Positions 1 through 64,000 of a DNA stretch of 64,000 nucleotides are shown in pieces. The position numbers were made by a program, and so were the translations under genes. The notes below the pieces were generated by a model. That model made no database searches. It was not told where the DNA came from and saw only the letters and a program-made list of their open reading frames with translations. Positions within the stretch are counted from its first letter, which is position 1. Each line of letters starts with the position of its first letter. Source of the DNA: Escherichia phage Bp7; sequence record NC_019500.1. One strand, written 5' to 3'.

Positions 1-586
1 AAAGTATTAATCGACCAAGCAGCTGCTGAGTTCGTAAGTAATGCCGAAGAGATTGCCGCGCTTCAAGCAGAGCTTGATAAAATCGTCTCTACCAAATCCA
101 CATTGGTAATGGAAAAATATCATCGTGGAATTCTGACAGAATGTTGAAGGATACTGGTATTAAAGGTTCCATTATTAAGAAATACATCCTATCTTTAATA
201 AGCAGATAAATTCTTATTTGAAGATTATGGAAGCCGACTACGTCTTTACACTAGACGAAGAGTTCAATGAGACGATTAAATCACGTGGACGTGAAGACTT
301 TAGTTATGCTTCATTTTCACAGGGTGAGAAAGCACGTATTGATATCGCACTACTTTTTACATGGCGTGATATTGCTGAAAAAGTCAGTGGAGCCACATTA
401 GTACATTAGTGTTGGATGAAGTTTTGATGAGCAGTTGACGCTGAGGCTGTTAAGGCGATTGCAAGTATTCTTAATAATCTTGAAGACAGTAATGTTTTTA
501 TAATCAGCCACAGGGACCATGACCATCAAGCATATGGCCAGCATTTACAAATGAAAAAGGTTGGTCGATTTACAATTATGGAATAA
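1..586 (+). pseudogene. 46: gene 46 recombination endonuclease subunit (SbcC/Rad50-like ATPase), 3' end; reading frame interrupted at about 141, 189, 395-410 and 420-430
   Basis: Conserved segments HRGILTE / MLKDTGIKGSIIKKYI / PIFNKQINSYLKIMEADY / SQGEKARIDIALLF (signature motif) / LVLDEV (Walker B) / NVFIISHRDH lie in three different frames, with stops in every frame around 407-430. Confidence 0.6.
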
Positions 587-591
587 GCCTC

Positions 592-1308
592 TTATTGAGG
601 CTTCATTTTACAGTTATCGAAATGCCAACGATTCATATTACCGGAATTCCCTTGTTTACCACAATGAGGGCATTCTACCTTCTTTTCTGATTTTTTGCGC
701 CCGTTAGGATTTTTCTTACAAAAAACTTTATGAGCCGCAATAACACAGGATTTTCCTGAAAGGCCGCAGAATTCACATTCCACAATTTTATAGACCATGT
801 TTTCTAGGCCTTTCTTTATTTTTAATTTTTGCTCCTCAGATATAGAGCGGTCCACTTTATTAGGGCCTTTAGGGCAGTTATCGAAATGCCATCTGTTCAT
901 ATTGCCTACCAATCCAGTTTTACCGCAGTGTGGACAGGTAACTCTAGGCTTTTTTAAAGCGGAAATTGACATTTTCTTTCTGGTTTCTTCCGAGAATTCT
1001 TTATCCTTTTGGACTTCTGAATTCTTACGACGAAGCCATCCAAATAATTTATTTTTAGACCTATCAGCTTTTGGTGAGCTAACTGTCATCATTCTTGCTG
1101 CATAGACTAACGATGCATTATCTGGATGGATTTTAACTAACAACTGATGAGCCAAGTAATGTTCTTCAGGTGTTAAGTCTACCAAGTTTAAAGCGTCGTC
1201 CGTTCCACCCATGCATTGTGGTATAATGTGATGACGTTCTTTATAGGTAGTTAAATTTCTATTAACTGCTCGTTGAATAAGCTTTTCGTATATTGATTTA
1301 TAATTCAT
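592..1308 (-). CDS. HNH homing endonuclease (Mob-like) with repeated C-terminal CPHCGK...NMNRWHFDNC zinc-finger-like motifs
   Basis: ORF track 592..1314 begins on TTG; the first ATG is at 1308 behind an AAGGA RBS; HHIIPQCMGG motif; inserted between 46 and 45.2. Confidence 0.65.
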   Translation of the reverse strand: MNYKSIYEKLIQRAVNRNLTTYKERHHIIPQCMGGTDDALNLVDLTPEEHYLAHQLLVKIHPDNASLVYAARMMTVSSPKADRSKNKLFGWLRRKNSEVQKDKEFSEETRKKMSISALKKPRVTCPHCGKTGLVGNMNRWHFDNCPKGPNKVDRSISEEQKLKIKKGLENMVYKIVECEFCGLSGKSCVIAAHKVFCKKNPNGRKKSEKKVECPHCGKQGNSGNMNRWHFDNCKMKPQ

Positions 1309-1344
1309 TATCAAATCCTTATTTGATACAGCGACCGATAAAGA

Positions 1345-1352
1345 TATTTATA
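1345..1352 (-). promoter_or_regulatory. T4-type late promoter (TATAAATA) upstream of the minus-strand HNH gene
   Basis: Reverse complement of tatttata at 1345-1352, about 35 nt upstream of the ATG at 1308. Confidence 0.35.
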
Positions 1353-1546
1353 TGGCTTCCAATTTTATAACAGGCCAGCATTTGTTGGCCGTTCCTGAAC
1401 TAAAGCGGTATGTTTTAGTTAATAACTTCTCTGGAGACGAACATCTTGTTACTGAAGATTATCTCCGAAATGCTTTTAAGTCAGAGTATGATAGAATCAT
1501 GTCGAACAGGAATCCTGCCTGGTTCGTTTATGAATACTTTGATTAA
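1352..1546 (+). CDS. small hypothetical protein, positional equivalent of T4 45.2
   Basis: 64-aa ORF between gene 46 and rpbA. Confidence 0.4.
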   Translation: MASNFITGQHLLAVPELKRYVLVNNFSGDEHLVTEDYLRNAFKSEYDRIMSNRNPAWFVYEYFD

Positions 1547-1552
1547 ATTAAG

Positions 1553-1576
1553 TGCTTTAAAATATTGATTTATAAT
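1553..1576 (+). promoter_or_regulatory. MotA-dependent middle promoter (MotA box TGCTTTA, 11-bp spacer, TATAAT)
   Basis: tgcttta at 1553-1559 and tataat at 1571-1576, upstream of rpbA/45. Confidence 0.4.
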
Positions 1577-1606
1577 ACATCTACCAACCAAATGAGAGAA
1601 AATATT

Positions 1607-2020
1607 ATGTTTGCTAACGCTATTACTGTTAAAGATATCCAAGTTAAAACCATTCGTACTGATTCCAACCCACATAATCAAAACCGTATCCGTAAATCAT
1701 GGGTACTGAATATTGATACCGACTCTGCACGTCGTCTGCAGTCTCTTCCACAAGAAACTAAGTTCATGCTCTACGGTATCATTGATAACGACGTATCCGA
1801 TAAGTGGGTAGAAATTATGCGTCGCCACTATAATGATTCACTGGCCGCAGGTGCTAAACTGGTTATCGACCGTGATGGTTCTGAACGTCTCGAAGATGAT
1901 TATTGTGTAGATTTTGACGAACAACTGCTTGAAGCTGGTGCTATTGTTGCTTCCCAGATTCCAGAGTATATTGAATCTCTGCCTGAATCCATTCGTAAAC
2001 AAATGATCGTTATTGCTTAA
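1607..2020 (+). CDS. rpbA: RpbA RNA polymerase-binding protein
   Basis: MFANAITVKDIQVKTIRTD N-terminus resembles T4 RpbA; sits immediately upstream of gene 45. Confidence 0.6.
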   Translation: MFANAITVKDIQVKTIRTDSNPHNQNRIRKSWVLNIDTDSARRLQSLPQETKFMLYGIIDNDVSDKWVEIMRRHYNDSLAAGAKLVIDRDGSERLEDDYCVDFDEQLLEAGAIVASQIPEYIESLPESIRKQMIVIA

Positions 2021-2048
2021 TTAATTTTTGACTTGATAAGGAAACATT

Positions 2049-2747
2049 ATGAAATTCTCTAAAGAAACTCTGAACATTCTGAAAAACTTCTCCGGTATTA
2101 ACCCAGGTATCATGCTTAAACCTGGTAACACTATTCTAACTCGTTCAGTAACGGGTGCAAGTTATGGTGAAGCTACTGTAAATGACACCTTTGATATCGA
2201 AGCCGCAATCTACGACCTGAACGGCTTCTTAAGTATTCTGTCATTGGTATCTGATAGTGCTGAAGTTTCGGTAAGTGAAGACCAAACCACCTTAATTATT
2301 AAAGACCAACGTTCAACTATTAAATGGCCTATTGCCGACCCAAGTACAATTGCATTCCCAAGCAAAGCTATTCCATTCCCGGTGGCTGAAGTTATTTTCG
2401 ACCTTAAAGCCGAAGATTACCAACAGTTGATGCGTGTGTCCTCTGGATTGAGTATTGATACATTTGCTATCACTGTAGACAACGGTAAAATTGTAATCAA
2501 TGGCTACAAACAAGTTGATGATAAGGACCTGGCACGTCCATTGTATTCCTTAGTGGTTGCAGACCATGATGGTCCTGAATTCAAATTCATTATCAACAAA
2601 ACTAATATGAAAATGATGCCTGCCGATTACCATGTATTGTTATGGGCTCGTGGTGAAGGTCAGGACGCTCGTTTCGCAGCCAAGTTTGAAGGTTCACAAG
2701 CTTCTTATGTATTGGCTATGGAAGCAGGCTCAAGCCACTCGTTCTAA
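2049..2747 (+). CDS. 45: gp45 sliding clamp
   Basis: 232-aa ORF alignable along its length with T4 gp45 (T4 is 228 aa). Confidence 0.9.
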   Translation: MKFSKETLNILKNFSGINPGIMLKPGNTILTRSVTGASYGEATVNDTFDIEAAIYDLNGFLSILSLVSDSAEVSVSEDQTTLIIKDQRSTIKWPIADPSTIAFPSKAIPFPVAEVIFDLKAEDYQQLMRVSSGLSIDTFAITVDNGKIVINGYKQVDDKDLARPLYSLVVADHDGPEFKFIINKTNMKMMPADYHVLLWARGEGQDARFAAKFEGSQASYVLAMEAGSSHSF

Positions 2748-3325
2748 TGTATATATGTTATCATAATACGATAACCAACACTAAAACCAAGTGTGTCTAT
2801 CATTATTTTGGTAGACACCGTGTTACTGCTGAAGAATACTACGGTACAGGTAAGTTTGTTAAGAAATGCAAACGAGAAAATGCTATTACTCCAGGTCTTT
2901 GGGAGTTTTGTGTTGAAGTTATCCATACAGTGGATACGTTTAAAGAAGCCAAGATTATTGAAGAAGAGCTTGTTAAAGAAGGCATATCAAAATATGGTAT
3001 CCTTTGTGTTAATAAGAATCCTGGTGGTGATGGCGGTGTGGATTACCACACCGAAGAATCTAAACGTAAAATGTCAGAAACTAGAACAGGAAAATCAAGA
3101 ATATTTTCCGAAAGTCATAAAGAAAATTTAAGTAAACGAGCCAGAAAATACTCTGATGTTTGGTCCGAACCTGTATATTCAAATCTTAAAACCATTTGGC
3201 TGGAAACAGGTATGTTAAAACGCGGACGGTTTAGTACGCTTTTACAAAAATATGGGTATAATTATTCTGCGAATGAATTGAATAAAATTGTTAAACATTT
3301 TAATGAGGAAAATAATAATGAGTAA
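2747..3325 (+). CDS. GIY-YIG homing endonuclease (Seg-like) with NUMOD3-type repeats
   Basis: N-terminal YICYHNTITNTKTKCVYHYFG; repeats SKRKMSETRTGK and SHKENLSKRARK; start overlaps the gp45 stop (TAATG); inserted between 45 and 44. Confidence 0.55.
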   Translation: MYICYHNTITNTKTKCVYHYFGRHRVTAEEYYGTGKFVKKCKRENAITPGLWEFCVEVIHTVDTFKEAKIIEEELVKEGISKYGILCVNKNPGGDGGVDYHTEESKRKMSETRTGKSRIFSESHKENLSKRARKYSDVWSEPVYSNLKTIWLETGMLKRGRFSTLLQKYGYNYSANELNKIVKHFNEENNNE

Positions 3326-4295
3326 AGTAGTAAATGGTTTAACTATTAATGAAAACGACTTCATGTGGGAACAGAAATATCGTCCAGGTACTTTATCTGA
3401 GTGTATTCTGCCAGCGCATGATAAAGAAACCCTCCAAGCCATTGTTAATAAGGGTCTAATCCCTAACATTATCCTAGTCTCTGCTTCACCAGGCACAGGT
3501 AAAACTACCGTAGCTAAAGCATTGTGTGCTGATACAAATTCAGATATGCTTTTTGTTAACGGTTCCGACTGCCGTATTGATTTCGTTCGTAATGAACTTA
3601 CTCGTTTTGCATCTTCCAAATCTATCGAAGGTAAACGTAAGGTAATTGTTATCGACGAATTCGACCGCGCCGGTGTTGCTGAAGCTCAACGTCACCTTCG
3701 TTCGTTCTTAGAAGCCTATTCCTCAAACTGTTCTGTAATTATTACAGCAAACAATATTGATGGTATTATCGGTCCACTTCAATCCCGTTGTCGTGTTATT
3801 AAATTTGGTGAAGCCACTCCGGCCGACCAAACAACCATGATGAAAGAAATGATTCATCGTGCTGTAGCAATCTGTAAAAACGAAAATATCGAAGTCGAAG
3901 ACCTTAAAGTTATTGCTGCCTTAGTTAAACAAAACTTTCCTGACTTCCGTAAAACAGTTAACCAACTGGACCGTTACTCATCCAGTGGTAAAATCGATAC
4001 AGGCATTTTGAGTATTGTAATGAATACCAATTCGCCTATCGATGAAGTAGTGGCTGCACTTAAAGATAAAAACTTTAAAGAACTCCGTGCATTAGCTCCA
4101 CGTCATGTCAACGATTATTCCAACTTTATTATGTCGCTGGCTAACGAACTCTATGGTAAATTGCCTGGGCCAAGCATTGTTAGAATGTACGAAATTGTCG
4201 GTGAAAATAACCAATACCACGGTATTGCGGCTAACCCAGAAATTCACATGACTTATCTGTTCATCCAACTTGCTCTGGAGCTCCAATGGCTATAA
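3318..4295 (+). CDS. 44: gp44 clamp-loader large subunit (AAA+)
   Basis: Walker A SPGTGKTT, VIVIDEFDR, SRC motif; matches T4 gp44; ATG at 3318 after a GAGGAAA RBS. Confidence 0.9.
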   Translation: MSKVVNGLTINENDFMWEQKYRPGTLSECILPAHDKETLQAIVNKGLIPNIILVSASPGTGKTTVAKALCADTNSDMLFVNGSDCRIDFVRNELTRFASSKSIEGKRKVIVIDEFDRAGVAEAQRHLRSFLEAYSSNCSVIITANNIDGIIGPLQSRCRVIKFGEATPADQTTMMKEMIHRAVAICKNENIEVEDLKVIAALVKQNFPDFRKTVNQLDRYSSSGKIDTGILSIVMNTNSPIDEVVAALKDKNFKELRALAPRHVNDYSNFIMSLANELYGKLPGPSIVRMYEIVGENNQYHGIAANPEIHMTYLFIQLALELQWL

Positions 4296-4858
4296 GTCTT
4301 TTTGATGATGACGTTGAACTGAACGAACATGAAGTTGCTTGGAAATCACGTAACGACGCTGCAATTCAAGCCTTGGCCGATTCATTTAAAGAAAAGGCTG
4401 AAAACGAACTGTTCGCCATTATGAACGATATCACATATGGTAAAAACCAACGTAACTTGGCTCAATCGGAAAACTACAATCAATTTTGGCTCGATAATAG
4501 TTTGAGCCAACATGTGGATTGCATTATGCAAGCTGCAATGGTTAACTGTCTGAAACTTGATGACCAAAGTCATTTCAACTATCTTTTACATGCTGTTCCT
4601 AAGGGTAAGAGATTTGGTAAATGGGCTAAGGCCCATGATGATGAAGTTAGTGTAGTTTTTATTACTCGTTTATTGATGAAATACCATTCAATTAATAATG
4701 ATGACGCTTATCGTTATCTCGAGACTTATAAAATTAAAGGCCATCTTCCGGCGGTGCTTAAGAAGATGAAAGGGTTGGTTACTGACGAGTTCCTGAAATC
4801 CGTAACCAAAAATGTTAAAGAACAAAAAGACTTGAAAAAGAAAGCATTGGAATGGTAA
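4286..4858 (+). CDS. 62: gp62 clamp-loader small subunit
   Basis: 190 aa; MAISLFDDDVELNEHEVAW ... KNVKEQKDLKKKALEW resembles T4 gp62. Confidence 0.85.
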   Translation: MAISLFDDDVELNEHEVAWKSRNDAAIQALADSFKEKAENELFAIMNDITYGKNQRNLAQSENYNQFWLDNSLSQHVDCIMQAAMVNCLKLDDQSHFNYLLHAVPKGKRFGKWAKAHDDEVSVVFITRLLMKYHSINNDDAYRYLETYKIKGHLPAVLKKMKGLVTDEFLKSVTKNVKEQKDLKKKALEW

Positions 4859-4863
4859 ATTAA

Positions 4864-5226
4864 ATGATTGAAATTACTCTGAAACAACCTGAAGACTTCT
4901 TGAAAGTGAAAGAGACCCTAACTCGTATGGGTATCGCTAATAATAAAGAAAAGAAACTATATCAATCCTGCCACATTCTGCAAAAGCAAGGGCTGTATTA
5001 TATAGTCCACTTTAAAGAGATGTTACGTATGGATGGTCGCCAAGTTGATATCGATGGTGAAGACTATCAACGTCGAGATTCAATTGCCCAGCTTCTTAAG
5101 GAGTGGGGACTGATTGATATTGTAGATGAATCTGAACTGTTCGAAATCACCAATAACTTCCGTGTCATTTCCTTTAAGCAGAAAAATGACTGGGAACTAC
5201 TGTCTAAGTACACCATTGGTAATTAA
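4864..5226 (+). CDS. regA: RegA translational repressor
   Basis: 120 aa; MIEITLKQPEDFLKVKETLTRMGIANNK is near-identical to T4 RegA. Confidence 0.9.
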   Translation: MIEITLKQPEDFLKVKETLTRMGIANNKEKKLYQSCHILQKQGLYYIVHFKEMLRMDGRQVDIDGEDYQRRDSIAQLLKEWGLIDIVDESELFEITNNFRVISFKQKNDWELLSKYTIGN

Positions 5227-5227
5227 T

Positions 5228-5443
5228 ATGATTCTTGAAATTGAAACGTGTGAACGTCTTAAAGAGGTATACGGACTTTCTCCAACTCAAACTGTTTTTG
5301 ACCTTTCCGAAGAGCTCCAAATAGAATTTCAAAAGGACCTCCATAAGTTGCTACATCCAGGTCAGAAAGTCTTCCAGGCTATGATTAAAACTAAAGACGA
5401 AGATGGTAATTCAACCATTAAACGTCAAACAATAGAAATTTAA
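5228..5443 (+). CDS. small hypothetical protein between regA and 43
   Basis: 71-aa ORF with its ATG directly after the regA stop. Confidence 0.3.
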   Translation: MILEIETCERLKEVYGLSPTQTVFDLSEELQIEFQKDLHKLLHPGQKVFQAMIKTKDEDGNSTIKRQTIEI

Positions 5444-5446
5444 GCA

Positions 5447-5468
5447 AAGGGACTTCGGTCCCTTTTGG
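5447..5468 (+). terminator. UUCG-tetraloop hairpin followed by a U-run (intrinsic terminator or gene 43 leader structure)
   Basis: aagggacTTCGgtccctttt. Confidence 0.45.
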
Positions 5469-5524
5469 AGTATAATGATTCATCAACAAACAAAAGACAA
5501 TCACTCGTCTATAAAGGAAATGAA

Positions 5525-8236
5525 ATGCAAGAATTCTATTTGACAGTCGAACAAATCGGTGATAATATTCTCGAACGTTACATCGATAAAAATGGTAACG
5601 AACGTAGTCGTGAAGTTCCATACAAGCCTACAATGTTTATGCATGCTAATCCAGAGCAAGCCGTAAAATACATTGATATCTACGGTAAGGGTTGTGTTAA
5701 GAAAGAATTCGACTCTATGCGTGATGCATCCCAATGGATGAAACGTATGGACGATATGGGTCTCGAAGCCCTGGGTATGGACGACTATAAATTAGCCTAT
5801 TTGTCTGATACCTATCGTAAAGAAATCAGATATGATTCTTCTAAGATTCGTATTGCTAACTTCGACATCGAGGTAACATCTCCTGATGGATTCCCTGAAC
5901 CAGCTCAGGCTAAACATCCTATCGATGCCATTACCCACTACGACTCGATTGACGATAAATTCTATGTATTCGACCTTTTAGTTTCGCCTTATGGTACTGT
6001 TGAAGAGTGGTCGATTAAAATCGCTGAGAAACTCCAAGACGAAGGCGGTGACGAAGTTCCACAAGAAATCATTGACAAAATCGTTTATCTTCCGTTTAAT
6101 TCTGAAGAAGAAATGATGCTTGAGTACTTGAATTTCTGGCAACAGAAAACTCCTGTGATTTTGACTGGATGGAACGTTGAGTCGTTTGACGTACCATACG
6201 TTTATAACCGTCTGAAAAATCTGTTCGGTGAGAACACTGCTAAGCGATTAAGCCCACATCGTAAAACTCGTGTTAAAGTTATCGAGAACATGTACGGTGC
6301 TCGTGAAATCATTACATTGTTCGGTATCTCTGTTCTGGATTATATCGACCTGTATAAAAAATTCAGCTTTACCAACCAGCCTTCTTATTCTCTGGATTAT
6401 GTTTCTGAATATGAATTGAAAGTAGGTAAGTTGAAATATGATGGCCCAATCTCCAAGTTACGTGAGACGAACCACCAACGATATATTTCCTATAACATTA
6501 TCGACGTATATCGTGTAGTGCAGATTGATATGAAGCGTCAGTTCATTCTTCTGAGTTTGGACATGGGTTATTATGCCAAGATGCAGATTCAGTCGGTGTT
6601 CAGCCCAATTAAGACTTGGGACGCTATTATCTTTAATAGCCTTAAAGAACAAGGCAAGGTAATTCCACAAGCTCGCTCACACGTGGTCCAACCTTATCCT
6701 GGTGCTTTCGTTAAGGAACCGATTCCTAACGCTTACAAATATGTAATGAGTTTCGACCTTACATCTCTGTATCCGAGTATCATTCGACAAGTGAATATAA
6801 GCCCAGAGACCATCGCAGGGACATTCGCTAACGCACCGATACATGAATATATTGCCGGAACTGCTCAGCGTCCTAGCGACACCTACAGTTGCTCTCCTAA
6901 CGGCATGATGTACTATAAAGACCGTGAAGGTGTGATTCCGACAGAAATCACCAAGGTATTCTTGCAGCGTAAAGAACATAAAGGTTACATGCTTGCAGCT
7001 CAACGTAATGGTGAGTTAATTAAAGAAGCATTGGAAAATCCTAATCTCTCAGTTGATAGTCCACTGGATATCGATTATCGTTTTGACTTCTCTGACGAAA
7101 TCAAAGCCCAGATTAAAGCACTGTCAGCGCCTTCTTTAAGAGAAATGTTGAAGAAAGCCGAGCTCACTGAAGTTGCAGGTAACACTGCTCAGATTAACCG
7201 TAAGTTGCTTATCAACTCCCTTTACGGTGCACTTGGTAACGTATGGTTCCGTTACTATGACCTCAGGAACGCAACTGCAATCACACTGTTTGGTCAAATG
7301 GCCCTCCAATGGATTGAACGTAAGGTTAACGAATATCTGAATAGCGTGTGTAAGACTGAAAATCAGAAGTTCGTGCTCTATGGTGATACTGACTCCATTT
7401 ATGTTAAGGCAGATGCAATCATCAATAAAGTAGGCGAAGATAAATTCCGTGACACTAACCACTGGGTCGACTTCTTAGATAAATTTGCACGTGAACGTAT
7501 GGAACCAGCTATTGATGCAGGCTTCCGTGAGATGTGTGAGTACATGAACAACAAACAACACTTGATGTTCATGGACCGAGAAGCTATCGCTGGTCCTCCA
7601 CTTGGTTCTAAAGGCCTTGGTGGATTCTGGACAGGCAAGAAACGTTATGCACTTAACGTTTGGGACATGGAAGGTACTCGTTATGCCGAACCACACTTGA
7701 AAATCATGGGTCTCGAAACTCAGAAATCAAGTACACCTAAAGCAGTTCAGAAAGCTCTGAAGGAATGTATCCGTCGTATGCTTCAGGAAGGCGAGGCATC
7801 TTTGCAAGAATATTTCAAACAGTTTAATAAGGAATTTAACGAACTCGATTATGTAAGCATTGCAGCAGTATCCAGTGCTAACAACATCGAGAAATATAAT
7901 GAAGGTGGATTCCCTGGCTCTAAATGTCCGTACCACATCAAAGGTTGCTTAGCTTACATGCGTGCTTCTGCAGGTGATTTGACTATGCCTCGTATCGTTG
8001 ATGGTGAAAAGGTATATGTACTGCCGCTTAAAGAAGGCAACCCGTTCGGTGAAGCTTGTATGGCATGGCCGTCAGGTATTGAACTTCCGGTTCAGATTCG
8101 TGACCAAGTCCTCCGTTGGATGGACTACAACGTACTGTTCCAAAAGACCTTTATCAAGCCTCTGACTGGTTTTACTGAGTCCGCTAAAATCGACTACGAG
8201 AAAAAAGCAACATTATTTGACATGTTTGACTTTTAA
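5525..8236 (+). CDS. 43: gp43 DNA polymerase (family B) with 3'-5' exonuclease
   Basis: 903 aa; Exo motifs FDIE and YNIIDV, polymerase motifs DLTSLYPSI, KILINSLYG, YGDTDS; start chosen at MQEFYLTVEQ (5525), not the upstream ORF-track ATG. Confidence 0.95.
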   Translation: MQEFYLTVEQIGDNILERYIDKNGNERSREVPYKPTMFMHANPEQAVKYIDIYGKGCVKKEFDSMRDASQWMKRMDDMGLEALGMDDYKLAYLSDTYRKEIRYDSSKIRIANFDIEVTSPDGFPEPAQAKHPIDAITHYDSIDDKFYVFDLLVSPYGTVEEWSIKIAEKLQDEGGDEVPQEIIDKIVYLPFNSEEEMMLEYLNFWQQKTPVILTGWNVESFDVPYVYNRLKNLFGENTAKRLSPHRKTRVKVIENMYGAREIITLFGISVLDYIDLYKKFSFTNQPSYSLDYVSEYELKVGKLKYDGPISKLRETNHQRYISYNIIDVYRVVQIDMKRQFILLSLDMGYYAKMQIQSVFSPIKTWDAIIFNSLKEQGKVIPQARSHVVQPYPGAFVKEPIPNAYKYVMSFDLTSLYPSIIRQVNISPETIAGTFANAPIHEYIAGTAQRPSDTYSCSPNGMMYYKDREGVIPTEITKVFLQRKEHKGYMLAAQRNGELIKEALENPNLSVDSPLDIDYRFDFSDEIKAQIKALSAPSLREMLKKAELTEVAGNTAQINRKLLINSLYGALGNVWFRYYDLRNATAITLFGQMALQWIERKVNEYLNSVCKTENQKFVLYGDTDSIYVKADAIINKVGEDKFRDTNHWVDFLDKFARERMEPAIDAGFREMCEYMNNKQHLMFMDREAIAGPPLGSKGLGGFWTGKKRYALNVWDMEGTRYAEPHLKIMGLETQKSSTPKAVQKALKECIRRMLQEGEASLQEYFKQFNKEFNELDYVSIAAVSSANNIEKYNEGGFPGSKCPYHIKGCLAYMRASAGDLTMPRIVDGEKVYVLPLKEGNPFGEACMAWPSGIELPVQIRDQVLRWMDYNVLFQKTFIKPLTGFTESAKIDYEKKATLFDMFDF

Positions 8237-8238
8237 GT

Positions 8239-8268
8239 GTTTACATACCACAAGGAACGTGGTAGTAT
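8239..8268 (+). promoter_or_regulatory. early promoter cassette
   Basis: gtttac, 18 bp, tagtat, then cctatcaact and gaggaa RBS. Confidence 0.4.
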
Positions 8269-8298
8269 CCTTCCTATCAACTACATGAGGAAATTACA

Positions 8299-8535
8299 AT
8301 GGAAGCTTTAATCGTTAGTGCTGGTGTTTTAGGATTCGGTTCTCTGGTTATTATGTTCATCGGTTACTTTTTACCATGGATTCTGGCTCTTCTGCGAGGC
8401 ACTCGTAGTAATGTCGGAATTTTCTTCCTTAATCTCCTGTTAGGCTGGACGATGATTGGTTGGGTAGTGGCTTTAATCTGGGCCATCGTCGCTGAACGTA
8501 AATCAAACGCTCAAATCATTATTGTTAAACAATGA
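8299..8535 (+). CDS. imm: small two-helix membrane protein, Imm-like superinfection immunity candidate
   Basis: 78 aa, hydrophobic, GW...GW pattern; located between 43 and the 42-like gene as T4 imm is. Confidence 0.4.
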   Translation: MEALIVSAGVLGFGSLVIMFIGYFLPWILALLRGTRSNVGIFFLNLLLGWTMIGWVVALIWAIVAERKSNAQIIIVKQ

Positions 8536-8669
8536 AAATAATTATTTTATTTCTTATAATGGCCGCCTTTACCATTTACTGGGCAGTGGCAATTCCACCA
8601 ATGATTCCGACACTAATCATCGGATGGATTATTCTTATAGCACAAATTAAGTATAACTGTTTTAATTGA
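8532..8669 (+). CDS. small hydrophobic membrane peptide (45 aa)
   Basis: ATG overlaps the upstream stop (ATGA); MKIIILFLIMAAFTIYWAVAIPPMIPTLIIGWIILIAQ. Confidence 0.3.
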   Translation: MKIIILFLIMAAFTIYWAVAIPPMIPTLIIGWIILIAQIKYNCFN

Positions 8670-8676
8670 GGATATT

Positions 8677-9177
8677 ATGAAAAAGTTAATTATCGCAATG
8701 AGTATGCTCCTATCAGGTTGCGCAGTCCAGTACGGTGATGCAGTTTCGGCTGATGAAGTTGGTAAAGCTCGTATCGCAGCTGAACAGAAACAATTCGATG
8801 GCGAAATGAAATTCCGTGCAGGTTCAGGACTTGTGTATACCCGAGCTAATAATCAATGTGGTAATAACTGTGCAAAATATGCTCAACGAGAAATTGAATT
8901 CCAACGTGAACAAGAGTCTAAGCGTGAAGCGGTACTAGCCAAACGCCAGGCAGAAATGAAGCGCCAAGATGATTTGTATAAAAAGCAGAAACTGTATGCG
9001 ATGTGCGTAAACCATATCAATCTACAGATTTCTATCCATGAGGCTCGTTATTACGAAATGCTCGAAACCGAAAGCTTTGATAAGGCCCGTGATTATAAGA
9101 AACAAATCAATAAGCTCAAGACCAAAGTGCCGGCAGCAATAGAACAGTGCATCGAAATCGGTAAAGATAAGATTTAA
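8677..9177 (+). CDS. lipoprotein (signal peptide plus lipobox LSGC) with coiled-coil C-terminal part
   Basis: MKKLIIAMSMLLSGCAVQ. Confidence 0.45.
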   Translation: MKKLIIAMSMLLSGCAVQYGDAVSADEVGKARIAAEQKQFDGEMKFRAGSGLVYTRANNQCGNNCAKYAQREIEFQREQESKREAVLAKRQAEMKRQDDLYKKQKLYAMCVNHINLQISIHEARYYEMLETESFDKARDYKKQINKLKTKVPAAIEQCIEIGKDKI

Positions 9178-9180
9178 GCA

Positions 9181-9209
9181 GTATCAATTTATTAAAAATA
9201 GTGTATAAT
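9181..9209 (+). promoter_or_regulatory. sigma70-type promoter with extended -10
   Basis: gtatca, 17 bp, tgTATAAT, upstream of the nucleotidyltransferase-kinase gene. Confidence 0.35.
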
Positions 9210-9237
9210 GTACCTACATTCACTTGAGGAACAGATA

Positions 9238-10911
9238 ATGAAAAAGGTTGTTATTTTAGGCGCAGGTCTTGGCTCACGGTTGTATCCAATTACTAACGAA
9301 ATCCCGAAGGTATTGGTTAACTACAAACAACATACAGTACTAAAACATTTGTATGATTTGTATAGTAACCAATCAGATGAAATCATTTTGGTAATTCATA
9401 GCAAATTTAATGACCTTGTTAAGGGTTACATTAAATCCATTAACATGATTACCAGTGATAAGCCTAAATTCATTATTCGTAACGTAGATGTTGCCAATGG
9501 TTCAGCTCATGCTATCGATTGCATTGCTGAAGATATCATCGGGCACAACGTCCTGTTTAACTGGTGTGACATCATTCCTGAGGGTCATAAAGTTGAGTGG
9601 GATAACGACTACTGTTATACCTACGGGACTGACTGTCGTTTTACATTTGAAGAACCGTATTTGCGTGAAATTGGTACCGGCGGTGGTGTGGTTGGTTTGT
9701 ATCAGGTGGCTAATTGGACAGGTTTCGACCGTTCTAATTATGGTGAAGACCTTGCCGACAACCTGGATTCGATGGTCTATTTGACTGAACGTAAGCTGGA
9801 CTTTGTAGTTGATGTAGGTGACAAACTGAAACTGGCTAAGGCCCATGAAGATTCCGAAATTAACCGTGAATTTAATAAATTAGAGTTCACTGAGAATCTG
9901 GCTATTAAAGTACCAACTAACGAATTAGGTAAAGAAATCCAATCTAAAGAAATCAATTGGTACAATTCTATTGATTCTGAATTCGTTCCGAGCATTGTAG
10001 ACTTTGCTCCAGGTGAATTCATTAAAATGGAACGTATCTTTGGACGCACCATGGCAGATGCCTACCGGTTTATGTCTAAAGAAACTAAAGTCCTCATGGT
10101 TTATAAGGTCATTAGTGCATTACGTTCATTTGGTGGAACCATCGATAATCCATCTGATGAGCAATGGTATTCTGATGTTAAGAAAGAAGTATTGGACAAG
10201 GTCCTTATTCGTAATGCTTCTATTGCTGGATTGATTGAAGGCTTTGCTCCACAGGGCATTACCCATGTCAATGACTTTAAGGTAGGCGACCCGGAAAAAC
10301 TTCTTCGTCACGCCTTAGAAATTCTGTCTGAACATAAAGAACCGTACCAACTTATTCATGGCGACCCGCACTACAGTAATATTATGTTGTCGGACGAAGG
10401 TAATATTAAAATCATCGACCCACGTGGTTATTTTGGTAATAGTTCTAAAGGCCCTGCGATTTATGATGAAGCTAAGGTGCTTTATTCTATCGATGGCTAT
10501 GACAAATTTAACTCTGACCCTCTATGGGGTGGCTTAACTCGTAACGGAACTCGTGTATTCGTTGATATTGAAAAGGTTATGCCTTTAGATGATATTCCAA
10601 TGTGTACATTTAAGCACAAGCTCTGGATTGCTGTTATCTGGATGGCACTGGCAGGTTACTTTAAAAATAACCCTCTGAAAGCTCTGGGTGCTTATTACAA
10701 TGGGCTATATCAACTGAGTGTGCTGCTGAAGCGGCATCCTCGTAAGCGTAAGCTTATCACAGGTGAATTCGTCGATGAAGTTCGCGACCCTATCACGGCT
10801 CAAATTATCACTCGTTGTCCTGATAAGTGGGTTTTGCTTGACCAGGAAACTGGTGTAAAATATAAACCTACAGGTTCTACCGAACTCCACAAACAATGGA
10901 AGAAAATTTAA
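9238..10911 (+). CDS. bifunctional nucleotidyltransferase (N-terminal) / APH-like kinase (C-terminal) fusion
   Basis: N-terminal ILGAGLGSRL (G-x-G-x-R-L sugar-phosphate nucleotidyltransferase motif); C-terminal HGDPHYSNIMLSDEGNIKIIDPRG (Brenner-type kinase catalytic loop). Confidence 0.55.
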   Translation: MKKVVILGAGLGSRLYPITNEIPKVLVNYKQHTVLKHLYDLYSNQSDEIILVIHSKFNDLVKGYIKSINMITSDKPKFIIRNVDVANGSAHAIDCIAEDIIGHNVLFNWCDIIPEGHKVEWDNDYCYTYGTDCRFTFEEPYLREIGTGGGVVGLYQVANWTGFDRSNYGEDLADNLDSMVYLTERKLDFVVDVGDKLKLAKAHEDSEINREFNKLEFTENLAIKVPTNELGKEIQSKEINWYNSIDSEFVPSIVDFAPGEFIKMERIFGRTMADAYRFMSKETKVLMVYKVISALRSFGGTIDNPSDEQWYSDVKKEVLDKVLIRNASIAGLIEGFAPQGITHVNDFKVGDPEKLLRHALEILSEHKEPYQLIHGDPHYSNIMLSDEGNIKIIDPRGYFGNSSKGPAIYDEAKVLYSIDGYDKFNSDPLWGGLTRNGTRVFVDIEKVMPLDDIPMCTFKHKLWIAVIWMALAGYFKNNPLKALGAYYNGLYQLSVLLKRHPRKRKLITGEFVDEVRDPITAQIITRCPDKWVLLDQETGVKYKPTGSTELHKQWKKI

Positions 10912-11270
10912 TGCATCTGTGTTTTGATATCGATAATACCATTACTCACTGGCAAGATGACCGTGATTACGAAAACTTTAAACCGGACACCGAAATGGTG
11001 TCCATGATTAATAAGCTTTATGATGAAGGGTACGAGATTACCTTGTTCACTGCCCGTGGTATGACTTCATGCGGCCCAGGTCGAATCTTGGTTGAAGTAG
11101 TTCCTGCATTAGTTAAGAACCTTGAAAAGATTGGATTGAAATATCACAATCTGCTTACACATAAGCCGAGTTATACTTTTATCATCGATGACCGAGCAAT
11201 CCGTCCTGACCACTTTAAAGAAATGGTTCGTGAAGGAACTCTTGAAACCTATAAGGCATATCATCCGTGA
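10911..11270 (+). CDS. HAD-superfamily phosphatase (small)
   Basis: DxDxT motif in MHLCFDIDNTI, FTARG and IIDDR motifs; alternative start at 10896. Confidence 0.5.
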   Translation: MHLCFDIDNTITHWQDDRDYENFKPDTEMVSMINKLYDEGYEITLFTARGMTSCGPGRILVEVVPALVKNLEKIGLKYHNLLTHKPSYTFIIDDRAIRPDHFKEMVREGTLETYKAYHP

Positions 11271-11803
11271 AACCAAAAATCATTGTTATCGACGGCCCGG
11301 ATAATTCCGGGAAGTCTACTTTAATTGAATCACTTTTATCTGATAAGAAATATCGTCTTATTGATTTCCCTAAAAAGATTAATGGCAAATGCATTTCATT
11401 AGGGACTGATAATGACAAGGCTTTAGTCGAGACGTTGTATAAGTTTTTAGACCCTAATTTTGTCTACATCTTAGACCGTGGGTATCCTAGTAATATTGTT
11501 TACTCTGGATTCCTTCGTGGTGAAATGGACCCTTATGTAGAACTGGAAGATTGGAAAGGGTTTAAATCTGAATTCAATATTATTGAGGTTATTTTAACCC
11601 GTAATCCACTGGATAAAGACTTTGAAGATGACCTTATTAAATTAACCAAAGATGAGTTCAACCTAACTATCCGGCAATATGAAACATGTTTTGAAAACGT
11701 GTTTAAAATCTTAAATCACGACGGCCATAATAACTTGCTTAACGTCGATATGGTAGAATTAAAACGTCTGAATGAATATATTGAAAATAAGGTGAATAAA
11801 TGA
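11267..11803 (+). CDS. P-loop nucleoside/nucleotide kinase, thymidylate-kinase-like
   Basis: Walker A IVIDGPDNSGKST and a DRGY...S motif (TMPK DRY-like). Confidence 0.5.
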   Translation: MKPKIIVIDGPDNSGKSTLIESLLSDKKYRLIDFPKKINGKCISLGTDNDKALVETLYKFLDPNFVYILDRGYPSNIVYSGFLRGEMDPYVELEDWKGFKSEFNIIEVILTRNPLDKDFEDDLIKLTKDEFNLTIRQYETCFENVFKILNHDGHNNLLNVDMVELKRLNEYIENKVNK

Positions 11804-12498
11804 AACACATTACCGCTGTTAGTTTTGAAAACGCGTTTAAGCAAATGAACGAAGAAATCCTGGAAGCTCCACAGTTTGCAGTTGATTCTCGTATCGGCCG
11901 TTGTTATGAAATTGGTTCTGCTTCGGTAGAAGTACTGGATGCAAGCACCTATAAATTCACCGACCCTCGTATTAATCGTATCAACTATGATTATGCCGAA
12001 TCTTTCTGGAAGTTTATGATTTCTGGTGGTACTGACGCCACCGAAGCATTTAAGGAATACCCTAATGTTGCTAAGTTCATTGATAAGCCGAAAAGTGACG
12101 TATTGCCTGCAAACTTCAACACTTTCTATGGACCTAGAATTGTGGCCCAACTCCCAGCCCTACTTAAAGAGCTTAAAGAAAAGCCTAACTCGAGACGAGT
12201 TGTGTTCCAAATTCTCCAAGAACAAGACCAAGCCCTCCTTGATTCTGACGAATCCTTAGAATATCCATGTACCGATTCGGTGACATATTATATTCGTGAT
12301 GGACGTCTGTATGCACACACCCATATGCGTTCACAGAACTGTGCTATCGTTATGCAGCTGGATTTCTATCTGCAGGGTAAACTGATGGCCTTTATTGCTG
12401 AACAGTGTGGTGTTGGTCTGGGTACATATTCCCATACTATGGTTAGTGCACATGTATTTGAACGTGATTTTGACTACGTTCGAGGATTCCTGAAATGA
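11800..12498 (+). CDS. 42: pyrimidine hydroxymethylase, gene-42-like (thymidylate synthase fold)
   Basis: YPCTDSVTYYIRD and HMRSQNCAIVMQLDFYLQ resemble the T4 gp42 catalytic Cys region; lies between 43 and uvsX. Confidence 0.6.
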   Translation: MKHITAVSFENAFKQMNEEILEAPQFAVDSRIGRCYEIGSASVEVLDASTYKFTDPRINRINYDYAESFWKFMISGGTDATEAFKEYPNVAKFIDKPKSDVLPANFNTFYGPRIVAQLPALLKELKEKPNSRRVVFQILQEQDQALLDSDESLEYPCTDSVTYYIRDGRLYAHTHMRSQNCAIVMQLDFYLQGKLMAFIAEQCGVGLGTYSHTMVSAHVFERDFDYVRGFLK

Positions 12499-13388
12499 GT
12501 TTGTTTATCGTTCCTATTTTCAGTATGCGTAGTTACGAAACAGGTGAATATGCCGTCCTTAAGGACGGTAATTTTCAACTCCATTTAAACCGTGCTTGCC
12601 CAGGTGATTATCTGGCTTATCCTAGAAATTCGAGCGATATCAAAGAATGCATTGAATTATTTCCTGAACTGAATTTTGTACCTCTTTGGTATAAAGAAAA
12701 TGCTTATGAAACTCGTAAACATTTTTGGTCTGAAAATGAGTTCGTTGTTGATTCGTTAATCGAATACTATGACTGCTCAGGATTGGTAACCGATATCACA
12801 GGTTATGAGGGTACCCAGACTGTACAATTCAACTTTAACATTACAATGGACCCTGAAGTTCCTCGTTATTATATTGATGAGTTCATTGATATCGACGTGT
12901 CTTCAGTTGAACGTTCGATTTATACTACAGTCTTGAATCAATGTCAGAAAGACGTCCTGGTGACACGAGGTGCGTCCTCTGATAAGATTTTTGTAGACCA
13001 AAAGGTAATTAATCCGGCAGTAATTGAGCGTTACTCTGAAGGTCTAGCGCCTATTAAAATTGATGGTATTTTCCATCCATTCCGTATCTCTGATAAATGC
13101 TATCAATTCGAAAGAGTTGTAGACCAAGCTGCGGCTGAAGGTTCTCGCCTTTATATCACCGATCCGAATGATTCATTTAAACGTGAAGACTATCGTCCTG
13201 ATGTAGAGATTATTAAATTCAAACCGAGTAAGGTTGAATATTATCAGATTCTGAAATCAAGACCTCATATCATTTATCATGAGAATCCTGGTTTAGTATT
13301 CCATCCAGGTCTAGCCGAATTCATTTATTTCGGTGCCCATATCCATTCTGAGCACGAAATGCCAAGTTATGAGGACGTGGTCCTTTAA
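12495..13388 (+). CDS. hypothetical protein at the position of T4 beta-glucosyltransferase; candidate DNA sugar transferase
   Basis: 297 aa, start overlaps the 42-like stop (ATGA); no motif recognised, assignment is positional only. Confidence 0.3.
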   Translation: MSLFIVPIFSMRSYETGEYAVLKDGNFQLHLNRACPGDYLAYPRNSSDIKECIELFPELNFVPLWYKENAYETRKHFWSENEFVVDSLIEYYDCSGLVTDITGYEGTQTVQFNFNITMDPEVPRYYIDEFIDIDVSSVERSIYTTVLNQCQKDVLVTRGASSDKIFVDQKVINPAVIERYSEGLAPIKIDGIFHPFRISDKCYQFERVVDQAAAEGSRLYITDPNDSFKREDYRPDVEIIKFKPSKVEYYQILKSRPHIIYHENPGLVFHPGLAEFIYFGAHIHSEHEMPSYEDVVL

Positions 13389-13413
13389 CGCTGTAAATGT
13401 GAAGTGATATAAT
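13384..13413 (+). promoter_or_regulatory. promoter upstream of uvsX
   Basis: tttaac, 18 bp, tgaTATAAT, then ccctatc. Confidence 0.3.
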
Positions 13414-13465
13414 TACCCTATCTTAAAACGTGAGTAAAATATAATGATGCCTATGGAAAAATATA

Positions 13466-14647
13466 ATGTCTGATTTAAAATCCCGTTTGATTAAAGCTTC
13501 TACTTCTAAAATGACCGCCGACCTGACCAAATCTAAATTGTTTAATGGTCGTGACGAAGTTCCTACTCGTATCCCTATGCTGAATATTGCATTGGGCGGT
13601 GCGTTGAATGCAGGCTTACAATCAGGTTTGACAATCTTTGCTGCTCCATCTAAACACTTTAAAACGTTGTTTGGACTTACCATGGTTGCGGCATATATGA
13701 AGAAATATCCAGACGCAATTTGTTTGTTCTATGACTCTGAGTTTGGTGCTTCAGAATCTTATTTCCGTTCGATGGGTGTTGATTTGGAACGTGTGGTTCA
13801 TACACCAATCCAGTCAGTCGAACAGCTTAAAGTTGATATGACCAACCAGTTAGAAGAAATTACTCGTGGCGAAAAGGTTATTATCTTTATCGACTCCATT
13901 GGTAACACTGCTTCTAAGAAAGAAACCGAAGATGCTTTGAACGAGAAAGTTGTAGGTGATATGACTCGTGCTAAATCACTGAAATCTCTGTTCCGTATCG
14001 TAACACCTTATCTGACCATCAAAGATATCCCTTGTGTAGCAATTAACCACACGGCTATGGAAATTGGTGGAATGTACCCTAAAGAGATTATGGGTGGTGG
14101 TACTGGTATTCTGTACTCTGCTTCTACCGTGTTCTTTATCTCTAAACGTCAGGTTAAAGATGGTACTGAGCTCACTGGTTATGACTTCACACTGAAGGCC
14201 GAGAAATCTCGTACGGTTAAAGAGAAATCAACGTTCCCGATTACAGTGAACTTCGAAGGTGGTATCGACCCATTCAGTGGATTGCTTGAAATGGCTACTG
14301 ATATTGGCTTTGTCGTGAAACCTAAAGCTGGCTGGTATAATCGTGCATTCCTTGACGAAACCACAGGCGAAATGGTTCAAGAAGAAAAAGCATGGCGTGC
14401 TAAAGCTACCGATTGTGTTGAGTTCTGGGGACCGCTGTTTAAACATGCTCCGTTCCGTGAAGCAATCGAGAATAAGTATAAGCTTGGTGCAATTAATTCT
14501 ATTAAAGAAGTTGACGATGCGGTAAATGACCTTATTAACTCTCGTGTCTCTAAGAACGTTGCTGTTAAATTAAGCGGAAATACCCAAAGCGCCGCTGATA
14601 TCGAAAACGATTTAGAAAATATGAATTTTGTGAGCGACCATGACTGA
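13466..14647 (+). CDS. uvsX: UvsX recombinase (RecA-like)
   Basis: MSDLKSRLIKASTSKMTADLTKSKLFNGRDEVPTRIPMLNIALGG is near-identical to T4 UvsX. Confidence 0.95.
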   Translation: MSDLKSRLIKASTSKMTADLTKSKLFNGRDEVPTRIPMLNIALGGALNAGLQSGLTIFAAPSKHFKTLFGLTMVAAYMKKYPDAICLFYDSEFGASESYFRSMGVDLERVVHTPIQSVEQLKVDMTNQLEEITRGEKVIIFIDSIGNTASKKETEDALNEKVVGDMTRAKSLKSLFRIVTPYLTIKDIPCVAINHTAMEIGGMYPKEIMGGGTGILYSASTVFFISKRQVKDGTELTGYDFTLKAEKSRTVKEKSTFPITVNFEGGIDPFSGLLEMATDIGFVVKPKAGWYNRAFLDETTGEMVQEEKAWRAKATDCVEFWGPLFKHAPFREAIENKYKLGAINSIKEVDDAVNDLINSRVSKNVAVKLSGNTQSAADIENDLENMNFVSDHD

Positions 14648-14969
14648 TTTATCTGATTTAGATAATTTTGTTAAAGATACCGAAGAGGGTCCTAGTGACC
14701 CTCGTTATTATGAGAAATCGTTAGATATAATCCGTAAGTCAATGGGTTCTGTTAAGCAGGAAATTATGCTTACTTTACCCGATGGCACTGCTCACATCGT
14801 TTATGTGATGAATATTGTTATTGAGAAAGATGGAAAAGTGTCGGTTGATTTCGGAACACCTTCCGAAGACCGAAAAGAAGAGCTAGCGCTTCATGTAGAA
14901 AAATGTGTTACAATGCAAATACAAGAAGAACTGGATAAAATTAAATCTAAGAGGTGGTGGAAGTGGTAG
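14640..14969 (+). CDS. 40: gp40-like head assembly protein
   Basis: 109-aa ORF between uvsX and 41. Confidence 0.5.
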   Translation: MTDLSDLDNFVKDTEEGPSDPRYYEKSLDIIRKSMGSVKQEIMLTLPDGTAHIVYVMNIVIEKDGKVSVDFGTPSEDRKEELALHVEKCVTMQIQEELDKIKSKRWWKW

Positions 14970-16393
14970 AAACTATTTTGGCTCAACTGCTAGGCAATAG
15001 TGATTATTTCACTAAGGTCTGGCCTTATATGAATGATTCTTATTTTGACCAGGGTCCTGCAAAGACCCTTTTCAAAGAAATTAAAAAACACGTCAATGAA
15101 TATAATGCAGTGCCTTCTAAGAACGCGCTGAGCATTGCATTAGATAACAGTACGCTTTCAGAAGTTGAACATCAAGGCGCTAAAGAGCTTTTAAGTTCAC
15201 TGAATGCCGGACCTGAAGACCAAGAATGGTTGGTTAAAGAGACGGAGAAATACGTTCAGAAAGCAGCGATGTATAATGCAACTTCAAAAATCATTGAAAT
15301 CCAAACTAATGCCGACCTTCCGGTTGAGCAACAAAATAGAAAACTTCCAGGTATTGGTGCTATTCCGGATATCATGCGTGATGCATTATCGATTTGTTTC
15401 GATTCTGAATTAGGTCATGACTGGATGGATGACTATGAAGAACGTTTCAAAAGTTATTCTGATAAAGCACGTAAGGTTCCGTTCCGTCTTAATATTCTGA
15501 ATAAGATTACCAAAGGTGGTGCCGAGTTTGGTACTGAAAACGTATTGTTGGCAGGAACAAACGTAGGTAAGTCTCTTGGTCTTTGTTCATTGGCTGCTGA
15601 TTATCTTCAATCTGGTTACGATGTTCTTTATATCTCCATGGAGATGGCAGAGGAAGTATGTGCTAAGCGTATCGATGCCAACCTTCTGGATGTATCACTG
15701 GATGATATCGATGATGGCCACGTCTCTTGGCCTGAATATAAAGCTAAGATGGATAAATGGCGTTCAACTGCTACTTTAGGTCGTTTAAAGATTAAACAGT
15801 ATCCTACTGGTGGTGCTAATGCCGATACATTCCGTGCATTATTAAACGAATACAAGCTCAAACAAAACTTTGTCCCTCAGGTTGTTATCGTCGACTACTT
15901 GGCTATCTGCGCATCGTCTCGTACGAAAGTTTTCTCTGAAAACAGTTACGGATTGATTAAGATGGTTGCTGAAGAACTACGTGGACTTGCAGTAGAGAAG
16001 AAATTATTGCTGTGGACAGCCGCCCAGACTACTCGTGGTGCAAACGTTGCAGCCGAAATCGATATGGCTGATATTGCTGAATCATTTGGTATTGCACATA
16101 CTGCAGACTTCATGTTGGGTGTGGTCGAGACAGAAGAGTTTGCTCAGATGGGTATGCAGATGGTTAAGCAGCTTAAATCTCGTTATGGTGATAAGAGCTA
16201 CTACAACAAATTTAAGATTGGTGTTAAGAAAGGAAATCAGCGTTGGTACGAAGTTGAAGATGATTCCAACCCGGGCCCAGTGAACACTGTTCGTGAGGCC
16301 ACAGGTGAGATGAATCGTCAAGCCGAGGTCAATCGACAGACGCGTGTTAATAGAAGTGATTTGGACGATTTAGCAGCATCTATCAAATTTTAA
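14954..16393 (+). CDS. 41: gp41 replicative DNA helicase (DnaB-like)
   Basis: 479 aa; LAGTNVGKSLGLCSLAADYL Walker A; co-linear with T4 gp41. Confidence 0.95.
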   Translation: MVEVVETILAQLLGNSDYFTKVWPYMNDSYFDQGPAKTLFKEIKKHVNEYNAVPSKNALSIALDNSTLSEVEHQGAKELLSSLNAGPEDQEWLVKETEKYVQKAAMYNATSKIIEIQTNADLPVEQQNRKLPGIGAIPDIMRDALSICFDSELGHDWMDDYEERFKSYSDKARKVPFRLNILNKITKGGAEFGTENVLLAGTNVGKSLGLCSLAADYLQSGYDVLYISMEMAEEVCAKRIDANLLDVSLDDIDDGHVSWPEYKAKMDKWRSTATLGRLKIKQYPTGGANADTFRALLNEYKLKQNFVPQVVIVDYLAICASSRTKVFSENSYGLIKMVAEELRGLAVEKKLLLWTAAQTTRGANVAAEIDMADIAESFGIAHTADFMLGVVETEEFAQMGMQMVKQLKSRYGDKSYYNKFKIGVKKGNQRWYEVEDDSNPGPVNTVREATGEMNRQAEVNRQTRVNRSDLDDLAASIKF

Positions 16394-16417
16394 GGAGCTT
16401 CGGCTCCTTTTTTGTTT
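16393..16417 (+). terminator. intrinsic terminator with UUCG tetraloop
   Basis: aggagcTTCGgctcc followed by tttttgtttt. Confidence 0.6.
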
Positions 16418-16422
16418 TAAGG

Positions 16423-16451
16423 GTTTACATCTCCTGTAGGCGTGATACTAT
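16423..16451 (+). promoter_or_regulatory. early promoter cassette
   Basis: gtttac, 17 bp, tgaTACTAT, tagacctatcaact. Confidence 0.5.
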
Positions 16452-16475
16452 AGACCTATCAACTTGGAGAACAAA

Positions 16476-16793
16476 ATGAAAACCATCGACTGTAAAGCAG
16501 AATACAAAGTATATTATCACGGAAGTTGTAGTGTCGCTAATATCGGTAATATGCTTTGTCCTCCTGAGGAAACAGGAGTTCTGTCTGAAACCGGTCGTAA
16601 GAAAAACCTAAATCGTGTGTTCTTTACTGAAGATATCGGTTTGGCTAAGATTTATGCTGGACGTGCAGCTCGTTCAGTGGGAGGAGAACCTCGTCTTTAT
16701 CGTGTAATTGCTCCGGTAGATGTGGTTTGTTTAAATGATACTAAAGGCGCTACGGTTTATCATGCTGAATGGGCCTTCTGTGAGGAAATCTAA
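16476..16793 (+). CDS. small protein with Arr-like (rifampin ADP-ribosyltransferase-like) motif pattern
   Basis: YYHGS ... KIYAG ... LYRVIAPVD in a 105-aa protein; carried on its own promoter-terminator cassette between 41 and dmd. Confidence 0.3.
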   Translation: MKTIDCKAEYKVYYHGSCSVANIGNMLCPPEETGVLSETGRKKNLNRVFFTEDIGLAKIYAGRAARSVGGEPRLYRVIAPVDVVCLNDTKGATVYHAEWAFCEEI

Positions 16794-16988
16794 ATGTCTG
16801 AATCAATTAAAGTAAAATTTGTCGGCCATTTCGCCAACGGTGATACCGCTACCAAAGAAGCTTCAGTGCGTGAAAACGATATTGTGTGGGTGGCTACCCA
16901 ATTCGCTGAAGTCAATAGTATTCTAGTCAAGGCCTATGTCGACGACGTAGAAGTTTATGAACACGATGCTCGCATTGAGGAAATCTAA
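16794..16988 (+). CDS. dmd: Dmd-like antitoxin (inhibitor of RnlA/LsoA)
   Basis: 64 aa; VKFVGHFANG...VWVATQFAEVNSILVKAYVDD resembles T4 Dmd; position next to 41. Confidence 0.5.
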   Translation: MSESIKVKFVGHFANGDTATKEASVRENDIVWVATQFAEVNSILVKAYVDDVEVYEHDARIEEI

Positions 16989-17129
16989 ATGGAAGAATTT
17001 GAATGTGTAGTATGTGGTTGTTCGGTCTGTGAAGACCAGGCAGTATTTGATGCTTGGGACAACGCAACCTGTTTAGACTGTGACAGCGAATTCGAAGAAA
17101 TTGCCCATAAACATGAAGGTGAGGAATAA
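16989..17129 (+). CDS. small Cys-rich (CxxC...CxxC) zinc-ribbon-like protein
   Basis: 46 aa, MEEFECVVCGCSVCED...CLDCD; start overlaps the dmd stop. Confidence 0.3.
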   Translation: MEEFECVVCGCSVCEDQAVFDAWDNATCLDCDSEFEEIAHKHEGEE

Positions 17130-17369
17130 ATGAATATTACCTTAATGAAACCAACTCCTAGTTCTTTTTGGAATAAATCTTTCGGTAAGCATAATATGTT
17201 TATCCAACGTACCGTAAACAACTGGGAACTAGTTCTTTCAGTCGGTCACAACGATTATGAACAAGAATACGTAGAGTTCTTCGAATTTCCTGTGAAGCCC
17301 ACTAAGCGTCAGATTCGTCAGACAAAACGTAAATTCCGTAAAATTTCTTTGGAAGATTCATTAAAATAA
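17130..17369 (+). CDS. hypothetical protein
   Basis: 79-aa ORF. Confidence 0.35.
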   Translation: MNITLMKPTPSSFWNKSFGKHNMFIQRTVNNWELVLSVGHNDYEQEYVEFFEFPVKPTKRQIRQTKRKFRKISLEDSLK

Positions 17370-17370
17370 A

Positions 17371-17400
17371 GTTTACAACGGTCTATGGTAGTGATACTAT
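17371..17400 (+). promoter_or_regulatory. early promoter cassette
   Basis: gtttac, 18 bp, tgaTACTAT, ggacctatcaact, gaggag. Confidence 0.45.
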
Positions 17401-17428
17401 GGACCTATCAACTACCGAGGAGAACATT

Positions 17429-17722
17429 ATGAAAAAGTTATTAATCGCAGCAATCCTTACAGTAGCATCATGTGGCACAGCTCCAGTTACGGCTGGATTG
17501 GATAAAGACCTGTGTGAATGGTCTATGACTGCAGACCAAGAATCAGTCGAACATCAGATTTATGCCGATATCATGAACATCACTAAACGCGACCGCCCTG
17601 ATATGGTTAAAGAAGTGTCAGACCAATTGGCTTCAAGCGGTGTTATGCAATATAACTATGTTTTGTATTGCGATGCCAATTTCGATAACAAAAATATCGT
17701 TAAAGAGGTGACAGGTGAATAA
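17429..17722 (+). CDS. sp: Spackle (Sp) periplasmic superinfection-exclusion protein
   Basis: 97 aa; signal/lipobox MKKLLIAAILTVASC; DKDLCEWSMTADQ and QYNYVLYCD resemble T4 Sp. Confidence 0.6.
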   Translation: MKKLLIAAILTVASCGTAPVTAGLDKDLCEWSMTADQESVEHQIYADIMNITKRDRPDMVKEVSDQLASSGVMQYNYVLYCDANFDNKNIVKEVTGE

Positions 17723-18155
17723 GATTAACAGAAATTTAGTTATCAAAAAACTTCGTTGTAAAAATCCAAATGCACAAGCATACAGGATGTTTTGGAGCGA
17801 CGACCACCAGTACCTAGGTTATTTTCTTGTTGATAGTGATAATATAATTACGTTTGCTCATAAACTTCTTAACAAAGAATTAAACCATTGGCAAGAACTT
17901 ATTGCAGTGAGGTCTAAATTGTTTTCACGTAATGCAATGCACCAATTGGTTTATTTTTTCGCTGAAGGTATTCCTGACAAGGTCGAGTTTGATGGATTCG
18001 AATTTAAAGATATCCTCCCGGACAACGAATTGAACGACTGCATTAATATAGATGTCCCTAGCAAGTATATCAAAAATAGCCTGTTGAAAATTCTGGAAGC
18101 CCCAGTTTATTCAATTGACGACCAGATTTTTAATGCCTTTATGAATCGAGGTTAA
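17715..18155 (+). CDS. hypothetical protein (61.2 position)
   Basis: 146-aa ORF; GTG start overlapping the sp stop. Confidence 0.35.
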   Translation: MNKINRNLVIKKLRCKNPNAQAYRMFWSDDHQYLGYFLVDSDNIITFAHKLLNKELNHWQELIAVRSKLFSRNAMHQLVYFFAEGIPDKVEFDGFEFKDILPDNELNDCINIDVPSKYIKNSLLKILEAPVYSIDDQIFNAFMNRG

Positions 18156-18156
18156 T

Positions 18157-18348
18157 ATGAGTGCAATGTGTACGGGCTCTAAGATTTCTGTATTCGAATT
18201 ATTCGAAGAGTATGAAATCGTATCAAAGGACCAAGAAGCTATCCATATTATTGCCGGTGATGGTGTGACTTGGATTATCCCACTGTATCATGAAGATACC
18301 TATGAAGTCACTGATGCGAATGGTGATAAAGCTATTTTCGTAATATAA
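18157..18348 (+). CDS. hypothetical protein
   Basis: 63-aa ORF. Confidence 0.3.
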   Translation: MSAMCTGSKISVFELFEEYEIVSKDQEAIHIIAGDGVTWIIPLYHEDTYEVTDANGDKAIFVI

Positions 18349-18364
18349 ATAAGGCCAGGAGCCT

Positions 18365-18526
18365 ATGAAATCTTTTAAAGAAGTTATGAACGAAGATATG
18401 GTCGCAGGCGATGCAGGTGGTAACCCATCTAATATTGCCTCCGGAACTACCTCAGGCGTGGTCGTCAACAAAGGGCCTGAACAAATCCCATCTAAAAAGC
18501 GTAAAGAAAAATCCGAAAACGAATGA
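18365..18526 (+). CDS. small hypothetical protein
   Basis: 53-aa ORF with ATG after an AGGAG RBS. Confidence 0.25.
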   Translation: MKSFKEVMNEDMVAGDAGGNPSNIASGTTSGVVVNKGPEQIPSKKRKEKSENE

Positions 18527-18564
18527 TATAATGGCTCTATTAATTTAGAGCCCAAGGAAAAATA

Positions 18565-19593
18565 ATGTCATATGTCGATAAAGAATTTGCTGTACGTGCC
18601 TTGAATTACCAACCTAAATTCAGACAAGTAACTGGTAGTGATTTTAAATTAAACTGTCGTTGTCGTGTATGCGGTGACTCTCAAAAAGATGAGAACAAAG
18701 CTCGTTTTTGGGCCTATCCGGCTAATGACGGCTCTGTAATGCTGCACTGTTTTAACTGTGACTATTCAGCAGGAATTAAGAAGTATCTATACGAATACGA
18801 GCCTGATTTATATCGCGAATATATTCTTGAGAAACATAAAGAGCAATCGTTCGGGAGACAAGCTGCACCTAAGGTGGAGATATCTGAAAAAATTAAAGCT
18901 AAGATGCCTGTCATCGAAAAGCTTAATTTCTGTGAACGATTAGATAGGATGCCGAAGGACCATCCTATTATCAAATATGTGACGTTACGTTGCATTCCTG
19001 AAAACAAATGGAACCGGCTGTGGTTTACTAAAGAATGGCCTGCATTAGTTAACTCTGTGAATCCAGGGACCTATTCTAAAGAAATGCCTGAGCCTCGTTT
19101 GGTTATTCCAATTTTCAATAAGAATAAACAAATTGAAAGTTTTCAGGGTCGAGCCTTACGTAAAGATGCTCCACAAAAATATATTACAATAAAAGCTCAC
19201 GACCAAGCTACAAAAATATATGGAATGGATACAGTTGACGAACGTCAGTTGGTGTGGGTAATGGAAGGCCCTATTGACTCTTTGTTTGTTCCGAATGCAA
19301 TAGCAATTACTGGCGGGTCGTTGGACTTGGCTATGGTTCCGTGCAAAGAAACTAGGGTTTGGGCCCTTGATAGCGAAAGCCGCCACCCAGATACTATTTC
19401 AAGAATGAAAAAGCTTATCGAGGCTGGTGAAAAAGTAGTGTTTTGGGATAAGGTCCCTTGGCCTTCTAAAGATATTAACGATATGATTAGAAAAGACGGG
19501 GCGTCGCCGGAAGCAATACTAGAATATATGAAAAGTAATTACAGTCAAGGATTAATGGCTAAATTGAGATTACAACGGTATGCTAAAATATGA
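18565..19593 (+). CDS. 61: gp61 DNA primase
   Basis: 342 aa; zinc ribbon CRCRVCGD...CFNC; FQGRALRKDAPQKYITI resembles T4 gp61. Confidence 0.9.
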   Translation: MSYVDKEFAVRALNYQPKFRQVTGSDFKLNCRCRVCGDSQKDENKARFWAYPANDGSVMLHCFNCDYSAGIKKYLYEYEPDLYREYILEKHKEQSFGRQAAPKVEISEKIKAKMPVIEKLNFCERLDRMPKDHPIIKYVTLRCIPENKWNRLWFTKEWPALVNSVNPGTYSKEMPEPRLVIPIFNKNKQIESFQGRALRKDAPQKYITIKAHDQATKIYGMDTVDERQLVWVMEGPIDSLFVPNAIAITGGSLDLAMVPCKETRVWALDSESRHPDTISRMKKLIEAGEKVVFWDKVPWPSKDINDMIRKDGASPEAILEYMKSNYSQGLMAKLRLQRYAKI

Positions 19594-20345
19594 ATTATAA
19601 TAAAATTTATGACGATTTGGTTAATAGGGCCCTTGAAAGGGGTCTTATTAAAGAAAATTTAAAATACTATACAGAATCTCATCATATTATACCTGAATGT
19701 ATAGGTGGGCCTGATATAGATTCAAACAAAGTATTATTTACGGCAAGAGAGCATTTTATAGCTCACATATTATTGTATAAGATTTATAAGTTGCCTAAAT
19801 TAATATATGCTGTGCATATGATGTGCAATTCTAGTGAAAAGCACCAAAGAAATTCTAAGATGTATGACTGGCTTAGAAAGGACCATAAAGCAGCCTTAAG
19901 TAAGAAAATGACCGATGCTTGGAAAGCCCCTGAATTTAGGACCAAAATGGTGGCGGCCTTATACCAAAGGCACAAAGATAAGCCCGTCACAGAGGAGACT
20001 AGGGAAAAACAGTCTAATTCTCTAAAGAGGTATTATAAAGAAAATCCTATCTCTGAAGAAGCAAAAAAGAAAAATTCAGAAGCCCAAAAACAAAGGTTTA
20101 AAGATAGGCCTCAAACAGAAGAAACAAAAAGATTAAGGAAGGACTCATGCAGAAAAACCCAAGGCACCCCTATATGGTTATGTAATTCGAATGGGGTAGG
20201 AATAGAAAAGTTTTCTTCTGCGGCAGAAGCTAAAGAAATCTTAGGATTGTCCGGGCACACCCAAAATATATACACCGCTTGTAAGCGAAACAAAGAAACC
20301 GGGAGATTGTATAAATCCTCCGGTTTAATTTGGAAATATCAATAA
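19590..20345 (+). CDS. HNH homing endonuclease (Mob-like), paralogous to the 592-1308 gene
   Basis: HHIIPECIGGPD; N-terminus MNYNKIYDDLVNRALERG parallels MNYKSIYEKLIQRAVNR; AT-rich with AGA/AGG/ATA codons; start overlaps the gp61 stop (ATGA). Confidence 0.7.
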   Translation: MNYNKIYDDLVNRALERGLIKENLKYYTESHHIIPECIGGPDIDSNKVLFTAREHFIAHILLYKIYKLPKLIYAVHMMCNSSEKHQRNSKMYDWLRKDHKAALSKKMTDAWKAPEFRTKMVAALYQRHKDKPVTEETREKQSNSLKRYYKENPISEEAKKKNSEAQKQRFKDRPQTEETKRLRKDSCRKTQGTPIWLCNSNGVGIEKFSSAAEAKEILGLSGHTQNIYTACKRNKETGRLYKSSGLIWKYQ

Positions 20346-20351
20346 TGGCAT

Positions 20352-20552
20352 TTAAACCTGCATACCTGTAAAGAATCCAATGATGCTCAACACGTGTTCC
20401 ATAGTAACCGCAGGGAGAGTAATACCCTGACTAGCCGCAACAGGTACAACTAAAAGATTCCATAGGAACACATCTAAAGCAAGGAAGCCCATCATGAGCT
20501 TTTTATCTTTCTTGCTGGTTAATTTCCAAATTTGGTAAAATATACTACCCAT
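20352..20552 (-). CDS. small membrane protein with a late promoter (minus strand)
   Basis: 66 aa with two hydrophobic segments; GGAGGA RBS; reverse-complement TATAAATA upstream. Confidence 0.4.
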   Translation of the reverse strand: MGSIFYQIWKLTSKKDKKLMMGFLALDVFLWNLLVVPVAASQGITLPAVTMEHVLSIIGFFTGMQV

Positions 20553-20573
20553 GTTATCCTCCTGTTAAATTAA

Positions 20574-20581
20574 TATTTATA
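20574..20581 (-). promoter_or_regulatory. T4-type late promoter TATAAATA
   Basis: tatttata on the plus strand, about 22 nt upstream of the minus-strand ATG at 20552. Confidence 0.4.
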
Positions 20582-20584
20582 GCT

Positions 20585-20608
20585 TGCTTTACAAATTAAT
20601 GATATAAT
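20585..20608 (+). promoter_or_regulatory. MotA-dependent middle promoter
   Basis: TGCTTTA at 20585-20591, 11-bp spacer, TATAAT at 20603-20608; upstream of gene 56. Confidence 0.45.
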
Positions 20609-20651
20609 TATCTAACTTATTACCTAATATGAATCGAAAAGGAAAAATATA

Positions 20652-21167
20652 ATGGCTCATTTTAACGAATGTAGTGGTTTGATTGCAGGTGTTGATAAAG
20701 CTGAGGAAGCTTATGTTAGTGCAATTACCAAAGGTATCGACCCACTGCAGGTTATGCTTGATATGCAGAAATCTTTACAGGTTCGTCTGGCTAATGACCG
20801 TGATTATTGTTACCACCCGGATAAACTGGCTACTGCAGGTGATGTTGTTGGATGGATGCGCGAACAGAAAGACTGCATCGATGATGAATTCCGTGAACTT
20901 CTGACTTCACTTGGTGAAATGTCTAAAGGTGAGAAAGATGCTTCTGCCGTCTGGAAAAAATGGAAGGCACGTTACCCAGAAGCTCAGTCTAAACGTATTG
21001 ATGAAATGAGCCCTGAAGACCAGTTGGAAATTAAATTTGAACTTGTGGACATAATCCATTTCGTATTAAACATGGTTACAGGTCTTGGTATGACTTCTGA
21101 AGAATTGTTCAAACTTTATTATCTGAAAAATCTTGAAAATTTCAAACGTCAGGACAATGGGTATTAA
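20652..21167 (+). CDS. 56: gp56 dCTPase (dCTP/dCDP pyrophosphatase)
   Basis: 171 aa; MAHFNECSG...VMLDMQKSLQVRLAND...CIDDEFRELLTSLGEMS resembles T4 gp56. Confidence 0.6.
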   Translation: MAHFNECSGLIAGVDKAEEAYVSAITKGIDPLQVMLDMQKSLQVRLANDRDYCYHPDKLATAGDVVGWMREQKDCIDDEFRELLTSLGEMSKGEKDASAVWKKWKARYPEAQSKRIDEMSPEDQLEIKFELVDIIHFVLNMVTGLGMTSEELFKLYYLKNLENFKRQDNGY

Positions 21168-21170
21168 TCA

Positions 21171-21178
21171 GTATAAAT
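21171..21178 (+). promoter_or_regulatory. T4-type late promoter TATAAATA upstream of soc
   Basis: gTATAAATAc about 33 nt upstream of the soc ATG. Confidence 0.45.
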
Positions 21179-21210
21179 ACACCTGTAATTAAACAACAAA
21201 GGAGTTAATT

Positions 21211-21444
21211 ATGGGTGGTTTCGTTAATATCAAAACCTTTACGCATCCGGCTGGTGAAGGTAAAGAAGTTAAAGGTGTTGAAGTATCTGTTCCGTTTGAA
21301 ATCTATTCAAACGAGCATCGTATTGCGAATGCACACTATCAGACATTTCCTTCTGAAAAGGCGGCATACACTACTGTAGTAACTGATGCAGCCGATTGGC
21401 GAACTAAGAACGCGGCGATGTTTACGCCTACCCCAGTAGTTTAA
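21211..21444 (+). CDS. soc: Soc small outer capsid protein
   Basis: 77 aa; VNIKTF...AHYQTFPSEKAAYTTV resembles T4 Soc. Confidence 0.6.
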   Translation: MGGFVNIKTFTHPAGEGKEVKGVEVSVPFEIYSNEHRIANAHYQTFPSEKAAYTTVVTDAADWRTKNAAMFTPTPVV

Positions 21445-21449
21445 TTATA

Positions 21450-21477
21450 AGGAACCTTCGGGTTCCTTTTTTGGTTT
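21450..21477 (+). terminator. intrinsic terminator with UUCG tetraloop
   Basis: aggaaccTTCGggttcc followed by ttttttggtttt. Confidence 0.6.
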
Positions 21478-21482
21478 TAAGG

Positions 21483-21512
21483 GTTTACTTTCTAGGAAGG
21501 CCGTGTTAAGAT
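21483..21512 (+). promoter_or_regulatory. early promoter cassette
   Basis: gtttac, 18 bp, tgtTAAGAT, then gaggag RBS. Confidence 0.4.
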
Positions 21513-21538
21513 GGTCTTATCTTATAGAGGAGAACACT

Positions 21539-21736
21539 ATGTTAAATCGTTGGATTAAACCTAATAATGCAGTAGGTGCTTTGATTGCTCAAGAAGTTTC
21601 GCTTAAATACGGGTTAGGGTATCATGACGATGTTATTACGCATTCTTTTATGATGTATGAAGATAATTCTGTAGAATTTAATGCAGAAATCCGCTTAGAC
21701 AATGGCGATGTAAAATTTGTGAGAGGTTTCCTATGA
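21539..21736 (+). CDS. hypothetical protein
   Basis: ORF starting MLNRWIKPNN after a GAGGAG RBS. Confidence 0.3.
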   Translation: MLNRWIKPNNAVGALIAQEVSLKYGLGYHDDVITHSFMMYEDNSVEFNAEIRLDNGDVKFVRGFL

Positions 21737-22062
21737 TTCAGTGGCTTAAGAATTTATTCAAAATTACCCCAGGCGAAGGTCCGGTTCCTATTAGTCCATC
21801 AGACGTTAAGTTAAGGGAATATGTTTACGTGGGCGATGGTATGATGGAAGAAGTTATCAGGCAACCTGAAAAAGCTGGTAATGTGGGGCCAGGCGCTCTT
21901 CCTTTGAATTCTAAAAAGTTTAAAGAACATCTAGAAGCTCGTCGCACGAGCCATATTGATACCACTCCTATTATGGTTGCGGCGGCTGTTAGTTCATGGA
22001 CCGGTGATTCGTCTTATTCTGACTCAGGAAGCTGTGGCTCATCGTCCAGCTCGTGTGATTAA
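21733..22062 (+). CDS. hypothetical protein
   Basis: 109-aa ORF, overlapping start. Confidence 0.3.
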   Translation: MIQWLKNLFKITPGEGPVPISPSDVKLREYVYVGDGMMEEVIRQPEKAGNVGPGALPLNSKKFKEHLEARRTSHIDTTPIMVAAAVSSWTGDSSYSDSGSCGSSSSSCD

Positions 22063-22262
22063 TGAAACCTTTATCATGGCTTAAAGATTGGCTAGACCGT
22101 CCTGGCGATTATCTTGATGACGGATGGTTAGACCAAGCCAATGCAGAAATGAAACGTGACTCCGAAGAATGGATTCTTAAAGGTATCCGTGAAGAACGCG
22201 AAAAGAAATTAGAACGCAAAGCTCTTAGAATTATGCGTGACATCTATGGGGATAAATCATGA
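22062..22262 (+). CDS. hypothetical protein
   Basis: 66-aa ORF. Confidence 0.3.
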
Positions 22263-22426
22263 CTACTGAAGAGGCCGAAAAACAAGCTAAAGAGGCATTG
22301 GATTTGCTTCTTAAAATTGGTAGTAAAATGATGGAAGAAAACGAGAAATACATCCAAGAAAATAAAATTCCGGATGGTCCTTTAGCGGGTAAACTAAAAA
22401 GAGGAAAACATAATGAAAGTTTATGA
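22259..22426 (+). CDS. small hypothetical protein
   Basis: 55-aa ORF with ATGA overlap to the upstream gene. Confidence 0.25.
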
Positions 22427-22901
22427 ACTAGAATTCTTTGTTCGTGATTCTGCCGGACAAACGCGACCTTATGATGCTACGGCGTGTCTTATCCTTGTCG
22501 ATAATGGTACGAATTCTATAACCCAGTTAGAAACACGATTAAAAGATATTAAGCTTCCAGAAAATATTATGATGAAGGCTTACCATAACAAAAATGTTGA
22601 TGTTGCTGAAGATTGTCCTTTTAGCCTGGCTGAAGCATTGCATATCAAGGGTTATCGCCATCCGGACCCGGATGGCGAAGGAACAATGGACATTTTCTAT
22701 AAAGATACCGATAGAATGTCCAACGAACGTCTTAAAGGTCGTACTTATCTTATTTCCGCTACCGAAGACCTTATTGAAGTTGAACGTCAGATTTGGAAGC
22801 ACTTTGATATTGGATTGCGCTTTACCATGACTGAAGACGCTATTCGTGATGCTAAGTTACGAGCTCGTATGTACGGTTATGGTCCTATCGGTGGTTACTA
22901 A
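22413..22901 (+). CDS. hypothetical protein
   Basis: 162-aa ORF. Confidence 0.35.
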
Positions 22902-23089
22902 TGGACTTATTTGATATGTTTGTCATTCCGGACCCTGAGCCTGAAACAACTCAGGAGCCGCCTGTTGACCTTGTCAACGAACTTGATATGATTATACAGA
23001 AGCACGGTTTTAAGTTGCCTAAAGAGGTCCTTAGTGACCTTGCTTCTTATTACTTAGACCCTCCACCCTGGGCCCCTTGGGTAAAATAA
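22901..23089 (+). CDS. hypothetical protein
   Basis: 62-aa ORF. Confidence 0.3.
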   Translation: MDLFDMFVIPDPEPETTQEPPVDLVNELDMIIQKHGFKLPKEVLSDLASYYLDPPPWAPWVK

Positions 23090-23090
23090 A

Positions 23091-23120
23091 GTTTTACACC
23101 TCCTCCCTTCATGTTATAAT
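23091..23120 (+). promoter_or_regulatory. early promoter with RBS-pairing inverted repeat
   Basis: ttttac, 17 bp, TATAAT; acctcc (23097-23102) is complementary to the ggaggt RBS (23137-23142). Confidence 0.4.
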
Positions 23121-23144
23121 GACCTCTAAATCACTGGAGGTCAT

Positions 23145-23714
23145 ATGAACATCGAACAAAAATGTCTTTATCAAGACCGAATCAATTCCAAATTCTCAAA
23201 ACACGAACAGAATCTTTTAGAAAAATGTCTGGATGCTAAAAAAGACCCTAACTTCCATTACGACCTTGACAAACTGGTTCGCAAGCATGTTACTTCAGCG
23301 GTTCCAGTAGAGTTGTATCGTGGGATTACCACCAGAGAACTTGAGCAATTAGAGCTCCTTTCAGTAGGGTGTCAATGGTCTCCTGGTCGAGTTACTTCTT
23401 TTAGTACACAATACTCTCAGGCTCGTCAGTTCGCAGGGGCGTGGGAATATGGAACCAAAACCATTTTAAGTCTCAGGAATGCACCGTTCATTTTCGACTA
23501 CTACAACCATGCTATAGACCTTGTTCTTGCAGGGAATGTAGACGCCCTTGAAATTGATGAAACTCGTATTGACCTCTATGATATGGTCGAAACTGAATGT
23601 GAGTTCATGGTCTCTAGCCAATCGCGATTTGAGATTGTTGCAATCGAAACCGTCAAAAGAGACCCGTATGAAATCGAGTACAAAACAATTCATTTAAAAA
23701 TGTTGGATTTTTAG
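23145..23714 (+). CDS. ADP-ribosyltransferase, ModA/ModB family (R-S-E type)
   Basis: LYRG, SFSTQ and ECEF motifs. Confidence 0.55.
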   Translation: MNIEQKCLYQDRINSKFSKHEQNLLEKCLDAKKDPNFHYDLDKLVRKHVTSAVPVELYRGITTRELEQLELLSVGCQWSPGRVTSFSTQYSQARQFAGAWEYGTKTILSLRNAPFIFDYYNHAIDLVLAGNVDALEIDETRIDLYDMVETECEFMVSSQSRFEIVAIETVKRDPYEIEYKTIHLKMLDF

Positions 23715-23743
23715 TTTACAAGCAAGGATGCTTGTGGTACTAT
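23714..23743 (+). promoter_or_regulatory. early promoter cassette
   Basis: gtttac, 18 bp, TACTAT, ctttctatcaact, gaggag. Confidence 0.4.
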
Positions 23744-23768
23744 CTTTCTATCAACTGAGGAGAATAAT

Positions 23769-24383
23769 ATGTTATATCCAAGCCACCGATTATCAGAGTT
23801 CTATGACAATGTTAAGTGTGATGATTTCCGTGAAAACATCCAGTGCGAAATCAACCAGCAGTATTCTGATTTAGAACAGAGTACCCTCTGGCAGTGCATG
23901 GAAAATAAACCAGATTGTATCCAGGAAACTCTGAACAAAATTATTCGTAAGAACCTGACTTCTGTAGTGCCTGATAAGCTCTATCGAGGCATATCTAAAA
24001 AGACTATGAAGTATCTAGAGTCCACAATGTGTGTAGGTGCGGTAATTGAATTCGACCGCGTGATGAGCTTCTCTAAAGACTTCAACGTGGCAAGGAATTT
24101 CGCGTCTTATAACTTCTACGGCACATTTAATATCTTTTGTATTAATGATGCACCATTTGTGTACAATTATCAGGAAGAAATCTTTAAAATGTTATGTGCC
24201 GCGCCCCCTGAAGAGTTCCCAGGTGCATTTCCTGAATCTACCCGTGTAGCAAACTTACAATTAATCAATGATGAAGATGAGATGATGTTCCCTGCGGGAA
24301 CTACGCTGCGCGTAGACTCTATTGAGAGAAATCCTAAATGGAATAATTACACCATTTGGAATCTTTCCGTTCTTTCTTACTGA
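23769..24383 (+). CDS. ADP-ribosyltransferase, ModA/ModB family (R-S-E type), tandem paralogue
   Basis: LYRG, MSFSKDF and EDEMMF motifs. Confidence 0.55.
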   Translation: MLYPSHRLSEFYDNVKCDDFRENIQCEINQQYSDLEQSTLWQCMENKPDCIQETLNKIIRKNLTSVVPDKLYRGISKKTMKYLESTMCVGAVIEFDRVMSFSKDFNVARNFASYNFYGTFNIFCINDAPFVYNYQEEIFKMLCAAPPEEFPGAFPESTRVANLQLINDEDEMMFPAGTTLRVDSIERNPKWNNYTIWNLSVLSY

Positions 24384-24452
24384 ACCACCTGGTTTAATTG
24401 AAAGGCAAAGTCCTTGATTCATTATACCGTCGAAAATTTAAAGCAAAAAAGT

Positions 24453-24481
24453 GTTTACTTTACCGAGCAACATGATACTAT
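24453..24481 (+). promoter_or_regulatory. early promoter cassette
   Basis: gtttac, 17 bp, tgaTACTAT, tagacctatcagct. Confidence 0.45.
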
Positions 24482-24521
24482 AGACCTATCAGCTAATCGT
24501 CCGTAAGATGAGAAAAATATT

Positions 24522-25270
24522 ATGCCTACTATTAAAACTAACGATGAATTTGAGTTAAAGGTTTACAAACGTCGCGAACACACTAAAGCCTCTGCCAAAA
24601 AACGTGGTAAGGACTTTAACCTGTCTAGTAAGTACGTTCGTAGACTTCTTGAACAAAAAGTGTGTGCATATTCAGGCGAGCGCTTTGATGAGAATTCAGA
24701 TAAAGATAAGATTTCGTTTGAACGCTTTAACAACGATATAGGTTATATCGAAGGTAATGTAATCCCGGTTAAAGTTAAGTACAACGGGTTGCGAGCTGAT
24801 TTGTCTTTAGATGAATTGAAACGTGCACAGACTCGTTTAGCGTCCCGTATTTCAGGTGGTTCTAAAATGCCTAATAGTTTTAAAGTTACCCCAGATAATT
24901 ATTATAAAATTCGTAAAATAGTTAAAAATATTAAAGATACCCAAAGAGGTCTTAAAAAGCGTGAAAAACGTCTTAAGGACCTTATTAAATCAGGAGCCAC
25001 TGATAATACCCCTTCTGTCATCGCGGTTAAGGCCCGTATCCATGGTTCTAACGCTTCAATAGGTACTATGGAAAAGGGTCTCAAATCTATATTGGTGGGC
25101 CTGATTGGCGTGTCAAGTTTAAATTGTCTGAAGCAGAAACGCGTTACTATATGTATGATAAAATTATTCAAGGTCTGGAGCGTTTAGAACACCTTTCTTT
25201 TATTGACAAAATGAAGTTGAAAAAAGGTCTTCCGCTGAATGCTTCAATTTTTTCACTGATTAGAGGTTAA
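24522..25270 (+). CDS. hypothetical protein (srd position) with an apparent single-base frameshift near 25074-25079
   Basis: Frame-0 ORF 24522..25187 and an ATG-less frame-2 ORF 25052..25270 overlap; they join if one base is added in gaaaaggg. Confidence 0.3.
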
Positions 25271-25274
25271 CGTG

Positions 25275-25571
25275 ATGTACTATGCATACGTATTAGTTCA
25301 CAAGGACAAAGACGGGTACGAAATTCCATTAGAAGAGGCCGGTGAAGTGACTTTGTATTCGACAAAGATTGGAGCCGATACCGCTCTATCCGTTTATGAA
25401 ATGTCAACAAAAAGATATCTTCGGCTTGGACGCCTTGAAACGGTGTGCACACCTAGAAAATGGTGGTTTGATAAGTGGGAAACTAAAACAGTATATCCTA
25501 CCGAAGAACGAGCCCGAGAACTTAAATTAGTTTTAGACACTTTATATGTTAAGCGAGTAAAATTGGCATGA
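25275..25571 (+). CDS. hypothetical protein (dda.1 position)
   Basis: 98-aa ORF upstream of dda. Confidence 0.35.
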   Translation: MYYAYVLVHKDKDGYEIPLEEAGEVTLYSTKIGADTALSVYEMSTKRYLRLGRLETVCTPRKWWFDKWETKTVYPTEERARELKLVLDTLYVKRVKLA

Positions 25572-26899
25572 TTACATTTGAAGACTTGAACAACGGCCAG
25601 AGGACGGCCTTTAAAGAAATCATTGAAGCTATTAAACGACGTAAGGGCGAATGGATTACATTGAATGGTCCGGCCGGTACAGGTAAAACAACCCTTACCA
25701 AATTTATTCTTGACCATCTAGTCAAGAATGGTGAACTCGGAGTTATTTTGACTGCACCCACTCATGCGGCCAAAAAGGTGTTGTCGAAACTCGCAGGTCA
25801 AGAAGCATCAACAATTCACAGAATTCTAAAGATTAACCCTACTACATACGAAGACCAGGACATCTTTGAACAACGCGAAGCTCCTGACTTGAGCAAATGC
25901 AATGTGTTAGTTGTTGATGAAGGCTCGATGATTGATGGTAAGTTGTTTAAGATTATTGAATCTTCCGTGCCACCATGGTGTACTGTATTAGGGATTGGCG
26001 ACAGAGCTCAGCTACAACCGGTAGAACCTGGCTGTGATGGTAGTCCGCAGTTATCTCCGTTCTTTACTCATCCAAAAATCAAACAATTACATTTGACTGA
26101 AGTGATGCGTAGTAATGCTCCTATCATTGAGGTGGCTACTGAAATCCGTAATGGTGGATGGTTTAGAGATTGTATATTCGAAGACCACGGTGTCCATGGT
26201 TTTAAATCTCAGACTGCTTTAAAAGATTTTATGATGAATTATTTTTCCATTGTAAAAGATGCTGATGCTCTGTTTGAGAATAGGATGTTTGCTTATACAA
26301 ATAAATCGGTTGAAAAGCTGAATAGCATTATTCGTAAAAAGCTTTATGAAACCGATGCACCTTATATCAAGGGTGAAATCCTAGTAATGCAAGAGCCTTT
26401 TATGAAGGAACTTGAATACGATGGTAAGAAATTCTCTGAAACCATTTTTAATAACGGTCAAATGGTTCGTATTCTGGATGTGAACCATACCTCATTGTTT
26501 TTGTCTGCTAAGGATGTAGGCACTCGTCAAATGATTAATTACTGGGACCTGCAAGTAGAATCTGTTGATGAAGACGATGAGTACTATGTAGAGCATTTAA
26601 AGGTTATCGATGAGACTTCGGTCGAGAAGTTCCATTATTTCTTGGCTAAGGTTGCTACTGAGTACAAAGCCATGCGTGGTAGTGGTAAGAAACCTAAGTG
26701 GGCTGATTTCTGGAAAGCCAAGCGAATGTTCAGTAAGGTTCGAGCTCTTCCAGTGAGCACTGTTCATAAATCCCAAGGACTTACAGTCCAAAACAGCTTC
26801 ATCTATACTCCGTGTATGCACATGGCTGATGCGAATTTAGCTTCACAGCTGGCTTATGTTAGTATTACGCGTGCTCGTACCGACGCTTACTACGTTTGA
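25568..26899 (+). CDS. dda: Dda DNA helicase (SF1B)
   Basis: 443 aa; Walker A GPAGTGKTT; co-linear with T4 Dda. Confidence 0.9.
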   Translation: MITFEDLNNGQRTAFKEIIEAIKRRKGEWITLNGPAGTGKTTLTKFILDHLVKNGELGVILTAPTHAAKKVLSKLAGQEASTIHRILKINPTTYEDQDIFEQREAPDLSKCNVLVVDEGSMIDGKLFKIIESSVPPWCTVLGIGDRAQLQPVEPGCDGSPQLSPFFTHPKIKQLHLTEVMRSNAPIIEVATEIRNGGWFRDCIFEDHGVHGFKSQTALKDFMMNYFSIVKDADALFENRMFAYTNKSVEKLNSIIRKKLYETDAPYIKGEILVMQEPFMKELEYDGKKFSETIFNNGQMVRILDVNHTSLFLSAKDVGTRQMINYWDLQVESVDEDDEYYVEHLKVIDETSVEKFHYFLAKVATEYKAMRGSGKKPKWADFWKAKRMFSKVRALPVSTVHKSQGLTVQNSFIYTPCMHMADANLASQLAYVSITRARTDAYYV

Positions 26900-26906
26900 G
26901 GAAAAT

Positions 26907-27146
26907 ATGATTAAAGTAACTAAAGACCAATTTTATAAGTTGAAATTTGAAACCGAATATATTATTAAGGTCGACCAAGACGATACAAATATTCGTGGCA
27001 AGGCCCATAAGGTCTTGCATTCTCTTAAAGAGATTGAATACGATTTTATTGCAATACAGCGTCTAATGGACGACAATATCTCTTCGGTTTATATTGAAGA
27101 CTACATCGTTGGCCAAATCCGAGACCTTATGAGGTATGTTAAATGA
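26907..27146 (+). CDS. hypothetical protein
   Basis: 79-aa ORF with ATG after a GAGGAAA RBS. Confidence 0.35.
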   Translation: MIKVTKDQFYKLKFETEYIIKVDQDDTNIRGKAHKVLHSLKEIEYDFIAIQRLMDDNISSVYIEDYIVGQIRDLMRYVK

Positions 27147-27817
27147 AAGATATAATTATTGACTTCGAAACCTTTGCTACTACCCAAAATGCTGCGGTTA
27201 TCGACCTTGCAGTAATTGCTTACGACCCTAATCCAGAGGTTGTAGAAACGTTTGAAGAGCTTACTCAACGAGGCCTTCGTATTAAATTTGACCTCGCTTC
27301 TCAACGTGATAAACGTCTGTTTTCTAAAAGCACGTTGCAGTGGTGGAAAGAGCAAGGGCCTGAAGCACGTAAAAACCTGGCCCCATCCGAAATTGATGTG
27401 AGCACTTCTATCGGCCTTGGTAATTTCCTGGAATACTGCCGTAAAAACGAAGTGGACCAATGGAAATCACAGATGTGGTGTCGTGGAATGTCATTTGACT
27501 TTCCTATCTTAGTCGACCTTATTCGCGATGCTTATCGTTCTGAAGGTGTTCCTGAGAATGAAATTGATACCAGTAAATTAGAACCGGTTAAATTCTGGAA
27601 CCAACGTGATATCCGTACGGCCATCGAAGCATATTCATTGACTCGCGGATTGAGCATGTGTCCTCTGCCTAACGGAACATTGAGTGGGTTTGTAGCCCAT
27701 GACTCCATCCATGACTGTGCCAAGGATATCTTGATGCTGAAATATGCTCAACGTTATGCCTTGGGCCTGGAAGATGTCCCTGAGAATCCTGACCCGTTAA
27801 GTGTAAAAAATCGATAA
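27143..27817 (+). CDS. dexA: DexA exonuclease A
   Basis: 224 aa; IIDFETFATTQNAAVIDLAVIAYDPNPEVVETF is near-identical to T4 DexA. Confidence 0.85.
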   Translation: MKDIIIDFETFATTQNAAVIDLAVIAYDPNPEVVETFEELTQRGLRIKFDLASQRDKRLFSKSTLQWWKEQGPEARKNLAPSEIDVSTSIGLGNFLEYCRKNEVDQWKSQMWCRGMSFDFPILVDLIRDAYRSEGVPENEIDTSKLEPVKFWNQRDIRTAIEAYSLTRGLSMCPLPNGTLSGFVAHDSIHDCAKDILMLKYAQRYALGLEDVPENPDPLSVKNR

Positions 27818-27821
27818 AAGT

Positions 27822-27850
27822 GTTTACTTCTCCTCATGACATGATATTAT
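27822..27850 (+). promoter_or_regulatory. early promoter embedded in a 9-bp inverted repeat that includes the RBS
   Basis: gtttac, 17 bp, tattat; ctcctcatg (27830-27838) pairs with catgaggag (27863-27871). Confidence 0.45.
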
Positions 27851-27877
27851 CTACCCTATCAACATGAGGAGAACAAA

Positions 27878-28351
27878 ATGAAAATTTATCGAGTGGAGTC
27901 ATCGTTTAGTATCTTAGACAACAGCGATGTTATCACAATCACTCGTCATCAATGTCGCCAATTAACCCCGTATAGAGGCTCATTTGACGAATGGAGTGAA
28001 GGTTGGTTATTGGAAGTAGGTTTCGACAGACCTAATTTTAGACACCATCATACCAATAATAAAAATATTCCATTACCAAGTCAAGACGAATTGTTGGTTA
28101 AAAATTCTAATATGGTAATTAAAACCAAATTCGAACATGAAGATTATAAAGGTGTAGATAACTACATTCCAGGTTGGTTTGTCAATCTCTACCATTTTGC
28201 TTTTGCCAGCGAGTATGATATGATGCGCTGGTTCACTCGTGAAGAGCGTGCTGAATTATCTTCTAAAGGATTTTACCTTGCTGTTACGAAATACCTGAAG
28301 ATGAGTTGTCATTGGTGGCCGCCAAGTAAGGTTCCGCAAATCCCATGCTGA
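27878..28351 (+). CDS. hypothetical protein
   Basis: 157-aa ORF. Confidence 0.35.
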   Translation: MKIYRVESSFSILDNSDVITITRHQCRQLTPYRGSFDEWSEGWLLEVGFDRPNFRHHHTNNKNIPLPSQDELLVKNSNMVIKTKFEHEDYKGVDNYIPGWFVNLYHFAFASEYDMMRWFTREERAELSSKGFYLAVTKYLKMSCHWWPPSKVPQIPC

Positions 28352-28493
28352 ACTCGTAGATTTATGAATGAGAACAATATGAAATTTAATTACAACCCTA
28401 AATACACCCCGAATCCAGCAGCTAAACTGATTGATTTGATGTTTTAAGCACTTATGTATGCCTGTTAAACCACTGGAAATTAAGGAACCTGCT

Positions 28494-28928
28494 ATGAATA
28501 CTCAGACTATCGAAATCGGCAAAACCTACAAACTGGTTGAACGTGAAATTAAAACTAAGGCCTTGATTTCTGGCCATAAAACTCTGACTGAGGTTTTTGG
28601 CGAAGGCGAATTTATTGTTGAAGAATTTACCAAAAGTGACTGGTTTACTAAATCTTACGTCATCCACGGCCGTCGATTAGATAATAACAAAATAGAGAAA
28701 ATCTTGGTTTATGAAGCAGAGTTCATCCTGTTCCAAGAAGTTGAAGTCGAACAAGACCCTACTGACCTGCTGTGTGCTGCTGTGTCTATCCGTCGTCCTT
28801 TTGATAATCCTATCTGTGGATGGGTAACAGACCAATGGGTTGAAGATGGGGTTGAGCTGCTGAACGTTGTACATGCTGGTGATTTTAGTGTAGTACCTCG
28901 TAGTGCAGTGGTTAATGTATTGAATTAA
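28494..28928 (+). CDS. hypothetical protein, paralogue A (shared C-terminal WVEDGVELLNVVHAGDFSVVP module)
   Basis: C-terminus matches that of the 29002 ORF. Confidence 0.35.
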   Translation: MNTQTIEIGKTYKLVEREIKTKALISGHKTLTEVFGEGEFIVEEFTKSDWFTKSYVIHGRRLDNNKIEKILVYEAEFILFQEVEVEQDPTDLLCAAVSIRRPFDNPICGWVTDQWVEDGVELLNVVHAGDFSVVPRSAVVNVLN

Positions 28929-28930
28929 TA

Positions 28931-28959
28931 GTTTACTTTATCGAGGGCCATGTTATAAT
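28931..28959 (+). promoter_or_regulatory. early promoter cassette
   Basis: gtttac, 17 bp, tgtTATAAT flanked by gagggccat / atggctctc. Confidence 0.45.
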
Positions 28960-29001
28960 GGCTCTCATGGAGAATAAACCTTTAACCAAGAGAGAAAAAT
29001 T

Positions 29002-29568
29002 ATGATTACTATTTCCGATATCGGCGGTATTGTTCGTGTATCCAAAAAGTCTCGTTCAAAAGCTGCAGGCTGTTTAGTTGAAGTTGTTAGTATCCAACTT
29101 AAAGAAGGTGTCAGTGTAGAAAATTCTGAAGTAAAAGTGCGTATCATTCCTAAAAATGGTCAAACTGAAACTCAATTCGCTTATGTGCGTGCTAAATTCT
29201 TGGAATCGACTGAATTTACCGGATACATCGCTCCTGTAGTTGAAGAAGTTGAATCCCATGATGGGTATGTATGTGAAAGCAATGATATCCGTGGCGTAGT
29301 AGCTCAAGACGTTGAAACTATTGACCAATCTCATGTTGGTGTTGATTTCAAATGGAAATTAGGTAAAGGTGTCTTTTTCGTTTCACCTAAACCGTTTGAA
29401 TACAATTGCAAGTATGGTCCGACTTATGAAACCACTAGTATGTCCGGTTACATCACAGACCAATGGGTTGAAGAAGGTGTTAAGCTGTATAACATCGTGT
29501 TCCTTGGCACCTTTAAAGTAGTTCCTGAAAGTTTTATTGTTGAGTATGCTGATATTCATTTTGCATAA
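29002..29568 (+). CDS. hypothetical protein, paralogue B (C-terminal WVEEGVKLYNIVFLGTFKVVP)
   Basis: C-terminus matches that of the 28494 ORF. Confidence 0.35.
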   Translation: MITISDIGGIVRVSKKSRSKAAGCLVEVVSIQLKEGVSVENSEVKVRIIPKNGQTETQFAYVRAKFLESTEFTGYIAPVVEEVESHDGYVCESNDIRGVVAQDVETIDQSHVGVDFKWKLGKGVFFVSPKPFEYNCKYGPTYETTSMSGYITDQWVEEGVKLYNIVFLGTFKVVPESFIVEYADIHFA

Positions 29569-29580
29569 AGTTTAAAAACA

Positions 29581-29610
29581 GTATACAACAGGGTAGTAGT
29601 GTGATACTAT
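29581..29610 (+). promoter_or_regulatory. early promoter cassette
   Basis: gtatac, 18 bp, tgaTACTAT flanked by gggtagtag / ctattaccc. Confidence 0.4.
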
Positions 29611-29640
29611 TACCCTATCAACAAATGAGAGGAAAATAAA

Positions 29641-29865
29641 ATGGCTAAAGTTACTGTGAACTCTACTCGTGAAGAATTTGAAGATGTTCTGTTCAACCCT
29701 GATTTAATCGTGGTTCAAAAGGAACATTCTGATACGTTTTCTCATTTATCGTCAGTTTATGTATACGAAAATCAAGGCGATAAAAATCCTATCTATGCAG
29801 TGTTCCGTGAAATCACTGCTGAAGGCACCGACTTCTGGAAGGAAACTTACAATGCCACTTTATGA
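29641..29865 (+). CDS. hypothetical protein
   Basis: 74-aa ORF. Confidence 0.3.
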   Translation: MAKVTVNSTREEFEDVLFNPDLIVVQKEHSDTFSHLSSVYVYENQGDKNPIYAVFREITAEGTDFWKETYNATL

Positions 29866-30028
29866 TTACAAATGCCAATCTGAAGACTGTGCGAAAGAAT
29901 ACGAAAAAATCAAGAAAATCTCTGAAAGAGATAATGATGTTTGCCCTGATTGCCATCGGCTGGCTGTTCGGTTAGTCTCGGCTCCTAAACATGTTAATGG
30001 CGGTTTTTACGACCTGCTGACTAAGTGA
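29852..30028 (+). CDS. FmdB-type zinc-ribbon protein
   Basis: MPLYDYKCQSEDC...CPDCH. Confidence 0.4.
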   Translation: MPLYDYKCQSEDCAKEYEKIKKISERDNDVCPDCHRLAVRLVSAPKHVNGGFYDLLTK

Positions 30029-30034
30029 GAAATT

Positions 30035-30295
30035 ATGAAATATATTAATCGTTCTATTGCAGCTCTCGTATTAGCAGTTTCTTTGGTTGGATGTACTGAT
30101 GCCGATAATGCCACCCGTGTATTGGATGCAAATGGCTACGAACAAATCCAAATCACAGGATACAACCTATTTGGCTGCTCTGAAGATGATTTCCAACGTA
30201 CAGGCTTTATTGCTGTCGGTCCGACGGGTAAAAGGGTTGAAGGAACCGTTTGTTCTGGATTATTCTTTAAAAAGTCGACCATTCGATTTGATTAA
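30035..30295 (+). CDS. lipoprotein (lipobox LVGC)
   Basis: MKYINRSIAALVLAVSLVGCTD. Confidence 0.4.
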   Translation: MKYINRSIAALVLAVSLVGCTDADNATRVLDANGYEQIQITGYNLFGCSEDDFQRTGFIAVGPTGKRVEGTVCSGLFFKKSTIRFD

Positions 30296-30313
30296 GGGCT
30301 TCGGCCCTTTTCT
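30295..30313 (+). terminator. UUCG-tetraloop hairpin with a short U-run
   Basis: aagggcTTCGgccctttt. Confidence 0.45.
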
Positions 30314-30361
30314 TGTTAAGCAAAGTATCCAAATCCTTAAATCTATGTTATAATACATATT

Positions 30362-31042
30362 ATGAAATATATAACATACTTAACAATATATGATGGAACA
30401 AAGCTACCTCCATTTTATATAGGCTCCACTTATTTGGATAAACACCTAGCTGGATATCATGGTTCGGTTACATCCAAAAAGTACGAAGACCTATATAATA
30501 AAGAGCTTGAGGAACACCCTGAATTATTTGATAGCATGATTTTGGGTGAATTTGAAACCAGAGAAGAAGCTACATTTTGTGAGCTTTATTACCAAAAACT
30601 TTATAACGTTGTTAAAAGTAATTTATTTTTCAATATGGCATATGCTACCGTTGACGGATGTTTTGGTATGGATGTTTGTAAAGAAAATAATCCATTTTGG
30701 AACCATAAACATTCTGAAAGTACATTAAAAGCCCAATCTGATGCTAAGATTGGAGAGCTTAATCCTATGTACGGGACTAAACGCCCTGAGCATTCTAAAG
30801 CAATGTCAAAAGAAAATAATCCTTTTTATGATAAGAAACACACCGAAGAAGGATTGGTTAAGTGTGGAATTAAAAATCGTAAAAGTCCGGTATGGGAATA
30901 TGAATCTGCTTTAGAAAAATTATGGTTAGAATTAGATAAACCTAAATTGGCTATGTTTATGCGAGAAAGTATTAAACGCGGTTTTCCTGAAGGTTCATAC
31001 AAAAATATTTTACGACAATTCGAGAGAAGACATAATGATTGA
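30362..31042 (+). CDS. GIY-YIG homing endonuclease (Seg-like) with NUMOD3 repeats
   Basis: FYIGSTYLDKHLAGYHGS; NPFWNHKHSESTLKAQSD, NPMYGTKRPEHSKAMS, NPFYDKKHTEEG. Confidence 0.6.
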   Translation: MKYITYLTIYDGTKLPPFYIGSTYLDKHLAGYHGSVTSKKYEDLYNKELEEHPELFDSMILGEFETREEATFCELYYQKLYNVVKSNLFFNMAYATVDGCFGMDVCKENNPFWNHKHSESTLKAQSDAKIGELNPMYGTKRPEHSKAMSKENNPFYDKKHTEEGLVKCGIKNRKSPVWEYESALEKLWLELDKPKLAMFMRESIKRGFPEGSYKNILRQFERRHND

Positions 31043-32855
31043 TAATAAAATTGAAATGCTTAGTATTAAAGAACACGTTATTAAACGCCCTGGAATGTAC
31101 ATAGGAAGTGTATCATTCGAGGACCATGAACGTTTTCTCTTTGGTGAATTTAAAAAAATTCGTTATGTTGCGGGTGTTCTCAAATTAGTAGATGAAATCA
31201 TTGATAACTCTGTTGATGAAGCCATTCGTACCAATTTTAAATTTGCAAATAAAATCTCAGTTGATATTGATTTAAAAACTAATAAAGTTACTGTAGAAGA
31301 TAATGGTCGTGGCATTCCACAGGCTATGGTTATTACTCCTGAAGGTGAAGAAATCCCAGGACCTGTGGCGGCCTGGACCAAGACTATGGCAGGTGGTAAC
31401 TTTGGCGACGATAAAGAACGAGTCACGGGTGGGCAAAACGGTGTAGGCTCGAGCTTAACAAATATTTTCTCTACATTGTTTACAGGTGTAACTTCAGATG
31501 GCAAAAATGAGCTATCAGTAAATTGTTCTAATAACGCTGATAACGTTTCTTGGAAAACCAAAGCATCTAAAGCCAATGGAACAAAGGTTGAATTTATTCC
31601 AGATTTTACCCACTTCGAAATGTCAGCTTTTGACCAAATCTATTTAGATGTTACTTTAGACCGTTTGCAAACCTTGTCAGTGGTTTATCCCGACATAGAA
31701 TTTAAATTTAACGGTAAAAAGGTTCAAGGCCAGTTTAAAAAATATGCTAAGCAGTTTGATGAAGAAGTTGTAACTCAAGAACAAGAAACATGCTCTATTG
31801 CAATAGGTCGAAGCCCTGACGGATTCCGTCATTTAACTTATGTGAACAATATTCATACTAAAAATGGTGGCCATCACATTGAATGCGTAATGGATGATAT
31901 GTGTGATGAATTGATTCCAGCTATTAAAAAGAAATATAAAATCGAAGTAACTAAGGCTCGCGTTAAAGAATGTCTAACTATGTTGATGTTTGTCCGTGGA
32001 ATGAAAAACCTTCGTTTTGATTCCCAGACTAAAGAGCGTTTGACTAGCCCTTATGGCGAAATCCGTAGTCATATTAAGTTAGATACTAAAAAGTTGGCCA
32101 AAAGCATTCTGAATTCTGAAGCGGTATTGATGCCCATTATCGAAGCTGCTTTAGCACGTAAATTAGCAGCTGAAAAGGCAGCTGAAACTAAAGCCGCTAA
32201 GAAAGCTTCTAAAGCCAAGGTCCATAAGCATATTAAAGCCAACTTATACGGCAAAGATGCTGATACAACCCTGTTCCTAACCGAAGGTGATTCCGCTATG
32301 GGTCCTTTCATTGAAGTCCGTAATAAAGACCTTCAAGGTGGCTATCCATTACGTGGTAAGGTTATGAATACCTGGGGAATGACAGCAACAGATATCATGA
32401 AGAACAAGGAACTATTTGATATCTGTGCAATCACTGGATTGATTATTGGTGAACCTGCAGAGAAAACTAACTATCGTAATATTGCTATTATGACTGATGC
32501 TGATGTGGATGGTACTGGTTCGATTTATCCATCATTGCTAGCCTTCTTTAGCCAATGGCCTGAATTGTTCAAACAAGGCCGAGTACGTTTCTGTAAAACT
32601 CCGGTAATTATTGCCCAGGTCGGTAAAGAACAGGAATGGTTCTATGATGTTCCTAGTTATACCAAAGCTAAGGACTCTCTACCAAAACATTCTATTCGGT
32701 ATATCAAAGGACTAGGTTCTCTTGAGAAAGCTGAATACCGCCGAATGATTCAAGACCCTAAATTTGATGTTGTTCAATTACCTGAAGATTGGAAAGAACA
32801 GTTCGAAATGCTCCTTGGTAATGACCCTCAACTCCGTAAGGCCTGGATGTCGTAA
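31035..32855 (+). CDS. 39: DNA topoisomerase II large subunit, single fused gene equivalent to T4 39 plus 60 (GyrB-like ATPase)
   Basis: 606 aa, continuous; GHKL ATPase and TOPRIM motifs. Confidence 0.9.
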   Translation: MIDNKIEMLSIKEHVIKRPGMYIGSVSFEDHERFLFGEFKKIRYVAGVLKLVDEIIDNSVDEAIRTNFKFANKISVDIDLKTNKVTVEDNGRGIPQAMVITPEGEEIPGPVAAWTKTMAGGNFGDDKERVTGGQNGVGSSLTNIFSTLFTGVTSDGKNELSVNCSNNADNVSWKTKASKANGTKVEFIPDFTHFEMSAFDQIYLDVTLDRLQTLSVVYPDIEFKFNGKKVQGQFKKYAKQFDEEVVTQEQETCSIAIGRSPDGFRHLTYVNNIHTKNGGHHIECVMDDMCDELIPAIKKKYKIEVTKARVKECLTMLMFVRGMKNLRFDSQTKERLTSPYGEIRSHIKLDTKKLAKSILNSEAVLMPIIEAALARKLAAEKAAETKAAKKASKAKVHKHIKANLYGKDADTTLFLTEGDSAMGPFIEVRNKDLQGGYPLRGKVMNTWGMTATDIMKNKELFDICAITGLIIGEPAEKTNYRNIAIMTDADVDGTGSIYPSLLAFFSQWPELFKQGRVRFCKTPVIIAQVGKEQEWFYDVPSYTKAKDSLPKHSIRYIKGLGSLEKAEYRRMIQDPKFDVVQLPEDWKEQFEMLLGNDPQLRKAWMS

Positions 32856-32899
32856 TAAATATGTATGGTACTAATTGGTGCCATACAAAAGGAGACTTT

Positions 32900-33061
32900 A
32901 TGAGAAAGTACTGGGTTACGCTCGTCACAGGTGAATATGGTTATCTCTGGACAGATACACGTCCTCTTTTTGCAGAGTACGTTACTATCACAGTTGAAAC
33001 ATGGGACGGCGAAGTTTACCAAACCCGCGGACAAGTCTATAAGGTCGATTCAAGTAACTAA
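32900..33061 (+). CDS. small hypothetical protein
   Basis: 53-aa ORF after an AGGAG RBS. Confidence 0.3.
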   Translation: MRKYWVTLVTGEYGYLWTDTRPLFAEYVTITVETWDGEVYQTRGQVYKVDSSN

Positions 33062-33063
33062 TA

Positions 33064-33083
33064 AGGGCCTTCGGGCCCTTTTC
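33064..33083 (+). terminator. UUCG-tetraloop hairpin
   Basis: aagggccTTCGggccctttt. Confidence 0.45.
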
Positions 33084-33134
33084 GGGGTTTACAACTGATT
33101 AAAAGTATGATACGATTCTCTAAGAGGTGAGAAT

Positions 33135-33458
33135 ATGATTATGCAAGATAACAGTATAGTGAACACTGACAACCTGGCTCTATCCTTTATGGAAACAGCC
33201 ATTCGTAACTGTAACGACGAAGGAGTAGTGACTACAAGCGGTAAGGGACTTGAATACCTTAAGGCTGTAAAATCTATTGCCTTAAAGATTAAAGATAACC
33301 AGGCGCTCTCTCCTGTTGTCCAGGAAAAGGTTTTAGAGATAATGTATCGCCACAGAGAGCACAAAAGTACAATAGGTTCTATGAGAAGAATTCTGGCTGA
33401 ACTAGGTTCTACCAGAGAATATGTTCAACATGAGGTAGTTAAAAATGACAAACTTTAA
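33135..33458 (+). CDS. hypothetical protein
   Basis: 107-aa ORF. Confidence 0.3.
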   Translation: MIMQDNSIVNTDNLALSFMETAIRNCNDEGVVTTSGKGLEYLKAVKSIALKIKDNQALSPVVQEKVLEIMYRHREHKSTIGSMRRILAELGSTREYVQHEVVKNDKL

Positions 33459-33648
33459 AGTGAATATTGATTTGTTCGATAAAGCCGTCCATAAAGAATT
33501 CCGGTTAATCCAGCGATTTTTTGATATCAATGCGGCTGAGGATTTTAAAGAACGCTTTAAAGAAATCAGATATAAAATACTCAACGACATCGCTACTAAG
33601 GACGAGCTCCTTGAAGTGGCAGACATTTTTAAACGTAACCTGAATTGA
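33445..33648 (+). CDS. hypothetical protein
   Basis: 67-aa ORF. Confidence 0.3.
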   Translation: MTNFKVNIDLFDKAVHKEFRLIQRFFDINAAEDFKERFKEIRYKILNDIATKDELLEVADIFKRNLN

Positions 33649-33655
33649 GAAAAAT

Positions 33656-35866
33656 ATGATTATTGAAACCGAAAAAGAACAAATCATTGGTAATGGTGCT
33701 AAGTCCACAGGCTTTACTATTCAGGCATCGCCTAAGGTCTTTAAAATTTTGTCATCAGACCTTTATAGTAATAAAGTACGTGCCGTAGTTCGTGAACTAA
33801 TTACCAACATGATTGATGCCCATATTCTAAATGGTAATAAAGAACGTTGGAAAGTACAGGTTCCTGGTAAACTGGACCCTCGCTTTGTATGCCGTGACTT
33901 CGGGCCGGGTATGAGTGATTTCCAAATTCGTGGTGATGAAAACGAAACAGGTTTGTATAACTCTTATTTCGCGTCGTCCAAAACCGCTTCTAACGATTTC
34001 ATCGGCGGCTTTGGCCTTGGTTCAAAATCTCCGTTCAGTTATACCGAAACGTTTAATATTACCTCATGGCACAATGGCGAAGTTCGCGGTTATGTAGCAT
34101 ATATGGATGGTGATGGCCCGCAGATTAAACCTACTTTCGTAGAACCTATGCAGCCAGGTGATAAAACAGGTATCGAAATCACGGTTCCTGTTGATGAAGA
34201 AGATTTCCGTAAGTTTGAAACTGAAGTTCGTTATATCATGCGGCCTTTCATTGGTCTTGGTGATGTAGACGGTGTTGAAGTTGATTATTTCCCTGAATTT
34301 GATGATTACTATCCTGTAACCACTACAAATTATGGCAGCTTCGAACGTTCAGGACTTTATGCAGTTTATGGTGGTATTGTTTATCCATTGGATTCCGCCT
34401 ATAATAAAGGCACGTGGATGCGTACTCGCCATGATGTAGTTTATATTAAATTCCCTATGGGTTCACTGGATATTGCTCCTTCTCGTGAAGTGTTGTCTCT
34501 TGATAAACGTACGATGGAAAATATTTCAACCCGTATCGAAGCACTGGATGCAGTGGTCTTTAAAAATGATACGAAGGAATGGGTTGAATCTGATAATCCA
34601 CGCCATGTTTATCGTGACCTTTCTAACCTTGGTTACAGTGCTCGTGACTATCTTACCAAAAAAGGTGGAACTAGCCTGTTTACTACAGAAAAATTGACAT
34701 ATGAGAAATTATACCAGCGTTATACCCTTCAAAACGACCTTATTAATTTAGGTGTGGTTTACGAAATCATTTCAGACCCACGTTTGAAACGAATTAAGTC
34801 AAGTGGTAATACTTCTTCGGTAGCAGGACTTAGTAATTTATTAGGCATTAATAAGAAAGAAATCCATGTTGTTTATGATGATGAAAAGGGTCGTGTGCCA
34901 CTAGTTCGAGGACTTTGGGCTCTAGCAATGGACAACAGTGCTTCGGCTAAGAAAATTGTTAAAGAGAACAATATTCCTAAATACGGAACTGACCTTATTT
35001 TTGTCGACCCAAATTCAATGTTGCAAATGCAACAACTTGAAAAGGTTAAAGAACTTTTTAAAGGTGACACAATTCATTTTTATAAAGTCTCTGAACTGAA
35101 TAAAATTGTTAAGCCATGGATTCCGGTTACTGTCCGTTCATCAGAACCGCGTCCTAAAACACCGAGTGCTTATCGTTGGTTCATTAAAGACGGGCGCTGG
35201 CAACAAGAGACCATGTATTTGACTGCTGCCGAAGCAGAAGAAATTACAGGTTATGTTCTGTTTGGCAGTCGTTCTGATATTATGGGAATGGATGAAGCTT
35301 ATGGTATCTTTGACATCAATACCACTACCATGTGTCGTATGGCTAATTTGATTGGTGCTACCGAATTCCATATCATTCGCCCTCAGATTGCCAAAAAGAT
35401 TAAAAAGTTAGGCCAATGCGAATGCTTGATGGAAGCTACATTAGAAGCTTATGCTGAAGCCTTAGACGCGGTAGATGTTGATGACTACCTTGGTAGCAAT
35501 ACTCGAGCTCGGTATTACCTTGAAATCATTGCTAAGTTCCCTCAGCTTAATTTCATGACCAAGTATTTCAGTGATAAGCCGGTAACTGAAGCATATACTC
35601 GTCTGAGTAATTTCTATGATATATTCCGTTATATGAATTTCCATGGTTATATCACTGATGATAAGCTTTCCGTTATCAAGAAAATTTGTAACAATACTTT
35701 TTTTAAGTTGACTGATAATGCTTCAAGCAACAATGATAAAATGACTGTACAGTTTGAATCTGATTACCATTTAGTTTCGGACTACATGTATCGTCGTGGA
35801 ACATCCATTACCGAGGCTTCTGTAGCTCAAATTGTTAAATTCATGAAAGCCGTGGAAGCGGCTTAA
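33656..35866 (+). CDS. rIIA: rIIA protein
   Basis: 736 aa; MIIETEKEQIIGNGAKSTGFTIQASPKVFKILSSDLYSNKVRAVVRELITNMIDAH resembles T4 rIIA. Confidence 0.9.
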   Translation: MIIETEKEQIIGNGAKSTGFTIQASPKVFKILSSDLYSNKVRAVVRELITNMIDAHILNGNKERWKVQVPGKLDPRFVCRDFGPGMSDFQIRGDENETGLYNSYFASSKTASNDFIGGFGLGSKSPFSYTETFNITSWHNGEVRGYVAYMDGDGPQIKPTFVEPMQPGDKTGIEITVPVDEEDFRKFETEVRYIMRPFIGLGDVDGVEVDYFPEFDDYYPVTTTNYGSFERSGLYAVYGGIVYPLDSAYNKGTWMRTRHDVVYIKFPMGSLDIAPSREVLSLDKRTMENISTRIEALDAVVFKNDTKEWVESDNPRHVYRDLSNLGYSARDYLTKKGGTSLFTTEKLTYEKLYQRYTLQNDLINLGVVYEIISDPRLKRIKSSGNTSSVAGLSNLLGINKKEIHVVYDDEKGRVPLVRGLWALAMDNSASAKKIVKENNIPKYGTDLIFVDPNSMLQMQQLEKVKELFKGDTIHFYKVSELNKIVKPWIPVTVRSSEPRPKTPSAYRWFIKDGRWQQETMYLTAAEAEEITGYVLFGSRSDIMGMDEAYGIFDINTTTMCRMANLIGATEFHIIRPQIAKKIKKLGQCECLMEATLEAYAEALDAVDVDDYLGSNTRARYYLEIIAKFPQLNFMTKYFSDKPVTEAYTRLSNFYDIFRYMNFHGYITDDKLSVIKKICNNTFFKLTDNASSNNDKMTVQFESDYHLVSDYMYRRGTSITEASVAQIVKFMKAVEAA

Positions 35867-35880
35867 TCTAAGGAAATATT

Positions 35881-36849
35881 ATGTACAATATTAAGTGTTT
35901 GACCTCCGCTGAGCAAGTTGAAATCGTTAAGTTATATATTTCTGGTAATTATACTCAGAATGAGTTGGCTGACTGGTACAGTGTATCAGTTGATACAATC
36001 CGTAAAGTCCTGAAAAATGCTAAAGGAGCTGGACAGGCCCAGGTAGTTATTACCGGAAATATCAAAGTAACAGTTCCTAACGAGCCTCGTGAAGTTCCCG
36101 TTGAAGTTACTATTGGCGGCTCTCGCCCTGAAATTATCTGGAACGCGAGTTCTAAATTCGTATCCATCACTGAAGGTCGTACAGTATGGAACACCACTAA
36201 TAAGAACAAACATTTTGATGCCATCGTACAGGCTCTTAAAGAATCTCGTTTCGATGACGCGATTAAACTGATTTCCATTAAAGAAGCCGTTAAGGCCTTT
36301 GTTAAAGGCAACGTTCGTATTGAAGGTGGACGTCTGGTTTACCAAGGCATTGAATTGCGTTCAGGGTTGATTGACCGTATTATCACTTCAATGGAAAACG
36401 GTGAAGACTTCGAATTCTACCTGCCGTTCCTTGAGAACCTGTTAGAAAACCCAAGCGAAAAAGCTGTACAACGTTTGTTCGACTTCTTGGTGGCAAACGA
36501 CATCAAAATTACTGAAGATGGTCACTTTATTACGTGGAAGGTGGTTAACTCCGATTACACCGACTGCCGTACCGGTACGTTTGATAACTCACCAGGCAAA
36601 CCGGTTAAAATGCCTCGTTCTCGTGTAAATGACGATGATGAAGTAACCTGTTCAAGTGGTCTGCACGTTTGCTCTCGTAGTTATATCGGTCATTTTGGTA
36701 ACTCAAGCTGTAAAGTGGTTTCATGTAAAGTTAACCCACGTGATGTTGTTAGTATTCCGGTCGATTACGGTGATGCTAAAATGCGTGTATGTTATTATGA
36801 AGTTCTAGAAGACGTCACCGAACAGTTCGCAAACGAATACAAATACTAA
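35881..36849 (+). CDS. rIIB: rIIB protein
   Basis: 322 aa; MYNIKCLT...EFYLPFLENLLENPSEKAVQRLFDFLVANDI resembles T4 rIIB. Confidence 0.9.
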   Translation: MYNIKCLTSAEQVEIVKLYISGNYTQNELADWYSVSVDTIRKVLKNAKGAGQAQVVITGNIKVTVPNEPREVPVEVTIGGSRPEIIWNASSKFVSITEGRTVWNTTNKNKHFDAIVQALKESRFDDAIKLISIKEAVKAFVKGNVRIEGGRLVYQGIELRSGLIDRIITSMENGEDFEFYLPFLENLLENPSEKAVQRLFDFLVANDIKITEDGHFITWKVVNSDYTDCRTGTFDNSPGKPVKMPRSRVNDDDEVTCSSGLHVCSRSYIGHFGNSSCKVVSCKVNPRDVVSIPVDYGDAKMRVCYYEVLEDVTEQFANEYKY

Positions 36850-36858
36850 ATCAATAAC

Positions 36859-36874
36859 GGAGGCTTCGGCCTCC
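36859..36874 (+). other. UUCG-tetraloop hairpin directly abutting a TAATGAGGAA RBS (no U-run)
   Basis: ggaggcTTCGgcctcc then taatgaggaattATG. Confidence 0.35.
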
Positions 36875-36886
36875 TAATGAGGAATT

Positions 36887-37084
36887 ATGTTAGGTTACCA
36901 AGCACGTGTAGTTGAAGAATACGACCAGTTGGTTCTTAAAATTAACGCACTAGAAACCTTTATTGAAGGTGGTGTTTTTGAAACTCTTGATATCCGTCAA
37001 CAAGGGTTACTGATTGCACAACTGGATGCGATGGGCGCTTATGCTCATTGTTTAGAGGTTCGTATTTCTTATTTCGGTGAGTAA
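36887..37084 (+). CDS. hypothetical protein
   Basis: 65-aa ORF. Confidence 0.3.
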   Translation: MLGYQARVVEEYDQLVLKINALETFIEGGVFETLDIRQQGLLIAQLDAMGAYAHCLEVRISYFGE

Positions 37085-37385
37085 AATGATTAATTACCTG
37101 AATGTCGGTGAACGTGATATCAAGATTTCTAATTTGCGTGGATTCCATAAAGCAGGTACTGTTTATTGTGCTAAGCTCGTTAAACACCCGGGTGATGTTC
37201 ATTACGCTTTTCTAGAATGCGATGAGGTGGTCGAAGGCGAATTTCCTTTAGCAGATTCTGATACTTTAGAACCCGACGACCGAATTTATTACGGTGAACT
37301 TCATATTCGAGGCATTTATGGTGAAGACGAACCCGGGACTACTCCGATTGGCAGCGATGCCGACATTTACCCTGAAGACATCTGA
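37077..37385 (+). CDS. hypothetical protein
   Basis: 102-aa ORF. Confidence 0.3.
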   Translation: MSKMINYLNVGERDIKISNLRGFHKAGTVYCAKLVKHPGDVHYAFLECDEVVEGEFPLADSDTLEPDDRIYYGELHIRGIYGEDEPGTTPIGSDADIYPEDI

Positions 37386-37398
37386 TTTAACAGGTGAA

Positions 37399-37875
37399 AT
37401 GAAGGTTAAGATTAAGGATACCGTATTGTATTCCTTAAGCCAAGACCCGTCCCAAGATAAGAAAGAAGTATTGACTCGGTGTGTCATTGCAACGTATGCC
37501 GAGTACATGGTTGCTGATTGGTTGAAAGGATATGTTAACAGTGGTCTGGAAGACCATGACGACCCTTATACCTATGCATGGGATGTTTTAGCTCATCCTA
37601 TGTATTGTGGACTACGTGTAGAGGTCAAGACCCATCAGTCGGATTCTAAGTGGATTTCCTGCACTACAGGATACTCCGGTGACTTCCCTTATGGAACAGG
37701 GATTAACCTGGGGCCGCTCTTGAATCATAAAGTTGCAGATTGTATAATTATATTCGACACTTCGGTAAATGAGGCAGGCGATGTCCTGTTCACTCCTAAG
37801 TTCTCTGGTGACAGAGAAGCCATCACAAAGCTAGTCCGTAAGAGCAATTACAACGGCTGGTATCTCGCCTTATAA
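37399..37875 (+). CDS. hypothetical protein (denB position; not verified)
   Basis: 158-aa ORF from the ATG at 37399 inside ORF-track 37294..37875. Confidence 0.3.
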   Translation: MKVKIKDTVLYSLSQDPSQDKKEVLTRCVIATYAEYMVADWLKGYVNSGLEDHDDPYTYAWDVLAHPMYCGLRVEVKTHQSDSKWISCTTGYSGDFPYGTGINLGPLLNHKVADCIIIFDTSVNEAGDVLFTPKFSGDREAITKLVRKSNYNGWYLAL

Positions 37876-37890
37876 TTTTTTAAAATAAGT

Positions 37891-37920
37891 GTTTACATAC
37901 GCCATGGATGGTGTTACTAT
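37891..37920 (+). promoter_or_regulatory. early promoter cassette
   Basis: gtttac, 18 bp, TACTAT, cttcctatcaact, aatgaggag. Confidence 0.45.
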
Positions 37921-37948
37921 CTTCCTATCAACTAATGAGGAGAACAAA

Positions 37949-38215
37949 ATGGATATCAAATTATATTACGCTAAACACAAAGTTACAGGTATGGTTGTTG
38001 CCGCTATGTATGACGCGTCGGGTGAAGGTGATGATGTTACTACAGAGTTATCTCTTTCTGATTGTAAATTTCTCCGTCCCTTAATCGCATCAAAGGAAGA
38101 TTTAGAAAAGCTTATTGATGGAAAACTGGATAATGTTGACGGCATAGATATTCTTTATGACCTCCGCACGGCATTGTACAGGGGATTGATTGAGATAAAA
38201 GAGGTGGTGTTTTGA
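37949..38215 (+). CDS. hypothetical protein
   Basis: 88-aa ORF starting MDIKLYYAK after a GAGGAG RBS. Confidence 0.3.
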   Translation: MDIKLYYAKHKVTGMVVAAMYDASGEGDDVTTELSLSDCKFLRPLIASKEDLEKLIDGKLDNVDGIDILYDLRTALYRGLIEIKEVVF

Positions 38216-38305
38216 GTAGCAAAACGTGGTGCCTTATTTGGATGGCCTGTATCCCAGTGATTTGCGTGTGTTTTAGTTTATTGTTGTGGAAATTGGCATA
38301 AATCA

Positions 38306-38334
38306 GTATACATCTCCATTAATCATGATATTAT
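38306..38334 (+). promoter_or_regulatory. early promoter within a 10-bp inverted repeat that contains the RBS
   Basis: gtatac, 17 bp, tattat; atctccatta (38312-38321) pairs with taatggagat (38347-38356). Confidence 0.4.
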
Positions 38335-38360
38335 AGACCTATCAACTAATGGAGATGATT

Positions 38361-38471
38361 ATGAAAAACTTACTTAAAGCAATTTGGAACATGTTTGTGT
38401 TGTTAATGGTATTGAGCATTTTCCCAATCGTTTTTATGATTGACCATGTACGTGTATTCTTTAACTTCTGA
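38361..38471 (+). CDS. small hydrophobic membrane peptide (36 aa)
   Basis: MKNLLKAIWNMFVLLMVLSIFPIVFMIDH. Confidence 0.3.
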   Translation: MKNLLKAIWNMFVLLMVLSIFPIVFMIDHVRVFFNF

Positions 38472-38481
38472 GGAAAATATT

Positions 38482-38661
38482 ATGAAACTTTTTAAAGATG
38501 TGGTAGTCGGCGAGAGCTTTGTATTGCATAATGGCCAACAACTGATTCGCATTTCTCCTTTGCAAGTTGGGACCGAATTACAACCTGTTAATGCTACAGA
38601 CCTTTATGATTCAACTAAGCGGTTTTTGTGTAGGGCCAAGTGTACAGTGCCTTACTGTTGA
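38482..38661 (+). CDS. hypothetical protein
   Basis: 59-aa ORF. Confidence 0.3.
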   Translation: MKLFKDVVVGESFVLHNGQQLIRISPLQVGTELQPVNATDLYDSTKRFLCRAKCTVPYC

Positions 38662-38704
38662 TGAACTGATGGAATTTCTGTTGACGCTGAATAAGGAAAA
38701 TATT

Positions 38705-39049
38705 ATGTCTAAATTATTTTTTGGTAATCGCAACATTATGTTCTTTAAACAGATTAGCATGTCAGAAACATTTGATTTAAGTTATTCGGGTGACACAAAA
38801 GCTGTTAACCTTAAAAATTTGGTGTCTGCAGAATTTGCATTCTATCAGGACCCTGAAACTGGTTTCTATAAATTTATTAAGTTCCGCATGACTATGGACC
38901 GCGATTATCGCGATGTTTATTATACAAGTTATGAGAGTGCTATCAATGCAATTCGCGAAGCTTATGGATTGGATTCGTTGTCTCTTGACCGCCTGTATAA
39001 TGCAAGCCTTTACACCAGCGGATTTATTTTAGAACAACTTCAAAAATAG
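38705..39049 (+). CDS. hypothetical protein
   Basis: 114-aa ORF from the ATG after an AAGGAAA RBS. Confidence 0.3.
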   Translation: MSKLFFGNRNIMFFKQISMSETFDLSYSGDTKAVNLKNLVSAEFAFYQDPETGFYKFIKFRMTMDRDYRDVYYTSYESAINAIREAYGLDSLSLDRLYNASLYTSGFILEQLQK

Positions 39050-39077
39050 TTTACAACCTCGAGAATCATGTTATAAT
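39049..39077 (+). promoter_or_regulatory. early promoter cassette
   Basis: gtttac, 17 bp, tgtTATAAT flanked by cgagaatcat / atggttctcg. Confidence 0.45.
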
Positions 39078-39126
39078 GGTTCTCGTTGACTGGATAACAA
39101 AACATTAATCTACTGAGGAAATTGAT

Positions 39127-39576
39127 ATGAATACTTATATGACTCGCCGTAACGTTCTGTCTGCTGGTGCTACTACTGTTGCTTATGTTAAGAACGGTGA
39201 ATACCAAAATGGTAAACCTTCTAAAGAAATCTCTGCTCAGCCAGGCTTCTACTTCTTTGTTAAAGGTGGAGCTGATTCTCGTGTCGTAGCGGCTCGTTTT
39301 TATGTCGGTAATCAACGTTCGGCCCAAGGGCTCGACGGTATCGTGGCTAACATTCGTAAGAAACGTTCTCAATCAGCTCGCACTATGGCAGTGAACGGTG
39401 TTGTGTATGAAGTTCTTTATGTACCGGCTTCTAAGATGAAACCCCTGACTACAGGTTTTGGTAAGGGTCAAATTGCAATGGCTTTCACACGTAATCATAG
39501 TTCCGACCTCCAGACACTGGAAGAAATGAACCGTATGTTGGCTGATAACTTTAAATTCATCCTTCAGGCTTACTAA
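39127..39576 (+). CDS. ndd: Ndd nucleoid disruption protein
   Basis: 149 aa; C-terminal [43 protein letters not shown] resembles T4 Ndd. Confidence 0.75.
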
Positions 39577-39635
39577 TGAGTAATTTCCATAACGAACATG
39601 TGATGCAGTTCTATCGTAACAATCTTAAAACTAAA

Positions 39636-39650
39636 GGCGTCTTCGGACGC
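39636..39650 (+). other. UUCG-tetraloop hairpin abutting a TAATGAGGAA RBS
   Basis: ggcgtcTTCGgacgc then taatgaggaaaatATG. Confidence 0.3.
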
Positions 39651-39663
39651 TAATGAGGAAAAT

Positions 39664-39825
39664 ATGATTATCGTAGTTTTTATTGAACTTATTACGGCTA
39701 TAGTCTGTTCGGTTTGCTTCTTTTTAGGTGTGTGGACCCCTGGTCCGATATTCTTAAGTTTTCTGCTTATTGGTTGGGTTCTTTCTACTTTTGTCGGTTT
39801 ACTTAAGACGATTAAAAATGATTAA
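39664..39825 (+). CDS. small membrane protein (53 aa)
   Basis: MIIVVFIELITAIVCSVCFFLGVWTPGPIFLSFLLIGWVL. Confidence 0.3.
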   Translation: MIIVVFIELITAIVCSVCFFLGVWTPGPIFLSFLLIGWVLSTFVGLLKTIKND

Positions 39826-39958
39826 TAAAATCCTGGGCTACTCGTTAGCCCTTGCTGCTTTATTAGTAGCGCTGTATTACGGAGTAATGTTCGGACTTAT
39901 CCAAGTTGTGCTTTTTATTTCCGATGTTATTATGGCTATTCATTCACTAGTATGGTAA
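39818..39958 (+). CDS. small membrane protein (46 aa)
   Basis: MINKILGYSLALAALLVALYYGVMFGLIQVVLFISD. Confidence 0.3.
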   Translation: MINKILGYSLALAALLVALYYGVMFGLIQVVLFISDVIMAIHSLVW

Positions 39959-39962
39959 AATT

Positions 39963-41291
39963 ATGGAATTAACATCTCGTGGTTTAAAAAGTATTATCGA
40001 CAACGAAGCATTGGCTTATGCAATGTATACTGTCGAAAACCGAGCCATTCCGAATATGATTGATGGCTTTAAACCTGTACAACGGTTTGTAGTTGCTCGT
40101 TGTCTTGATATGGCTCGTGGTAATAAAGAAAAATTCCACAAACTAGCTTCTATTGCTGGCGGCGTAGCCGACCTTGGATATCACCACGGTGAAGGTTCTG
40201 CTCAGGAAGCAGGGGCTTTGATGGCTAACACATGGAACAACAACTATCCATTGTTAGACGGTCAAGGTAACTTTGGTTCCCGATTGGTTCAAAAAGCTGC
40301 AGCCTCTCGTTATATCTTTGCACGTATTGGAAGTAACTTTGCAAAAGTTTATAAGGACACAGAATATGCTCCGGTTCATGCGGATGTCGAACATAAGCCA
40401 CCGGCTTTTTATCTGCCTATTATTCCTACTGTTCTTCTTAATGGCGTTTCCGGTATTGCAACTGGCTATGCAACTAATATTCTTCCTCATAGTTTTGATT
40501 CTGTTAAGAAAGCTGTATTGCAAGTTCTTCAGGAAAAACGAGTAACCAAACCCAAAGTGGCTTATCCTGAATTCCGTGGTGAAGTTGTTGAGATTGAACC
40601 TGGTAGTTATGAGATTCGTGGAACGTATAAGTTCACATCCCGAACCCAAATGCATATCACGGAAATCCCATACAAATACGACCGTGAAACATATGTGGCT
40701 AAGGTATTAGACCCTCTGGAAGACAAAGGGTATATCACATATGATGATGACTGTGACGAGAACGGTTTTGGCTTCAAGGTTAAGATTCGTAAAGAATACG
40801 AATTGCCTACTGATGAAAACAAGAAGCATGAAAAAATCATGAAGGACTTCGGGTTAATCGAACGTCGTTCACAAAACCTGACTGTCATTAATGAAAAAGG
40901 TAAACTTAAGGTTTACGAAGATGCAGTTGAACTGATTCGTGATTTCGTTGAGGTCCGTAAGACCTTTGTACAGAAACGTATTGATGGTAAAATCATCGAA
41001 ACTGAAGAAGCTTTCAAACTGGCATTGGCTAAAGCCACATTTATCAAAGATGTTATTGATGGTGTAGTGGTTATCCAAGGTAAGACCCGTAAGGTTTTAA
41101 CCGAAGAATTGACCGGTAATAAAGTCTATGGCGAATATGCCGATAAACTAGTGGCCATGAACATTTTCCATATCACTTCTGACGAAGCCAAGAAACTGGC
41201 CCTCGAAGCCAAGGCTAAGAAAGAAGAGCATCAATATTGGAAAACCACTGATGTTGTAACTGAGTATGTTAAAGATTTGGAGGCTCTATGA
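39963..41291 (+). CDS. 52: gp52 DNA topoisomerase II medium subunit (GyrA-like)
   Basis: 442 aa; SIIDNEALAYAMYTVENRAIPNMIDGFKPVQRF is near-identical to T4 gp52. Confidence 0.9.
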   Translation: MELTSRGLKSIIDNEALAYAMYTVENRAIPNMIDGFKPVQRFVVARCLDMARGNKEKFHKLASIAGGVADLGYHHGEGSAQEAGALMANTWNNNYPLLDGQGNFGSRLVQKAAASRYIFARIGSNFAKVYKDTEYAPVHADVEHKPPAFYLPIIPTVLLNGVSGIATGYATNILPHSFDSVKKAVLQVLQEKRVTKPKVAYPEFRGEVVEIEPGSYEIRGTYKFTSRTQMHITEIPYKYDRETYVAKVLDPLEDKGYITYDDDCDENGFGFKVKIRKEYELPTDENKKHEKIMKDFGLIERRSQNLTVINEKGKLKVYEDAVELIRDFVEVRKTFVQKRIDGKIIETEEAFKLALAKATFIKDVIDGVVVIQGKTRKVLTEELTGNKVYGEYADKLVAMNIFHITSDEAKKLALEAKAKKEEHQYWKTTDVVTEYVKDLEAL

Positions 41292-41391
41292 GCCTTGGAG
41301 TCGAGTTCTTGTTACTCTGTATCTTTGCTGTTATCCTAGGCCTGGCGACAGGCTTAGCTATAGGTTTAATAGCAGCCAACTTTAAAAAGTA

Positions 41392-41417
41392 AGGAACCTT
41401 CGGGTTCCTTTTTTGGG
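41392..41417 (+). terminator. intrinsic terminator with UUCG tetraloop
   Basis: aggaaccTTCGggttcc followed by ttttttgggttt. Confidence 0.6.
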
Positions 41418-41432
41418 TTTAGTGCAAAAAGA

Positions 41433-41461
41433 GTTTACATCTGCTTTAAACATGATACTAT
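41433..41461 (+). promoter_or_regulatory. early promoter cassette
   Basis: gtttac, 17 bp, tgaTACTAT, tagacctatca. Confidence 0.45.
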
Positions 41462-41499
41462 AGACCTATCAAAACAACAGAGTGAAATGGAGATACAAA

Positions 41500-41715
41500 A
41501 TGAACAAGATGAAAAATACCCAAAACGCTACCGTCCGTTTCGGTAAAGTTAAACCTGGCATGAATGCTAAACGTAAAGAACTAGTTGAAAAACTAAATTG
41601 GTTGGAAGTAGAGATAAATTCCTTAGTAGTTCGCGGCTCTAATGGTCGTGAACTGGAAAAACTCCGTGAAGGAAAAGCTGCTTTAATCGCCGAGATTAAA
41701 GACCTATCAATCTAA
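41500..41715 (+). CDS. hypothetical basic protein
   Basis: 71-aa ORF. Confidence 0.35.
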   Translation: MNKMKNTQNATVRFGKVKPGMNAKRKELVEKLNWLEVEINSLVVRGSNGRELEKLREGKAALIAEIKDLSI

Positions 41716-41726
41716 GTAATTTTTAC

Positions 41727-41747
41727 CAGAGCTCTTGAAAAAGAGCT
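41727..41747 (+). other. GNRA-loop hairpin (8-bp stem) between two cassettes
   Basis: gagctctt GAAA aagagctc. Confidence 0.3.
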
Positions 41748-41755
41748 CAAAATAA

Positions 41756-41784
41756 AGTTTACTTCTGCTTTAAACATGATACTA
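41756..41784 (+). promoter_or_regulatory. early promoter cassette
   Basis: gtttac, 17 bp, tgaTACTAT, tagacctatca. Confidence 0.45.
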
Positions 41785-41820
41785 TAGACCTATCAAATAA
41801 ATGGTTATCGGAGATACAAA

Positions 41821-42455
41821 ATGTCTAAAATTACTTATATCATCAAAGCTTCTGAAGACGCCCTGAATGAAAAAACGGCTTCGATCTTAGTACATATCAT
41901 CAAGCATAACTTCATCACTTCAGGCGAAGTCCGTGAAGCCCTGAGTGAGCAATTTAGTGCTGCGGTAGTTAACTCTAATATCGGTGTATTAATTAAGAAA
42001 GGATTCATCGAAAATCTGGTGACGGACTAGTGGCTACAGGTGAAGCAATGGACCTAGTTCAAAAAGCTGCTGACTTGTTCGCTTCTGAAAATGCTCCAGA
42101 GATGTTGGAAAAACGTAAAACGCGTAGTTCACGTGGTGTTACTCCTGAAATGGTAACACTGGCTGATGAAGTTAAAGCTTTATTAGAAGACCGTATCGAG
42201 ATTCGTGAAATTGCTGAAAACCGTAGCAACCTTGAAGTTCGATTCGCTAAACGTACCAACGGTATTCGTCAAATCGAAGTCCGTCGTGATGGAATGATGC
42301 GTATCTTCGGTTATAATATGACTGATAAAGAAAAACAAGTGTTTACTTCCTTGAATCTTGATGTTAAGATTAAGACTGGTGGTAAGAATACTTATATCGA
42401 CTTCCAAAACGTATCATCTGAAGTTATCAAAACCGTAACCAACGCAATTATCTGA
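41821..42455 (+). CDS. motA: MotA middle-transcription activator, split by a -1 frameshift in an A4 run at 42011-42014
   Basis: N-terminal part MSKITYIIKASEDALNEKTASILVHI...GVLIKKGFIE, then KSGDGLVATGEAMDLV... in the -1 frame; C-terminal part RIFGYNMTD; T4 MotA is 211 aa. Confidence 0.6.
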
Positions 42456-42469
42456 CTGAGGAAATTATT

Positions 42470-42799
42470 ATGAACAAGCTGAATATTGTTAATGAACTTC
42501 GTCGTTGTGCAGAACCTACTCAAGAAGGTTGGGACATTTGGTACCATGGCGCTTATCTTGGAACTATTGTCAAGGTTAAAGCAGGTAAATACTTAATCAT
42601 CCGTGGTGGTTCTGAAGCTTCTATGGGAATTCGCAAAAACTTTATGGCGGCAATCAGCACCTTTGTCCCAGCGGCTTATGAAGTCTATAAAGCGGACTAC
42701 AAAGAATACCAAGAATCACAACCGGTTATCCGTTCAATTGGTGTTAATAAAGCTCAACAGAAATCTTTATGGCAGCGTATTAAAGGATGGTTCAAATGA
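42470..42799 (+). CDS. hypothetical protein
   Basis: 109-aa ORF. Confidence 0.35.
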   Translation: MNKLNIVNELRRCAEPTQEGWDIWYHGAYLGTIVKVKAGKYLIIRGGSEASMGIRKNFMAAISTFVPAAYEVYKADYKEYQESQPVIRSIGVNKAQQKSLWQRIKGWFK

Positions 42800-43134
42800 T
42801 TCCGATGGAACTTAACTGGGACGGTGAAGGTCATTCCCTTAAATTGATTGAAGAACAACGTAATGATTGGGACGAGCGTGTAGCTTTGGTAAGCGGTATT
42901 AAGAAAATTTACCAACTCGATCTCCAGATTGATAACGTTTATCTTGAATTTGGTATGCAGTTATTACGATTTCTTGAGATTATTTTTATTGAAAAGGTAA
43001 ATATAACTTCGTATGGCGAGGGCCAAACAGTTAATATTAAATTATCATCCTATTATAAAGGTGATTTAATTGAAACTGCCACCAAAATTCAAGAATTTGC
43101 TAAAGATAACGGCCATAAGGTGATTTTCAAATGA
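42796..43134 (+). CDS. hypothetical protein
   Basis: ORF with ATGA overlap to the upstream gene. Confidence 0.3.
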
Positions 43135-43619
43135 ATCTATTAAAAGGTAAAGCATTATCCTTTAAAGACCGTATGGCTTTATTAGATAAAGCTCTTTCTC
43201 GTGAGACGCCTGAAAGTCTAGCAGCTAAATTACGGGCATATGGTGATTACACCGAATATACAGAAGAGGATGTTTTAGAAGAGGTTCCTGAAATATGTTG
43301 GCAGATTGCTTATTGGAACAACAATGAAAAATATCAGCGCAGGATTGTGTGTGCAGCCAACCGCTTTAAGTTAAAAGACGGTGGGACTCTGGTTATTCCT
43401 GGTGCTCGTCATTATTCTAAAGATATGGCTGAAGTTCTCGACCAGGTAAGTGATAAACTTGTATCAGACCATGTTTGTGGTGATGACCAAGGATTTATTG
43501 ACCAATATTCAAACTATTGGACTCGCGAAGAAGCAATGATTATTGCGACTTATGCTAATCAAGTTCGTATTGAACGTGGCGGTAGTGAAAAAGAACTTTA
43601 CTCTGAGGACCTTTACTAA
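43131..43619 (+). CDS. hypothetical protein
   Basis: 162-aa ORF. Confidence 0.35.
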
Positions 43620-43900
43620 TGAATCTTAAACAACTCCAAATTGATGCAATCGAAGCCCATATTAATCATGTTAAACGACTGAATGTTATGGTGGAAGACA
43701 ACTGGGGAACTTATGTCAACCAGCCGGCTTGGGATGCCTTAGACCATGAATATATAAAGAATATTAGTTCTAAGACAATCCATGGTAATATGGAAGGGTT
43801 GAAGCCATTCCTACGTGATATGTATATTGCAACTAATAAAGAAATTATCAGCTCTCTTGAATATCAACTAAGGAAATTACGTGAACAATCTGGTAGCTAA
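43619..43900 (+). CDS. hypothetical protein, possible Arn-like anti-restriction protein (size and position only)
   Basis: 93-aa ORF between motA and asiA. Confidence 0.25.
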   Translation: MNLKQLQIDAIEAHINHVKRLNVMVEDNWGTYVNQPAWDALDHEYIKNISSKTIHGNMEGLKPFLRDMYIATNKEIISSLEYQLRKLREQSGS

Positions 43901-43989
43901 GCACGATTTCAATAAGGCTTCTGTCCATAAGGATAAGAAGAAAAATCTTAAAGAGTCTAAACGTAAACAGAAACATAAGGGTAAAGGCT

Positions 43990-44148
43990 ATGAGTCATAA
44001 CTTAGAGAATACCGTAACAGGCATGCGTACACGTGAGCAGGAGTGCTTTGAGGAATTCCTGGGAGCTGATTTTAAGTTCCAGGAACCAATAGAAGAGATG
44101 TATCAGGAATATGTTAAAAAGAACGAAGAACATGTTTACAATCCCTAA
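43990..44148 (+). CDS. small hypothetical protein
   Basis: 52-aa ORF. Confidence 0.25.
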   Translation: MSHNLENTVTGMRTREQECFEEFLGADFKFQEPIEEMYQEYVKKNEEHVYNP

Positions 44149-44162
44149 GGATATGTTAGTAT
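44134..44162 (+). promoter_or_regulatory. early promoter upstream of asiA
   Basis: gtttac, 17 bp, TAGTAT, agccctatcag. Confidence 0.35.
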
Positions 44163-44203
44163 AGCCCTATCAGATAATGACGTACTGAATTGAAGAGAAT
44201 ATT

Positions 44204-44479
44204 ATGACTAAAATTGAAATTGTTTCCGAAATTGCTACTATTGTTTCCATTTTGATTAAAACGGATTGTGAAGACATCATGCAACGTCGTGATGAGTTTA
44301 TTGCCTTTTTGAATGAGTTAGGTATTCGTAATGAACATGGAAAGGAACTTAATGGTTTGTCTTATAACAAATTATTTAAGTCATTAACTGAAGATGAACG
44401 TGATACTCTTATTGAGCAATTTAATGAAGGGTATGAAGATATACACCGCTATCTAATGATGTATACCTCCAATTTTTAA
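44204..44479 (+). CDS. asiA: AsiA anti-sigma70 factor
   Basis: 91 aa; EFIAFLNELGI...LIEQFNEGYEDIHRYLMMYT resembles T4 AsiA. Confidence 0.7.
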   Translation: MTKIEIVSEIATIVSILIKTDCEDIMQRRDEFIAFLNELGIRNEHGKELNGLSYNKLFKSLTEDERDTLIEQFNEGYEDIHRYLMMYTSNF

Positions 44480-45129
44480 CGAGTTCGACCTAATGTCCTC
44501 CCGGCTTGACCACACATAGACGAAAGTCTAGGAAATCCTAAATCCGGTTTGACATCGTACCAGTACAACGATATCGAGCCGGAGTAGACGTTATCCAAAT
44601 TAAAAAACGGGCACGAAAACATATACGTGAATTGTGTTTTCTTCTTTGTAGGAAGGAACACAGTTTCGGTACTTGATTCAAAATAGTTCCCGTTAACTCC
44701 CGCCATATATTCTATTGACGTTTTGTCAATTGGAAACCCTCCCGTGTTTTTTGCGTCTACCGTTTCCGGTAATTTACCCTCATAAGCCACCATATCCACA
44801 AAATAATTCATGTTGGTCGGCCTAAAAGAATATATTGCTGTGAAGTCTGCACCTGAAGAAGAATGCACTATTCGGAGCTGCTCGATAGCCGCAATTTTAA
44901 ATCTATTGTCCTGGTCTTGTCTAATCATTTCAGTATAAGAGGCATAAGTAGTCTCTTTATAAAAGTTTAGAATATACTCGCCTTTATACCAAACCAATGC
45001 CATAAAGAACAATAATATTACGACTAGGACCCGGGAAAAAACTACTTTCCCGGAAGAAGTATCTTTAAAAATTCTATCAAGAAGTCCAAAAAGTAGGTCT
45101 GATAATGAAAATCCTACTTTTGGTTCCAT
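44476..45129 (-). CDS. t: holin T
   Basis: 217 aa; SDLLFGLLDRIFKD, one N-terminal TM, FAVYSFRP-like and ICAQAARILGR-like motifs resembling T4 gpt. Confidence 0.85.
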   Translation of the reverse strand: MEPKVGFSLSDLLFGLLDRIFKDTSSGKVVFSRVLVVILLFFMALVWYKGEYILNFYKETTYASYTEMIRQDQDNRFKIAAIEQLRIVHSSSGADFTAIYSFRPTNMNYFVDMVAYEGKLPETVDAKNTGGFPIDKTSIEYMAGVNGNYFESSTETVFLPTKKKTQFTYMFSCPFFNLDNVYSGSISLYWYDVKPDLGFPRLSSMCGQAGRTLGRTR

Positions 45130-45157
45130 ACTTTTCTCCTTTAAAGATATTTATAAT

Positions 45158-45949
45158 TTAATACTTTCGTATTATAACCAAGAGCCATAGATAGCGCCTG
45201 TAGCGCCCCACGTTGGAGACTTCCGAATACCGCTCTACCAGGAGCACCACCGCCAGATCTAGATAAGTGATTATCCCATCCTCTCCGCCCCGACCTCCAG
45301 CATCACCGCCATTGCCTCCGCCGAATTGGGAAGTGTAACCGGCACCACCCGGGGCGTCATAACTAGCATTACCACCCGGCCAATTAACGCCGCCTCCACC
45401 GATGCCAAATGGTCTACCACCACCGCCACCTGCTGTAGCATTTGGCGCCCAGCTATTCTGTAATGACACTGCACCACCACCGCCGCCGCCTGATGCAATA
45501 ACGCCATAGTTCCAAATACGAAGTCTTCCGCCGATATCATTTTGGATTACATCGCCGCCATTTGTGCCAGGGTTTCCGTTTACAGTACCGTTACCACCTC
45601 GTCCCCACATATGAACTCCACCATGAATATTCAAAGTAACATATTCGTTAGGGGTATCACCGTACATAAAGAACAATGGAACATCTTTAGTATATGATAC
45701 TAAGTTGCCTGTGATATTAAACACTATAGGAGCACCACCAGCTTCAAAACAACGGTCTCTAAACCACTGCCCGTTAAAGTTATGGTCTGCTCCGAGCGTG
45801 TGAATAATCTCACGAGACCGACCTGCAAATTGAGACATCCAAGATGGGTTACCAAGACGCAATTCTCTAGAAGCGGCCGTCATCCAACGTTGACCTGTTT
45901 CAGCCACTGCTGATGTTCCAATCCAACCAGGAATTCCTACTACTGCCAT
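45158..45949 (-). CDS. 38: gp38 receptor-recognising adhesin, T2-type with glycine-rich repeats
   Basis: 263 aa; multiple GGGGG tracts separated by short variable segments; immediately downstream of gene 37. Confidence 0.7.
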
Positions 45950-45959
45950 AAAAACCTCC

Positions 45960-45975
45960 AGGGCCCGAAGGCCCT
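45960..45975 (-). other. intercistronic UUCG hairpin between 37 and 38, directly before the gp38 RBS
   Basis: minus strand agggccTTCGggccct then ggaggtttttATG. Confidence 0.35.
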
Positions 45976-45978
45976 TTC

Positions 45979-48900
45979 TTATAATAATGATTTAATTAAT
46001 GCTTTCAATTCAGCAATTTCAGATTTCAATTCCTTGATTTCGTCAGTATGCTCATTGATAGTAGCAGTATTTAAACCGATAATACCGTTATAGTTTAAAC
46101 GAAGTAAGCCAGTCTCTTTATCTTCGGTCACAAGTTCAGGCAATACTTCTTGAACTTCCTGAGCAATTAAACCTGCTGACGGTTTAACTTCGTCAGTAAC
46201 AGAGTTTTTAAGCAGATAAGTATAACCACCTAAGAGTTTGGATTTCTCTTGAGCGTTATCAATAAGCTTAATTTCAGACTTACAACGAATATCAGAACGA
46301 ATATAAACGTCGTTAACATCAATGTTATCACGAACATACATACCAGCGTTAACGTTAAGGGCCACGTCGCCAAATGTCTGGGCAAGTCCGGCTCGAATAC
46401 TGAATACACCTTGGCCATTAGCATACATGTTGTATATACCATCGGATTCCCAGACCAATCCAGTGTCAGCGTCACCAATTGCTATGCATGGCCCAGTCCA
46501 GGCGGGTTCAACACCTACGCCAATACCCGCCCAACCCGAAACAATTCTTCCCGGGGAAGTAAACTGCCCGTTGGCCAAAAATTGATAAATCGCCGCAGGA
46601 TGACCACTTTCCGGGGTATTTTCTGATGAACGGACAATTATACAACCAGTACCCCAGTCAGCATTACCACTGCGTAACGAGCCTAGTTCTACGCTTGTGT
46701 GATATCCATGCCCTGCTGAAGAACTTCGTCCTTTAATAATAGGATAGTACACGTTCCCGTTTAATTCGCCGTGTTCTACAAATATAGGGGCTTCAAGGCC
46801 ATACTGTGGATTAATAGCCCCAGCGTTTTGAGAGACCCATCTAGTAGCATTAACGTACATGCGGTTTTGGCTCATATTAACCAAACCAAACCCGCCCGGG
46901 CTAAATCCGATTGTCCTGTTATCTGATAAATCAATACCGGTAGTTGTTTTGTAGTTATAAAAAGATACTGAACCGCTTTCACCACCTTTACCAACAAACC
47001 AACTATTAGCACCACCAACTTCTGAACGAATATGCGAACTATTAGTGGCATTAGGTGCTCTAATTACTAAAGCATCATCGGCCGCAGCAATAGTCAGCTT
47101 ACCGGTCATCGTGTCACCTTCTTTAGAAACACGAGTAGCTATTGCATCACGAATGTTAGTTATATTACCTGCACCATTAAATCCGTTCCAAATGTCAGAG
47201 AAAATATTACCATTTCCAGCAATAATAGCTTTGCCGCCGCCGACCTCCACGTGTTCCGGGAAGTTAACTGTACCGTCAGCATTAAATCTTGAGGTATGAC
47301 CTCCGGTCCCGTCTTCTTTTAAATGATGTAAAACAAAAGTACCAGATTCTATTTCAGTACCTAAAGACCAAACTGCTTTTCCTTGTAAGAATTTCTGCTT
47401 GACAATAGGATAATATTTACTTACTGCGTCATCATCGATTTCCTGGAAAATAGGAGCTGCTTGAACATATTGAATATCATATCCACCGGCACCGGCGCCG
47501 TGACCAGTAAATTTAATATACCCGTTTGCTGCGAACGTATTGTAACTTGATTGTAAATCTGGAATAGTAACTTTACCAGTATCTAAAGCCAAACTAAATG
47601 GACGAAGTGGTCCGATATCACCAGTTTTACCTTCGCCAAAGGCGGTAGGAATAATATGAAGACTTCCTTCCGAACGGCGGAAAATGGCACCGTAGTCGTC
47701 GTTCCAAATTCTAAGGGCATTGACAGCATTACCAGCAATAGTACCGGATACGTTAACTTCTTCACCTACATTTATGCTTTCGTTTACACCTAAGGTGCCG
47801 TTTAAATGGCTTTGAATAGCACCTGAAGTCAGACGTTGATAATATTGAATCCAACTAGTGGCATCAGATATTTCCATTACGTTTTTGCGGTCACCTGCGA
47901 CATTAGTAAACGTATTACCCCATACAGAAATTGTCATATTATCAACTGAACTGCTACCAGTTGTGTTACCTCTAAACATCAGCGTAGAAGCATTATTTCG
48001 ACCATCAATATTAACCGAACCACCAACAACATCAATATTACCAGGAGTAACTAACAAACCGCCGTGAGTATTAACGTTTGTAGTACCTTTACCACGGAAA
48101 TAGTGGTGATAATTACCGCCTTGATAATAACCTAAAAGAGTTTGTCCGTCACCTACCGCGTTATTATCATGATAAGTGACAACTGTCGCCAAAGCATAGT
48201 TTTCCGACGGAGGAGTGGTTAAATCGGTACCGTTTACAGAATAACCCATAACCATTTTTCTAAGACTGGTGGTTTCTGCCGGGCCGCTCAGGAAAGTTCT
48301 TGTGCCGTTGTTTACACTAAAGAAATAACCATCTTGGTGCCATTGTAAGCCGGTATCATTATCACCAAGAGCAATTGAAGCCGTTCCTAATTCAGAATAT
48401 CCTTTAGAGCCACCTGGAAGACCTACAGAAATAGAATGACCTGCTTTCAATCCGCCCGACCATGTAAATGACCAAAGATAGGCGTCTAATCCATCTCCAG
48501 CATACCAGGTTATTCCATCATTATCTTTAACTTCATGGAAAATGCCCGAACCAACTGCATTTCGCATAACACGGAGATGGTTAATAGCTGTTTCACTTTC
48601 TGCCAATGGGGTATTATCGGCCAATGAATAGATATCATAATCTCCTGCAACTTTACCGTTGGTAATAACTTTATTGGTATAAATTACCGGAGTTGATACA
48701 GATTTCCATCCAAAAACTTCAGGAGAAGAAAACACACCATTGCCTGAAAACGCATAAGTGCTTTCGCCACTTGTCGCATAATCTTGTACGCGAATATTAA
48801 CTACCTGAGTGGTCGCTCCAGCATTATTTGGCGAAAAGATAATGCCACGTTCGCGGTTATTGCCATCGAAAAAACGAACATGTGATGTACTTGAACTTTT

Positions 48901-49239
48901 TGTAATAAGTTCTCCACCCTCAGTCATAATCTGCCCGGCGGCAATAATGTCACGAGTTACACGAGCAATACCGGTTAAATTAAAATCACCGGTTTGGGTA
49001 AAGGTACCATTTAGGGTGTAATCGCCTGTCTGGTTATAGTTACCGTTATGAATAACATTGCCGTCAATATTACCACCTTTAGCAAAGCCAAGGTCGATAA
49101 TCGCTCCGGTATCGTCTTTAGTAAAAAGTAATCGGTCCTTTAAGTTAATAGCCAGTTCGCCTTCAGCCAACTGTGCCGGTGTCGGACGTACACCGGCTAC
49201 TTTACTTCTTTTAAATTGGATTTGCTTTAAAGTAGCCAT
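45979..49239 (-). CDS. 37: gp37 long tail fibre distal subunit
   Basis: 1086 aa; N-terminus [36 protein letters not shown] typical of gp37; gene order 34-35-36-37-38. Confidence 0.8.
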
Positions 49240-49247
49240 AATGCCTC

Positions 49248-49895
49248 TTAATAATAACCAAAATCTTGAATAGAATCTTTAATAACAATCTGGTCAAAAC
49301 GAGGAACGTGTCCTGCGTCAGAGGCCGGATTCAGCGAAATAAAGTTAGGAGCAGCAAGTACTCCGGTCATTGTTTGCATGTTAGTATTATTTATTTGGAC
49401 CTGTTTTGCGTTATCTACTAACGATAATCCTACTTGAGCTTTAGTAGGGGTGTTGCCTGGGCTGAATACACGACCTGATTCGTCATAAACTTGACGGAAT
49501 AATGAATCACCCATTACTGTAAGGCGTTTAGCACCTACTACTGTACTTGGGTTGAATATTATGAACGGAGTAGCGTCTTCCGTTTCATATCCAAAAGCGC
49601 CTTTAATACGGAAAGAAGCCGTGAACGGTGCTCCGCCAGTTCTTGCTCCTAATTTAATACCGTATCCATTAGTATCATTAAAGGTCAGCCCTTTTTCAAA
49701 ATACACGTTATTCTTATAATTACCACCATTTGCTTTTGAAACAAAGTCGTTATCAGTGGCTTGTGGTTTATTATATTCTGTGTAAACTTTATATGTTTTG
49801 TAAAGAAGGTCATTTGATACAGGCGTTAAGGGGAAATTACCTTGGTGCCATAATACTGAACCTCCTGCTGTAGAACCTAATTTTAAATCTGCCAT
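49248..49895 (-). CDS. 36: gp36 tail fibre hinge connector
   Basis: 215 aa; MADLKLGSTAGGSV...; position between 35 and 37. Confidence 0.65.
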   Translation of the reverse strand: MADLKLGSTAGGSVLWHQGNFPLTPVSNDLLYKTYKVYTEYNKPQATDNDFVSKANGGNYKNNVYFEKGLTFNDTNGYGIKLGARTGGAPFTASFRIKGAFGYETEDATPFIIFNPSTVVGAKRLTVMGDSLFRQVYDESGRVFSPGNTPTKAQVGLSLVDNAKQVQINNTNMQTMTGVLAAPNFISLNPASDAGHVPRFDQIVIKDSIQDFGYY

Positions 49896-49940
49896 TTGAG
49901 TTTCCTTTGGGAGTTATAGCCTTTTATATATTTATGGCTG

Positions 49941-49970
49941 TAAAAACGAAAAAGGAACCCGAAGGTTCCT
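49941..49970 (-). terminator. intrinsic terminator (UUCG tetraloop) after gene 35
   Basis: minus strand aggaaccTTCGggttcct followed by ttttcgttttt. Confidence 0.5.
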
Positions 49971-51091
49971 TAATATTTTTCTCTAAATTCGGCGACCCAA
50001 ACCTGACCAGGTTTAGTGCCTGTTTTATCATATAGCTGGGCTATGGTAGTACCCATATTTTTAGTTTCTGTACCAAAGTTCATACGAATACCGTTAACAC
50101 CAAATTCAGCAGGTTTTGGCTGAGGTTCTGATTCAGATATCTCACCGAACATAACATTTCGAACTCCGCCTTGGCCAGCCGAAGCTGTTTTTCTGGCATA
50201 AAGGGTAAAGTCTGTAGTACCTTCAGGAACCATTACTACCCGTTCAAATGTCATCCATGCACCAGCAGGAACATTGGAAGGAACTTCCATATTAACTGTC
50301 CCGGTTAAAGCACCTGAGGCATTAAAAAATCTAACAGACATCTGAGAGGTCCCGACGTCTTTTAAAGCTTGGTCACACATTAATTGAAACTTAAGGTAAA
50401 AGAATTCACCTGGCTTCATGTTATAATCTGTTAATGGGGTGGTAGGAGATTCGGTAGGAAATCGCTTAATTTCATCTCCCTCATTGCTTAGATAAGTGCT
50501 TTCGTCTTCAACAATTCTGACAGGATATCCTGTACCGCCAACGTCGCTGATATCATCAAATACCACTTCTAATGGAGTAGAAACATCTTCGACCAATACC
50601 CCATCATTATAAAGCACATGTTCCATTACTATAGCATTCCTTCCTGAAACATAAAATGCAGAATAAGATGGCTCAAACCGGTCTATTAACCATTTAGTCG
50701 GGAATGCGGTACTTCCTGCTGCACGGAACCAATCGATAAGTTTTTGTGAAGCATTTAATCTACCAGAAGATACTAAACAAACTATTCTATTGGCCGGTAT
50801 AGAATTTATATACATTATAAAAGCTTCAGAAATAACATCAAAATCTTTTGTAAAACTATAAGTTTTGTTAGCCACTATTTTAGGTTCAGCACTAACATCA
50901 ATTTCTATAAGGTTTAATCCATTTTGAAAATTCTGGGAACCGAAGTTCCCATCTTGAAATTTAACATATGCTTTTGTGGTAGACTTAGTACAACTACCCG
51001 CTATACTAAGTTTATACCTTACAGCATTGTTTTCAGATAATGTAGGAACCTGGACATATCCTTGTCCAAATTCTGCCATAAATCTTTCCAT
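49970..51091 (-). CDS. 35: gp35 tail fibre hinge
   Basis: 373 aa; position between 34 and 36. Confidence 0.65.
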   Translation of the reverse strand: MERFMAEFGQGYVQVPTLSENNAVRYKLSIAGSCTKSTTKAYVKFQDGNFGSQNFQNGLNLIEIDVSAEPKIVANKTYSFTKDFDVISEAFIMYINSIPANRIVCLVSSGRLNASQKLIDWFRAAGSTAFPTKWLIDRFEPSYSAFYVSGRNAIVMEHVLYNDGVLVEDVSTPLEVVFDDISDVGGTGYPVRIVEDESTYLSNEGDEIKRFPTESPTTPLTDYNMKPGEFFYLKFQLMCDQALKDVGTSQMSVRFFNASGALTGTVNMEVPSNVPAGAWMTFERVVMVPEGTTDFTLYARKTASAGQGGVRNVMFGEISESEPQPKPAEFGVNGIRMNFGTETKNMGTTIAQLYDKTGTKPGQVWVAEFREKY

Positions 51092-51102
51092 AATACCTCC
51101 TC

Positions 51103-54100
51103 TTATTCAATCCACTCAAACTTAACGGATTTAGTGACCGGGTCAGGAATAATACGAACGTTACCAATACGTAACCAATCAAGGATTGTAATGTTACCCA
51201 TTGTAGCGTTATCAGCAGGCAATGCACCAACCTCTTCCGCAGAAGGAGGGTTATCTGCCGTATAGACCATAGAGAACGTAGTCCATGCGTTTTTATTTTT
51301 CTGCCAGGTACGTGTATAACGAATAGTACCACCATTCAGTCCTGTAGGATAGCACACCCAATCTTGATAACATGAATCCAATGTATTACCAAACTGAGTT
51401 AACGTACCAGGATATTTAACTTCCTTATCACGAACAGAATAATCAAACCAAGTACCACGTAATTTCTGACCCGTCGTACTGAGAACTTCGTCACCAAAAC
51501 TACCGTCTTCGTTACGATAACGAATAGCCGGAGAACTAAATGCACCCGTTTCTGTCAACCAACCAGAAGCATTCCATATCTCATCAGAAACACCGGCAGG
51601 TTTAGTTTGGACCGTATCGATATTAACCTGACGTTTAGTTTTCATCGTCCAATAACCAGGGAACAGGTTAAATGTAGCCGAATCATTGATATCGACAGAC
51701 CAGAAGCCAACGGTTTCTGCAGTAGGGGCCTGGGATGCTAATGTAGGTTTAACACCAACAGAACGGACGTATTTTTGAGCAACCAAACCATTATTTGCCG
51801 ATACCTGCCCGGTAGAAACGATAGTACCTGAAGTAGTTACGTTTTGTAATGAAGACAGAGCAGAAGCATTTAATGTAGTTGTAGAAACACCGTTAGAAGT
51901 AGTTGTACCGGTGATATTAGCGTTCTTGGAAATACTAATAGAACCACTATTAACAGCAAAATCACCGGTCGTATTAAAGGTCCAGTAGAAAGATTCTAAA
52001 GAACCCGGCGATGGAAGATAATGTATTTTAAAATCACGAGTTCCGTCGTTTACAGTGCCTAAAGAGAATGTACCTTGCCCTAAACGTTGTTTAACAATAG
52101 GATGGAACTTGGCATCCGGGGTCGAATTTATCTCGGCAAAAATCGGAGCTAAAGTATCACCTTGAGAGTTCCAAGTACCTGCACCAGATTGGGGTCCTAC
52201 AAATTTAATAGATTTACCTGAGCTAACAGATACATCATTTTTAAAAGTAGAATTTCCAGTTACTTCTAGAGAACCTAAAATAGTGTTGCCGGTAATATTA
52301 GCCGTACTAGAAGACACCAGAGGAGCGGCCAGGTTCAATTGTTTTGTCAACGTTAAAGAACCATTAACCGTTTGGTCAACGTCTCTACGAATGAACTGGA
52401 GTGAATCTAGGCCATCCAATTTCTCGGAGTTCACAGCCGTAGCATTTATAGGTAAAAAGTTCTGTAAAGTTTTATTCATCTCGTAAGATGAAACAGCATA
52501 ACCTGTTTTAGGGTAGTTAGCTGCGTTCAGAACAGTATCGTCGTTCTCATAAAGGCCTGTACCTGAGTTAAATTTAACACCAGAACCGGTAACTTTATTT
52601 CCTGAATAGGTTAAAGCACCTTCGGTTAATTTAACAAATCCACGACGAAGTGCAGTAGCTTCCCAAGTGGTTTCGGTCTGTACTACATATTTTAAACCAG
52701 AAGGGCTTACAGCCAGAACTTTAGAAGTTCCTGCGGTTGTTTCGGTATTCGTTGCAACACGAATAATACCTTCAGAACTTTCAGTAGATTTTTTAGAATG
52801 TAATTTCAAAGGAGTGACGATAGTTTTATCATCAGTACCAACGTTGACTTCGGTCTGGGTCGCCAGGCGAGCAGTACCACGTTGAGTCTCATTTGCTTCT
52901 CTAATATCTAGTGTATAATGGTTCCATAAGGTTCCTGATTCAACCAAACCACTGGCTGCTGAGACAGAAGTTCTAGCGGTATCATTAAATCTTGTTTTAA
53001 TTTTCAACGGAGTTGAAATAACATTATCTAATACACCTGCATCAAATTCTACCTGTGTTGCAATTCTAGCAATACCAGTCAATCTTTCCGTAGCTTTCCT
53101 ATCATTTAACGTCTTAGGCGTTACCGCACGAGTATAATCTGTTCCAGTATCAGTCTCTGTTTGCGTAGCAATTTCAATTAACCCTGTACGAGTATCAAGA
53201 GCCACACGAGCATGTAATGTTTCAGGAGAAACAGCACTGTTGGCAAATCCACTTGCAGTTTGACCTGCGTTAACTTCAGATTGGTTAGAAAGATATACTG
53301 TACCCTGTTGAACTTGGGTAGCTTTATACTGGTCGAGAGCTTTAGGAGAAATAACCAAATTGCCTACGTTCTTATTATAAACGTTAGTACCTACAGTGTC
53401 TCTAGCAGTCGCAGGAGTGGTTCCTACAGTAGAGGTATATGTTACAATACCTGAAAGACTTTCCGAACCCTGGCGTGCTTGTAGCTTCTTAGGAGTGATG
53501 ATTGTAGTATCATCTGTACCCGTGTTAGTTTCAACTTGCGTAGCAATTTCAGCAACACCACGGCGAGTTTCGGTTGCAGTACGTTCGTTTAATTTCTTAG
53601 GAGAAATAATCAAATCGTCCTGGAATGCGAAGGTTGTGTCCTGGTTCACCTGAGCAGTAGTAGCAATACGAGCAATACCACGACGAGATTCAGTCGCTAC
53701 ACGATTAGCTAAAGTCTGTGGAGTAATTGCAAGTTCTTTCTCAGGGTTATTTTCATGGTCAACGTTTGCCTGAGTCTGCGACGCAAGGGCAATAACACCT
53801 AAACGAGCACGAGTTAAATCATCTTTAGAATCTACACGTTCTATAGTAGGAACGTTCTGAGCAACAACCCAATATTTGCCACCTGTAGTGGTGTCTTCGA
53901 TATAACTCAGTTCAATAACCGGAGTATAACTTATATCGCCATTAAAGGTCAGTACATCATTCAACACCCATTCAGTATCCGGCGGATATTCAGAACGTTT
54001 AGGGAACTGGAGCAATTGAACTGAAGAAGCAATTTTATATCCTACAGCAGCCTTAATATTTACCGTCTGAGCTTTACGGAGATAGTTCAGAGCAATCTTA

Positions 54101-55152
54101 ACGACATCACCCTGGGCTACGCCTGTAGGTAATGTGATATTAATCGTCTGCGGCGTTGTATTATTAGGACCAAAAACAATAATACTTTCGTTAGCCAAGA
54201 GTTCAACATCATCGCGAATTACACGTAAACGGGTTTTAAGGTCACCGTCCCAAACATACCATAATTTTTCGGTAGAGTTATAAACAAAGAATCCATCACC
54301 GGAGGTACGGAATTCCATGCTATGCTGTCCGGGTTTACCTAATGCAGACGAAGCATCAAACGTTTCAACGATTAAATGGAATTTACTTCCTAAACCATCG
54401 ATATCAGCGGTTTTAATAATATCGCCTTGGTTCGCATACTTAGGAAGAGTAAACTTAATTACTGCACCTGAAGTATAACGACGGAGGATGTTATCACCAG
54501 CTTGAGCTTGGAACTGGGCGGTGTTAGGTTCTACACGGATACCACGTTCTTCGTTACCTGATTCCCAGAAATGCCATAAACGGTTGGCAAAGATAATCAT
54601 ATTATAGGAAAAAGGCTTCGTAATTAAGGTCTCAGTGAACTGGTTACCGAAACGGACAATTTTCTGGTTACCACCGCCCGGAGCAGAACTAGACTGAACC
54701 TTGATTTCATTATAACCAACACGTCCACCGATATCTTTAATTACAACGGTATCGCCATCTGTAGGGTTAGGAGGCAGGGTAAATGTAGTAAAGCTAGCAG
54801 CAGAATCCACTGCAATATATTCACCAGAAGCCAGTTGGCGTGTAGGAGATGCTACGGTAATCCATTTAGGGTCAGTACGGGTAGCAGTCCAATAACCAGG
54901 TACAAAGGTTCCTGCTGGAGCATTGATATCACGTTGAGCAACCCAGATACGTTGGTCATGGATTACGGCAAACCCTTTCTTATATCCGCGCGTCTCGTCG
55001 TACGCCTGGATGGTGTTCTCATCTATAAAGAATTCAACGTTGACGCCGTCGTCTAATACATTGTAATCGGCTTTGGCAACATTGATAACTTTCTCGCCTG
55101 CAGCATCGAGTCCGGATGTAGCACGGAAGGCAGGTTTTAAAATATCGGCCAT
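51103..55152 (-). CDS. 34: gp34 long tail fibre proximal subunit
   Basis: 1349 aa; MADILKPAFRATSGLDAAGEKVINVAKADY; adjacent to rnh as in T4. Confidence 0.85.
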   Translation of the reverse strand: MADILKPAFRATSGLDAAGEKVINVAKADYNVLDDGVNVEFFIDENTIQAYDETRGYKKGFAVIHDQRIWVAQRDINAPAGTFVPGYWTATRTDPKWITVASPTRQLASGEYIAVDSAASFTTFTLPPNPTDGDTVVIKDIGGRVGYNEIKVQSSSAPGGGNQKIVRFGNQFTETLITKPFSYNMIIFANRLWHFWESGNEERGIRVEPNTAQFQAQAGDNILRRYTSGAVIKFTLPKYANQGDIIKTADIDGLGSKFHLIVETFDASSALGKPGQHSMEFRTSGDGFFVYNSTEKLWYVWDGDLKTRLRVIRDDVELLANESIIVFGPNNTTPQTINITLPTGVAQGDVVKIALNYLRKAQTVNIKAAVGYKIASSVQLLQFPKRSEYPPDTEWVLNDVLTFNGDISYTPVIELSYIEDTTTGGKYWVVAQNVPTIERVDSKDDLTRARLGVIALASQTQANVDHENNPEKELAITPQTLANRVATESRRGIARIATTAQVNQDTTFAFQDDLIISPKKLNERTATETRRGVAEIATQVETNTGTDDTTIITPKKLQARQGSESLSGIVTYTSTVGTTPATARDTVGTNVYNKNVGNLVISPKALDQYKATQVQQGTVYLSNQSEVNAGQTASGFANSAVSPETLHARVALDTRTGLIEIATQTETDTGTDYTRAVTPKTLNDRKATERLTGIARIATQVEFDAGVLDNVISTPLKIKTRFNDTARTSVSAASGLVESGTLWNHYTLDIREANETQRGTARLATQTEVNVGTDDKTIVTPLKLHSKKSTESSEGIIRVATNTETTAGTSKVLAVSPSGLKYVVQTETTWEATALRRGFVKLTEGALTYSGNKVTGSGVKFNSGTGLYENDDTVLNAANYPKTGYAVSSYEMNKTLQNFLPINATAVNSEKLDGLDSLQFIRRDVDQTVNGSLTLTKQLNLAAPLVSSSTANITGNTILGSLEVTGNSTFKNDVSVSSGKSIKFVGPQSGAGTWNSQGDTLAPIFAEINSTPDAKFHPIVKQRLGQGTFSLGTVNDGTRDFKIHYLPSPGSLESFYWTFNTTGDFAVNSGSISISKNANITGTTTSNGVSTTTLNASALSSLQNVTTSGTIVSTGQVSANNGLVAQKYVRSVGVKPTLASQAPTAETVGFWSVDINDSATFNLFPGYWTMKTKRQVNIDTVQTKPAGVSDEIWNASGWLTETGAFSSPAIRYRNEDGSFGDEVLSTTGQKLRGTWFDYSVRDKEVKYPGTLTQFGNTLDSCYQDWVCYPTGLNGGTIRYTRTWQKNKNAWTTFSMVYTADNPPSAEEVGALPADNATMGNITILDWLRIGNVRIIPDPVTKSVKFEWIE

Positions 55153-55186
55153 TTTATTTCCTTTTCGTTTTCAGGGTATAGAACTA

Positions 55187-55194
55187 TTTATAGC
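55187..55194 (-). promoter_or_regulatory. T4-type late promoter TATAAATA for gene 34
   Basis: reverse complement of tatttata, about 35 nt upstream of the gene 34 ATG. Confidence 0.45.
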
Positions 55195-55199
55195 AAGAT

Positions 55200-55228
55200 G
55201 TTTACTTCCTTAAAACCCATGATATAAT
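55200..55228 (+). promoter_or_regulatory. early promoter upstream of rnh
   Basis: gtttac, 17 bp, tgaTATAAT, ggacctctcaact. Confidence 0.45.
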
Positions 55229-55259
55229 GGACCTCTCAACTACTTGAACAGAGGTTCAT

Positions 55260-56207
55260 ATGAACGATTTAGATTTTTTACTTCCTGAAGAAGACCAACA
55301 AAAAGATGGATTTTTACTCCTAGATTTCAGCCAAATCATTATGGCGGCGGCTTTCCAAGAGTTTGGTGAGAATGCTGGATTTCCTAAAGTAACTACCGCA
55401 ATGCTTCGACACCTCGTGTTGAATTCAATTAAGAAAAACATTAAAGACTTCCGTAAACAAGGTTACAACCAATTAATTATTTGTGTTGATAACTCCAAAT
55501 CAGGTTATTGGCGTCGTCGTTATTCTTCTTATTATAAGAAAAACCGTGCTAAGGCTCGTGACGAATCACCATTTGATTGGGAAGGTTTATTCACAGCAAT
55601 GCATATTATTGTTGATGAACTGGAACAAAACATGCCTTATATTGTTATGAATATCGATACAATCGAAGCTGACGACCATATTGCTGTTTTAACCCGAATC
55701 CTTACGGCTTTAGGCCACCCTGTTATGATTGGTTCTTCTGATGGTGACTTTACCCAACTTCATAAATTCCCTGGTGTAAAACAATGGTCCCCAATGCAGA
55801 AAAAATTCGTCAAAACAAAATCTGGTGATGCATTGCTTGATTGCGTGACTAAGGTTGTTAAAGGTGACCGTAAAGATAACGTCGCGAGTATTAAAGTTCG
55901 TGGTGATTATTGGTTGACCATGGTTGAAGGCGAGCGTACTCCTAGCACTCGTGCCAAGGAACTTGAAGCAATTGCTCTTAATTATTATGACCATGATATA
56001 ATTAAAACACTTCTTACTGAAGAACAATATGAACGTTTCTGTGAAAACCAAATCTTAATTGATATGGACTTTATTCCGGATGATATTGTTGCTTTAATTA
56101 CTGAAAGATATAATACGTATAACAAACCTTCGAAATCTAAAGTTTATCCTTATTTCGTTAAATCGGGTTTGTCTAAACTAACCGCTACAGTAGCTGATTT
56201 TTATTAA
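55260..56207 (+). CDS. rnh: RNase H (FEN-1-like 5'-3' exonuclease)
   Basis: 315 aa; LLDFSQI..., CVDNSKSGYWRR, IGSSDGDFTQLHK resemble T4 RNase H. Confidence 0.85.
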   Translation: MNDLDFLLPEEDQQKDGFLLLDFSQIIMAAAFQEFGENAGFPKVTTAMLRHLVLNSIKKNIKDFRKQGYNQLIICVDNSKSGYWRRRYSSYYKKNRAKARDESPFDWEGLFTAMHIIVDELEQNMPYIVMNIDTIEADDHIAVLTRILTALGHPVMIGSSDGDFTQLHKFPGVKQWSPMQKKFVKTKSGDALLDCVTKVVKGDRKDNVASIKVRGDYWLTMVEGERTPSTRAKELEAIALNYYDHDIIKTLLTEEQYERFCENQILIDMDFIPDDIVALITERYNTYNKPSKSKVYPYFVKSGLSKLTATVADFY

Positions 56208-56217
56208 GGTGAATATA

Positions 56218-56487
56218 ATGGCTAAAGAAAAAGTGAAAGTTGAATTCAATCAAGAAGAACATGGTAACACATTGGCACAACTGATTAAGTCTGCTTCCGA
56301 TACTAAATTAAAAATGGAAGCTTACGGCGACGAAATTAAAGATATCAAAGACCGTGCTAAGACTGAACTTGGCGTAGACGGTAAAATGTTTAACCAACTG
56401 TTCTCTCTGTACCATAAAGGCACTCGTGAACGTTTCGAAGACGAAAAAACTGAAGTGGTAGAACTGTATGACACAATCTTTGAATGA
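56218..56487 (+). CDS. dsbA: DsbA double-stranded DNA-binding protein
   Basis: 89 aa from ATG 56218; position between rnh and 33. Confidence 0.55.
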   Translation: MAKEKVKVEFNQEEHGNTLAQLIKSASDTKLKMEAYGDEIKDIKDRAKTELGVDGKMFNQLFSLYHKGTRERFEDEKTEVVELYDTIFE

Positions 56488-56770
56488 TTTTGATGGAGCG
56501 GTTAATACCGCTTCCGAACCTGTCCATGTGCTCGTAAACAAACAACAGAACGGTCTTGATATTGAGGCCTTTGTTGAAGCTGAAGGTTGTAGCTATCTCG
56601 AAGCGGCTACCGCATGGTTGGAAGAGAACAGCATCCCTGAAGGTAACTTTGCTCGTTATTTGCCTGCAGGAATTATTGATAAAATTATGAACGAAGCCAT
56701 TGATGATAACTTGCTTCGACCTTCAATGGCTCGAACGCAAAAAACTAATACTCTGGATTTCTTGTTATGA
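56468..56770 (+). CDS. 33: gp33 late-transcription co-activator
   Basis: 100 aa; LDIEAFVEAEGCSYLEAATAWLEENSIPE and C-terminal LLRPSMARTQKTNTLDFLL. Confidence 0.6.
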   Translation: MTQSLNDFDGAVNTASEPVHVLVNKQQNGLDIEAFVEAEGCSYLEAATAWLEENSIPEGNFARYLPAGIIDKIMNEAIDDNLLRPSMARTQKTNTLDFLL

Positions 56771-57420
56771 TTAAGATTCGCATGCCACCAAACAATAACC
56801 GTATGGTGAACGGCAAAAGTGTATATTCCCTATATTTGATGTTAAAGCATCATTTCAACGCCAAATACGACGTTATCAAATACAACTGGGTCATGCGAAT
56901 CTCTGATACGGCTTATCAAAAACGTCGTGACAAATATTTCTTTGAGAAATTGAGTGATAAATACACTTTGAAAGAGCTTGCTCTTATATTCATGAGTAAC
57001 TTGGTAGCTAACCAAGACGCATGGATTGGCGACATCAGTGATGCTGACGCCTTAGTCTTTTACCGAGAATATATCGGTAGACTTAAAAGAATAAAACAAG
57101 TTTTTGAGGATGATATCAAAAACATTTATTATTTTAGTAAGAAAGTGGAAGTTCAAGCGCTTTCTGAAATTTTTGATTATAATAAAAAAGTTAACTCGAG
57201 CTATATTTTTAAGCTCCTTCAATCGAATGTTATTTCATTCGAAACGTTTATTTTGCTTGATTCATTTATGGATATAATTGATAAGCACGATGAAAAGACT
57301 AACGATTTAGTGTGGTCTAAGTATTCGACTAAATTAAATGCTTACAAAAAAATTCTTATAGTAGATTCTATTGAGGCTCGTAAATTGTTCATTGAAACAA
57401 TTAAGGGTTGTAAATTTTGA
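56767..57420 (+). CDS. 59: gp59 helicase loader
   Basis: 217 aa; MIKIRMP...KYDVIKYNWVMRISDTAYQKRRDKYFF is near-identical to T4 gp59. Confidence 0.85.
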   Translation: MIKIRMPPNNNRMVNGKSVYSLYLMLKHHFNAKYDVIKYNWVMRISDTAYQKRRDKYFFEKLSDKYTLKELALIFMSNLVANQDAWIGDISDADALVFYREYIGRLKRIKQVFEDDIKNIYYFSKKVEVQALSEIFDYNKKVNSSYIFKLLQSNVISFETFILLDSFMDIIDKHDEKTNDLVWSKYSTKLNAYKKILIVDSIEARKLFIETIKGCKF

Positions 57421-58052
57421 ATATAGTTTATAAAATGACTTGGCTTAATCGTCAGGCTAATAATATTAAGCCGTTTTCGTACATAGGTTCTAAAACTAAT
57501 TGTACTTTTGAAAATGGCGTGATTATTGACTGTAAAGGTAAAGAGTATTGGACCTCTTGCGAGCAATCAAGATTTAAAGAGGCCATCGAAGAAGAAAAAC
57601 CTATTGTTGAAATTTTGGCTATAACGCCATTTGATATTGTTATTAATATTGAACGTTCAGAACAATTGGAAGTTCAAGCTAGAGATAATGATGATTATTT
57701 TAATTTGGTTTATGCCGGTGGCGGATTTGGAGTCTTTGGATGCACTCACCCAGCCAAACGTCCTGAAGTTAGAGCCCATATGAAAGCTGCTAACTATATG
57801 AATCAACCCGATTACCGTCCTTGGAAAACTTCTAGAGCAAACCCTTTAGATTGGATGCTTAGTGATATTGCTTATACTAATTATTGTATAATTAATTCTA
57901 GTGGAAGAGCTTGTGGATGGAGGCGTCTCATTAACTCTGGTATAAATGTTAGTGAAACTACATCAAAGAGTATGATTAAACAATTTAATGAGGGTTGGGT
58001 TCCTAATGATGACCCTGAATTCATTAAGTTAAAAATGCTTTATTCGAAGTGA
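57417..58052 (+). CDS. possible GIY-YIG homing endonuclease, SegG-like by position (between 59 and 32)
   Basis: N-terminal IVYKMTWLNRQANNIKPFSYIGSKTN; TTG start overlapping the gp59 stop. Confidence 0.35.
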   Translation: MNIVYKMTWLNRQANNIKPFSYIGSKTNCTFENGVIIDCKGKEYWTSCEQSRFKEAIEEEKPIVEILAITPFDIVINIERSEQLEVQARDNDDYFNLVYAGGGFGVFGCTHPAKRPEVRAHMKAANYMNQPDYRPWKTSRANPLDWMLSDIAYTNYCIINSSGRACGWRRLINSGINVSETTSKSMIKQFNEGWVPNDDPEFIKLKMLYSK

Positions 58053-58060
58053 TATATAAT
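58036..58060 (+). promoter_or_regulatory. MotA-dependent middle promoter for gene 32
   Basis: TGCTTTA at 58036-58042, 12-bp spacer, TATAAT at 58055-58060. Confidence 0.4.
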
Positions 58061-58080
58061 TACTTCATCTTCAAAACCTA

Positions 58081-58150
58081 GTTATCAAGGTAAACGTGAT
58101 AACAACAACTGTTAATAAATTTATTAAATATATCAAATAAGGTAAATAAT
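58081..58150 (+). promoter_or_regulatory. gene 32 5' leader: hairpin plus AU-rich unstructured tract, candidate autoregulatory translational operator
   Basis: gttatca-aggtaaacg-tgataac hairpin, then ttaataaatttattaaatatatcaaataaggtaaataatATG. Confidence 0.3.
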
Positions 58151-59062
58151 ATGTCTATGTTTAAACGCCGTAATCCTGCTGAACTTGCTGCTCAACTGTC
58201 TGCAATGAAAGGTGGCTCTTCTTTCTCGTCTGATGACAAATCCGAATGGAAATTGAAAGATGACAATGGCGTAGGAACCGCAGTTATTCGATTCCTTCCT
58301 TCGAAAAACGAAGCTAATCCATCCCCATTCGTTAAGCTTGTTAACCATGGTTTTAAGAAAAATGGTCAGTGGTATATCGAATCATGTACGTCTACTCATG
58401 GTGATTTCGATTCATGTCCTGTATGTAAATACATGAACCAGAATGATACCTTTAATACTAATAATGCCGAATACAAACTGATGAAACGTAAAACTTCCTT
58501 CTGGGCTAACATCCTTGTTATTAAGGATAGTGCAGTGCCTGCTAACGAAGGTAAAGTGTTTAAATTCCGTTTCGGTCAGAAAATTATGGATAAAATCAAC
58601 CAGATGGTTGAAGTTGATACTGATATTGGTGAAGTGCCGGTTGACGTAACATGTCCGTTTGATGGTGCGAACTTCGTACTGAAATCTAAGAAAGTTGGCG
58701 ACTTCAAAAACTACGACGATTCCAAATTCATGGGTCAGTCTGAAATTCCTAACATCAATGATGAAGCTTACCAAGCTAAATTGATGGAAGAAATGCACGA
58801 CCTTTCTAAACTGCTCGATTTCAAATCATTCGAAACTAACGAAGCCAAGTTTAAGAAAGTTGTTGGTACAGCTGCTCTTGGTGGTGCTGCCGCTAAAGCT
58901 TCTGCTGCCGCTGATAAGATTGGTGATGACCTGGACGCATTCAGTGCAGACCTTGATGCATATGATTCCAAACCGTCTACACCTGCTCGTTCCACCACTC
59001 CTGAGCCGTCAGTAAGTCCTTCTGATGACGATGGTCTGGACGACCTGTTAGCTGGTCTATAA
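58151..59062 (+). CDS. 32: gp32 single-stranded DNA-binding protein
   Basis: 303 aa; [37 protein letters not shown], acidic C-terminal tail. Confidence 0.9.
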
Positions 59063-59077
59063 GTTATTGATTTATAA

Positions 59078-59104
59078 TGGGAAGACTTCGGTCTTCCCTT
59101 TTTG
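59078..59104 (+). terminator. intrinsic terminator with UUCG tetraloop after gene 32
   Basis: gggaagacTTCGgtcttccc followed by tttttgg. Confidence 0.6.
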
Positions 59105-59113
59105 GCATTTAAT

Positions 59114-59142
59114 GGTTTACAATGCCTTTAAACATGATACTA
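59114..59142 (+). promoter_or_regulatory. early promoter cassette
   Basis: gtttac, 17 bp, tgaTACTAT, tagaccttatcaact. Confidence 0.45.
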
Positions 59143-59173
59143 TAGACCTTATCAACTACATGAGGAAATAAAA

Positions 59174-59536
59174 ATGGAAACTGGTAAAACTTACGCATTA
59201 GACCCTTCTTCTAAAAGAAAATTCATTGAGGGTAGTCCTGACGATAACTCACGTATGGTCAAACTGATGGAACAACACGGTGGTTCCTTTAAAGTCCTGG
59301 ATATGTGTTATATCGACGGTGATTATTTTGTTGAAAAAGTTGAAATGAAAGACGGTACTATCTTAGATAGCCTAGATAATGCTGATGAATATTTTGAACT
59401 CGCTGAATGGGAATTCAAACACTTCATAGAAGTAGATGATACCCCTGTAATAGATATCCAAACCATTCATGTACAAGTCAATCATAAAAATGCGGCAGAA
59501 GTTGTTGCCTTGATTAAAGCTACCTTTGGAATTTAA
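59174..59536 (+). CDS. hypothetical protein
   Basis: 120-aa ORF. Confidence 0.35.
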   Translation: METGKTYALDPSSKRKFIEGSPDDNSRMVKLMEQHGGSFKVLDMCYIDGDYFVEKVEMKDGTILDSLDNADEYFELAEWEFKHFIEVDDTPVIDIQTIHVQVNHKNAAEVVALIKATFGI

Positions 59537-59537
59537 C

Positions 59538-59798
59538 ATGACTAAAGATGATTTCCTGGATGCAGTAGAAAAAGCCAGCGAACAATTCGAAGTTATGGGT
59601 GTACGAGTCCATAAAGACAGAAATTACGGGCTCGATATCCAAACGTATTCATTATGGCTTGTAGGTGAACATAGTCTTGTAACCACCTTAGTTATGGGTG
59701 TTGATGCACAACCTTTACTGGTTAAATTCAGAAGTATGGAAAAAGCTACCAAAGAAATGATTAAACTTGGTAAATGGCTCGATAAAATTCAAAAATAA
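59538..59798 (+). CDS. hypothetical protein
   Basis: ORF starting MTKDDFLDAV. Confidence 0.35.
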   Translation: MTKDDFLDAVEKASEQFEVMGVRVHKDRNYGLDIQTYSLWLVGEHSLVTTLVMGVDAQPLLVKFRSMEKATKEMIKLGKWLDKIQK

Positions 59799-59800
59799 GC

Positions 59801-59829
59801 GTTTACATCTGCTTTAAACATGATACTAT
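59801..59829 (+). promoter_or_regulatory. early promoter cassette
   Basis: gtttac, 17 bp, tgaTACTAT, tagacctatcaact. Confidence 0.45.
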
Positions 59830-59861
59830 AGACCTATCAACTAATGAGTGAGGAAAATAAA

Positions 59862-60089
59862 ATGGCTAAGGTTAATATTGATATCGTTGATTTTGAATAC
59901 ACTTACGAAGTTATCCGTAATCGTTATCCTTCTTTAGTTATGACCCATATTAAAGATACTCAATTCTGTAGTATGCAAATTGAAGTCCAAGGTCCTCTTG
60001 AAGACCTTACCCGCTTTATGGCTGACGAGTATTGTGACGGTATGCACCCGGAAGACGCTAAATTTTATACGGGCTTAATTCAAAAATAA
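59862..60089 (+). CDS. hypothetical protein
   Basis: ORF starting [13 protein letters not shown]. Confidence 0.35.
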
Positions 60090-60119
60090 GTTTACACCAG
60101 GCTATGGTAGTGATACTAT
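60090..60119 (+). promoter_or_regulatory. early promoter cassette
   Basis: gtttac, 18 bp, tgaTACTAT flanked by aggctat / atagcct. Confidence 0.45.
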
Positions 60120-60144
60120 AGCCTTATCAACTAAGGAGAATAAA

Positions 60145-61830
<1,686 letters not shown>

Positions 61831-61891
61831 AAATTCAAATAATCTGTACTCTGTTTTTGGTTATTATGGTTGGGCTGAATTTGGTGCTATA

Positions 61892-62185
61892 ATGAGAGTT
61901 TGCAGAGTTGTTAACAAGTATAAAGAAGACTTTGATGTCAATATCCAACGTGGAACTATGTGGGGTAATCCATTTAAAGTTGGAACCCGCGAGGAAAACA
62001 TCAAGAACTTTAAAGAATACTTTATTGCTAAAATAAAATCGGGCGAAATTAAAAGAGAACATCTTGAAACCCTTAGAGGTATGCGTATAGCGTGTACCTG
62101 TAAACCTAAGGACTGTCATGGGGATGTGATAGCCCTGGTTGTTAACAAACTTTTCAAAGACACGTTCTCATTAGAAGACCTATAA
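61892..62185 (+). CDS. DUF4326-like protein
   Basis: WGNPF ... LRGMRIACTCKPKDCHGDV pattern. Confidence 0.4.
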   Translation: MRVCRVVNKYKEDFDVNIQRGTMWGNPFKVGTREENIKNFKEYFIAKIKSGEIKREHLETLRGMRIACTCKPKDCHGDVIALVVNKLFKDTFSLEDL

Positions 62186-62251
62186 ATATCAGTCCATGCT
62201 TAACAGGTTCTATGATAGAATAATTATAGAACCTAACATATTGAGGAAATT

Positions 62252-64000
62252 ATGCAAGTACAAAAAAGTAGTGGTGTATCCCAAGATTTTGACGCACAAA
62301 AAATTATTAAAGTTCTGACTTGGGGCTGTGAAGGAACCCAAATCGACCCCTATGAATTATACGAAGAAATCAAATCCCATCTTCGTGACGGTATGACTAC
62401 CAAAGATATCCAAAATCTGACTGTTAAGGTAGCAGCCAACCTTATCTCGGTTGAAGAGCCTGATTACCAATATGTTGCTGCAAAAGAATTGATGTTTGCA
62501 CTGCGTAAAGAAGTTTATGGGCAGTTCGAACCACGTAGCTTTATCGACCATATTTCCTATTGTGTTAACGAAGGTAAATATGACCCTGAATTGTTGTCTC
62601 GATATTCTGCAGAAGAAATTACTTTCTTAGAATCTCATATAAAGCATGAACGCGATTTCGAATTGACTTATGCTGGTGCGATGCAGCTTAAAGAGAAATA
62701 TCTGGTTAAAGATAAAACAACCGGTAAAATCTACGAAACCCCTCAGTTCGCTATCATGTGTATTGGTATGGCCTTACACCAAGACGAGCCAGGTAATCGT
62801 TTAGCACATATTATTCGTTTTTATGATGCTGTAAGTACCCGTCAGGTTTCATTACCAACTCCTATTATGGCTGGAGCACGTACACCAACCCGTCAATTTA
62901 GTTCTTGTGTGGTTATTGAAGCAGGCGACTCACTGAAATCTATTAACAAAACTGCTAACTCAATAATTGAATACATTTCTAAACGTGCCGGTATTGGTAT
63001 CAACGTTGGTATGATTCGTGCTGAAGGTTCTCGTATTGGCATGGGCGAAGTCAAGCATACCGGTGTTATTCCATTCTGGAAACATTTCCAGACTGCTGTT
63101 AAATCATGTTCACAAGGTGGAATCCGTGGCGGCGCTGCTACTGCTTATTATCCTATTTGGCATTTGGAAGTTGAAAATCTGCTCGTTCTGAAAAACAACA
63201 AAGGTGTCGATGAGAACCGTATTCGCCATATGGACTACGGAATCCAGATGAACGACCTTATGATGGAACGTTTCGGTAAAAATGATTACATCACGTTGTT
63301 TAGTCCTCATGAAATGGGTGGTGAGCTTTACTATTCTTATTTCGAAGACCAAGACCGTTTCCGTGAATTGTATGAAGCCGCAGAAAAAGACCCTAGTATT
63401 CGTAAGAAACGTATTAAGGCACGCGACCTTTTCGAATTGTTCATGACTGAACGTTCAGGCACTGCACGAATTTATCCTCAGTTCGTTGATAACACTAACA
63501 ACTTCACACCATTTATTCGTGAAAAAGCTCCTATTCGTCAGAGCAACTTGTGTTGTGAAATTGCTATCCCGACTACTGACGTGAATAGTCCTGACGCTGA
63601 AATTGGTTTGTGTACGTTGTCTGCATTCGTATTGGATAACTTCGATTGGCAGGACCAAGACAAAATCAACGAGCTGGCTGAAGTACAAGTACGTGCACTT
63701 GATAACCTGTTGGACTATCAAGATTATCCTGTTCCTGAAGCTCTGAAGGCTAAGAAACGTCGTAACCTGGGTGTTGGTGTTACGAACTACGCCGCTTGGT
63801 TAGCAAGCAACTTTGCTTCTTATGAAGACGCTAACGATTTAACTCATGAATTGTTTGAGAGATTACAATATGGACTTATCCGAGCATCCATCAAGCTGGC
63901 CGAAGAAAAAGGACATTGCGAGTATTATTCAGACACTAAATGGTCTCGAGGCGAATTACCTATCGACTGGTACAATAAAAAGATTGACCAAATCGCAGCC
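62252..64000 (+). CDS. nrdA: NrdA aerobic ribonucleotide reductase large subunit (5' part; continues beyond the window)
   Basis: ATP-cone N-terminus VQKSSGVSQDFDAQKI; open frame to the window end. Confidence 0.9.
   Translation, partial: MQVQKSSGVSQDFDAQKIIKVLTWGCEGTQIDPYELYEEIKSHLRDGMTTKDIQNLTVKVAANLISVEEPDYQYVAAKELMFALRKEVYGQFEPRSFIDHISYCVNEGKYDPELLSRYSAEEITFLESHIKHERDFELTYAGAMQLKEKYLVKDKTTGKIYETPQFAIMCIGMALHQDEPGNRLAHIIRFYDAVSTRQVSLPTPIMAGARTPTRQFSSCVVIEAGDSLKSINKTANSIIEYISKRAGIGINVGMIRAEGSRIGMGEVKHTGVIPFWKHFQTAVKSCSQGGIRGGAATAYYPIWHLEVENLLVLKNNKGVDENRIRHMDYGIQMNDLMMERFGKNDYITLFSPHEMGGELYYSYFEDQDRFRELYEAAEKDPSIRKKRIKARDLFELFMTERSGTARIYPQFVDNTNNFTPFIREKAPIRQSNLCCEIAIPTTDVNSPDAEIGLCTLSAFVLDNFDWQDQDKINELAEVQVRALDNLLDYQDYPVPEALKAKKRRNLGVGVTNYAAWLASNFASYEDANDLTHELFERLQYGLIRASIKLAEEKGHCEYYSDTKWSRGELPIDWYNKKIDQIAA

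Follow-up and report, generated by a model that had tools for sequence, protein, structure and literature searches.

Frame breaks at the 3' end of gene 46 in a Dhakavirus sequence are most probably base undercalls in the record

The 3' part of gene 46, which opens the window (the whole 64,000-nucleotide stretch of DNA analysed here), is interrupted by five single-base deletions, and comparison of this sequence with related ones makes it probable, at roughly 0.88, that these frame breaks come from undercalled bases in patches where the record is of low quality. The real gene 46 of the phage is most likely intact. The five breaks in positions 1-430 would then be bases that are absent from the deposited or assembled sequence, undercalled mostly at short homopolymer runs within about 300 bp of weak read support, and the same process would have produced a second patch at 28283-28460 and the scattered single events elsewhere in the window. 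The nature of the lesions points to a technical cause (low coverage or low-quality reads) rather than a biological one. The frame disruption exists in the sequence as given and is not a new biological feature; the lesions, their private status, direction, context and clustering, their indifference to coding function and the conservation of the protein after repair are direct observations and are described below.

The window belongs to the genus Dhakavirus of T4-like coliphages. The portions of it that were searched (1-25000 and 39001-64000) have about 95% nucleotide identity to KIT01, QL01, MX01 and FB, BLAST shows KIT01 and QL01 to be collinear with it over its whole length, and the phage collection contains no record identical to it (JS98 and IME08 reach 96% and 93%, respectively). 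Exact look-ups with the HNH, seg-like, gp43, gp38 and gp37 proteins and with the truncated gp46 product gave relatives or no match. Gene 46 has the same position as in the Dhakavirus relatives, where the order is 47, 46.2, 46, HNH gene, 45.2, rpbA, 45; in the window it is followed by the HNH gene (- strand, convergent with gene 46), 45.2, rpbA, gene 45, an endonuclease-like ORF at 2747-3325, 44, 62, regA and 43. The two features with which the window begins are:

1-586, + strand: 3' part of gene 46, codons 365-560 of 560 by alignment to annotated relatives, with its stop codon TAA at 584-586.
592-1308, - strand: intact gene for an HNH (mob-like) free-standing homing endonuclease, 98.7% identical in amino acid sequence to the mob-like protein of KIT01 and matching phrog_655 at 2.6e-68.

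The first-pass annotation of this DNA had taken 1-586 as the 3' end of gene 46 with its conserved segments in three different frames, and both three-frame translation and the relatives bear this out. An inverted repeat, AAGCCTC-TTATT-GAGGCTT, lies at 585-603 between the stop codon of gene 46 (584-586) and that of the convergent HNH gene (592-594), and the hairpin it could form is probably a bidirectional terminator common to the two genes. Gene 46 alleles that are followed by the HNH gene share 93-97% identity with those that lack it along most of their length, and over the last ~300 nt (window ~290-586; L002 3281-3591 compared with QL01 and L018) this identity falls to 86% and then to 72%. 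Such a sharp mosaic boundary near the HNH insertion is what homing-site divergence or co-conversion would be expected to leave.

As recorded, the gp46 segments occupy three frames along the path 1 > 3 > 2 > 1 > 3 > 2 (three-frame translation). We aligned positions 1-640 of the window with four relatives that have an intact gp46 of 560 amino acids (MX01, KIT01, IME281 and 04086). The first-pass annotation had counted four lesions in gene 46; this alignment gives five, every one of them a single-base deletion, and a tandem repeat that is not a lesion:

140-141, + strand: lesion 1, AAA > AA, one A lost (AAA in all relatives); frame 1 then reaches a TGA at 145-147.
187, + strand: lesion 2, TT > T, ACATTCC > ACATCC (TT in all relatives).
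392-393, + strand: lesion 3, a T lost between G392 and C393, GGAGTCC > GGAGCC, which changes the frame before LVLDEV.
422-425, + strand: lesion 4, T5 > T4 (T5 in the relatives).
429, + strand: lesion 5, GG > G, GATGGAGC > GATGAGC (GG in the relatives).
395-410, + strand: exact tandem repeat ACATTAGT-ACATTAGT, native coding sequence (His-Ile-Ser-Thr-Leu-Val), present in MX01, KIT01, IME281 and 04086.

The A that had been proposed as missing near 139-143 is indeed the one lost at 140-141. A base is also missing where a lost C had been suggested near 186-190, but that base is a T, and the further +1 shift placed between 420 and 431 is correct as a net shift but is made by two deletions (422-425 and 429) rather than by one event. 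The Walker B segment LVLDEV is, as had been stated, out of frame, and is stranded in frame 1. The supposed duplication at 395-410 is there as an exact repeat, but as a mutational event it is ruled out, since every intact relative carries it, read in frame as GTC CAC ATT AGT ACA TTA GTG; the TAG that had been attributed to it is present too, but is due to the T lost at 392/393, which puts the reading in the wrong frame. The 64-kb window contains one 8-bp tandem repeat of this kind, against 1.4 expected from base composition.

All five deletions are private to the window when it is compared with more than 10 relatives (MX01, KIT01, IME281, 04086, QL01, PSD2002 and about 5-6 metagenomic contigs), and a lesion-bearing 59-mer has no exact match in the viral contig collection. 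The comparison with the closest relatives that had been proposed as a check finds gp46 to be an intact protein of 560 amino acids in every compared relative or contig that holds the whole gene. No lesion lies in the window's first 139 bases. Among these relatives, PSD2002 (L010, OK335775) has its gene 43 called in two pieces of 572 and 334 amino acids with a 219-nt gap between them (12781-15722), which may mean an insertion, a split gene or one more flawed record.

When the five bases are restored, the 196 codons form one frame, and 194 of the 196 amino acids are identical to residues 365-560 of KIT01 gp46. The only differences are S525N and P541H, both private and non-synonymous, which could be either more errors or true variation. 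Repair brings the ABC signature SQGE, Walker B LVLDEV, D-loop FDG and H-loop ISH back intact into one frame, and the repaired FSQGEKAR...STLVLDEVFDG...FIISHRD is identical to that of KIT01; as recorded, these motifs fall in different frames. The repaired 196-residue fragment alone matches Pfam SMC_N at 1.4e-6 (28.3 bits, against a gathering score of 40) and SbcC_Walker_B at 1.7e-3 (19 bits, against a gathering score of 27), while the full-length gp46 proteins of the relatives match SMC_N, AAA_23 and AAA_29; the N-terminal Walker A, the coiled coil and the adjoining Mre11-like partner gene 47 are present in all relatives. In the alignment of positions 1-590, the private branch of the window carries 5 indels and 3 true substitutions, and the private changes of six relatives pooled in that same alignment are 0 indels and 13 substitutions.

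Is this kind of lesion confined to gene 46? The rest of the window was scanned by mapping all annotated KIT01 CDSs by tblastn, and then the mechanical ORFs of ten relatives. The earlier statement that gene 43 and other long genes are intact holds for the large genes (43, 41, uvsX, dda, 39, 52, rIIA, rIIB, 34-37, 32, rnh and nrdA are each in a single frame), but motA, srd, motB.1, motB.2 and ndd.1 are, like gene 46, frameshifted. The events outside gene 46 are:

4861-4863, + strand: intergenic deletion A4 > A3 just 5' of the regA ATG (alignment).
16414-16415, + strand: intergenic single-base deletion downstream of gene 41 (alignment).
25088-25091, + strand: srd frameshift, a single-base deletion plus a substitution (protein scan and alignment).
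28283-28460, + strand: second patch, about seven single-base homopolymer contractions at the motB.2/motB.1 junction, both genes broken (base-level alignment).
38622-38673, + strand: ndd.1, a one-base insertion G > GG at 38622 and a one-base deletion at 38673, 51 nt apart with two stop codons between them.
42011-42014, + strand: motA, A5 > A4, frameshift at codon 64/65, both halves 100% identical in amino acid sequence to KIT01.

The events of the motB patch are private to the window when it is compared with KIT01, QL01, AnYang and 04086, and they span 180 bp across the boundary between two genes. As recorded, motA consists of a 69-residue N-terminal piece and a 141-residue ORF that begins at a GTG start codon. 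No phage record in the phage collection shares the motA or motB lesions. The local concentration noticed in the first pass is real for gene 46 (P = 2e-7, below), but there is a denser patch 28 kb away and other genes are affected as well. The 3' end of uvsX and the start of gene 40 also contain an in-frame 9-nt insertion, TGAGCGACC, at 14631-14639, which is private to the window relative to KIT01 and QL01.

The free-standing homing endonuclease genes of the window, which match PHROG homing/HNH families with E values of 9e-17 to 3e-110, are all intact:

592-1308, - strand: the HNH gene that abuts gene 46.
2747-3325, + strand: homing endonuclease gene.
19590-20345, + strand: homing endonuclease gene.
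30362-31042, + strand: homing endonuclease gene.
57435-58052, + strand: homing endonuclease gene.

The last four are absent from KIT01 and QL01, and that at 57435-58052 lies between genes 59 and 32, the position of segG in T4. Because all five of these selfish genes are intact, the damage in the window does not follow a pattern of selective decay.

Altogether 18 such events were found in the window, 17 deletions and 1 insertion, all private. Clustered events escape the strict context filter of the three-way indel scan, and these were recovered by direct alignment and by the protein-level scans. Many apparent indels at 19.4-21.7 kb, 31.5-31.8 kb and 45-46 kb compensate one another in pairs within divergent stretches that include the tail-fibre genes; they were left out of the count and set aside as alignment noise or real divergence. 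Sixteen of the 18 events lie in coding sequence, which is roughly random placement if the genome is taken to be a densely coding T4-like one. The same three-way alignments provide a control: the short indels (1-2 nt) private to KIT01 or QL01 number seven, and every one of them lies in a spacer. Natural indels are filtered by selection and those of the window are unfiltered: 16/18 of the latter and 0/7 of the former are in coding sequence.

The context and spacing of the deletions are also informative. Short runs (2-5 bases) account for 14 of the 17 deletions, the background being 50% (P = 0.007), and the three outside any run are those after 392, at 16414 and at 38673. The window also has 46 runs of at least 6 bases, the places in which one would expect biological slippage or phase variation to be concentrated, and no deletion occurs in any of them. 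Homopolymer contraction is the commonest class of real frameshift mutation too, so context alone does not tell an artefact from a mutation. Given the window-wide rate, the Poisson probability is 2e-7 for five events in 430 bp and 3e-13 for seven events in 200 bp, and the sizes of the patches (about 300, 180 and 50 bp) suggest stretches of poor reads or thin coverage. By eye, no common motif of the sort that would hint at a modification-dependent basecalling error is evident around the lesions. The sequence thus combines a bias toward deletions, a homopolymer context, placement regardless of coding or essential status, and read-sized patches at 140-429 and 28283-28460.

Could successive slippage mutations in the lineage, or in the sequenced laboratory stock, instead have cost the phage the C-terminal ATPase half of its gp46, as well as motA, srd, motB.1/.2 and ndd.1? 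The genes motB.1, motB.2, srd and ndd.1 are accessory in T4, and decay of such small genes is plausible; the lesions do stand in the given sequence, slippage at homopolymers is a class of mutation that occurs in nature, and the gp46 tail carries two private non-synonymous changes. We nevertheless regard a decaying pseudogene, which was one of the alternatives offered in the first pass, as unlikely. Lesion 1 already leads to a stop codon at 145-147, so that four further frameshifts would have had to build up neutrally, yet the 5 indels come with only 3 substitutions, and after repair the protein shares 99% identity with its orthologues (194/196 amino acids), which is not the relaxed constraint of a decaying gene. 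None of the more than 10 relatives shares any of the lesions, as inheritance would require, the short natural indels of KIT01 and QL01 are all intergenic, and the lesions of the window fall in patches of 180-300 bp that are blind to gene boundaries. The function of the protein argues in the same direction. The gp46/47 complex is the Mre11/Rad50 orthologue and resects DNA ends for recombination-dependent replication (PMC3016280), and its inactivation gives the strongest DNA-arrest phenotype, the proteins being called essential in T4 (PMC3016281). A gp46 cut at about codon 412 would be without the signature, Walker B and H-loop, and a second 46/47-like gene, for which a search had been proposed, is absent from the 64-kb window. 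That the sequence is simply correct, and that a viable Dhakavirus truly is without the gp46 ATPase C-terminus and has a split MotA, seems to us very improbable; a viable phage with gp46 and motA nulls and yet with perfectly conserved residual coding is much less likely than a flawed record. If it were true, end resection, recombination-dependent replication and middle transcription would have to be carried out by host functions or by unknown ones of the phage.

Two other biological explanations have still less to recommend them. The neighbouring HNH gene (592-1308) abuts gene 46, and the sharp divergence between HNH+ and HNH- alleles over the last ~300 nt of gene 46 would suit recurrent cutting near that gene's 3' end with error-prone repair, but gene 46 is intact in four relatives with the same HNH insertion (MX01, KIT01, IME281 and 04086), and the same type of lesion is found in genes that have no homing endonuclease gene beside them (motB.1/.2, motA, srd and ndd.1), so we hold collateral damage of this kind to be highly improbable. 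Programmed recoding (ribosomal frameshifting, bypassing of the gene 60 type or transcriptional slippage) would decode the breaks rather than suffer them, and T4-like phages do include the translational bypassing of gene 60. It would, however, have to supply five separate +1 corrections within 290 nt at sites with runs of 1-5 bases, which are too short for transcriptional slippage, and lesions of the same kind are also present in spacers. At each site the frame is uninterrupted in every relative, so that there is no conserved recoding signal, and we reject recoding on the strength of this uninterrupted frame in all relatives at all five sites; we give it next to no weight. The other alternative offered in the first pass, a low-quality end of a sequence record, fares differently. 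Its first half, low-quality sequence, is supported; its second half is not, in that nothing shows position 1 to be the end of the record and the second patch is internal. A low-coverage contig end, in which the assembly was opened at an arbitrary point, position 1, and thin terminal coverage caused the errors, is a sub-case of the undercall explanation, which does not need it. The densest gp46 lesions are no more than 430 bp from the window start, and other Dhakavirus records open near gene 46 (it is at 2184-3866 in 04086, and its 3' end is at 1400-2031 in AnYang), but the first 139 bases are clean, the patch at 28283-28460 is equally dense, and single events lie at 25 kb, 38 kb and 42 kb. A contig end is possible but doubtful, and because the second patch is internal a terminal position is unneeded.

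If the breaks are indeed undercalls, the value of recognising them is mainly one of data hygiene. Read literally, the record would imply, strikingly, that a T4-like phage manages without its Mre11/Rad50-type nuclease and MotA; automated annotation will report fragments or pseudogenes for gp46, motA, srd, motB.1, motB.2 and ndd.1, from which comparative studies would derive false gene losses. Three measures together form a test that can be reused on other records: how many private indels there are per private substitution, where indels fall (coding sequence or spacers) relative to those of relatives, and how well the protein is conserved after repair.

How does the window compare with known systems? 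The gp46 proteins of KIT01 (BBI57404.1), MX01 (YP_009323952.1) and IME281 (YP_010094364.1) are orthologues of T4 gp46, the Rad50/SbcC-like subunit of the gp46/47 nuclease, and their genes have 97-98% nucleotide identity to gene 46 of the window. Unlike these genes, that of the window is without five single bases and is read in three frames, and its S525N and P541H are private. T4 gene 60 is the classic case of translational bypassing, and the window shares with it, and with programmed frameshifts, an interrupted frame in a replication/recombination gene of a T4-like phage; the window has no conserved gap, no take-off and landing pair and no slippery site, and is not a member of that class. A second flawed record exists among the close Dhakavirus relatives: 04086 (L004, OR842557), for which only 148 features are annotated, also has damage in essential genes, with gp47 and gp45 present as overlapping duplicated pieces in different frames (157-1659 and 5052-5961, respectively). 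Its defects are segmental duplications, a signature of mis-assembly, rather than single-base deletions, and its gene 46 is intact; the 04086 record looks mis-assembled. The closest likeness is to the known homopolymer and low-quality artefacts that make false frameshifts and pseudogenes, homopolymer-length variation being a recognised sequencing artefact (PMC4746626). The window, a probable member of this class, departs from it in that three of its deletions lie outside runs. It is like them in its 17:1 bias toward deletions, in the enrichment of these in short runs, in its patches of a few hundred bases, in its blindness to coding and essentiality, and in the restriction of the lesions to one record.

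Follow-up and report, generated by a model that had tools for sequence, protein, structure and literature searches.

Five open reading frames lie between core replication genes in a 64,000-nucleotide stretch of phage DNA (the window in what follows), and they raise the question of whether they encode homing endonucleases and whether such genes have moved into their present sites. By protein look-up, which gave exact matches to Bp7 records, the window belongs to Escherichia phage Bp7, a Dhakavirus of the JS98 group; it is the early/replication region of this T4-like coliphage. We consider it very probable that Bp7 harbours five free-standing homing endonuclease genes, two of the Mob-type HNH class and three of the Seg-type GIY-YIG class, including a segG orthologue, and that they belong to intronless homing. 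An earlier note had claimed five such genes at the coordinates given below; all five open reading frames were found there at full length, and family matches and catalytic motifs agree with its division into two HNH and three GIY-YIG genes. No additional endonuclease gene was found in the 64-kb window. The five genes are real but ordinary for the T4-like group, and they are already annotated in public records, four of the five proteins carrying a homing or HNH endonuclease name in at least one source. The corresponding replication region of T4 contains four such genes against five in Bp7, which exemplifies a JS98-group phage reaching a T4-like endonuclease load in this region. A tool-free reading of sequence can spot homing endonuclease genes.

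The assignment of the two HNH proteins is based on an alignment with T4 MobA-E, in which HH..N..H is intact in both and HHIIP.C.GG.D(3)N.V.(2)T..EH..AH is kept column for column. With T4 MobB, MobE and MobD they share an N-terminal MNY...HHIIP.C.GG.D..N.V.LT..EH..AH domain at 40-48% identity, as well as the modular build of a common nuclease head and a differing C-terminal DNA-binding region; the difference is one of location, no T4 mob gene being present at 46/45.2 or after gene 61. The Pfam HNH model (PF01844) gives 12.8 and 14.4 bits, below its gathering score of 21.4, a shortfall that weakens the Pfam label and not the Mob assignment, because the model covers only ~25 residues of a divergent subgroup. 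The N-terminal region that the earlier note saw as common to the two proteins is indeed shared, at 38% identity over the first ~116 residues; past that point there is no significant similarity, zinc fingers in one protein corresponding to NUMOD3-like repeats in the other, and the genes lie in opposite orientations (592-1308 on the minus strand, 19590-20345 on the plus strand), both as described.

Alignment of the GIY-YIG proteins took in I-TevI, I-TevII and SegA-G. All three keep the Tyr of GIY, the Tyr/Phe-Gly of YIG, and the Glu and Asn columns, and the catalytic motifs, whose possible absence had been raised, survive careful alignment. Resemblance to SegA-F and I-TevI lies in conserved Tyr, Tyr-x-Gly, Tyr-Gly-Ser/Thr-Gly, Glu and Asn positions, in the NUMOD3 repeats and in a helical domain at the C-terminus. 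The proteins encoded at 2747 and 30362, however, share only 21-31% identity with any T4 Seg protein, and their sites, 45/44 and 39.1/39, are unused in T4. In these two doubtful cases no catalytic column varies among 50 and 40 remote homologues, respectively (Y5/G22/Y31/E72/N89 and Y10/Y19/Y32/E74/N91), of which 14/50 and 9/40 match GIY-YIG or SegE_GIY-YIG at E <= 0.01, and GIY-YIG nuclease domains are the top match of both predicted folds. The Pfam GIY-YIG model gives the window proteins 10.6 bits or no hit, below its gathering score, and a phmmer search against PDB sequences returned no match. Around Arg27, the alignment of I-TevI to every Seg protein, those of T4 included, contains gaps; in this gapped alignment the 2747 protein has RHR after YFG, and the 30362 and 57417 proteins have no obvious Arg.

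Whether these genes have moved was addressed by comparing the whole window with six relatives, JS98, MX01, PSD2002, FB, IME281 and KIT01. The five open reading frames are the large, clean, gene-sized indels of the replication module, which also contains smaller variable segments (5227-5435, 16815-17362, 28982-29232); the tail-fibre and frd regions vary among the relatives too. JS98 has none of the five, each of the others has a different subset, and none of the six has them all. The comparison of insertion sites with endonuclease-free relatives that the earlier note had suggested thus finds each gene present in some genomes and absent from others, and JS98 speaks against universal presence at these sites. 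Base-level junction alignments place the insertions exactly on gene boundaries. Homologues in other genera occupy the same sites next to gene 46, next to the primase gene and upstream of gene 39, and the 59/32 site is occupied in T4. Four of the five genes are flanked by tracts of 0.3-1.2 kb that are about 61-87% identical in endonuclease-free relatives, against a background of about 92-97%, a pattern that matches what homing with co-conversion might be expected to leave. Identity to JS98 below 85% was found in 5/10 flanks, compared with 15.5% of 187 background bins (Fisher p = 0.015). Divergent tracts also occur away from any endonuclease gene, for example at 21500-21900 and 59200-59500, and flank divergence is therefore suggestive, not specific. 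In addition, Bp7 has gene-plus-flank blocks in common with PSD2002 or FB that are at least 99.5% identical in genomes otherwise ~92-95% identical, which indicates recent transfer.

From the sequence we infer that the five proteins are active, mobile nucleases, with candidate targets in 46, 44 or the 45/44 spacer, 61/56, 39 and 32. During mixed infection, each enzyme would cut the endonuclease-free allele of the neighbouring conserved gene in a co-infecting relative; the break would be repaired by the phage's own recombination machinery with the Bp7 copy as template, and repair would carry the endonuclease gene and several hundred flanking bases into the recipient. The diverged flanks of Bp7 itself are presumably uncuttable. 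Both the mechanism and its precedent have been described for intronless homing (PMC2988022). The patchy presence and the divergent flanks could in principle also arise if co-circulating T4-like phages undergo ordinary homologous recombination at gene boundaries that are hypervariable, with the nuclease genes as passive cargo. The window does contain variable or divergent segments free of endonuclease genes (16815-17362, 21500-21900, 41503-41748, 46177-47101, 59196-59533), and the flank enrichment reaches only p = 0.015 across 10 flanks. Yet the inserted unit is a nuclease gene in 5/5 cases, different genera have homologues at the same boundary, and T4 SegG has been shown experimentally to drive biased inheritance of just this kind (PMC2988022), so that we give passive carriage hardly any credence. 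It can also be proposed, as a tentative and rather unlikely extension of homing, that the endonuclease genes and not ordinary recombination are the main writers of Dhakavirus replication-module mosaicism, evolving jointly with their targets. The arrangement resembles the HEG islands of Barth, Dunham & Seed 2023 (PMC10448857) in that the Bp7 genes adjoin essential replication genes, coincide with the breakpoints of near-identity blocks and display domain shuffling; it differs in scale, those islands spanning >10 kb between two such genes, whereas the Bp7 blocks measure 0.8-2 kb with the gene included.

The gene 46 site illustrates the association of enzyme and flank. The HNH gene of the Mob family at 592..1308 (minus strand) separates gene 46 from gene 45.2, runs antisense to both and encodes 238 aa from an ATG at 1308 that yields the family N-terminus MNY...; the product is an exact match of AEN93795.1 (Bp7, "putative homing endonuclease"). 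It matches phrog_655 (E = 2.6e-68) and is 46-48% identical to T4 MobE/MobB over ~120 aa (blastp E = 6.6e-30 to MobE). After the N-terminal HNH domain come three CxxC...WHFDNC zinc-finger repeats, reminiscent of the CxxC...H..C repeats of I-TevIII, to whose C-terminus the C-terminus is 33% identical. A TTG at 1314 would lengthen the open reading frame. The gene is absent from JS98 and PSD2002 and present in carriers including MX01, KIT01 and IME281; RB51/RB32-type phages have homologues at the same 46/45.2 site at 63% identity. Alignment with empty sites sets the cassette borders at 587-1361. Adjoining it, the 3' end of gene 46 (287..586, plus strand) has 67-86% identity to JS98 and PSD2002, both of which lack the endonuclease gene, compared with 93-99% directly upstream, and 96-99% identity to the three named carriers; this tract is predicted to be the region of the cleavage site or an immune allele. 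Among the genomes the last ~290 nt of gene 46 exist as at least five alleles, mutually only 67-80% identical, in adjoining sequence that is 95-98% identical. The HNH protein of FB at gene 46 has 98% amino acid identity in the nuclease head and 55% in the zinc-finger tail, and this different tail accompanies a different gene 46 end. On the tentative reading of joint evolution given above, the site would represent a natural re-targeting, the binding module being swapped in step with the target allele.

The second HNH gene, MobB-like, occupies 19590..20345 (plus strand), exactly between the stop of primase gene 61, which its start overlaps (ATGA at 19590-19593), and the stop of a small, conserved antisense open reading frame downstream. 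Its 251-aa product matches phrog_655 (E = 1.6e-52), is 40% identical to T4 MobB over 168 aa (blastp E = 2.7e-40) and has C-terminal NUMOD3-like repeats as in MobB/MobD. Among phage records the gene is found only in PSD2002 (99.6%), the next-closest homologues, at 55%, likewise adjoining the primase gene. A tract at least 99.5% identical to PSD2002 (19291..21240) takes in the gene together with 0.3 kb from gene 61 and the 0.9 kb that follow (the small open reading frame and gene 56), and the flanks are 66-88% identical in endonuclease-free relatives; the tract is an apparent transferred block.

The GIY-YIG gene at 57417..58052 (plus strand), between genes 59 and 32, had been ranked as the weakest call; it is instead the best supported, a segG orthologue, and by sequence alone the weakest is 2747-3325. 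Its 211-aa product aligns with T4 SegG along its entire length at 59% identity (E = 6e-88) and matches phrog_7504 (E = 9.1e-114). As in T4, the gene sits at 59/32 (T4 annotation) in the same orientation with an N-terminal NIVY...YIGS motif, but the T4 gene starts with ATG one base past the gene 59 stop, whereas the Bp7 TTG overlaps that stop (TTGA at 57417-57420). In the Bp7 record the protein begins at an internal ATG and has 205 aa, a form that would be without the GIY motif; only translation from the TTG gives the N-terminal NIVY shared with T4, and the start is most likely this TTG, which precedes the annotated ATG by six codons. The orthologue is absent from JS98, in which the adjoining spacer and ~250 first nucleotides of gene 32 (58104..58400, plus strand) are 72-87% identical, against 95-100% further on. 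Published work gives gene 32 as the target of T4 SegG (PMC2988022, Table 1), and a divergent gene 32 5' end in an endonuclease-free relative of Bp7 is a further likeness to that system.

Directly upstream of topoisomerase gene 39 lies the GIY-YIG + NUMOD3 gene at 30362..31042 (plus strand; 226 aa; PHROGs homing-endonuclease family, E = 3.5e-44), which overlaps the gene 39 start by 8 nt. According to the junction alignment, a leader (30312..30361, plus strand) was brought in with it; it replaces the usual 39.1/39 spacer and directly follows the conserved hairpin that terminates gene 39.1 (30294-30309). The first ~1.17 kb of gene 39 (31035..32200, plus strand) form a divergent allele, 61-82% identical to JS98, KIT01, MX01 and PSD2002 compared with 85-99% past 32200, and are predicted to be the target or immune region. 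FB lacks the endonuclease gene and has the Bp7-type gene 39 allele at 99%, so the divergent tract can exist apart from the gene, a point in favour of passive carriage. On the tentative reading of joint evolution, the empty FB 39.1/39 site with this allele could be a snapshot of endonuclease loss once the immune allele was fixed.

The Seg-like gene at 2747..3325 (plus strand), between genes 45 and 44, encodes 192 aa (PHROGs homing-endonuclease family, E = 9.2e-17) with a GIY-YIG domain at the N-terminus, then a single NUMOD3-like motif, then a helical DNA-binding domain. Its start overlaps the gene 45 stop (TAATG at 2745-2749) and its end overlaps the gene 44 start (ATG at 3318) by 8 nt. The gene 44 start was rewritten by the insertion (3318..3353, plus strand; junction alignment), and the 61-nt 45/44 spacer and ~10 first codons of gene 44 are unlike the empty allele. 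The lineage is rare, with 24 phage records and 2 representatives at E <= 1e-30 among 1.84 billion. Because its motif is atypical (ICY...YFG) and no long divergent flank is present, the protein could be inactive or cut elsewhere. More generally, at least one of the five might no longer be active, being a decaying relic or a domesticated DNA-binding protein (e.g. an autorepressor or regulator) kept for signals that serve neighbouring essential genes. T4 itself has defective members, mobA and I-TevIII (T4 annotation), and the Pfam catalytic-domain scores under cut-off fit such a loss. Since the 2747 and 30362 open reading frames overlap the starts of genes 44 and 39 and replace their usual upstream spacers, their deletion would be costly whatever their activity, a retention logic also described for T4 (PMC2988022). 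We nevertheless regard inactivity as improbable: all five frames are full length, the catalytic columns are invariant in distant homologues, and the near-identical gene-plus-flank blocks point to recent transfer. Purifying selection is evident in the three measurable pairs (dN/dS = 0.18, 0.11 and 0.19), values that indicate functional proteins, and the N-terminal nuclease domains of the 592-1308 HNH and 2747 proteins, at 0.05-0.11, argue for maintained enzymes; for 30362 the N-terminal domain is saturated and the 0.11 applies to the whole gene and C-terminal part only.

Three database details are corrected for Bp7 and its relatives, mainly a housekeeping result: the gene upstream of 39 is GIY-YIG and not HNH, the "unknown" 45/44 protein is a Seg-like GIY-YIG enzyme, and the segG orthologue most likely takes the TTG start that preserves its GIY motif. 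If mobile, the five genes would mark where therapeutic or engineered T4-like phages will swap replication-gene alleles during mixed infections.

Expression of the endonuclease genes appears to be kept low and late. Overlap with the stop of the upstream core gene, ascribed to several of them in the earlier note, is true for three (2747, 19590 and 57417), which may be translationally coupled to that stop, one of them from a TTG. The antisense HNH gene would be served by a late promoter of its own, with a hairpin as two-way terminator; in T4, segD is the only antisense one (PMC2988022). The hairpin (586..603), between the stops at which gene 46 and the HNH gene converge, folds at -13.0 kcal/mol on the plus strand and -10.6 kcal/mol on the minus strand (z about -4), is missing from empty sites and is likely to be a two-way terminator that arrived with the cassette. 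A pattern scan places a T4-type late promoter consensus, TATAAATA, at 1345..1352 (minus strand), inside the cassette, 37 nt upstream of the ATG of the HNH gene, where it overlaps the gene 45.2 start codon on the other strand; only 7 exact copies of it occur in the 64 kb.

The gene order of the window is that of a T4-like phage, running from 46, 45.2, rpbA, 45, 44, 62, regA, 43 ... uvsX, 40, 41 through 61 ... 56, soc ... dda, dexA, motB ... 39, rIIA, rIIB to 52, motA, asiA, t, 38-34, rnh, dsbA, 33, 59, 32, frd, td. By megablast it belongs to the JS98 group (genus Dhakavirus), with an overall identity of 90-95% to six relatives. The five open reading frames that an earlier note had claimed as homing endonuclease genes were all found, at 592-1308 (minus strand), 2747-3325, 19590-20345, 30362-31042 and 57417-58052, and PHROGs gives a homing-endonuclease family for each of them (E from 9e-17 to 9e-114). 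Looked up by exact sequence, four of the five proteins match proteins of Escherichia phage Bp7, and the fifth is in Bp7 too, annotated there in a shorter form. The finding is correct, and it was known before: at least one source gives an endonuclease name to four of these Bp7 proteins, and the siting beside essential replication genes, the modular heads and tails and the location at exchange boundaries have been described (PMC2988022, PMC10448857). The annotated T4 record lists 15 homing endonuclease genes in all, and four of these (mobA, segF, segA and segG) belong to the region equivalent to the window. Five is a high number for Dhakavirus and a normal one for the subfamily.

All 15 T4 genes were taken from that record and compared locally with the ORFs of the window. 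The product of 57417-58052, which had been ranked as the weakest call, is instead the safest of the five, because its closest T4 protein is SegG, with 59% identity end to end, and because it occupies the 59/32 site, as segG does in T4. The protein encoded at 19590-20345 is closest to MobB (40% over 168 aa), and that of 592-1308 to MobE/MobB (46-48% across the nuclease head); the latter also has three CxxC...WHFDNC repeats that are 33% identical to the C-terminal zinc-finger region of I-TevIII. As had been claimed, these two HNH proteins have a common N-terminal region (38% identity in the first ~116 residues), are unrelated beyond it and are encoded on opposite strands, and alignment with the T4 proteins finds HH..N..H intact in both, the first His of the pair being His26 in the 592-1308 protein and His31 in the 19590-20345 protein. 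The doubtful cases are 2747-3325, whose closest T4 protein is SegF at 21% (E about 1e-7), with a C-terminal likeness to MobD, and 30362-31042, which has a C-terminal likeness to T4 MobD (32%) and three NUMOD3 motifs scoring over the Pfam cut-off. The Tyr (GIY), Tyr/Phe-Gly (YIG), Glu and Asn columns expected of GIY-YIG enzymes are intact in all three proteins so assigned, and the 2747 protein shows ICY and YFG variants of the two motifs in the alignment with the T4 proteins; the conserved Glu is Glu72 in the 2747 protein and Glu74 in the 30362 protein. An overlap with the stop codon of the upstream core gene, proposed for several of the genes, applies to three of the five (TAATG with gene 45, ATGA with gene 61 and TTGA with gene 59); two ORFs also overlap the start of the downstream core gene by 8 nt (2747 into 44 and 30362 into 39).

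For the 2747 gene, a word-indexed search returned only three close homologs, and a profile search of 1.84 billion representatives returned 280 proteins at E <= 0.001. The columns that are invariant among 50 of these homologs (Y5, G22, Y31, G33, G35, E72 and N89) constitute the Seg-type signature, and the same 50 aligned proteins include 14 with Pfam GIY-YIG or SegE_GIY-YIG and 33 with NUMOD3. For the doubtful pair, the GIY-YIG call was therefore right, and the label "HNH endonuclease" that RefSeq and phrog_10820 apply, which concerns the gene upstream of 39, is wrong. In phmmer searches of PDB sequences, three of the five proteins returned nothing but noise, and the sole PDB match of the 2747-family profile is the I-TevI NUMOD3 linker (E = 0.016). 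The start of the segG ortholog also calls for correction. It is annotated as 205 aa from an internal ATG in the Bp7, IME540 and AnYang records, and as 211 aa from a TTG in FB, PSD2002 and LHE83. The GIY motif (NIVY), conserved with T4 SegG, is present only in the 211-aa form, the ATG at 57435 lying six codons past the TTG at 57417; since the motif is lost from the ATG form, this TTG would have to be the start if NIVY is to be included.

The matching regions of JS98, MX01, PSD2002, FB, IME281 and KIT01 were fetched, and the whole window was aligned to them. In agreement with the proposed insertion between core genes, the large, clean, gene-sized indels of the replication module are exactly the five ORFs, with extents of 588-1361, 2754-3353, 19590-20368, 30312-31034 and 57419-58103. 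Their distribution is patchy: JS98 has none of the five genes and no relative among the six has the full set. The 46/45.2 gene is carried by MX01, KIT01, IME281 and FB; the 45/44 gene by PSD2002 and, in a diverged form, by MX01; the gene after 61 by PSD2002 only; the gene before 39 by IME281 only (60-87% nucleotide identity); and the segG ortholog by FB, PSD2002 and others. At 46/45.2, the cassette stands in place of the ATGA overlap of the two core genes and comprises a new 46 stop, a hairpin, the gene, a late promoter and a new 45.2 start with its first codons. At 45/44 it extends from the gene 45 stop and replaces a spacer of 61 nt together with ~10 codons at the start of gene 44, and at 39.1/39 it runs from directly after the 39.1 terminator to 8 nt inside gene 39. 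Gene 61 and a small antisense ORF converge with overlapping stops, and the gene after 61 lies between these stops. Homologs are found at the gene 46 boundary in RB51/RB32-type Tequatroviruses (63%) and Enterobacter/Klebsiella phages (45%), at the primase boundary in Yersinia and E. coli T4-likes (55%), and at the upstream boundary of gene 39 in Klebsiella, Enterobacter and Proteus phages (62-80%). Members of the 45/44 lineage are rare, at 24 phage records.

The small antisense ORF (20352-20552, minus strand) is a conserved hydrophobic ORF of 66 aa, antisense to early genes; 22 nt ahead of it is an exact late promoter, TATAAATA (20581-20574). In endonuclease-free relatives its stop overlaps that of the primase gene 61, and the HNH gene is inserted exactly between the two. 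Between gene 56 and this antisense ORF, MX01 has a dam methyltransferase gene together with an ORF of 186 aa (L001, the MX01 region, 14870-16209, against window 20552-20652), which makes the 61-56 interval an insertion hot spot with more than one use. The position is empty in Bp7 and most relatives, and T4 also has dam there.

Four of the five genes are flanked by sequence that is sharply more divergent in endonuclease-free relatives, as read from a 100-nt identity profile of the window against the relatives. The tracts comprise the last ~290 nt of gene 46 (287-586, 67-86% identity), the last ~290 nt of gene 61 (19300-19589, 67-80%), the small ORF and gene 56 (20400-21200, 66-88%), the first ~1.17 kb of gene 39 (31035-32200, 61-82%) and the start of gene 32 (58104-58400, 72-87%); for the 45/44 gene, no flanking divergent tract was found in this profile. 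The median background identity to JS98 is 92% (300-nt bins), and 5 of 10 flanks fall below 85% against this one reference, as do 29 of 187 background bins (Fisher p = 0.015). Blocks of >=99.5% identity containing both gene and flanks are shared with PSD2002 (2651-3440, 19291-21240 and 57301-58700) and with FB (56751-58440), the sequence around them being less similar. This pattern of flanks and blocks is the one that double-strand-break repair with co-conversion would be expected to leave, for which it is supportive and not proof. For the segG ortholog, the divergent tract falls in gene 32, which T4 SegG is known to cut (PMC2988022). Divergent tracts also occur away from endonuclease genes, at 21500-21900 and 59200-59500. 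Other segments that are absent or unalignable in some relatives hold no endonuclease gene (16815-17362, 41503-41748, 45225-45586, 46177-47101, 59196-59533 and 61893-62179); among their contents are small ORFs after gene 41, a small ORF near gene 52, the gp38 and gp37 receptor-binding parts, frd.2 and nrdA.1. Mosaicism here is therefore partly independent of endonuclease genes.

What is new consists of three annotation corrections, the target regions predicted here and two minor evolutionary observations on FB: a swap of the DNA-binding module that is accompanied by another gene 46 end, and a Bp7-type gene 39 allele beside an empty 39.1/39 site. In the FB copy of the 46/45.2 HNH gene (L006, the FB region, 33262-33978, against window 287-900), the nuclease head has 98% amino acid identity to that of Bp7 with a dS of 0.16, the zinc-finger tail has 55% with saturated synonymous sites, and the adjoining end of gene 46 has 70% nucleotide identity. 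The same head joined to a different tail and gene 46 end implies a recombination breakpoint inside the FB gene, at about residue 150; an RB51-type Tequatrovirus was ruled out as the source of the tail and gene 46 end (47% amino acid and 71.6% nucleotide identity). The 39.1/39 spacer of FB (L006 4887-4954, against window 30312-32200) is empty, as in endonuclease-free phages, and from the gene 39 ATG on FB carries the Bp7-type allele (99% over 1.1 kb), a stretch at which other endonuclease-free relatives reach only 61-82%. This leaves two readings: loss of the endonuclease gene once the allele had arrived, or an allele older than the insertion. The dN/dS values obtained by the Nei-Gojobori method against diverged copies are 0.18 for 2747 against MX01 (0.11 for its nuclease domain), 0.11 for the whole 30362 gene against IME281, and 0.19 for 592-1308 against FB (0.05 for its nuclease head). 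These values show that the measured proteins are under purifying selection and are not decaying ORFs.

Regarding expression, the ATG of the antisense HNH gene (592-1308) is preceded, at a distance of 37 nt, by an exact copy of the late-promoter consensus, TATAAATA, at 1345..1352 on the minus strand. The window holds seven such copies with this one; of the remaining six, three immediately precede late structural genes or another antisense ORF. There is also a Shine-Dalgarno-like AAGGA, and a stable hairpin (586..603; -13.0 / -10.6 kcal/mol, z about -4) separates the gene from the convergent gene 46. In T4, segD alone is antisense to its neighbours (PMC2988022). Sigma-70 scans around the genes gave counts at or below shuffle expectation, except at 30200-31100, where 7 matches against 3.8 +/- 2.2 expected lie within about 1.5 sd. 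With scans that do not exceed shuffles, no promoter of their own was supportable for the other four endonuclease genes, which look like promoterless cassettes transcribed by read-through from upstream genes, an arrangement described for several T4 genes (PMC2988022).

No sixth endonuclease gene was found by phmmer of the five proteins against all ORFs of the window, by motif scans or by PHROG scans of ten unassigned ORFs. The endonuclease VII/HNH-like ORF at 24522-25187 was rejected because it matches Srd (phrog_1400, E = 2.3e-68) and is conserved in all relatives examined.

Gene 46 (window 1-586) is not an open reading frame in the deposited sequence, which lacks five single bases that all six relatives have (at about 142, 188, 393, 426 and 430), mostly in short homopolymers and within sequence that is 96-99% identical. 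That these frameshifts are damage tied to the neighbouring endonuclease was rejected in favour of sequencing errors, because similar single-base deletions occur in parts of the window remote from endonuclease genes. Isolated single bases that every relative has are also missing at 25092, where Srd is shortened to 221 aa compared with 244-249 aa in relatives, and at 28284-28461, where motB.2 is disturbed at its end and motB.1 at its start. Since gene 46 is essential in T4, a sequencing error in the deposited Bp7 record is the most likely origin of its frameshifts, and the srd and motB deletions, which have the same pattern, point to indel errors scattered through the record. In PSD2002, the annotation splits the DNA polymerase gene 43 into two ORFs that lie 218 nt apart (L004, the PSD2002 region, 6392-9333), and in the window it is a single ORF (5465-8236).

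What the first reader, a model, noticed from the sequence alone, without database searches (positions are those of the whole stretch)
592..1352. Minus-strand HNH endonuclease with duplicated zinc-finger-like repeats and a late promoter
The C-terminal half contains two near-identical CPHCGK(T/Q)G..GNMNRWHFDNC units plus a third degenerate Cys cluster, suggesting a tandem zinc-binding DNA-recognition array. A reverse-complement TATAAATA at 1345-1352 is placed correctly for late-promoter expression, opposite in orientation to the surrounding early genes.
Basis: partly seen in the sequence, partly recalled or inferred. Interest (0 to 1): 0.4.

Follow-up and report, generated by a model that had tools for sequence, protein, structure and literature searches.

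The report
Mobile HNH nuclease gene beside gene 46
This is an ordinary, already annotated selfish gene of T4-like phages: a "homing" DNA-cutting enzyme with three zinc fingers and what looks like its own late promoter, which copies itself next to the phage recombination gene 46.

Summary
Window 592-1308 (minus strand) encodes a 238-aa Mob-type HNH endonuclease. It has three CCHC units (C-x2-C-x11/12-H-x3-C), and TATAAATA lies 36 nt upstream of its ATG. The window is a Dhakavirus, 98% identical to phage KIT01, where the same gene is annotated "mob-like endonuclease".

- **Mobile element:** The gene lies between gene 46 and 45.2, antisense to both. It is absent from many Dhakaviruses. It occupies the same site and orientation in six named genera and two unclassified phages.
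- **Homing signature:** HEG-carrying genomes have a sharply bounded, about 75%-identical allele of the last ~240 nt of gene 46. This holds in two genera and points to a cleavage site inside gene 46.
- **Zinc fingers:** Fingers 2+3 match the two zinc fingers of I-TevIII (E 8e-9), which were shown experimentally to bind zinc and DNA. AlphaFold predicts beta-beta-alpha for each. Homologues carry 1-5 such units.
- **Late promoter:** The motif is exact in eight of eleven orthologous loci and a close variant in three. All seven TATAAATA copies in the window precede a start codon (six with a Shine-Dalgarno-like sequence), so a real late promoter is likely but unproven.

Verdict: a new member of a known kind, of low interest.

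The parts
592..1308 (-). Coding sequence of the free-standing Mob-like HNH homing endonuclease (238 aa; ATG 1308-1306, TAA 594-592)
   Evidence: ORF list. PHROG 655 at E 2.6e-68. 98-99% identical genes are annotated 'homing endonuclease / mob-like endonuclease' in KIT01, MX01 and IME281.
1006..1308 (-). N-terminal Mob-type HNH nuclease domain (aa 1-101; beta-beta-alpha-metal core at aa 24-60 with H26, H27, N41, H50, H54)
   Evidence: BLASTP to RB3 MobE gives 44% identity, E 5e-25. Invariant residues come from the alignment with MobB, MobC, MobE and I-TevIII. AlphaFold2 predicts strands 24-27 and 42-45 and helix 47-60.
874..936 (-). Zinc finger 1, CPHCGKTGLVGNMNRWHFDNC (aa 125-145), C-x2-C-x12-H-x3-C
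   Evidence: Regex on the translation. Beta-beta-alpha prediction: E122-124, E131-133, H134-144.
718..777 (-). Zinc finger 2, CEFCGLSGKSCVIAAHKVFC (aa 178-197), C-x2-C-x11-H-x3-C; this is the 'degenerate' unit
   Evidence: It aligns to I-TevIII finger 1. Predicted beta-beta-alpha: E175-177, E184-186, H187-199. The extra Cys188 is Ser in close homologues.
610..672 (-). Zinc finger 3, CPHCGKQGNSGNMNRWHFDNC (aa 213-233)
   Evidence: It aligns to I-TevIII finger 2. C213, C216, H229 and C233 are invariant in 52 homologues.
1345..1352 (-). T4-type late promoter motif TATAAATA (-13 to -6); predicted transcript start near 1339
   Evidence: Exact match. Exact in eight of the eleven orthologous HEG-carrying loci examined and a one- or two-base variant in three. 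The consensus and its numbering come from PMC1524935.
1309..1339 (-). Predicted 31-nt 5' UTR with Shine-Dalgarno AAGGA at 1320-1316
   Evidence: Read from the sequence. No significant RNA structure (z -0.78).
585..603 (.). Hairpin AAGCCTC-TTATT-GAGGCTT between the convergent stops of gene 46 and the endonuclease gene; possible two-way terminator
   Evidence: Folding z-scores are -3.3 (+ strand) and -2.7 (- strand). Roth78 has AGACCTC...GAGGTCT at the same place, which preserves two pairs by changes on both sides.
346..586 (+). Co-converted allele of the last ~240 nt of gene 46, linked to the endonuclease gene; probable location of the cleavage site in genomes that lack the gene
   Evidence: 65-78% identity to the endonuclease-less IME08 here, against 98-100% further upstream. 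96-97% only in endonuclease-carrying IME281, MX01, KIT01 and 04086, and at most 74.5% in every other record. The same pattern is seen in Tequatrovirus.
1352..1546 (+). Gene 45.2; its first codons were replaced by the insertion (MASNF... versus MSDF... in IME08) and its ATG overlaps the late promoter motif
   Evidence: PHROG 1045 at E 3e-30.

Best explanation
The feature is a free-standing homing-endonuclease cassette of about 770 bp, inserted between gene 46 and gene 45.2 of a Dhakavirus (a T4-like phage).

**The protein.** It joins a Mob-type HNH nuclease domain (aa 1-~100) to three beta-beta-alpha CCHC zinc fingers of the I-TevIII type. Each finger is preceded by a helix.

**Proposed mechanism (inferred).**
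1. Late in infection, RNA polymerase carrying the phage late sigma factor gp55 starts at the TATAAATA motif. This produces a short monocistronic mRNA, antisense to the surrounding early genes, which may end at the hairpin at 585-603.
2. The protein binds, through its zinc fingers, a conserved sequence in the last ~240 bp of gene 46 of a co-infecting phage that lacks the cassette. It nicks or cuts that DNA.
3. Recombinational repair from the cassette-carrying genome copies the cassette, together with the adjacent 3' end of gene 46, into the cut genome.
4. The carrier's own gene 46 allele differs at about 25% of nucleotides, mostly at synonymous sites. It is presumably not cut.

**Shown here:** the gene, its domains, the motif, its presence or absence at a fixed site, and the linked divergent tract in gene 46.

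**Inferred:** late transcription, zinc and DNA binding, and the cleavage site.
For: **Family**
- PHROG 655 'homing endonuclease' at E 2.6e-68.
- 44% identity to MobE over the nuclease domain.
- Catalytic residues are invariant.
- 3093 homologues were found. 1078 phage records match, many annotated as homing endonuclease.

**Mobility**
- The cassette is present in 5 Dhakaviruses and absent from many others that share 91-95% identical flanks.
- Orthologues of 45-68% aa identity sit at the same 46|45.2 junction, always antisense. They occur in Mosigvirus, Tequatrovirus, Pseudotevenvirus, Slopekvirus, Marfavirus, Klebsiella phage Roth78 and Yersinia phage P8.
- A one-sided, sharply bounded divergent tract covers the last ~240 nt of gene 46 in carriers versus non-carriers. 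It is seen in both Dhakavirus and Tequatrovirus and is strictly linked to the cassette. It is mostly synonymous: 70/80 aa against 180/240 nt identical.

**Fingers**
- E 8e-9 to the I-TevIII finger pair, whose zinc and DNA binding are experimentally shown (PMC1865063).
- AlphaFold2 model with pLDDT 91 shows three beta-beta-alpha units.
- 119 of the 120 best homologues carry 1-5 such units.

**Promoter**
- Exact TATAAATA at -44 relative to the ATG.
- It is the outermost conserved element of the cassette across genera.
- All 7 copies in the window precede a start codon.
- Middle or late endonuclease-specific promoters are the rule in T4 (PMC2988022).
Against: - No transcript, zinc, binding or cleavage data exist for this protein or any close orthologue. 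None was found in the searched literature.
- The number of TATAAATA copies in the window equals the chance expectation.
- Conservation of the upstream region (about 76-80% between genera) is no higher than that of the adjoining coding DNA. The motif's persistence could therefore partly reflect recent common descent of the cassette.
- In two orthologues the motif reads CCTAAATA or CTTAAATA.
- No curated Pfam or NCBIfam HNH model reaches its cut-off: HNH_5 at E 0.0048 and HNH at E 0.14.
- Fold searches gave no significant match.
- The divergent gene 46 tract shows that an exchange happened, but not which enzyme caused it.
Confidence: 0.85

Rival explanations
1. The TATAAATA motif is not a working promoter. 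It persists only because the cassette is young and has been copied as a block. The gene would then be expressed weakly or not at all, like antisense segD in T4, or from some other minus-strand promoter further to the right.
For: - The motif count in the window is at chance level.
- The upstream region is no more conserved than the neighbouring coding DNA.
- T4 segD, the only antisense homing-endonuclease gene in T4, has no identifiable promoter (PMC2988022).
Against: - The motif lies exactly at the edge of the cassette, and the core TAAATA is kept in every lineage examined although the proteins have diverged to 45% identity.
- All seven copies in the window precede a start codon, six of them with a Shine-Dalgarno-like sequence.
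- The ORF is intact in every lineage examined, which implies selection for expression.
Confidence: 0.15
2. The zinc fingers serve mainly as structural or dimerisation modules. Sequence recognition would reside in the helices between the fingers (NUMOD3-like segments) or in the nuclease domain.
For: - In I-TevIII the finger region also holds the dimerisation interface (PMC1865063).
- In I-TevI the zinc finger is a spacer, not a DNA binder (PMC2988022).
- Phage FB carries a C-terminal finger pair only 53% identical to the window's, at the same insertion site.
- Many homologues have a NUMOD3 motif.
Against: - Disrupting either I-TevIII finger reduced DNA binding.
- Finger number varies from 1 to 5 among homologues, as expected for modular DNA-contact units.
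Confidence: 0.2
3. The gene is a decaying or domesticated remnant that no longer homes. It might, for instance, be retained because it supplies regulatory signals to 45.2, rpbA and gene 45, or because it excludes competing phages.
For: - Embedded host promoters are known to stabilise T4 endonuclease genes (PMC2988022).
- A MotA-box-like GCTT plus TATAAT lies on the plus strand inside the 5' end of the gene (1281-1304). This was read from the sequence and is untested.
Against: - The ORF is full length with all catalytic and zinc ligands intact in every lineage.
- The patchy distribution and the linked co-conversion tracts in two genera indicate recent mobility.
Confidence: 0.08

Closest known systems
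T4/RB3 MobE and the other T4 Mob proteins (free-standing HNH homing endonucleases)
   Same: - It has the same N-terminal nuclease domain (MNY..IY...HHI.P.CMGG.DD..NLV.LT..EH). Identity to RB3 MobE is 44% over 103 aa.
- It is free-standing and intergenic, between conserved replication and recombination genes.
- Its target probably lies in the neighbouring conserved gene, as MobE's lies in nrdB (PMC2790892).
   Different: - MobE, MobB and MobC have no CCHC fingers.
- mobE is promoterless and co-oriented with nrdA. This gene is antisense to its neighbours and carries its own late-promoter motif.
- It sits at a different insertion site (46|45.2).
I-TevIII (phage RB3 nrdB intron-encoded HNH endonuclease)
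   Same: - The C-terminal pair of CX2CX12-13HX3C zinc fingers matches at 38% identity over 65 aa, E 8e-9.
- In I-TevIII each finger binds one zinc, and the fingers are needed for DNA binding and dimerisation (PMC1865063).
- I-TevIII is expressed from middle and late promoters (PMC2988022).
   Different: - The I-TevIII nuclease domain is of the HNH_3 type (PF13392, E 1.9e-11), not the Mob type.
- I-TevIII is intron-encoded.
- It has two fingers, not three.
T4 segD (the only antisense homing-endonuclease gene in T4)
   Same: It is oriented opposite to the flanking genes (PMC2988022).
   Different: - segD belongs to the GIY-YIG family.
- It lies among late genes.
- It has no identifiable promoter.
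Classical C2H2 zinc-finger arrays (for example CTCF)
   Same: - The ligand spacing matches (C-x2-C-x12-H-x3-C/H).
- The predicted fold is beta-beta-alpha.
- These arrays are the best Foldseek matches, though not significant ones.
   Different: - The last ligand is Cys.
- The fingers are separated by 32-15 residues that include a helix, not by short TGEKP-type linkers.
- No significant structural or sequence match was found (E 0.086 or worse).

Membership tests
HNH (His-Me finger) endonuclease, T4 Mob subtype | Conserved H-N-H catalytic and metal-binding residues in a beta-beta-alpha core | tested here: met
   H26, H27, N41, H50 and H54 are invariant in the alignment with MobB, MobC, MobE and I-TevIII and in 52 homologues. 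AlphaFold2 predicts strands 24-27 and 42-45 and helix 47-60.
HNH (His-Me finger) endonuclease, T4 Mob subtype | Significant match to a curated HNH profile | tested here: inconclusive
   Pfam HNH_5 at E 0.0048 and HNH at E 0.14, both below their gathering scores. NCBIfam gave nothing relevant. PHROG 655 'homing endonuclease' matches at E 2.6e-68, and pairwise comparison with MobE gives E 5e-25.
I-TevIII-type CCHC zinc finger | CX2CX12-13HX3C ligand pattern in the C-terminal domain | tested here: met
   Three units are present, with spacings of 12, 11 and 12. The middle unit has 11 residues rather than 12-13.
I-TevIII-type CCHC zinc finger | Sequence homology to the I-TevIII fingers | tested here: met
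   BLASTP of aa 174-236 against I-TevIII aa 207-266 gives 38% identity, E 8e-9.
I-TevIII-type CCHC zinc finger | One zinc bound per finger; fingers required for DNA binding | not testable with these tools
   Shown only for I-TevIII (PMC1865063).
Free-standing homing endonuclease gene | Present or absent at one fixed intergenic site among related genomes | tested here: met
   Five Dhakaviruses carry it and many lack it. It occupies the same site and orientation in six named genera plus two unclassified phages.
Free-standing homing endonuclease gene | Co-conversion of flanking markers with the endonuclease gene | tested here: met
   A one-sided ~240-nt divergent tract in gene 46 is linked to the cassette in Dhakavirus and Tequatrovirus.
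Free-standing homing endonuclease gene | Site-specific cleavage of the allele lacking the gene, and biased inheritance in mixed infection | not testable with these tools
   This needs cleavage assays and phage crosses.
T4-type late promoter (gp55-dependent) | TATAAATA at -13 to -6, upstream of the gene and in its orientation | tested here: met
   Exact motif at 1352-1345, 36 nt before the ATG. The consensus comes from PMC1524935.
T4-type late promoter (gp55-dependent) | Conservation at the equivalent place in orthologues | tested here: met
   Exact in eight of eleven loci; CATAAATA, CCTAAATA and CTTAAATA in the other three.
T4-type late promoter (gp55-dependent) | A late transcript that starts about 6 nt downstream of the motif | not testable with these tools
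   No transcript data are available.

The most novel reading that the evidence does not exclude
The Mob-type nucleases that carry 1-5 I-TevIII-type CCHC fingers could be natural 'zinc-finger nucleases'. Each beta-beta-alpha finger would read a short DNA element in a modular way, so that finger number and identity set the target. The 46|45.2 lineage would then represent a distinct, self-contained way for such a cassette to settle in a phage genome: antisense to its neighbours, with its own late promoter and a two-way terminator. This contrasts with the co-oriented, often promoterless endonuclease genes of T4.
Probability: 0.12. Interest if true: 0.55.

Novelty: new member of a known kind. Interest (0 to 1): 0.22.

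Why it matters
It matters little beyond annotation. The gene belongs to a well-known class and is already labelled 'mob-like homing endonuclease' in near-identical public genomes.

Three modest points may interest specialists:
- **Domain combination.** The protein joins a Mob-type nuclease to the experimentally characterised I-TevIII zinc fingers. Neither Pfam nor NCBIfam (in the copies searched) has a model for these fingers that reaches threshold, even on I-TevIII itself.
- **Conserved arrangement.** This lineage is always antisense to its early-gene neighbours and brings its own late-promoter motif. It does so in six named genera and two unclassified phages. In T4 all endonuclease genes except the promoterless segD are co-oriented with their neighbours.
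- **Testable target.** The sharp, one-sided co-conversion tract predicts that the target lies in the last ~240 bp of gene 46, which encodes the Walker B and H-loop region of the SbcC/Rad50-like ATPase.

Tried and rejected
- **Autorepressor operator.** I asked whether the conserved promoter and 5' UTR resemble the junction in cassette-less phages, as in I-TevI. Local alignments of six upstream regions against the T4 and IME08 junctions scored no better than shuffles (p 0.31-0.99). Rejected.
- **Translational hairpin over the ribosome-binding site.** The 5' UTR of the window folds no better than shuffles (z -0.78). The TATCAAAT/ATTTGATA inverted repeat is not kept in ST0 or PhiZZ30. Rejected.
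- **Recent tandem duplication of fingers 1 and 3.** Ten of the 19 codons that encode the same residue differ between them. Rejected. The similarity reflects constraint on the motif.
- **Sequence search of solved structures.** Only chance hits (E 0.2 or worse).
- **Foldseek against the PDB.** Nothing significant. The best hits were C2H2 arrays and the Cas8-HNH domain.
- **Curated family models for the finger.** Neither Pfam nor NCBIfam has one above threshold.
- **Literature on this specific gene or motif.** Nothing found.
- **Sigma-70 promoter scan.** No plus-strand promoter for 45.2 in 300-2100.

Full report
**What the window is.** The first 2100 bases match Escherichia phage KIT01 (genus Dhakavirus, Straboviridae) at 98.1% identity. 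MX01, 04086 and IME281 match slightly less well. The gene order is gene 46, then the feature, then 45.2, rpbA, 45 and 44. In KIT01 the equivalent ORF is annotated 'homing endonuclease; mob-like endonuclease'.

**Checking the observation.** An ORF runs on the minus strand from 1314 (TTG) or 1308 (ATG) to 592. All homologues begin MNY, so the ATG at 1308 is the start, giving 238 aa.

A regex on the translation finds three C-x2-C-x(11-12)-H-x3-C units:
- aa 125-145, CPHCGKTGLVGNMNRWHFDNC
- aa 178-197, CEFCGLSGKSCVIAAHKVFC
- aa 213-233, CPHCGKQGNSGNMNRWHFDNC

Units 1 and 3 share 18 of 21 residues. However, 10 of their 19 identically translated codons differ, so they are not a recent duplication.

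TATAAATA on the minus strand occupies 1352-1345, 36 nt before the ATG, and AAGGA lies 7 nt before the ATG. The window holds 7 copies of the motif against 6.65 expected by shuffling. All seven lie, in the right orientation, 7-50 nt upstream of an ATG, six of them with a Shine-Dalgarno-like sequence. In a densely coding genome this placement is not random.

**What the protein is.**
- PHROGs assigns it to family 655, 'homing endonuclease' (E 2.6e-68).
- Residues 1-103 are 44% identical to RB3 MobE (E 5e-25).
- H26, H27, N41, H50 and H54 are invariant in an alignment with T4 MobB, T4 MobC, RB3 MobE and I-TevIII.
- Curated Pfam HNH models stay below threshold. NCBIfam gives nothing relevant.
- The C-terminal fingers are absent from MobB, MobC and MobE.
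- Fingers 2+3 align with the two C-terminal fingers of I-TevIII from RB3 (38% identity over 65 aa, E 8e-9).

Robbins et al. (PMC1865063) defined those I-TevIII fingers as CX2CX12-13HX3C. They showed about one zinc per finger. Disrupting either finger reduced DNA binding and cleavage, and the finger region contains the dimerisation interface. The I-TevIII nuclease domain is of a different HNH subtype (PF13392). The window protein therefore combines a Mob-type nuclease with I-TevIII-type fingers.

Among the 120 best database homologues, 119 carry between one and five such units. The unit is thus a recurrent module of this family.

An AlphaFold2 model built on 52 homologues has a mean pLDDT of 91.2. 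It shows beta-beta-alpha for the nuclease core and for each finger, and each finger is preceded by a helix. Fold searches with the whole model gave nothing significant.

**Evidence that it is a mobile element.**
- Seven records (five phages) contain the ~770-bp insert. Most other Dhakaviruses align to the flanks only.
- In IME08, genes 46 and 45.2 abut through an ATGA overlap.
- Orthologues of 45-68% aa identity lie at the same junction, always antisense to genes 46 and 45.2. They occur in Mosigvirus ST0, Tequatrovirus PhiZZ30 and FL08, Pseudotevenvirus UPEC03, Slopekvirus KpCCP1, Marfavirus pzk-kv8, Klebsiella phage Roth78 and Yersinia phage P8.

The flanks carry a one-sided exchange tract:
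- Against IME08, the 200-240 nt of gene 46 next to the insert are only 65-78% identical. Identity then jumps to 98-100%. The right flank is 92% identical for 80 nt and then about 98-100%.
- The same pattern holds for PhiZZ30 and FL08 against T4.
- This gene 46 allele is found at 96-97% only in four other carriers. It is at most 74.5% identical in all 838 other matching records.
- The changes are mostly synonymous: 70/80 aa against 180/240 nt identical.

This is the pattern expected for intronless homing. The cut would lie inside gene 46, some distance from the insertion point, and the carrier's allele would be protected by sequence divergence. The cleavage site itself is inferred.

**The promoter.** The T4 late promoter is TATAAATA at -13 to -6. 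The T at -13 is less conserved in other T4-like phages, and CTAAATA is used in Aeh1 (PMC1524935).

| Upstream motif | Loci |
|---|---|
| Exact TATAAATA, 41-53 nt before the ATG | window, KIT01, FB, ST0, PhiZZ30, FL08, Roth78, pzk-kv8 |
| CATAAATA | P8 |
| CCTAAATA | UPEC03 |
| CTTAAATA | KpCCP1 |

The motif is the outermost conserved element of the cassette, and sequence further upstream is unrelated between genera. By the T4 numbering, the transcript would start near 1339.

One caveat applies. The upstream region is no more conserved than the adjoining coding DNA (76-80% between genera), so conservation alone does not prove function.

The Edgell, Gibb and Belfort review (PMC2988022) gives context. 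Endonuclease-specific promoters in T4 are middle or late, never early. All T4 endonuclease genes are co-oriented with their neighbours except segD, which has no detectable promoter. This lineage therefore shows a less common arrangement: antisense to early genes, apparently driven only by its own late promoter.

A 7-bp-stem hairpin (585-603) lies between the convergent stop codons, with folding z-scores of -2.7 and -3.3. Roth78 keeps two of its pairs through changes on both sides. It may limit read-through in both directions. This is inferred.

**Ideas tested and dropped.** There is no similarity between the promoter/UTR region and the junction of cassette-less phages, so the operator idea fails. 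The UTR has no conserved or significant hairpin. The fingers are not a recent duplication.

**Verdict.** The feature is a Mob-like free-standing HNH homing endonuclease with I-TevIII-type zinc fingers and a probable late promoter. Its target is most likely the 3' end of gene 46. It is a new member of a known kind, already annotated in close relatives, and of low general interest.

Noticed in passing
window 1-440 (gene 46, + strand): Compared with KIT01, the window lacks single bases at about 140, 186 and 392 and two bases at about 426, several of them within short runs of one base. These deletions break the gene 46 reading frame several times. Gene 46 is normally needed for recombination, so sequencing or assembly errors seem more likely than a true pseudogene. 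The endonuclease ORF itself is intact and has the same length as in KIT01.
   Followed up: partly
window 2747-3325 (+): A second homing-endonuclease-like ORF (192 aa) lies between gene 45 and gene 44. It matches PHROG 314 'homing endonuclease' (E 9.2e-17) and weakly matches the NUMOD3 motif. KIT01 and IME08 have only a short spacer at this position.
   Followed up: partly
window 18344, 20574(-), 21172, 45148(-), 55185(-), 62181: The other six TATAAATA copies in the window each lie a short distance upstream of an ATG in the same orientation (Shine-Dalgarno-like sequence visible for five). They include small minus-strand ORFs such as 20352-20552. They are likely late promoters scattered through an early-gene region.
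   Followed up: partly
locus L011 (phage vB_EcoM_FB) 897-1613, compared with window 592-1308: The FB endonuclease is 149/152 identical over aa 1-152 but only 46/86 identical over aa 153-238 (fingers 2 and 3). It sits at the same insertion site. Its C-terminal part resembles those of Yersinia phage P8 and Klebsiella phage pzk-kv8. This indicates that the finger module has been exchanged by recombination between lineages.
   Followed up: partly
window 1277-1304 (+ strand, inside the 5' end of the endonuclease gene): The sequence ATAAGCTTTT, then 12 nt, then TATAAT resembles a MotA-dependent middle promoter pointing towards 45.2, rpbA and gene 45. I recalled the consensus from memory. The TATAAT also arises from the conserved MNYK codons, so this could be coincidence. 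It was not tested.
   Followed up: no
window 1352-1363 and locus L002 (IME08) about 2088-2100: The insertion replaced the first codons of 45.2 (MASNF... in carriers, MSDF... in IME08). It also removed the ATGA overlap that probably couples 45.2 translation to gene 46. In the window the 45.2 ATG overlaps the late-promoter motif and has no obvious Shine-Dalgarno sequence.
   Followed up: no
loci L012 (Yersinia phage P8) 1996-2187 and hit H140 (phage ESCO10): The small 45.2 ORF is labelled 'DNA topoisomerase II medium subunit' in these public records. This is probably an annotation error.
   Followed up: no
I-TevIII, locus L010 11234-12043 (-): Neither Pfam nor NCBIfam, in the copies searched, has a model that reaches threshold on the experimentally characterised I-TevIII CCHC fingers. 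One homologue (P0026) carries a precomputed PF28519 hit that I could not look up.
   Followed up: no

Follow-up and report, generated by a model that had tools for sequence, protein, structure and literature searches.

Are the promoter-like repeats that punctuate the early region of phage Bp7 ordinary promoters, or have they also served as units of genetic exchange? The first-pass annotation of the 64,000-nt stretch analysed here (the window) described about 20 near-identical cassettes and suggested that they spread as mobile regulatory elements. By its sequence, the window is the early region of a Dhakavirus (a JS98-like T4-type coliphage), syntenic with T4; it is 88-95% identical to Dhakavirus genomes and its gene order is T4-like. 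The repeats are very probably sigma-70-dependent immediate-early promoters, with predicted activity, set in composite expression cassettes of the PeSL type, and with similarly high probability recombination from copy to copy adds, removes and swaps the small ORFs between them. T4 early promoters and PeSL cassettes are kinds already described, of which these repeats are one more case. Promoter activity and strength, the +1 positions, terminator or attenuator activity, hairpin function and the masking of Shine-Dalgarno (SD) sequences in the Bp7 cassettes are predicted below by reference to the T4 and PeSL literature.

The recurring unit is real. The pattern GTTTAC-N15-20-TANNAT is found 20 times, against 1.75+/-1.44 expected from shuffles, and a stricter one, GTTTAC (at most one mismatch)-N17/18-TGnTAnnnT, 23 times on the + strand and never on the - strand. 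There are 21-22 units, 21 of them convincing, all on the early-transcribed + strand, with none on the - strand of the window and none in the replication-core blocks or the late tail-fibre block (44.5-55.2 kb). An independent repeat search recovered them as the largest dispersed direct-repeat families of the window (D1, with 12 copies of 47 nt, together with D2, D3, D6 and D11). Each unit begins with an A-rich UP-like tract and a -35 of GTTTAC(A/T), followed by a 17-18 bp spacer, an extended -10 of TGnTA(C/T)TAT or TGTTATAAT, and, in most units, a start-site box, (C)CTATCAAC(T), whose distance downstream of the -10 is a constant 5-6 nt and whose first A is the predicted +1. An essentially unstructured leader of 12-43 nt (median ~22) leads to a GAGG/GGAG SD, A-rich sequence and an ATG; SD and ATG are present in 21 of 22 units.

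Near-identity holds only within subfamilies, such as 41433/41757/59115/59801. The 24-mer CATGATACTATAGACCTATCAACT, at three or fewer mismatches, has seven matches where chance predicts none, all on the + strand (16441, 17390, 24471, 38324, 41451, 41775 and 59819). Three of the example copies listed in the first-pass annotation (16441, 24471 and 41451) are correctly placed, those given as 41774 and 59821 need a correction of 1-2 nt, and the copy at 59131 is missed by a gapless search because it carries a 1-nt insertion (AGACCTTATCAACT).

Along the window (+ strand throughout; cassette ranges begin at the -35), the first cassette follows gene 43 and precedes imm (78 aa; 8239..8301); it has GTTTAC, an 18-bp spacer, TGG TAGTAT, the box CCTATCAACT, a predicted +1 at 8276, the SD GAGGA and an ATG at 8299. 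After gene 41, a UUCG terminator-like hairpin (AAGGAGC-TTCG-GCTCCTT plus T-run, 16392..16417) is followed 6 nt on by the cassette of a 105-aa ORF heading the dmd cluster (16423..16478; TGA TACTAT, box CCTATCAACT, predicted +1 16458, ATG 16476). The cassette of sp (spackle, 97 aa; 17371..17431) has TACTAT and the box, with a predicted +1 at 17407. Another UUCG hairpin with T-run, after soc (21449..21476), precedes the cassette of an mrh.2-like ORF (21483..21541; TGT TAAGAT, degenerate box TTATCTTAT), the ortholog of the T4 mrh.2 promoter. The modB cassette (23092..23147) has a -35 of TTTTAC, TGT TATAAT and no box, that of modA (23714..23771) TACTAT with the box, and that of srd (24453..24524) TACTAT, the box CCTATCAGCT and a 34-nt leader. 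Upstream of a motB.2-like ORF (27822..27880), a cassette with TATTAT and the box is the positional ortholog of the T4 motB.2 promoter. Those of motB (28931..29004) and ndd (39049..39129) belong to family D6 and share TGT TATAAT without a box. The cassette of a cef-like ORF (74 aa; 29581..29643) combines a -35 of GTATAC with TACTAT and the box. A UUCG hairpin (AAGGGCC-TTCG-GGCCCTT, 33063..33086) directly abuts the boxless cassette of a 107-aa ORF before rIIA.1/rIIA (33087..33137; TGA TACGAT, 12-nt leader).

Further on are the cassettes downstream of denB and upstream of an 88-aa ORF (37891..37951; TACTAT, box) and upstream of a 36-aa ORF (38306..38363; -35 GTATAC, TATTAT, box). A UUCG terminator-like hairpin with T-run after gene 52/52.1 (41391..41418) is followed by cassette P1 (41433..41502), which precedes ORF-A (71 aa, phrog_6200), and by P2 (41757..41823), the predicted motA promoter, whose 34-nt core is identical to that of P1 (CTGCTTTAAACATGATACTATAGACCTATCAA). 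A doubtful match within the motA coding sequence (42341..42370; GTTTAC-N18-TAAGAT), with neither box nor downstream SD/ATG, is probably not a cassette. The asiA cassette (44134..44206) has TGT TAGTAT and the box CCTATCAGAT; that of rnh (55200..55262), the first early-strand gene past the late tail-fibre block, has TGA TATAAT and a partial box, CCTCTCAACT. The last UUCG hairpin with T-run, after gene 32 (59079..59106), is followed by the cassette of a 120-aa frd.2/3-like ORF (59115..59176; families D1 and D11), which has a 1-nt insertion in its box and the spacer subfamily of the motA cassette. The cassette of a 75-aa ORF (59801..59864) contains an exact match to the 24-mer, and that of a 79-aa ORF preceding frd (60090..60147) has TACTAT and the box CTTATCAACT. 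Host RNA polymerase would fire from these units right after infection and would drive motA, asiA, modA, modB, srd, motB, ndd, imm, sp and many small accessory ORFs.

The proposal that many copies follow a UUCG-tetraloop terminator and precede a single small ORF fits a minority. Five of the six UUCG hairpins with a T-run on the + strand have a cassette no more than 25 nt downstream, but only 5 of 22 cassettes are fused to such a terminator, and in only ~7 of 22 does one ORF alone separate the cassette from the next, the rest heading operons of 2-9 genes on our reading of the ORF list. In the five fused cassettes the terminator may give insulation from upstream transcription. Another insulating device may lie within the cassettes. 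An inverted repeat specific to the cassette spans the -10 or reaches onto the SD in about a third of the units, with convincing cases in only ~8-11 of 21. In 27822, an 11-bp perfect repeat pairs the spacer (TTCTCCTCATG) with the SD-containing CATGAGGAGAA (-17.9 kcal/mol, rank 0/20 against non-cognate leaders); in 38306, a 10-bp repeat similarly joins spacer ATCTCCATTA to the SD-containing TAATGGAGAT (rank 0/20). Stems span the -10 in 28931 (9 bp, GAGGGCCAT/ATGGCTCTC) and 39049 (10 bp, CGAGAATCAT/ATGGTTCTCG), both of rank 0/20, and surround it in 29581 (AGGGTA/TACCCT) and 60090 (AGGCTAT/ATAGCCT). The 17371 cassette, whose spacer family is common to 60090, likewise ranks 0/20; in 23092 the SD GGAGGT is complementary to the spacer ACCTCC, and 23714 has a hairpin within its spacer (AAGCAAGGATGCTT).

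Across the units, the spacer pairs better with its cognate leader than with non-cognate ones (permutation p = 4e-4 in the window, p = 2e-4 in T4). The 5' arm of these hairpins is in the promoter spacer, and the 3' arm either follows the -10 closely or covers the SD. Only transcripts arriving from upstream could fold in this way, whereas RNA initiated at the cassette itself could not. The expected effect is attenuation of read-through, or an SD hidden in read-through RNA, which would make translation depend on the local promoter and insulate the gene. Of 21 read-through RNAs, 11 leave the SD with an unpaired probability of 0.3 or less; none of the 21 own transcripts does (0.00 against 0.55 for 23092, 0.83 for 27822 and 0.62 for 38306). 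Because longer RNAs fold more anyway, this contrast leans mainly on the cognate versus non-cognate control. In T4 there is precedent for SD masking in upstream-initiated transcripts, those of e, soc, 49 and I-TevI (PMC3014915).

Of the 22 units, 15-16 have the start-site box. CCTATCAACT, allowing one mismatch, has 20 matches against 4.0+/-2.1 expected; 14 fall within units, and the six elsewhere in the window are at chance level. Boxes accompany a TAnTAT -10 hexamer in 14 of 15 cases, against 1 of 8 (Fisher p = 2.5e-4), a covariation that could reflect tight physical linkage, through common descent of a 20-nt block, rather than functional coupling. A role for the box mainly in the RNA, as a standard early-mRNA 5' end (AUCAACU...) read by a phage or host factor for stability, capping, processing or translation, is very unlikely. 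It would suit a box most of which is predicted to lie in the transcript (+1 to +8), and leaders that are uniformly short and unstructured. NAD-cap initiation is favoured by a particular start-site sequence. The predicted -3 to +2 context here, CCTAT, differs from that sequence, as given in work cited in bioRxiv 10.1101/2024.04.04.588121, and the SDs, GGAG followed by A-rich sequence, are of a known RegB/S1 target type (PMC3014915). However, the box keeps a constant distance of 5-6 nt from the -10 but lies a variable 1-25 nt from the SD, with a similarly variable distance to the ATG; away from promoters it never exceeds chance; an Rfam search gave no match; and the own transcript offers neither structure nor a covarying partner for the box. 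A promoter role, either in start-site selection or as initially transcribed sequence, accounts for the same facts. T4 early promoters with a TACTAT -10 have ACAACTATCAACT or TACCCTATCAA at the same offset, and a cyanomyovirus-like contig has the box after TGnTATAAT, as do the Acinetobacter phages Acj61 and AbTZA1. The 5-6 nt spacing from the -10 recurs in T4 and the Acinetobacter T4-like phages; to judge from this, the box is shared across the lineage as a start-site element of T4-type early promoters. It is therefore no peculiarity of this phage and gives no evidence of mobility.

The comparison with T4 also bears on whether the units are early promoters only, similar through independent selection for optimal recognition by (Alt-modified) host RNA polymerase and with no part in shuffling, the indels merely falling at gene junctions. 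Promoter positions are largely kept: at least 16 of 21 units have an early-promoter-like counterpart at the same junction in T4 (after 43 and 41; before sp, mrh.2, modB, srd, motB.2, motB, motA, asiA, rnh and frd.x), which agrees with the early-promoter assignment made at first pass. The T4 motB.2 promoter (map ~8.2 kb) appears, by map position only, to be the P8.1 studied experimentally in PMC2988021, and extra consensus regions are known in T4 early promoters (PMC2988021). Conservation among orthologs is highest in the -35, TGn, -10 and box (across six relatives, 97.4% identity for the -10 and 97.0% for the box), and the box is found in distant T4-like phages. Yet promoter function alone is an improbable account. 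The spacer is the least constrained part (91.3%) but is identical or nearly so at four sites before unrelated genes. Moreover, the 8239 spacer, ATACCACAAGGAACG, matches at 14 of 15 positions a non-orthologous T4 promoter downstream of denB, and the 29581 spacer does so with that of T4 frd.1 (two such matches against 8e-5 expected). In families D11 and D12, homology between copies also continues past the SD and ATG into the opening codons of genes that are unrelated; 29581 and 59801 share their first four codons. The argument from conservation beyond promoter need was only half right: the units hold ~46 bits where log2(128000/22) = 12.5 bits would specify the sites, but the box among their conserved flanks is ordinary T4-type promoter consensus.

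The reading of the units as promoters that also recombine draws on natural variants, found by comparing related phages for cassette presence and absence. The slot upstream of motA has three occupied and three empty states, with differing crossover points within the cassette: P1-ORF-A-P2 in the window and ABTNLsp5, P1-ORF-C-P2 in MN04, P1-ORF-B followed by half a cassette in AnYang, and a single cassette in PSD2002, PSD9 and fDHCT2, with three different junctions in the shared sequence (one upstream of the 34-nt core, one within it and one in the stretch from SD to ATG). The ORF-A state occurs in only 11 of 194 records holding the motA locus, and motA in Tequatrovirus G9062 is directly preceded by a cassette with the P2 spacer. 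At 37891, PSD2002 carries an additional 75-aa ORF flanked by a 33-nt direct repeat of the cassette, and it has a replaced ORF after 59115, the left edge lying 22 nt into the ORF; ABTNLsp5 has an extra promoter+ORF module at 16423 with its left junction within the -10; and in relatives the -35 edge of 23092 is the exact insertion point of a 235-bp ORF. Indel edges fall in cassettes in 7 of 19 events (p = 0.0025 against random positions) but are not enriched over a gene-junction null (p = 0.79, 19 events), as promoters only would predict. It is therefore the mapped junctions, not enrichment, that carry the argument for cassette-mediated exchange; they lie within sequence common to the cassettes or have cassette duplications at their flanks.

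As intergenic stretches with 34-50 nt or more of identity, the copies very probably serve as substrates for homologous recombination, through which flanked ORFs are deleted, inserted or exchanged and one promoter sequence is converted to another. Dedicated site-specific recombination or transposition at the cassettes, of an integron attC- or MITE-like kind, is hardly credible, even though single-ORF modules between cassettes look like integron cassettes (PMC2839356 makes the analogy) and many copies have inverted repeats. These repeats differ in sequence and register from copy to copy, the cassettes have neither target-site duplications nor conserved terminal inverted repeats, and annotated relatives have no integrase or transposase genes. 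The junctions of the three empty-slot genomes are three points spread across the shared sequence and thus fit homologous exchange, not cleavage at a fixed site. The units share all the sequence-level defining features of PeSLs, as the first-pass comparison implied, and the same pattern of cassette-linked recombination has been described for these (PMC2839356, PMC4122927). Spreading as mobile cassettes is borne out by the shared spacers and internal crossovers, but most cassettes are positionally stable, and it is mainly the ORFs between them that move, together with promoter sequence by conversion. Many structural differences among these phages are unrelated to cassettes, among them homing endonuclease genes and ORF-precise indels at 18155 and 29853.

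By their sequence, the repeated units of the window are predicted T4-type immediate-early promoters packaged as cassettes that resemble the promoter-early stem-loops (PeSLs). The consensus, aligned on the -35 and separately on the -10, is aaaaAa..GTTTAC(a/t), a 17-18 bp spacer, (c/g)aTG(a/t)TA(c)tAT, about 5 nt and then (C)CTATCAAC(T)a, a conserved start-site sequence that we call the box; after the box come a Shine-Dalgarno (SD) sequence, GAGG or GGAG, an A-rich sequence and ATG. It contains the elements of the T4-type early promoter consensus: a UP A-tract (aaaaAa, abutting GTTTAC on its 5' side, with 0.5-1.1 bits per position), the GTTTAC -35, and TGn with TA(c/t)(a/t)AT. The information summed over the unit is ~46 bits, ~11 of them 3' of the -10; specifying 22 sites in 128,000 positions takes 12.5 bits.

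A search for dispersed repeats that was blind to promoters returned the units as the largest families of the window (family D1 has 12 copies of 47 nt). The pattern GTTTAC-N15-20-TANNAT has 20 matches against 1.75+/-1.44 expected, and CCTATCAACT, at up to one mismatch, has 20 against 4.0+/-2.1; 14 of these lie within units, and the six outside them are no more than chance would give. The 24-mer that the first-pass annotation gave as its example does recur, with seven matches at up to three mismatches, all on the + strand, and none in shuffles, although two of the listed positions were off by 1-2 nt and the copy at 59131 carries a 1-nt insertion. A strict pattern of GTTTAC (at most one mismatch), 17-18 bp and TGnTAnnnT finds 23 sites, all of them on the + strand, an asymmetry that is similar across six relatives. 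A generic sigma-70 scan (67 sites, 57 expected) does not single out the family, so the specific T4-type consensus is needed.

The total is 21 convincing units and one doubtful one (42341; units are named by the start of the -35). All 22 have GTTTAC at up to one mismatch, TG at -15/-14 and a spacer of 17-18 bp when the count runs to TAnnnT, and 21 of the 22 have an SD and start codon at the 3' end. The exception is 42341, which was rejected as a cassette, lying in the motA coding sequence without box or SD/ATG. The site at 22965-22992 (TTGACC-N16-TG-TATGAT), a good generic sigma-70 match within a 62-aa ORF just 5' of the modB cassette, was also rejected, being in coding sequence and having neither box nor SD. 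Membership of the MotA-dependent middle promoter class, in which a MotA box, (a/t)(a/t)TGCTT(t/c)A, centred at -30 replaces the -35 element, was rejected for the family, which has GTTTAC at -35 and no TGCTT. Middle-promoter-like sites do occur in the 45/44/62 region, at ~1270-1304 and ~1540-1576 (a MotA box, TGCTTTA / AAGCTTT, about 12 nt 5' of ATTGATTTATAAT).

The gene order, taken from the ORF map and compared with T4 and annotated relatives (classified as Dhakavirus, Tevenvirinae), is that of the T4 early region on the + strand: 43, imm, uvsX, 40, 41, sp, 61, 56, soc, mrh, modB, modA, srd, dda, dexA, motB, cef, 39, rIIA, rIIB, denB, ndd, 52, motA and asiA. The late block (t, 38-34; - strand, 44.5-55.2 kb) comes after asiA and is followed by rnh, 33, 59, 32, frd, td and nrdA. 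Over a 10-kb piece of the window, identity is 95% with Escherichia phage PSD2002 and 88-93% with QL01, WG01, IME08 and JS98. The units are absent from the replication core (none in 1-8238 or 8302-16391) and from the late block; 17 lie in 16.4-44.2 kb and four in 55.2-60.1 kb. At least 16 of the 21 are at junctions orthologous to T4 early-promoter-like sites, on the early-transcribed strand. The modular arrangement described in the first-pass annotation, with a UUCG-tetraloop terminator before the promoter and a single small ORF after it, fits a minority of units: a UUCG hairpin with a T-run lies 6-25 nt before the cassette in five of the 22 (of six such hairpins on the + strand, five precede a cassette), and in ~7 of the 22 the ORF list has a single ORF before the next cassette.

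The box starts 5-6 nt past the -10 in every copy that has one, whilst its distance from the SD varies from 1 to ~25 nt. It accompanies 14 of the 15 TAnTAT -10 sequences and one of eight TATAAT or other hexamers (Fisher p = 2.5e-4). With the usual 7-nt distance from -10 to start, the predicted +1 is the first A of TATCAAC, so transcripts would begin AUCAAC. The leaders are 12-43 nt long (median ~22) and essentially unstructured (0 to -3.7 kcal/mol); they belong to no curated RNA family, since Rfam, scanned at gathering thresholds over the full window, has zero matches. Pairing of the box with the 3' end of 16S rRNA was dropped after inspection by eye; its nearest complement lies within helix 45. 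The box sequence AGACCTATCAA also occurs at 41697-41710, in the last codons of ORF-A (...EIKDLSI*), an ORF 5' of motA, and there lies ~50 nt before the motA promoter; this could be chance or a relic of an older junction.

The box is part of T4-type early promoter architecture, lineage-wide and not special to the window phage, because it is found in T4, in other phage records and in IMG/VR. In 74 kb of T4, TACTAT sites on the early strand have ACAACTATCAACTACTGA or TACCCTATCAA at the same offset; they lie before imm.1, ndd.6, ndd.4, motA and frd.1, in promoters that contain the CTATCAAC box. The window phage promoters are the more homogeneous: of the sites that fit the strict pattern, 15 of 23 have a box, and in those 74 kb of T4, 5 of 19. 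A 53-nt cassette query matches 402 phage records: a Dhakavirus genome has 10-13 matching places, many Tequatrovirus genomes have one, and there are matches in Klebsiella, Serratia, Edwardsiella, Yersinia and Erwinia phages too. An exact scan of IMG/VR for GTTTAC-N14/15-TGnTACTAT-N5/6-TATCAAC found 106 stretches, and the TATAAT version 25, including Acinetobacter phages Acj61 and AbTZA1 and a contig with a cyanomyovirus-like capsid gene. In IMG/VR samples picked on -35, TGn and -10 alone, a box comes after 10.5% of the TACTAT sites and after 3.9% of the TATAAT ones, against roughly 0.5% by our own estimate of chance; these are rough sample figures whose denominators include chance matches in unrelated contigs. 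Across six Dhakavirus relatives, identity is 97.0% in the box, 97.4% in the -10, ~95.7% in the flanks and lowest, 91.3%, in the spacer. The first-pass annotation had taken conservation beyond the promoter as a sign of mobility, an argument that loses force, the box being a lineage-wide start-site element and no mark of mobility.

The box is the kind of feature that a review of T4 early promoters mentions as an ‘additional region of consensus’, with no detail given (Hinton 2010, PMC2988021). In a comparison across genomes, RB69, RB49 and 44RR prefer C at -3 to -1, in logos that end at the start site (Nolan et al. 2006, PMC1524935). Neither paper, each with a consensus ending at -10 or +1, gives an explicit account of the box. 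The T4 promoters share with those of the window a UP-like A tract, the GTTTAC -35, the extended -10 TGTG(A/G)TA(C/T)(A/T)AT, a position on the same strand at the same gene junctions, and extra consensus regions beyond the Escherichia coli elements.

The second feature of the units is inverted repeats that differ from cassette to cassette. Stems straddling the -10 are in different registers between cassettes (i+j = 1, -4, -5), so alignment-based covariation was replaced by a permutation test of cognate against non-cognate pairs. Complementarity between the variable part of a spacer and its own downstream sequence exceeds that with other cassettes' (p = 4e-4 in the window; p = 2e-4 among 20 T4 promoters taken as an independent set). 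Inverted repeats joining spacer and leader are clear in ~8 units. Stems lie tightly around the -10 at 28931 (arms GAGGGCCAT/ATGGCTCTC), 39049 (arms CGAGAATCAT/ATGGTTCTCG), 29581, 60090 and 21483; the 3' arm holds the SD at 27822 (11 bp, perfect), 38306 (10 bp, perfect), 23092 and 16423; and at 23714 the hairpin is inside the spacer. With the UUCG hairpins in front of five cassettes included, at least 13 of the 22 units have some stem-loop, the remainder having no convincing one. The T4 promoters before ndd.4, motB.2 and alc have stems of the same kind.

Because the predicted start lies 3' of the 5' arm, only read-through RNA can form these hairpins. The SD has a predicted unpaired probability of 0.3 or less in 11 of the 21 units when the RNA is read-through, and in none when it is the unit's own transcript. 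PeSL stem-loops, described as ‘between the -35 and -10’ or ‘overlapping the -10’, have been given the role of a terminator or attenuator (PMC2839356). That the SD is masked when transcription starts upstream is an established finding for T4 e, soc, 49 and I-TevI; there, as in the window, a promoter lies in or beside a hairpin whose 3' arm holds the SD or AUG; transcripts from upstream are masked and those from the proximal promoter are translatable (PMC3014915). By analogy we infer that read-through RNA may be masked in this way at the early promoters of the window as well. The proximal promoter of the T4 genes is late or middle, giving temporal control, whereas in the window a predicted early promoter lies in early read-through.

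There are other hairpins and repeats in the window. At 5446-5490, just 5' of gene 43, a UUCG hairpin (AAAGGGAC-TTCG-GTCCCTTT) is followed by GGAG, TATAAT, 5 nt and ATCAAC, without a GTTTAC -35. It could be a ‘half cassette’, a translational operator hairpin for gp43, or both, and it may be the ‘PeSL-like sequence in the g43 locus of JS98’, the sole mention of JS98 in the 2010 paper (PMC2839356). UUCG hairpins at 36859-36874 and 39636-39651 have no T-run and abut the SDs TAATGAGG and AATGAGGA; they do not resemble terminators and could be RNA stabilisers or processing sites. The repeat family D5 (GAGGAnATTATGAAAAAGTTAnTnATCGCA; 8668-8697, 17420-17449 and 38352-38381) comprises a common SD and signal-peptide-like MKKL(I/L)IA N-termini on otherwise different small proteins.

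On several lines of evidence, the cassettes have been copied and have recombined. Cassettes 41433, 41757, 59115 and 59801 share the spacer (A/T)TCTGCTTTAAACA, in one case AATGCCTTTAAACA, together with -10 and box, and precede unrelated genes: ORF-A, MotA, a 120-aa ORF and a 75-aa ORF. Duplication of downstream genes would also yield near-identical cassettes, but it was rejected as their source, since all-against-all BLASTP of the proteins finds only the modA/modB paralogy and the promoters of these two differ. The homology of copies extends across the SD, ATG and first codons of unrelated genes in repeat families D11 and D12. Positional orthologs in T4 have unrelated spacers despite the conserved junctions; yet the spacer of the imm promoter matches that of the T4 promoter 3' of denB at 14 of 15 positions, and that of the cef promoter matches the T4 frd.1 promoter equally well, where 8e-5 such matches are expected by chance. 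The spacer of the motA cassette is found directly 5' of motA in Tequatrovirus G9062, and many other Tequatrovirus records each have a single match to the 53-nt query.

The clearest variants are in the motA slot, from the terminator after gene 52.1 to motA (41391-41823). In the window and in ABTNLsp5 the order is cassette P1 (41433), ORF-A and cassette P2 (41757, the motA promoter). MN04 has ORF-C between P1 and P2; AnYang has P1 and ORF-B, followed by a cassette that has lost its -35; and PSD2002, PSD9 and fDHCT2 have a single cassette and no ORF. The empty slots differ. That of PSD2002 joins the spacer variant of P1 to the P2 leader, which places the crossover in the 34-nt identical core; PSD9 keeps the P1 leader, joined to motA within GGAGATACAAAATG; and fDHCT2 has the P2 variant along the entire cassette. 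ORFs A, B and C belong to three separate PHROG families without assigned function, and the ORF-A state is found in 11 of the 194 records of the phage collection that have the motA slot locus. Elsewhere, PSD2002 has an extra 75-aa ORF at 37891, between 33-nt direct repeats of the cassette, and ABTNLsp5 has an extra promoter and ORF module whose left junction is inside the -10 of cassette 16423. Comparison of cassette positions between related phages, as the first-pass annotation had proposed, gives presence/absence variants at the motA slot, 37891 and 16423.

With homing-endonuclease genes left out, 19 structural differences of at least 60 bp were tallied by hand from the gap lists of the compared relatives, and in seven of them an edge falls in a cassette. 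Random placement would give fewer (p = 0.0025); against a null of gene junctions, of which about a quarter carry a cassette, there is no enrichment (p = 0.79, with an approximate junction count), so the case rests on the mapped junctions. Many structural differences are unlinked to cassettes (homing endonuclease genes, segF in relatives, and indels at 18155 and 29853). The spread of cassettes proposed in the first-pass annotation is supported, with a qualification: the copies recombine, as the mapped junctions and shared spacers indicate, but most cassettes are positionally stable. The moving parts are the genes between cassettes and, by conversion, the promoter sequences. We regard the recombination as PeSL-like because the variants show the pattern from which PeSLs were defined (PMC2839356; PMC4122927).

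PeSLs were described in RB49/phi1 (Arbiol et al. 2010, PMC2839356) and in PST/T4 and nt-1/KVP40 (Comeau et al. 2014, PMC4122927). The comparison with them holds, every sequence-level defining feature being present in the units: an AT-rich tract, early promoter, SD and ATG; a stem-loop of variable position (upstream, in the spacer or over the -10); a length of ~60-100 bp and an intergenic place in hyperplastic early regions beside small ORFs; and an ORF between two copies where a relative has one copy, with crossovers inside the element. The PST/T4 promoter form, TTTACW-N17-TAYWAT, is that of the window units. The units differ in belonging to another genus (Dhakavirus) and in their stem-loops, which are not of the G-run/C-run type of RB49. 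Mini-circles and promoter or terminator activity were measured for the PeSLs of those papers; the comparison with the window units is at the level of sequence. The texts of PMC2839356 and PMC4122927 make no mention of a start-site box or of an SD as the 3' arm of a stem.

Small accessory genes that travel as self-contained expression modules are also seen in the flanks of T-even internal-protein genes (Repoila et al. 1994, as described in PMC2839356), in morons and in integron cassettes. As described there, the internal-protein flanks are conserved into the first codons, like D11 and D12, and are restricted to two loci, unlike the units. Lambdoid morons lack conserved flanks, and integrons have a dedicated integrase and attC sites; the window units differ in both respects.

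It is possible, though on balance doubtful, that the box and the cassette-specific inverted repeat form one selected functional module of T4-like early promoters, serving for a standard 5' end, promoter escape and insulation from read-through. Such a module would consist of the box (C)CTATCAAC, fixed 5-6 nt past the -10, and an inverted repeat bridging the -10 or reaching the SD, and would be conserved from Tequatrovirus and Dhakavirus to the Acinetobacter T4-likes. The box would give early mRNAs their standard 5' end and rapid promoter escape, and since read-through RNA would fold over the SD, translation of each gene would depend on its own promoter. Both parts would then be selected, not by-products of common descent and recombination. 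No description of the two as one module was found in the PeSL and T4 promoter literature examined. The box and the promoter-embedded hairpins offer leads on the strength and insulation of T4-type early promoters.

With these units, the PeSL model of modular gene shuffling reaches a fourth branch of the T4-type phages. An unusually clean example in nature is the motA slot, which holds one of three ORFs or no ORF, and in which a single 60-nt cassette contains at least three independent crossover points. Many Dhakavirus genomes are under consideration for phage therapy, and in annotating them the consensus can be used to search for immediate-early transcription units and for slots of variable accessory genes. 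For engineering, the cassettes are predicted to mark safe sites of insertion or replacement with their own strong early expression signals.

Some other features of the window concern its genes. In motA (41821-42455) one A is missing from a run at 42011 (A4, against A5 in PSD2002, which has an intact motA of 211 aa), and this splits the gene into ORFs of 69 aa and 141 aa; the cause is an error of sequencing or assembly, or else a true frameshift mutation of motA. The srd gene (24522-25270) is shortened to 221 aa, against 244 aa in relatives, by a 1-nt deletion at 25091 (TCTAT-ATTGG against TCTTTAATCGG), and with two early regulators each frameshifted by a single base, an assembly error of the homopolymer type is likely. 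Two homing-endonuclease genes vary: that at 19590-20345 (phrog_655) is present in PSD2002 and missing from five of the six relatives compared, and that at 30362-31042 (phrog_10820/314, HNH) is missing from all six. Relatives carry a segF-like insertion at 21170, and PSD9 a 2.4-kb insertion at 20582. Two segments absent from the window, both ORF-precise and away from cassettes, are 190 bp at 18155 (18153-18160), present in all six relatives, and a goF-like segment of 384-501 bp at 29853 (29851-29856), present in five of the six. The most divergent part of the window, with 71-81% identity to relatives or unalignable, is the tail-fibre adhesin region of genes 38/37 (- strand, 45.2-49.3 kb), as expected of host-range determinants.
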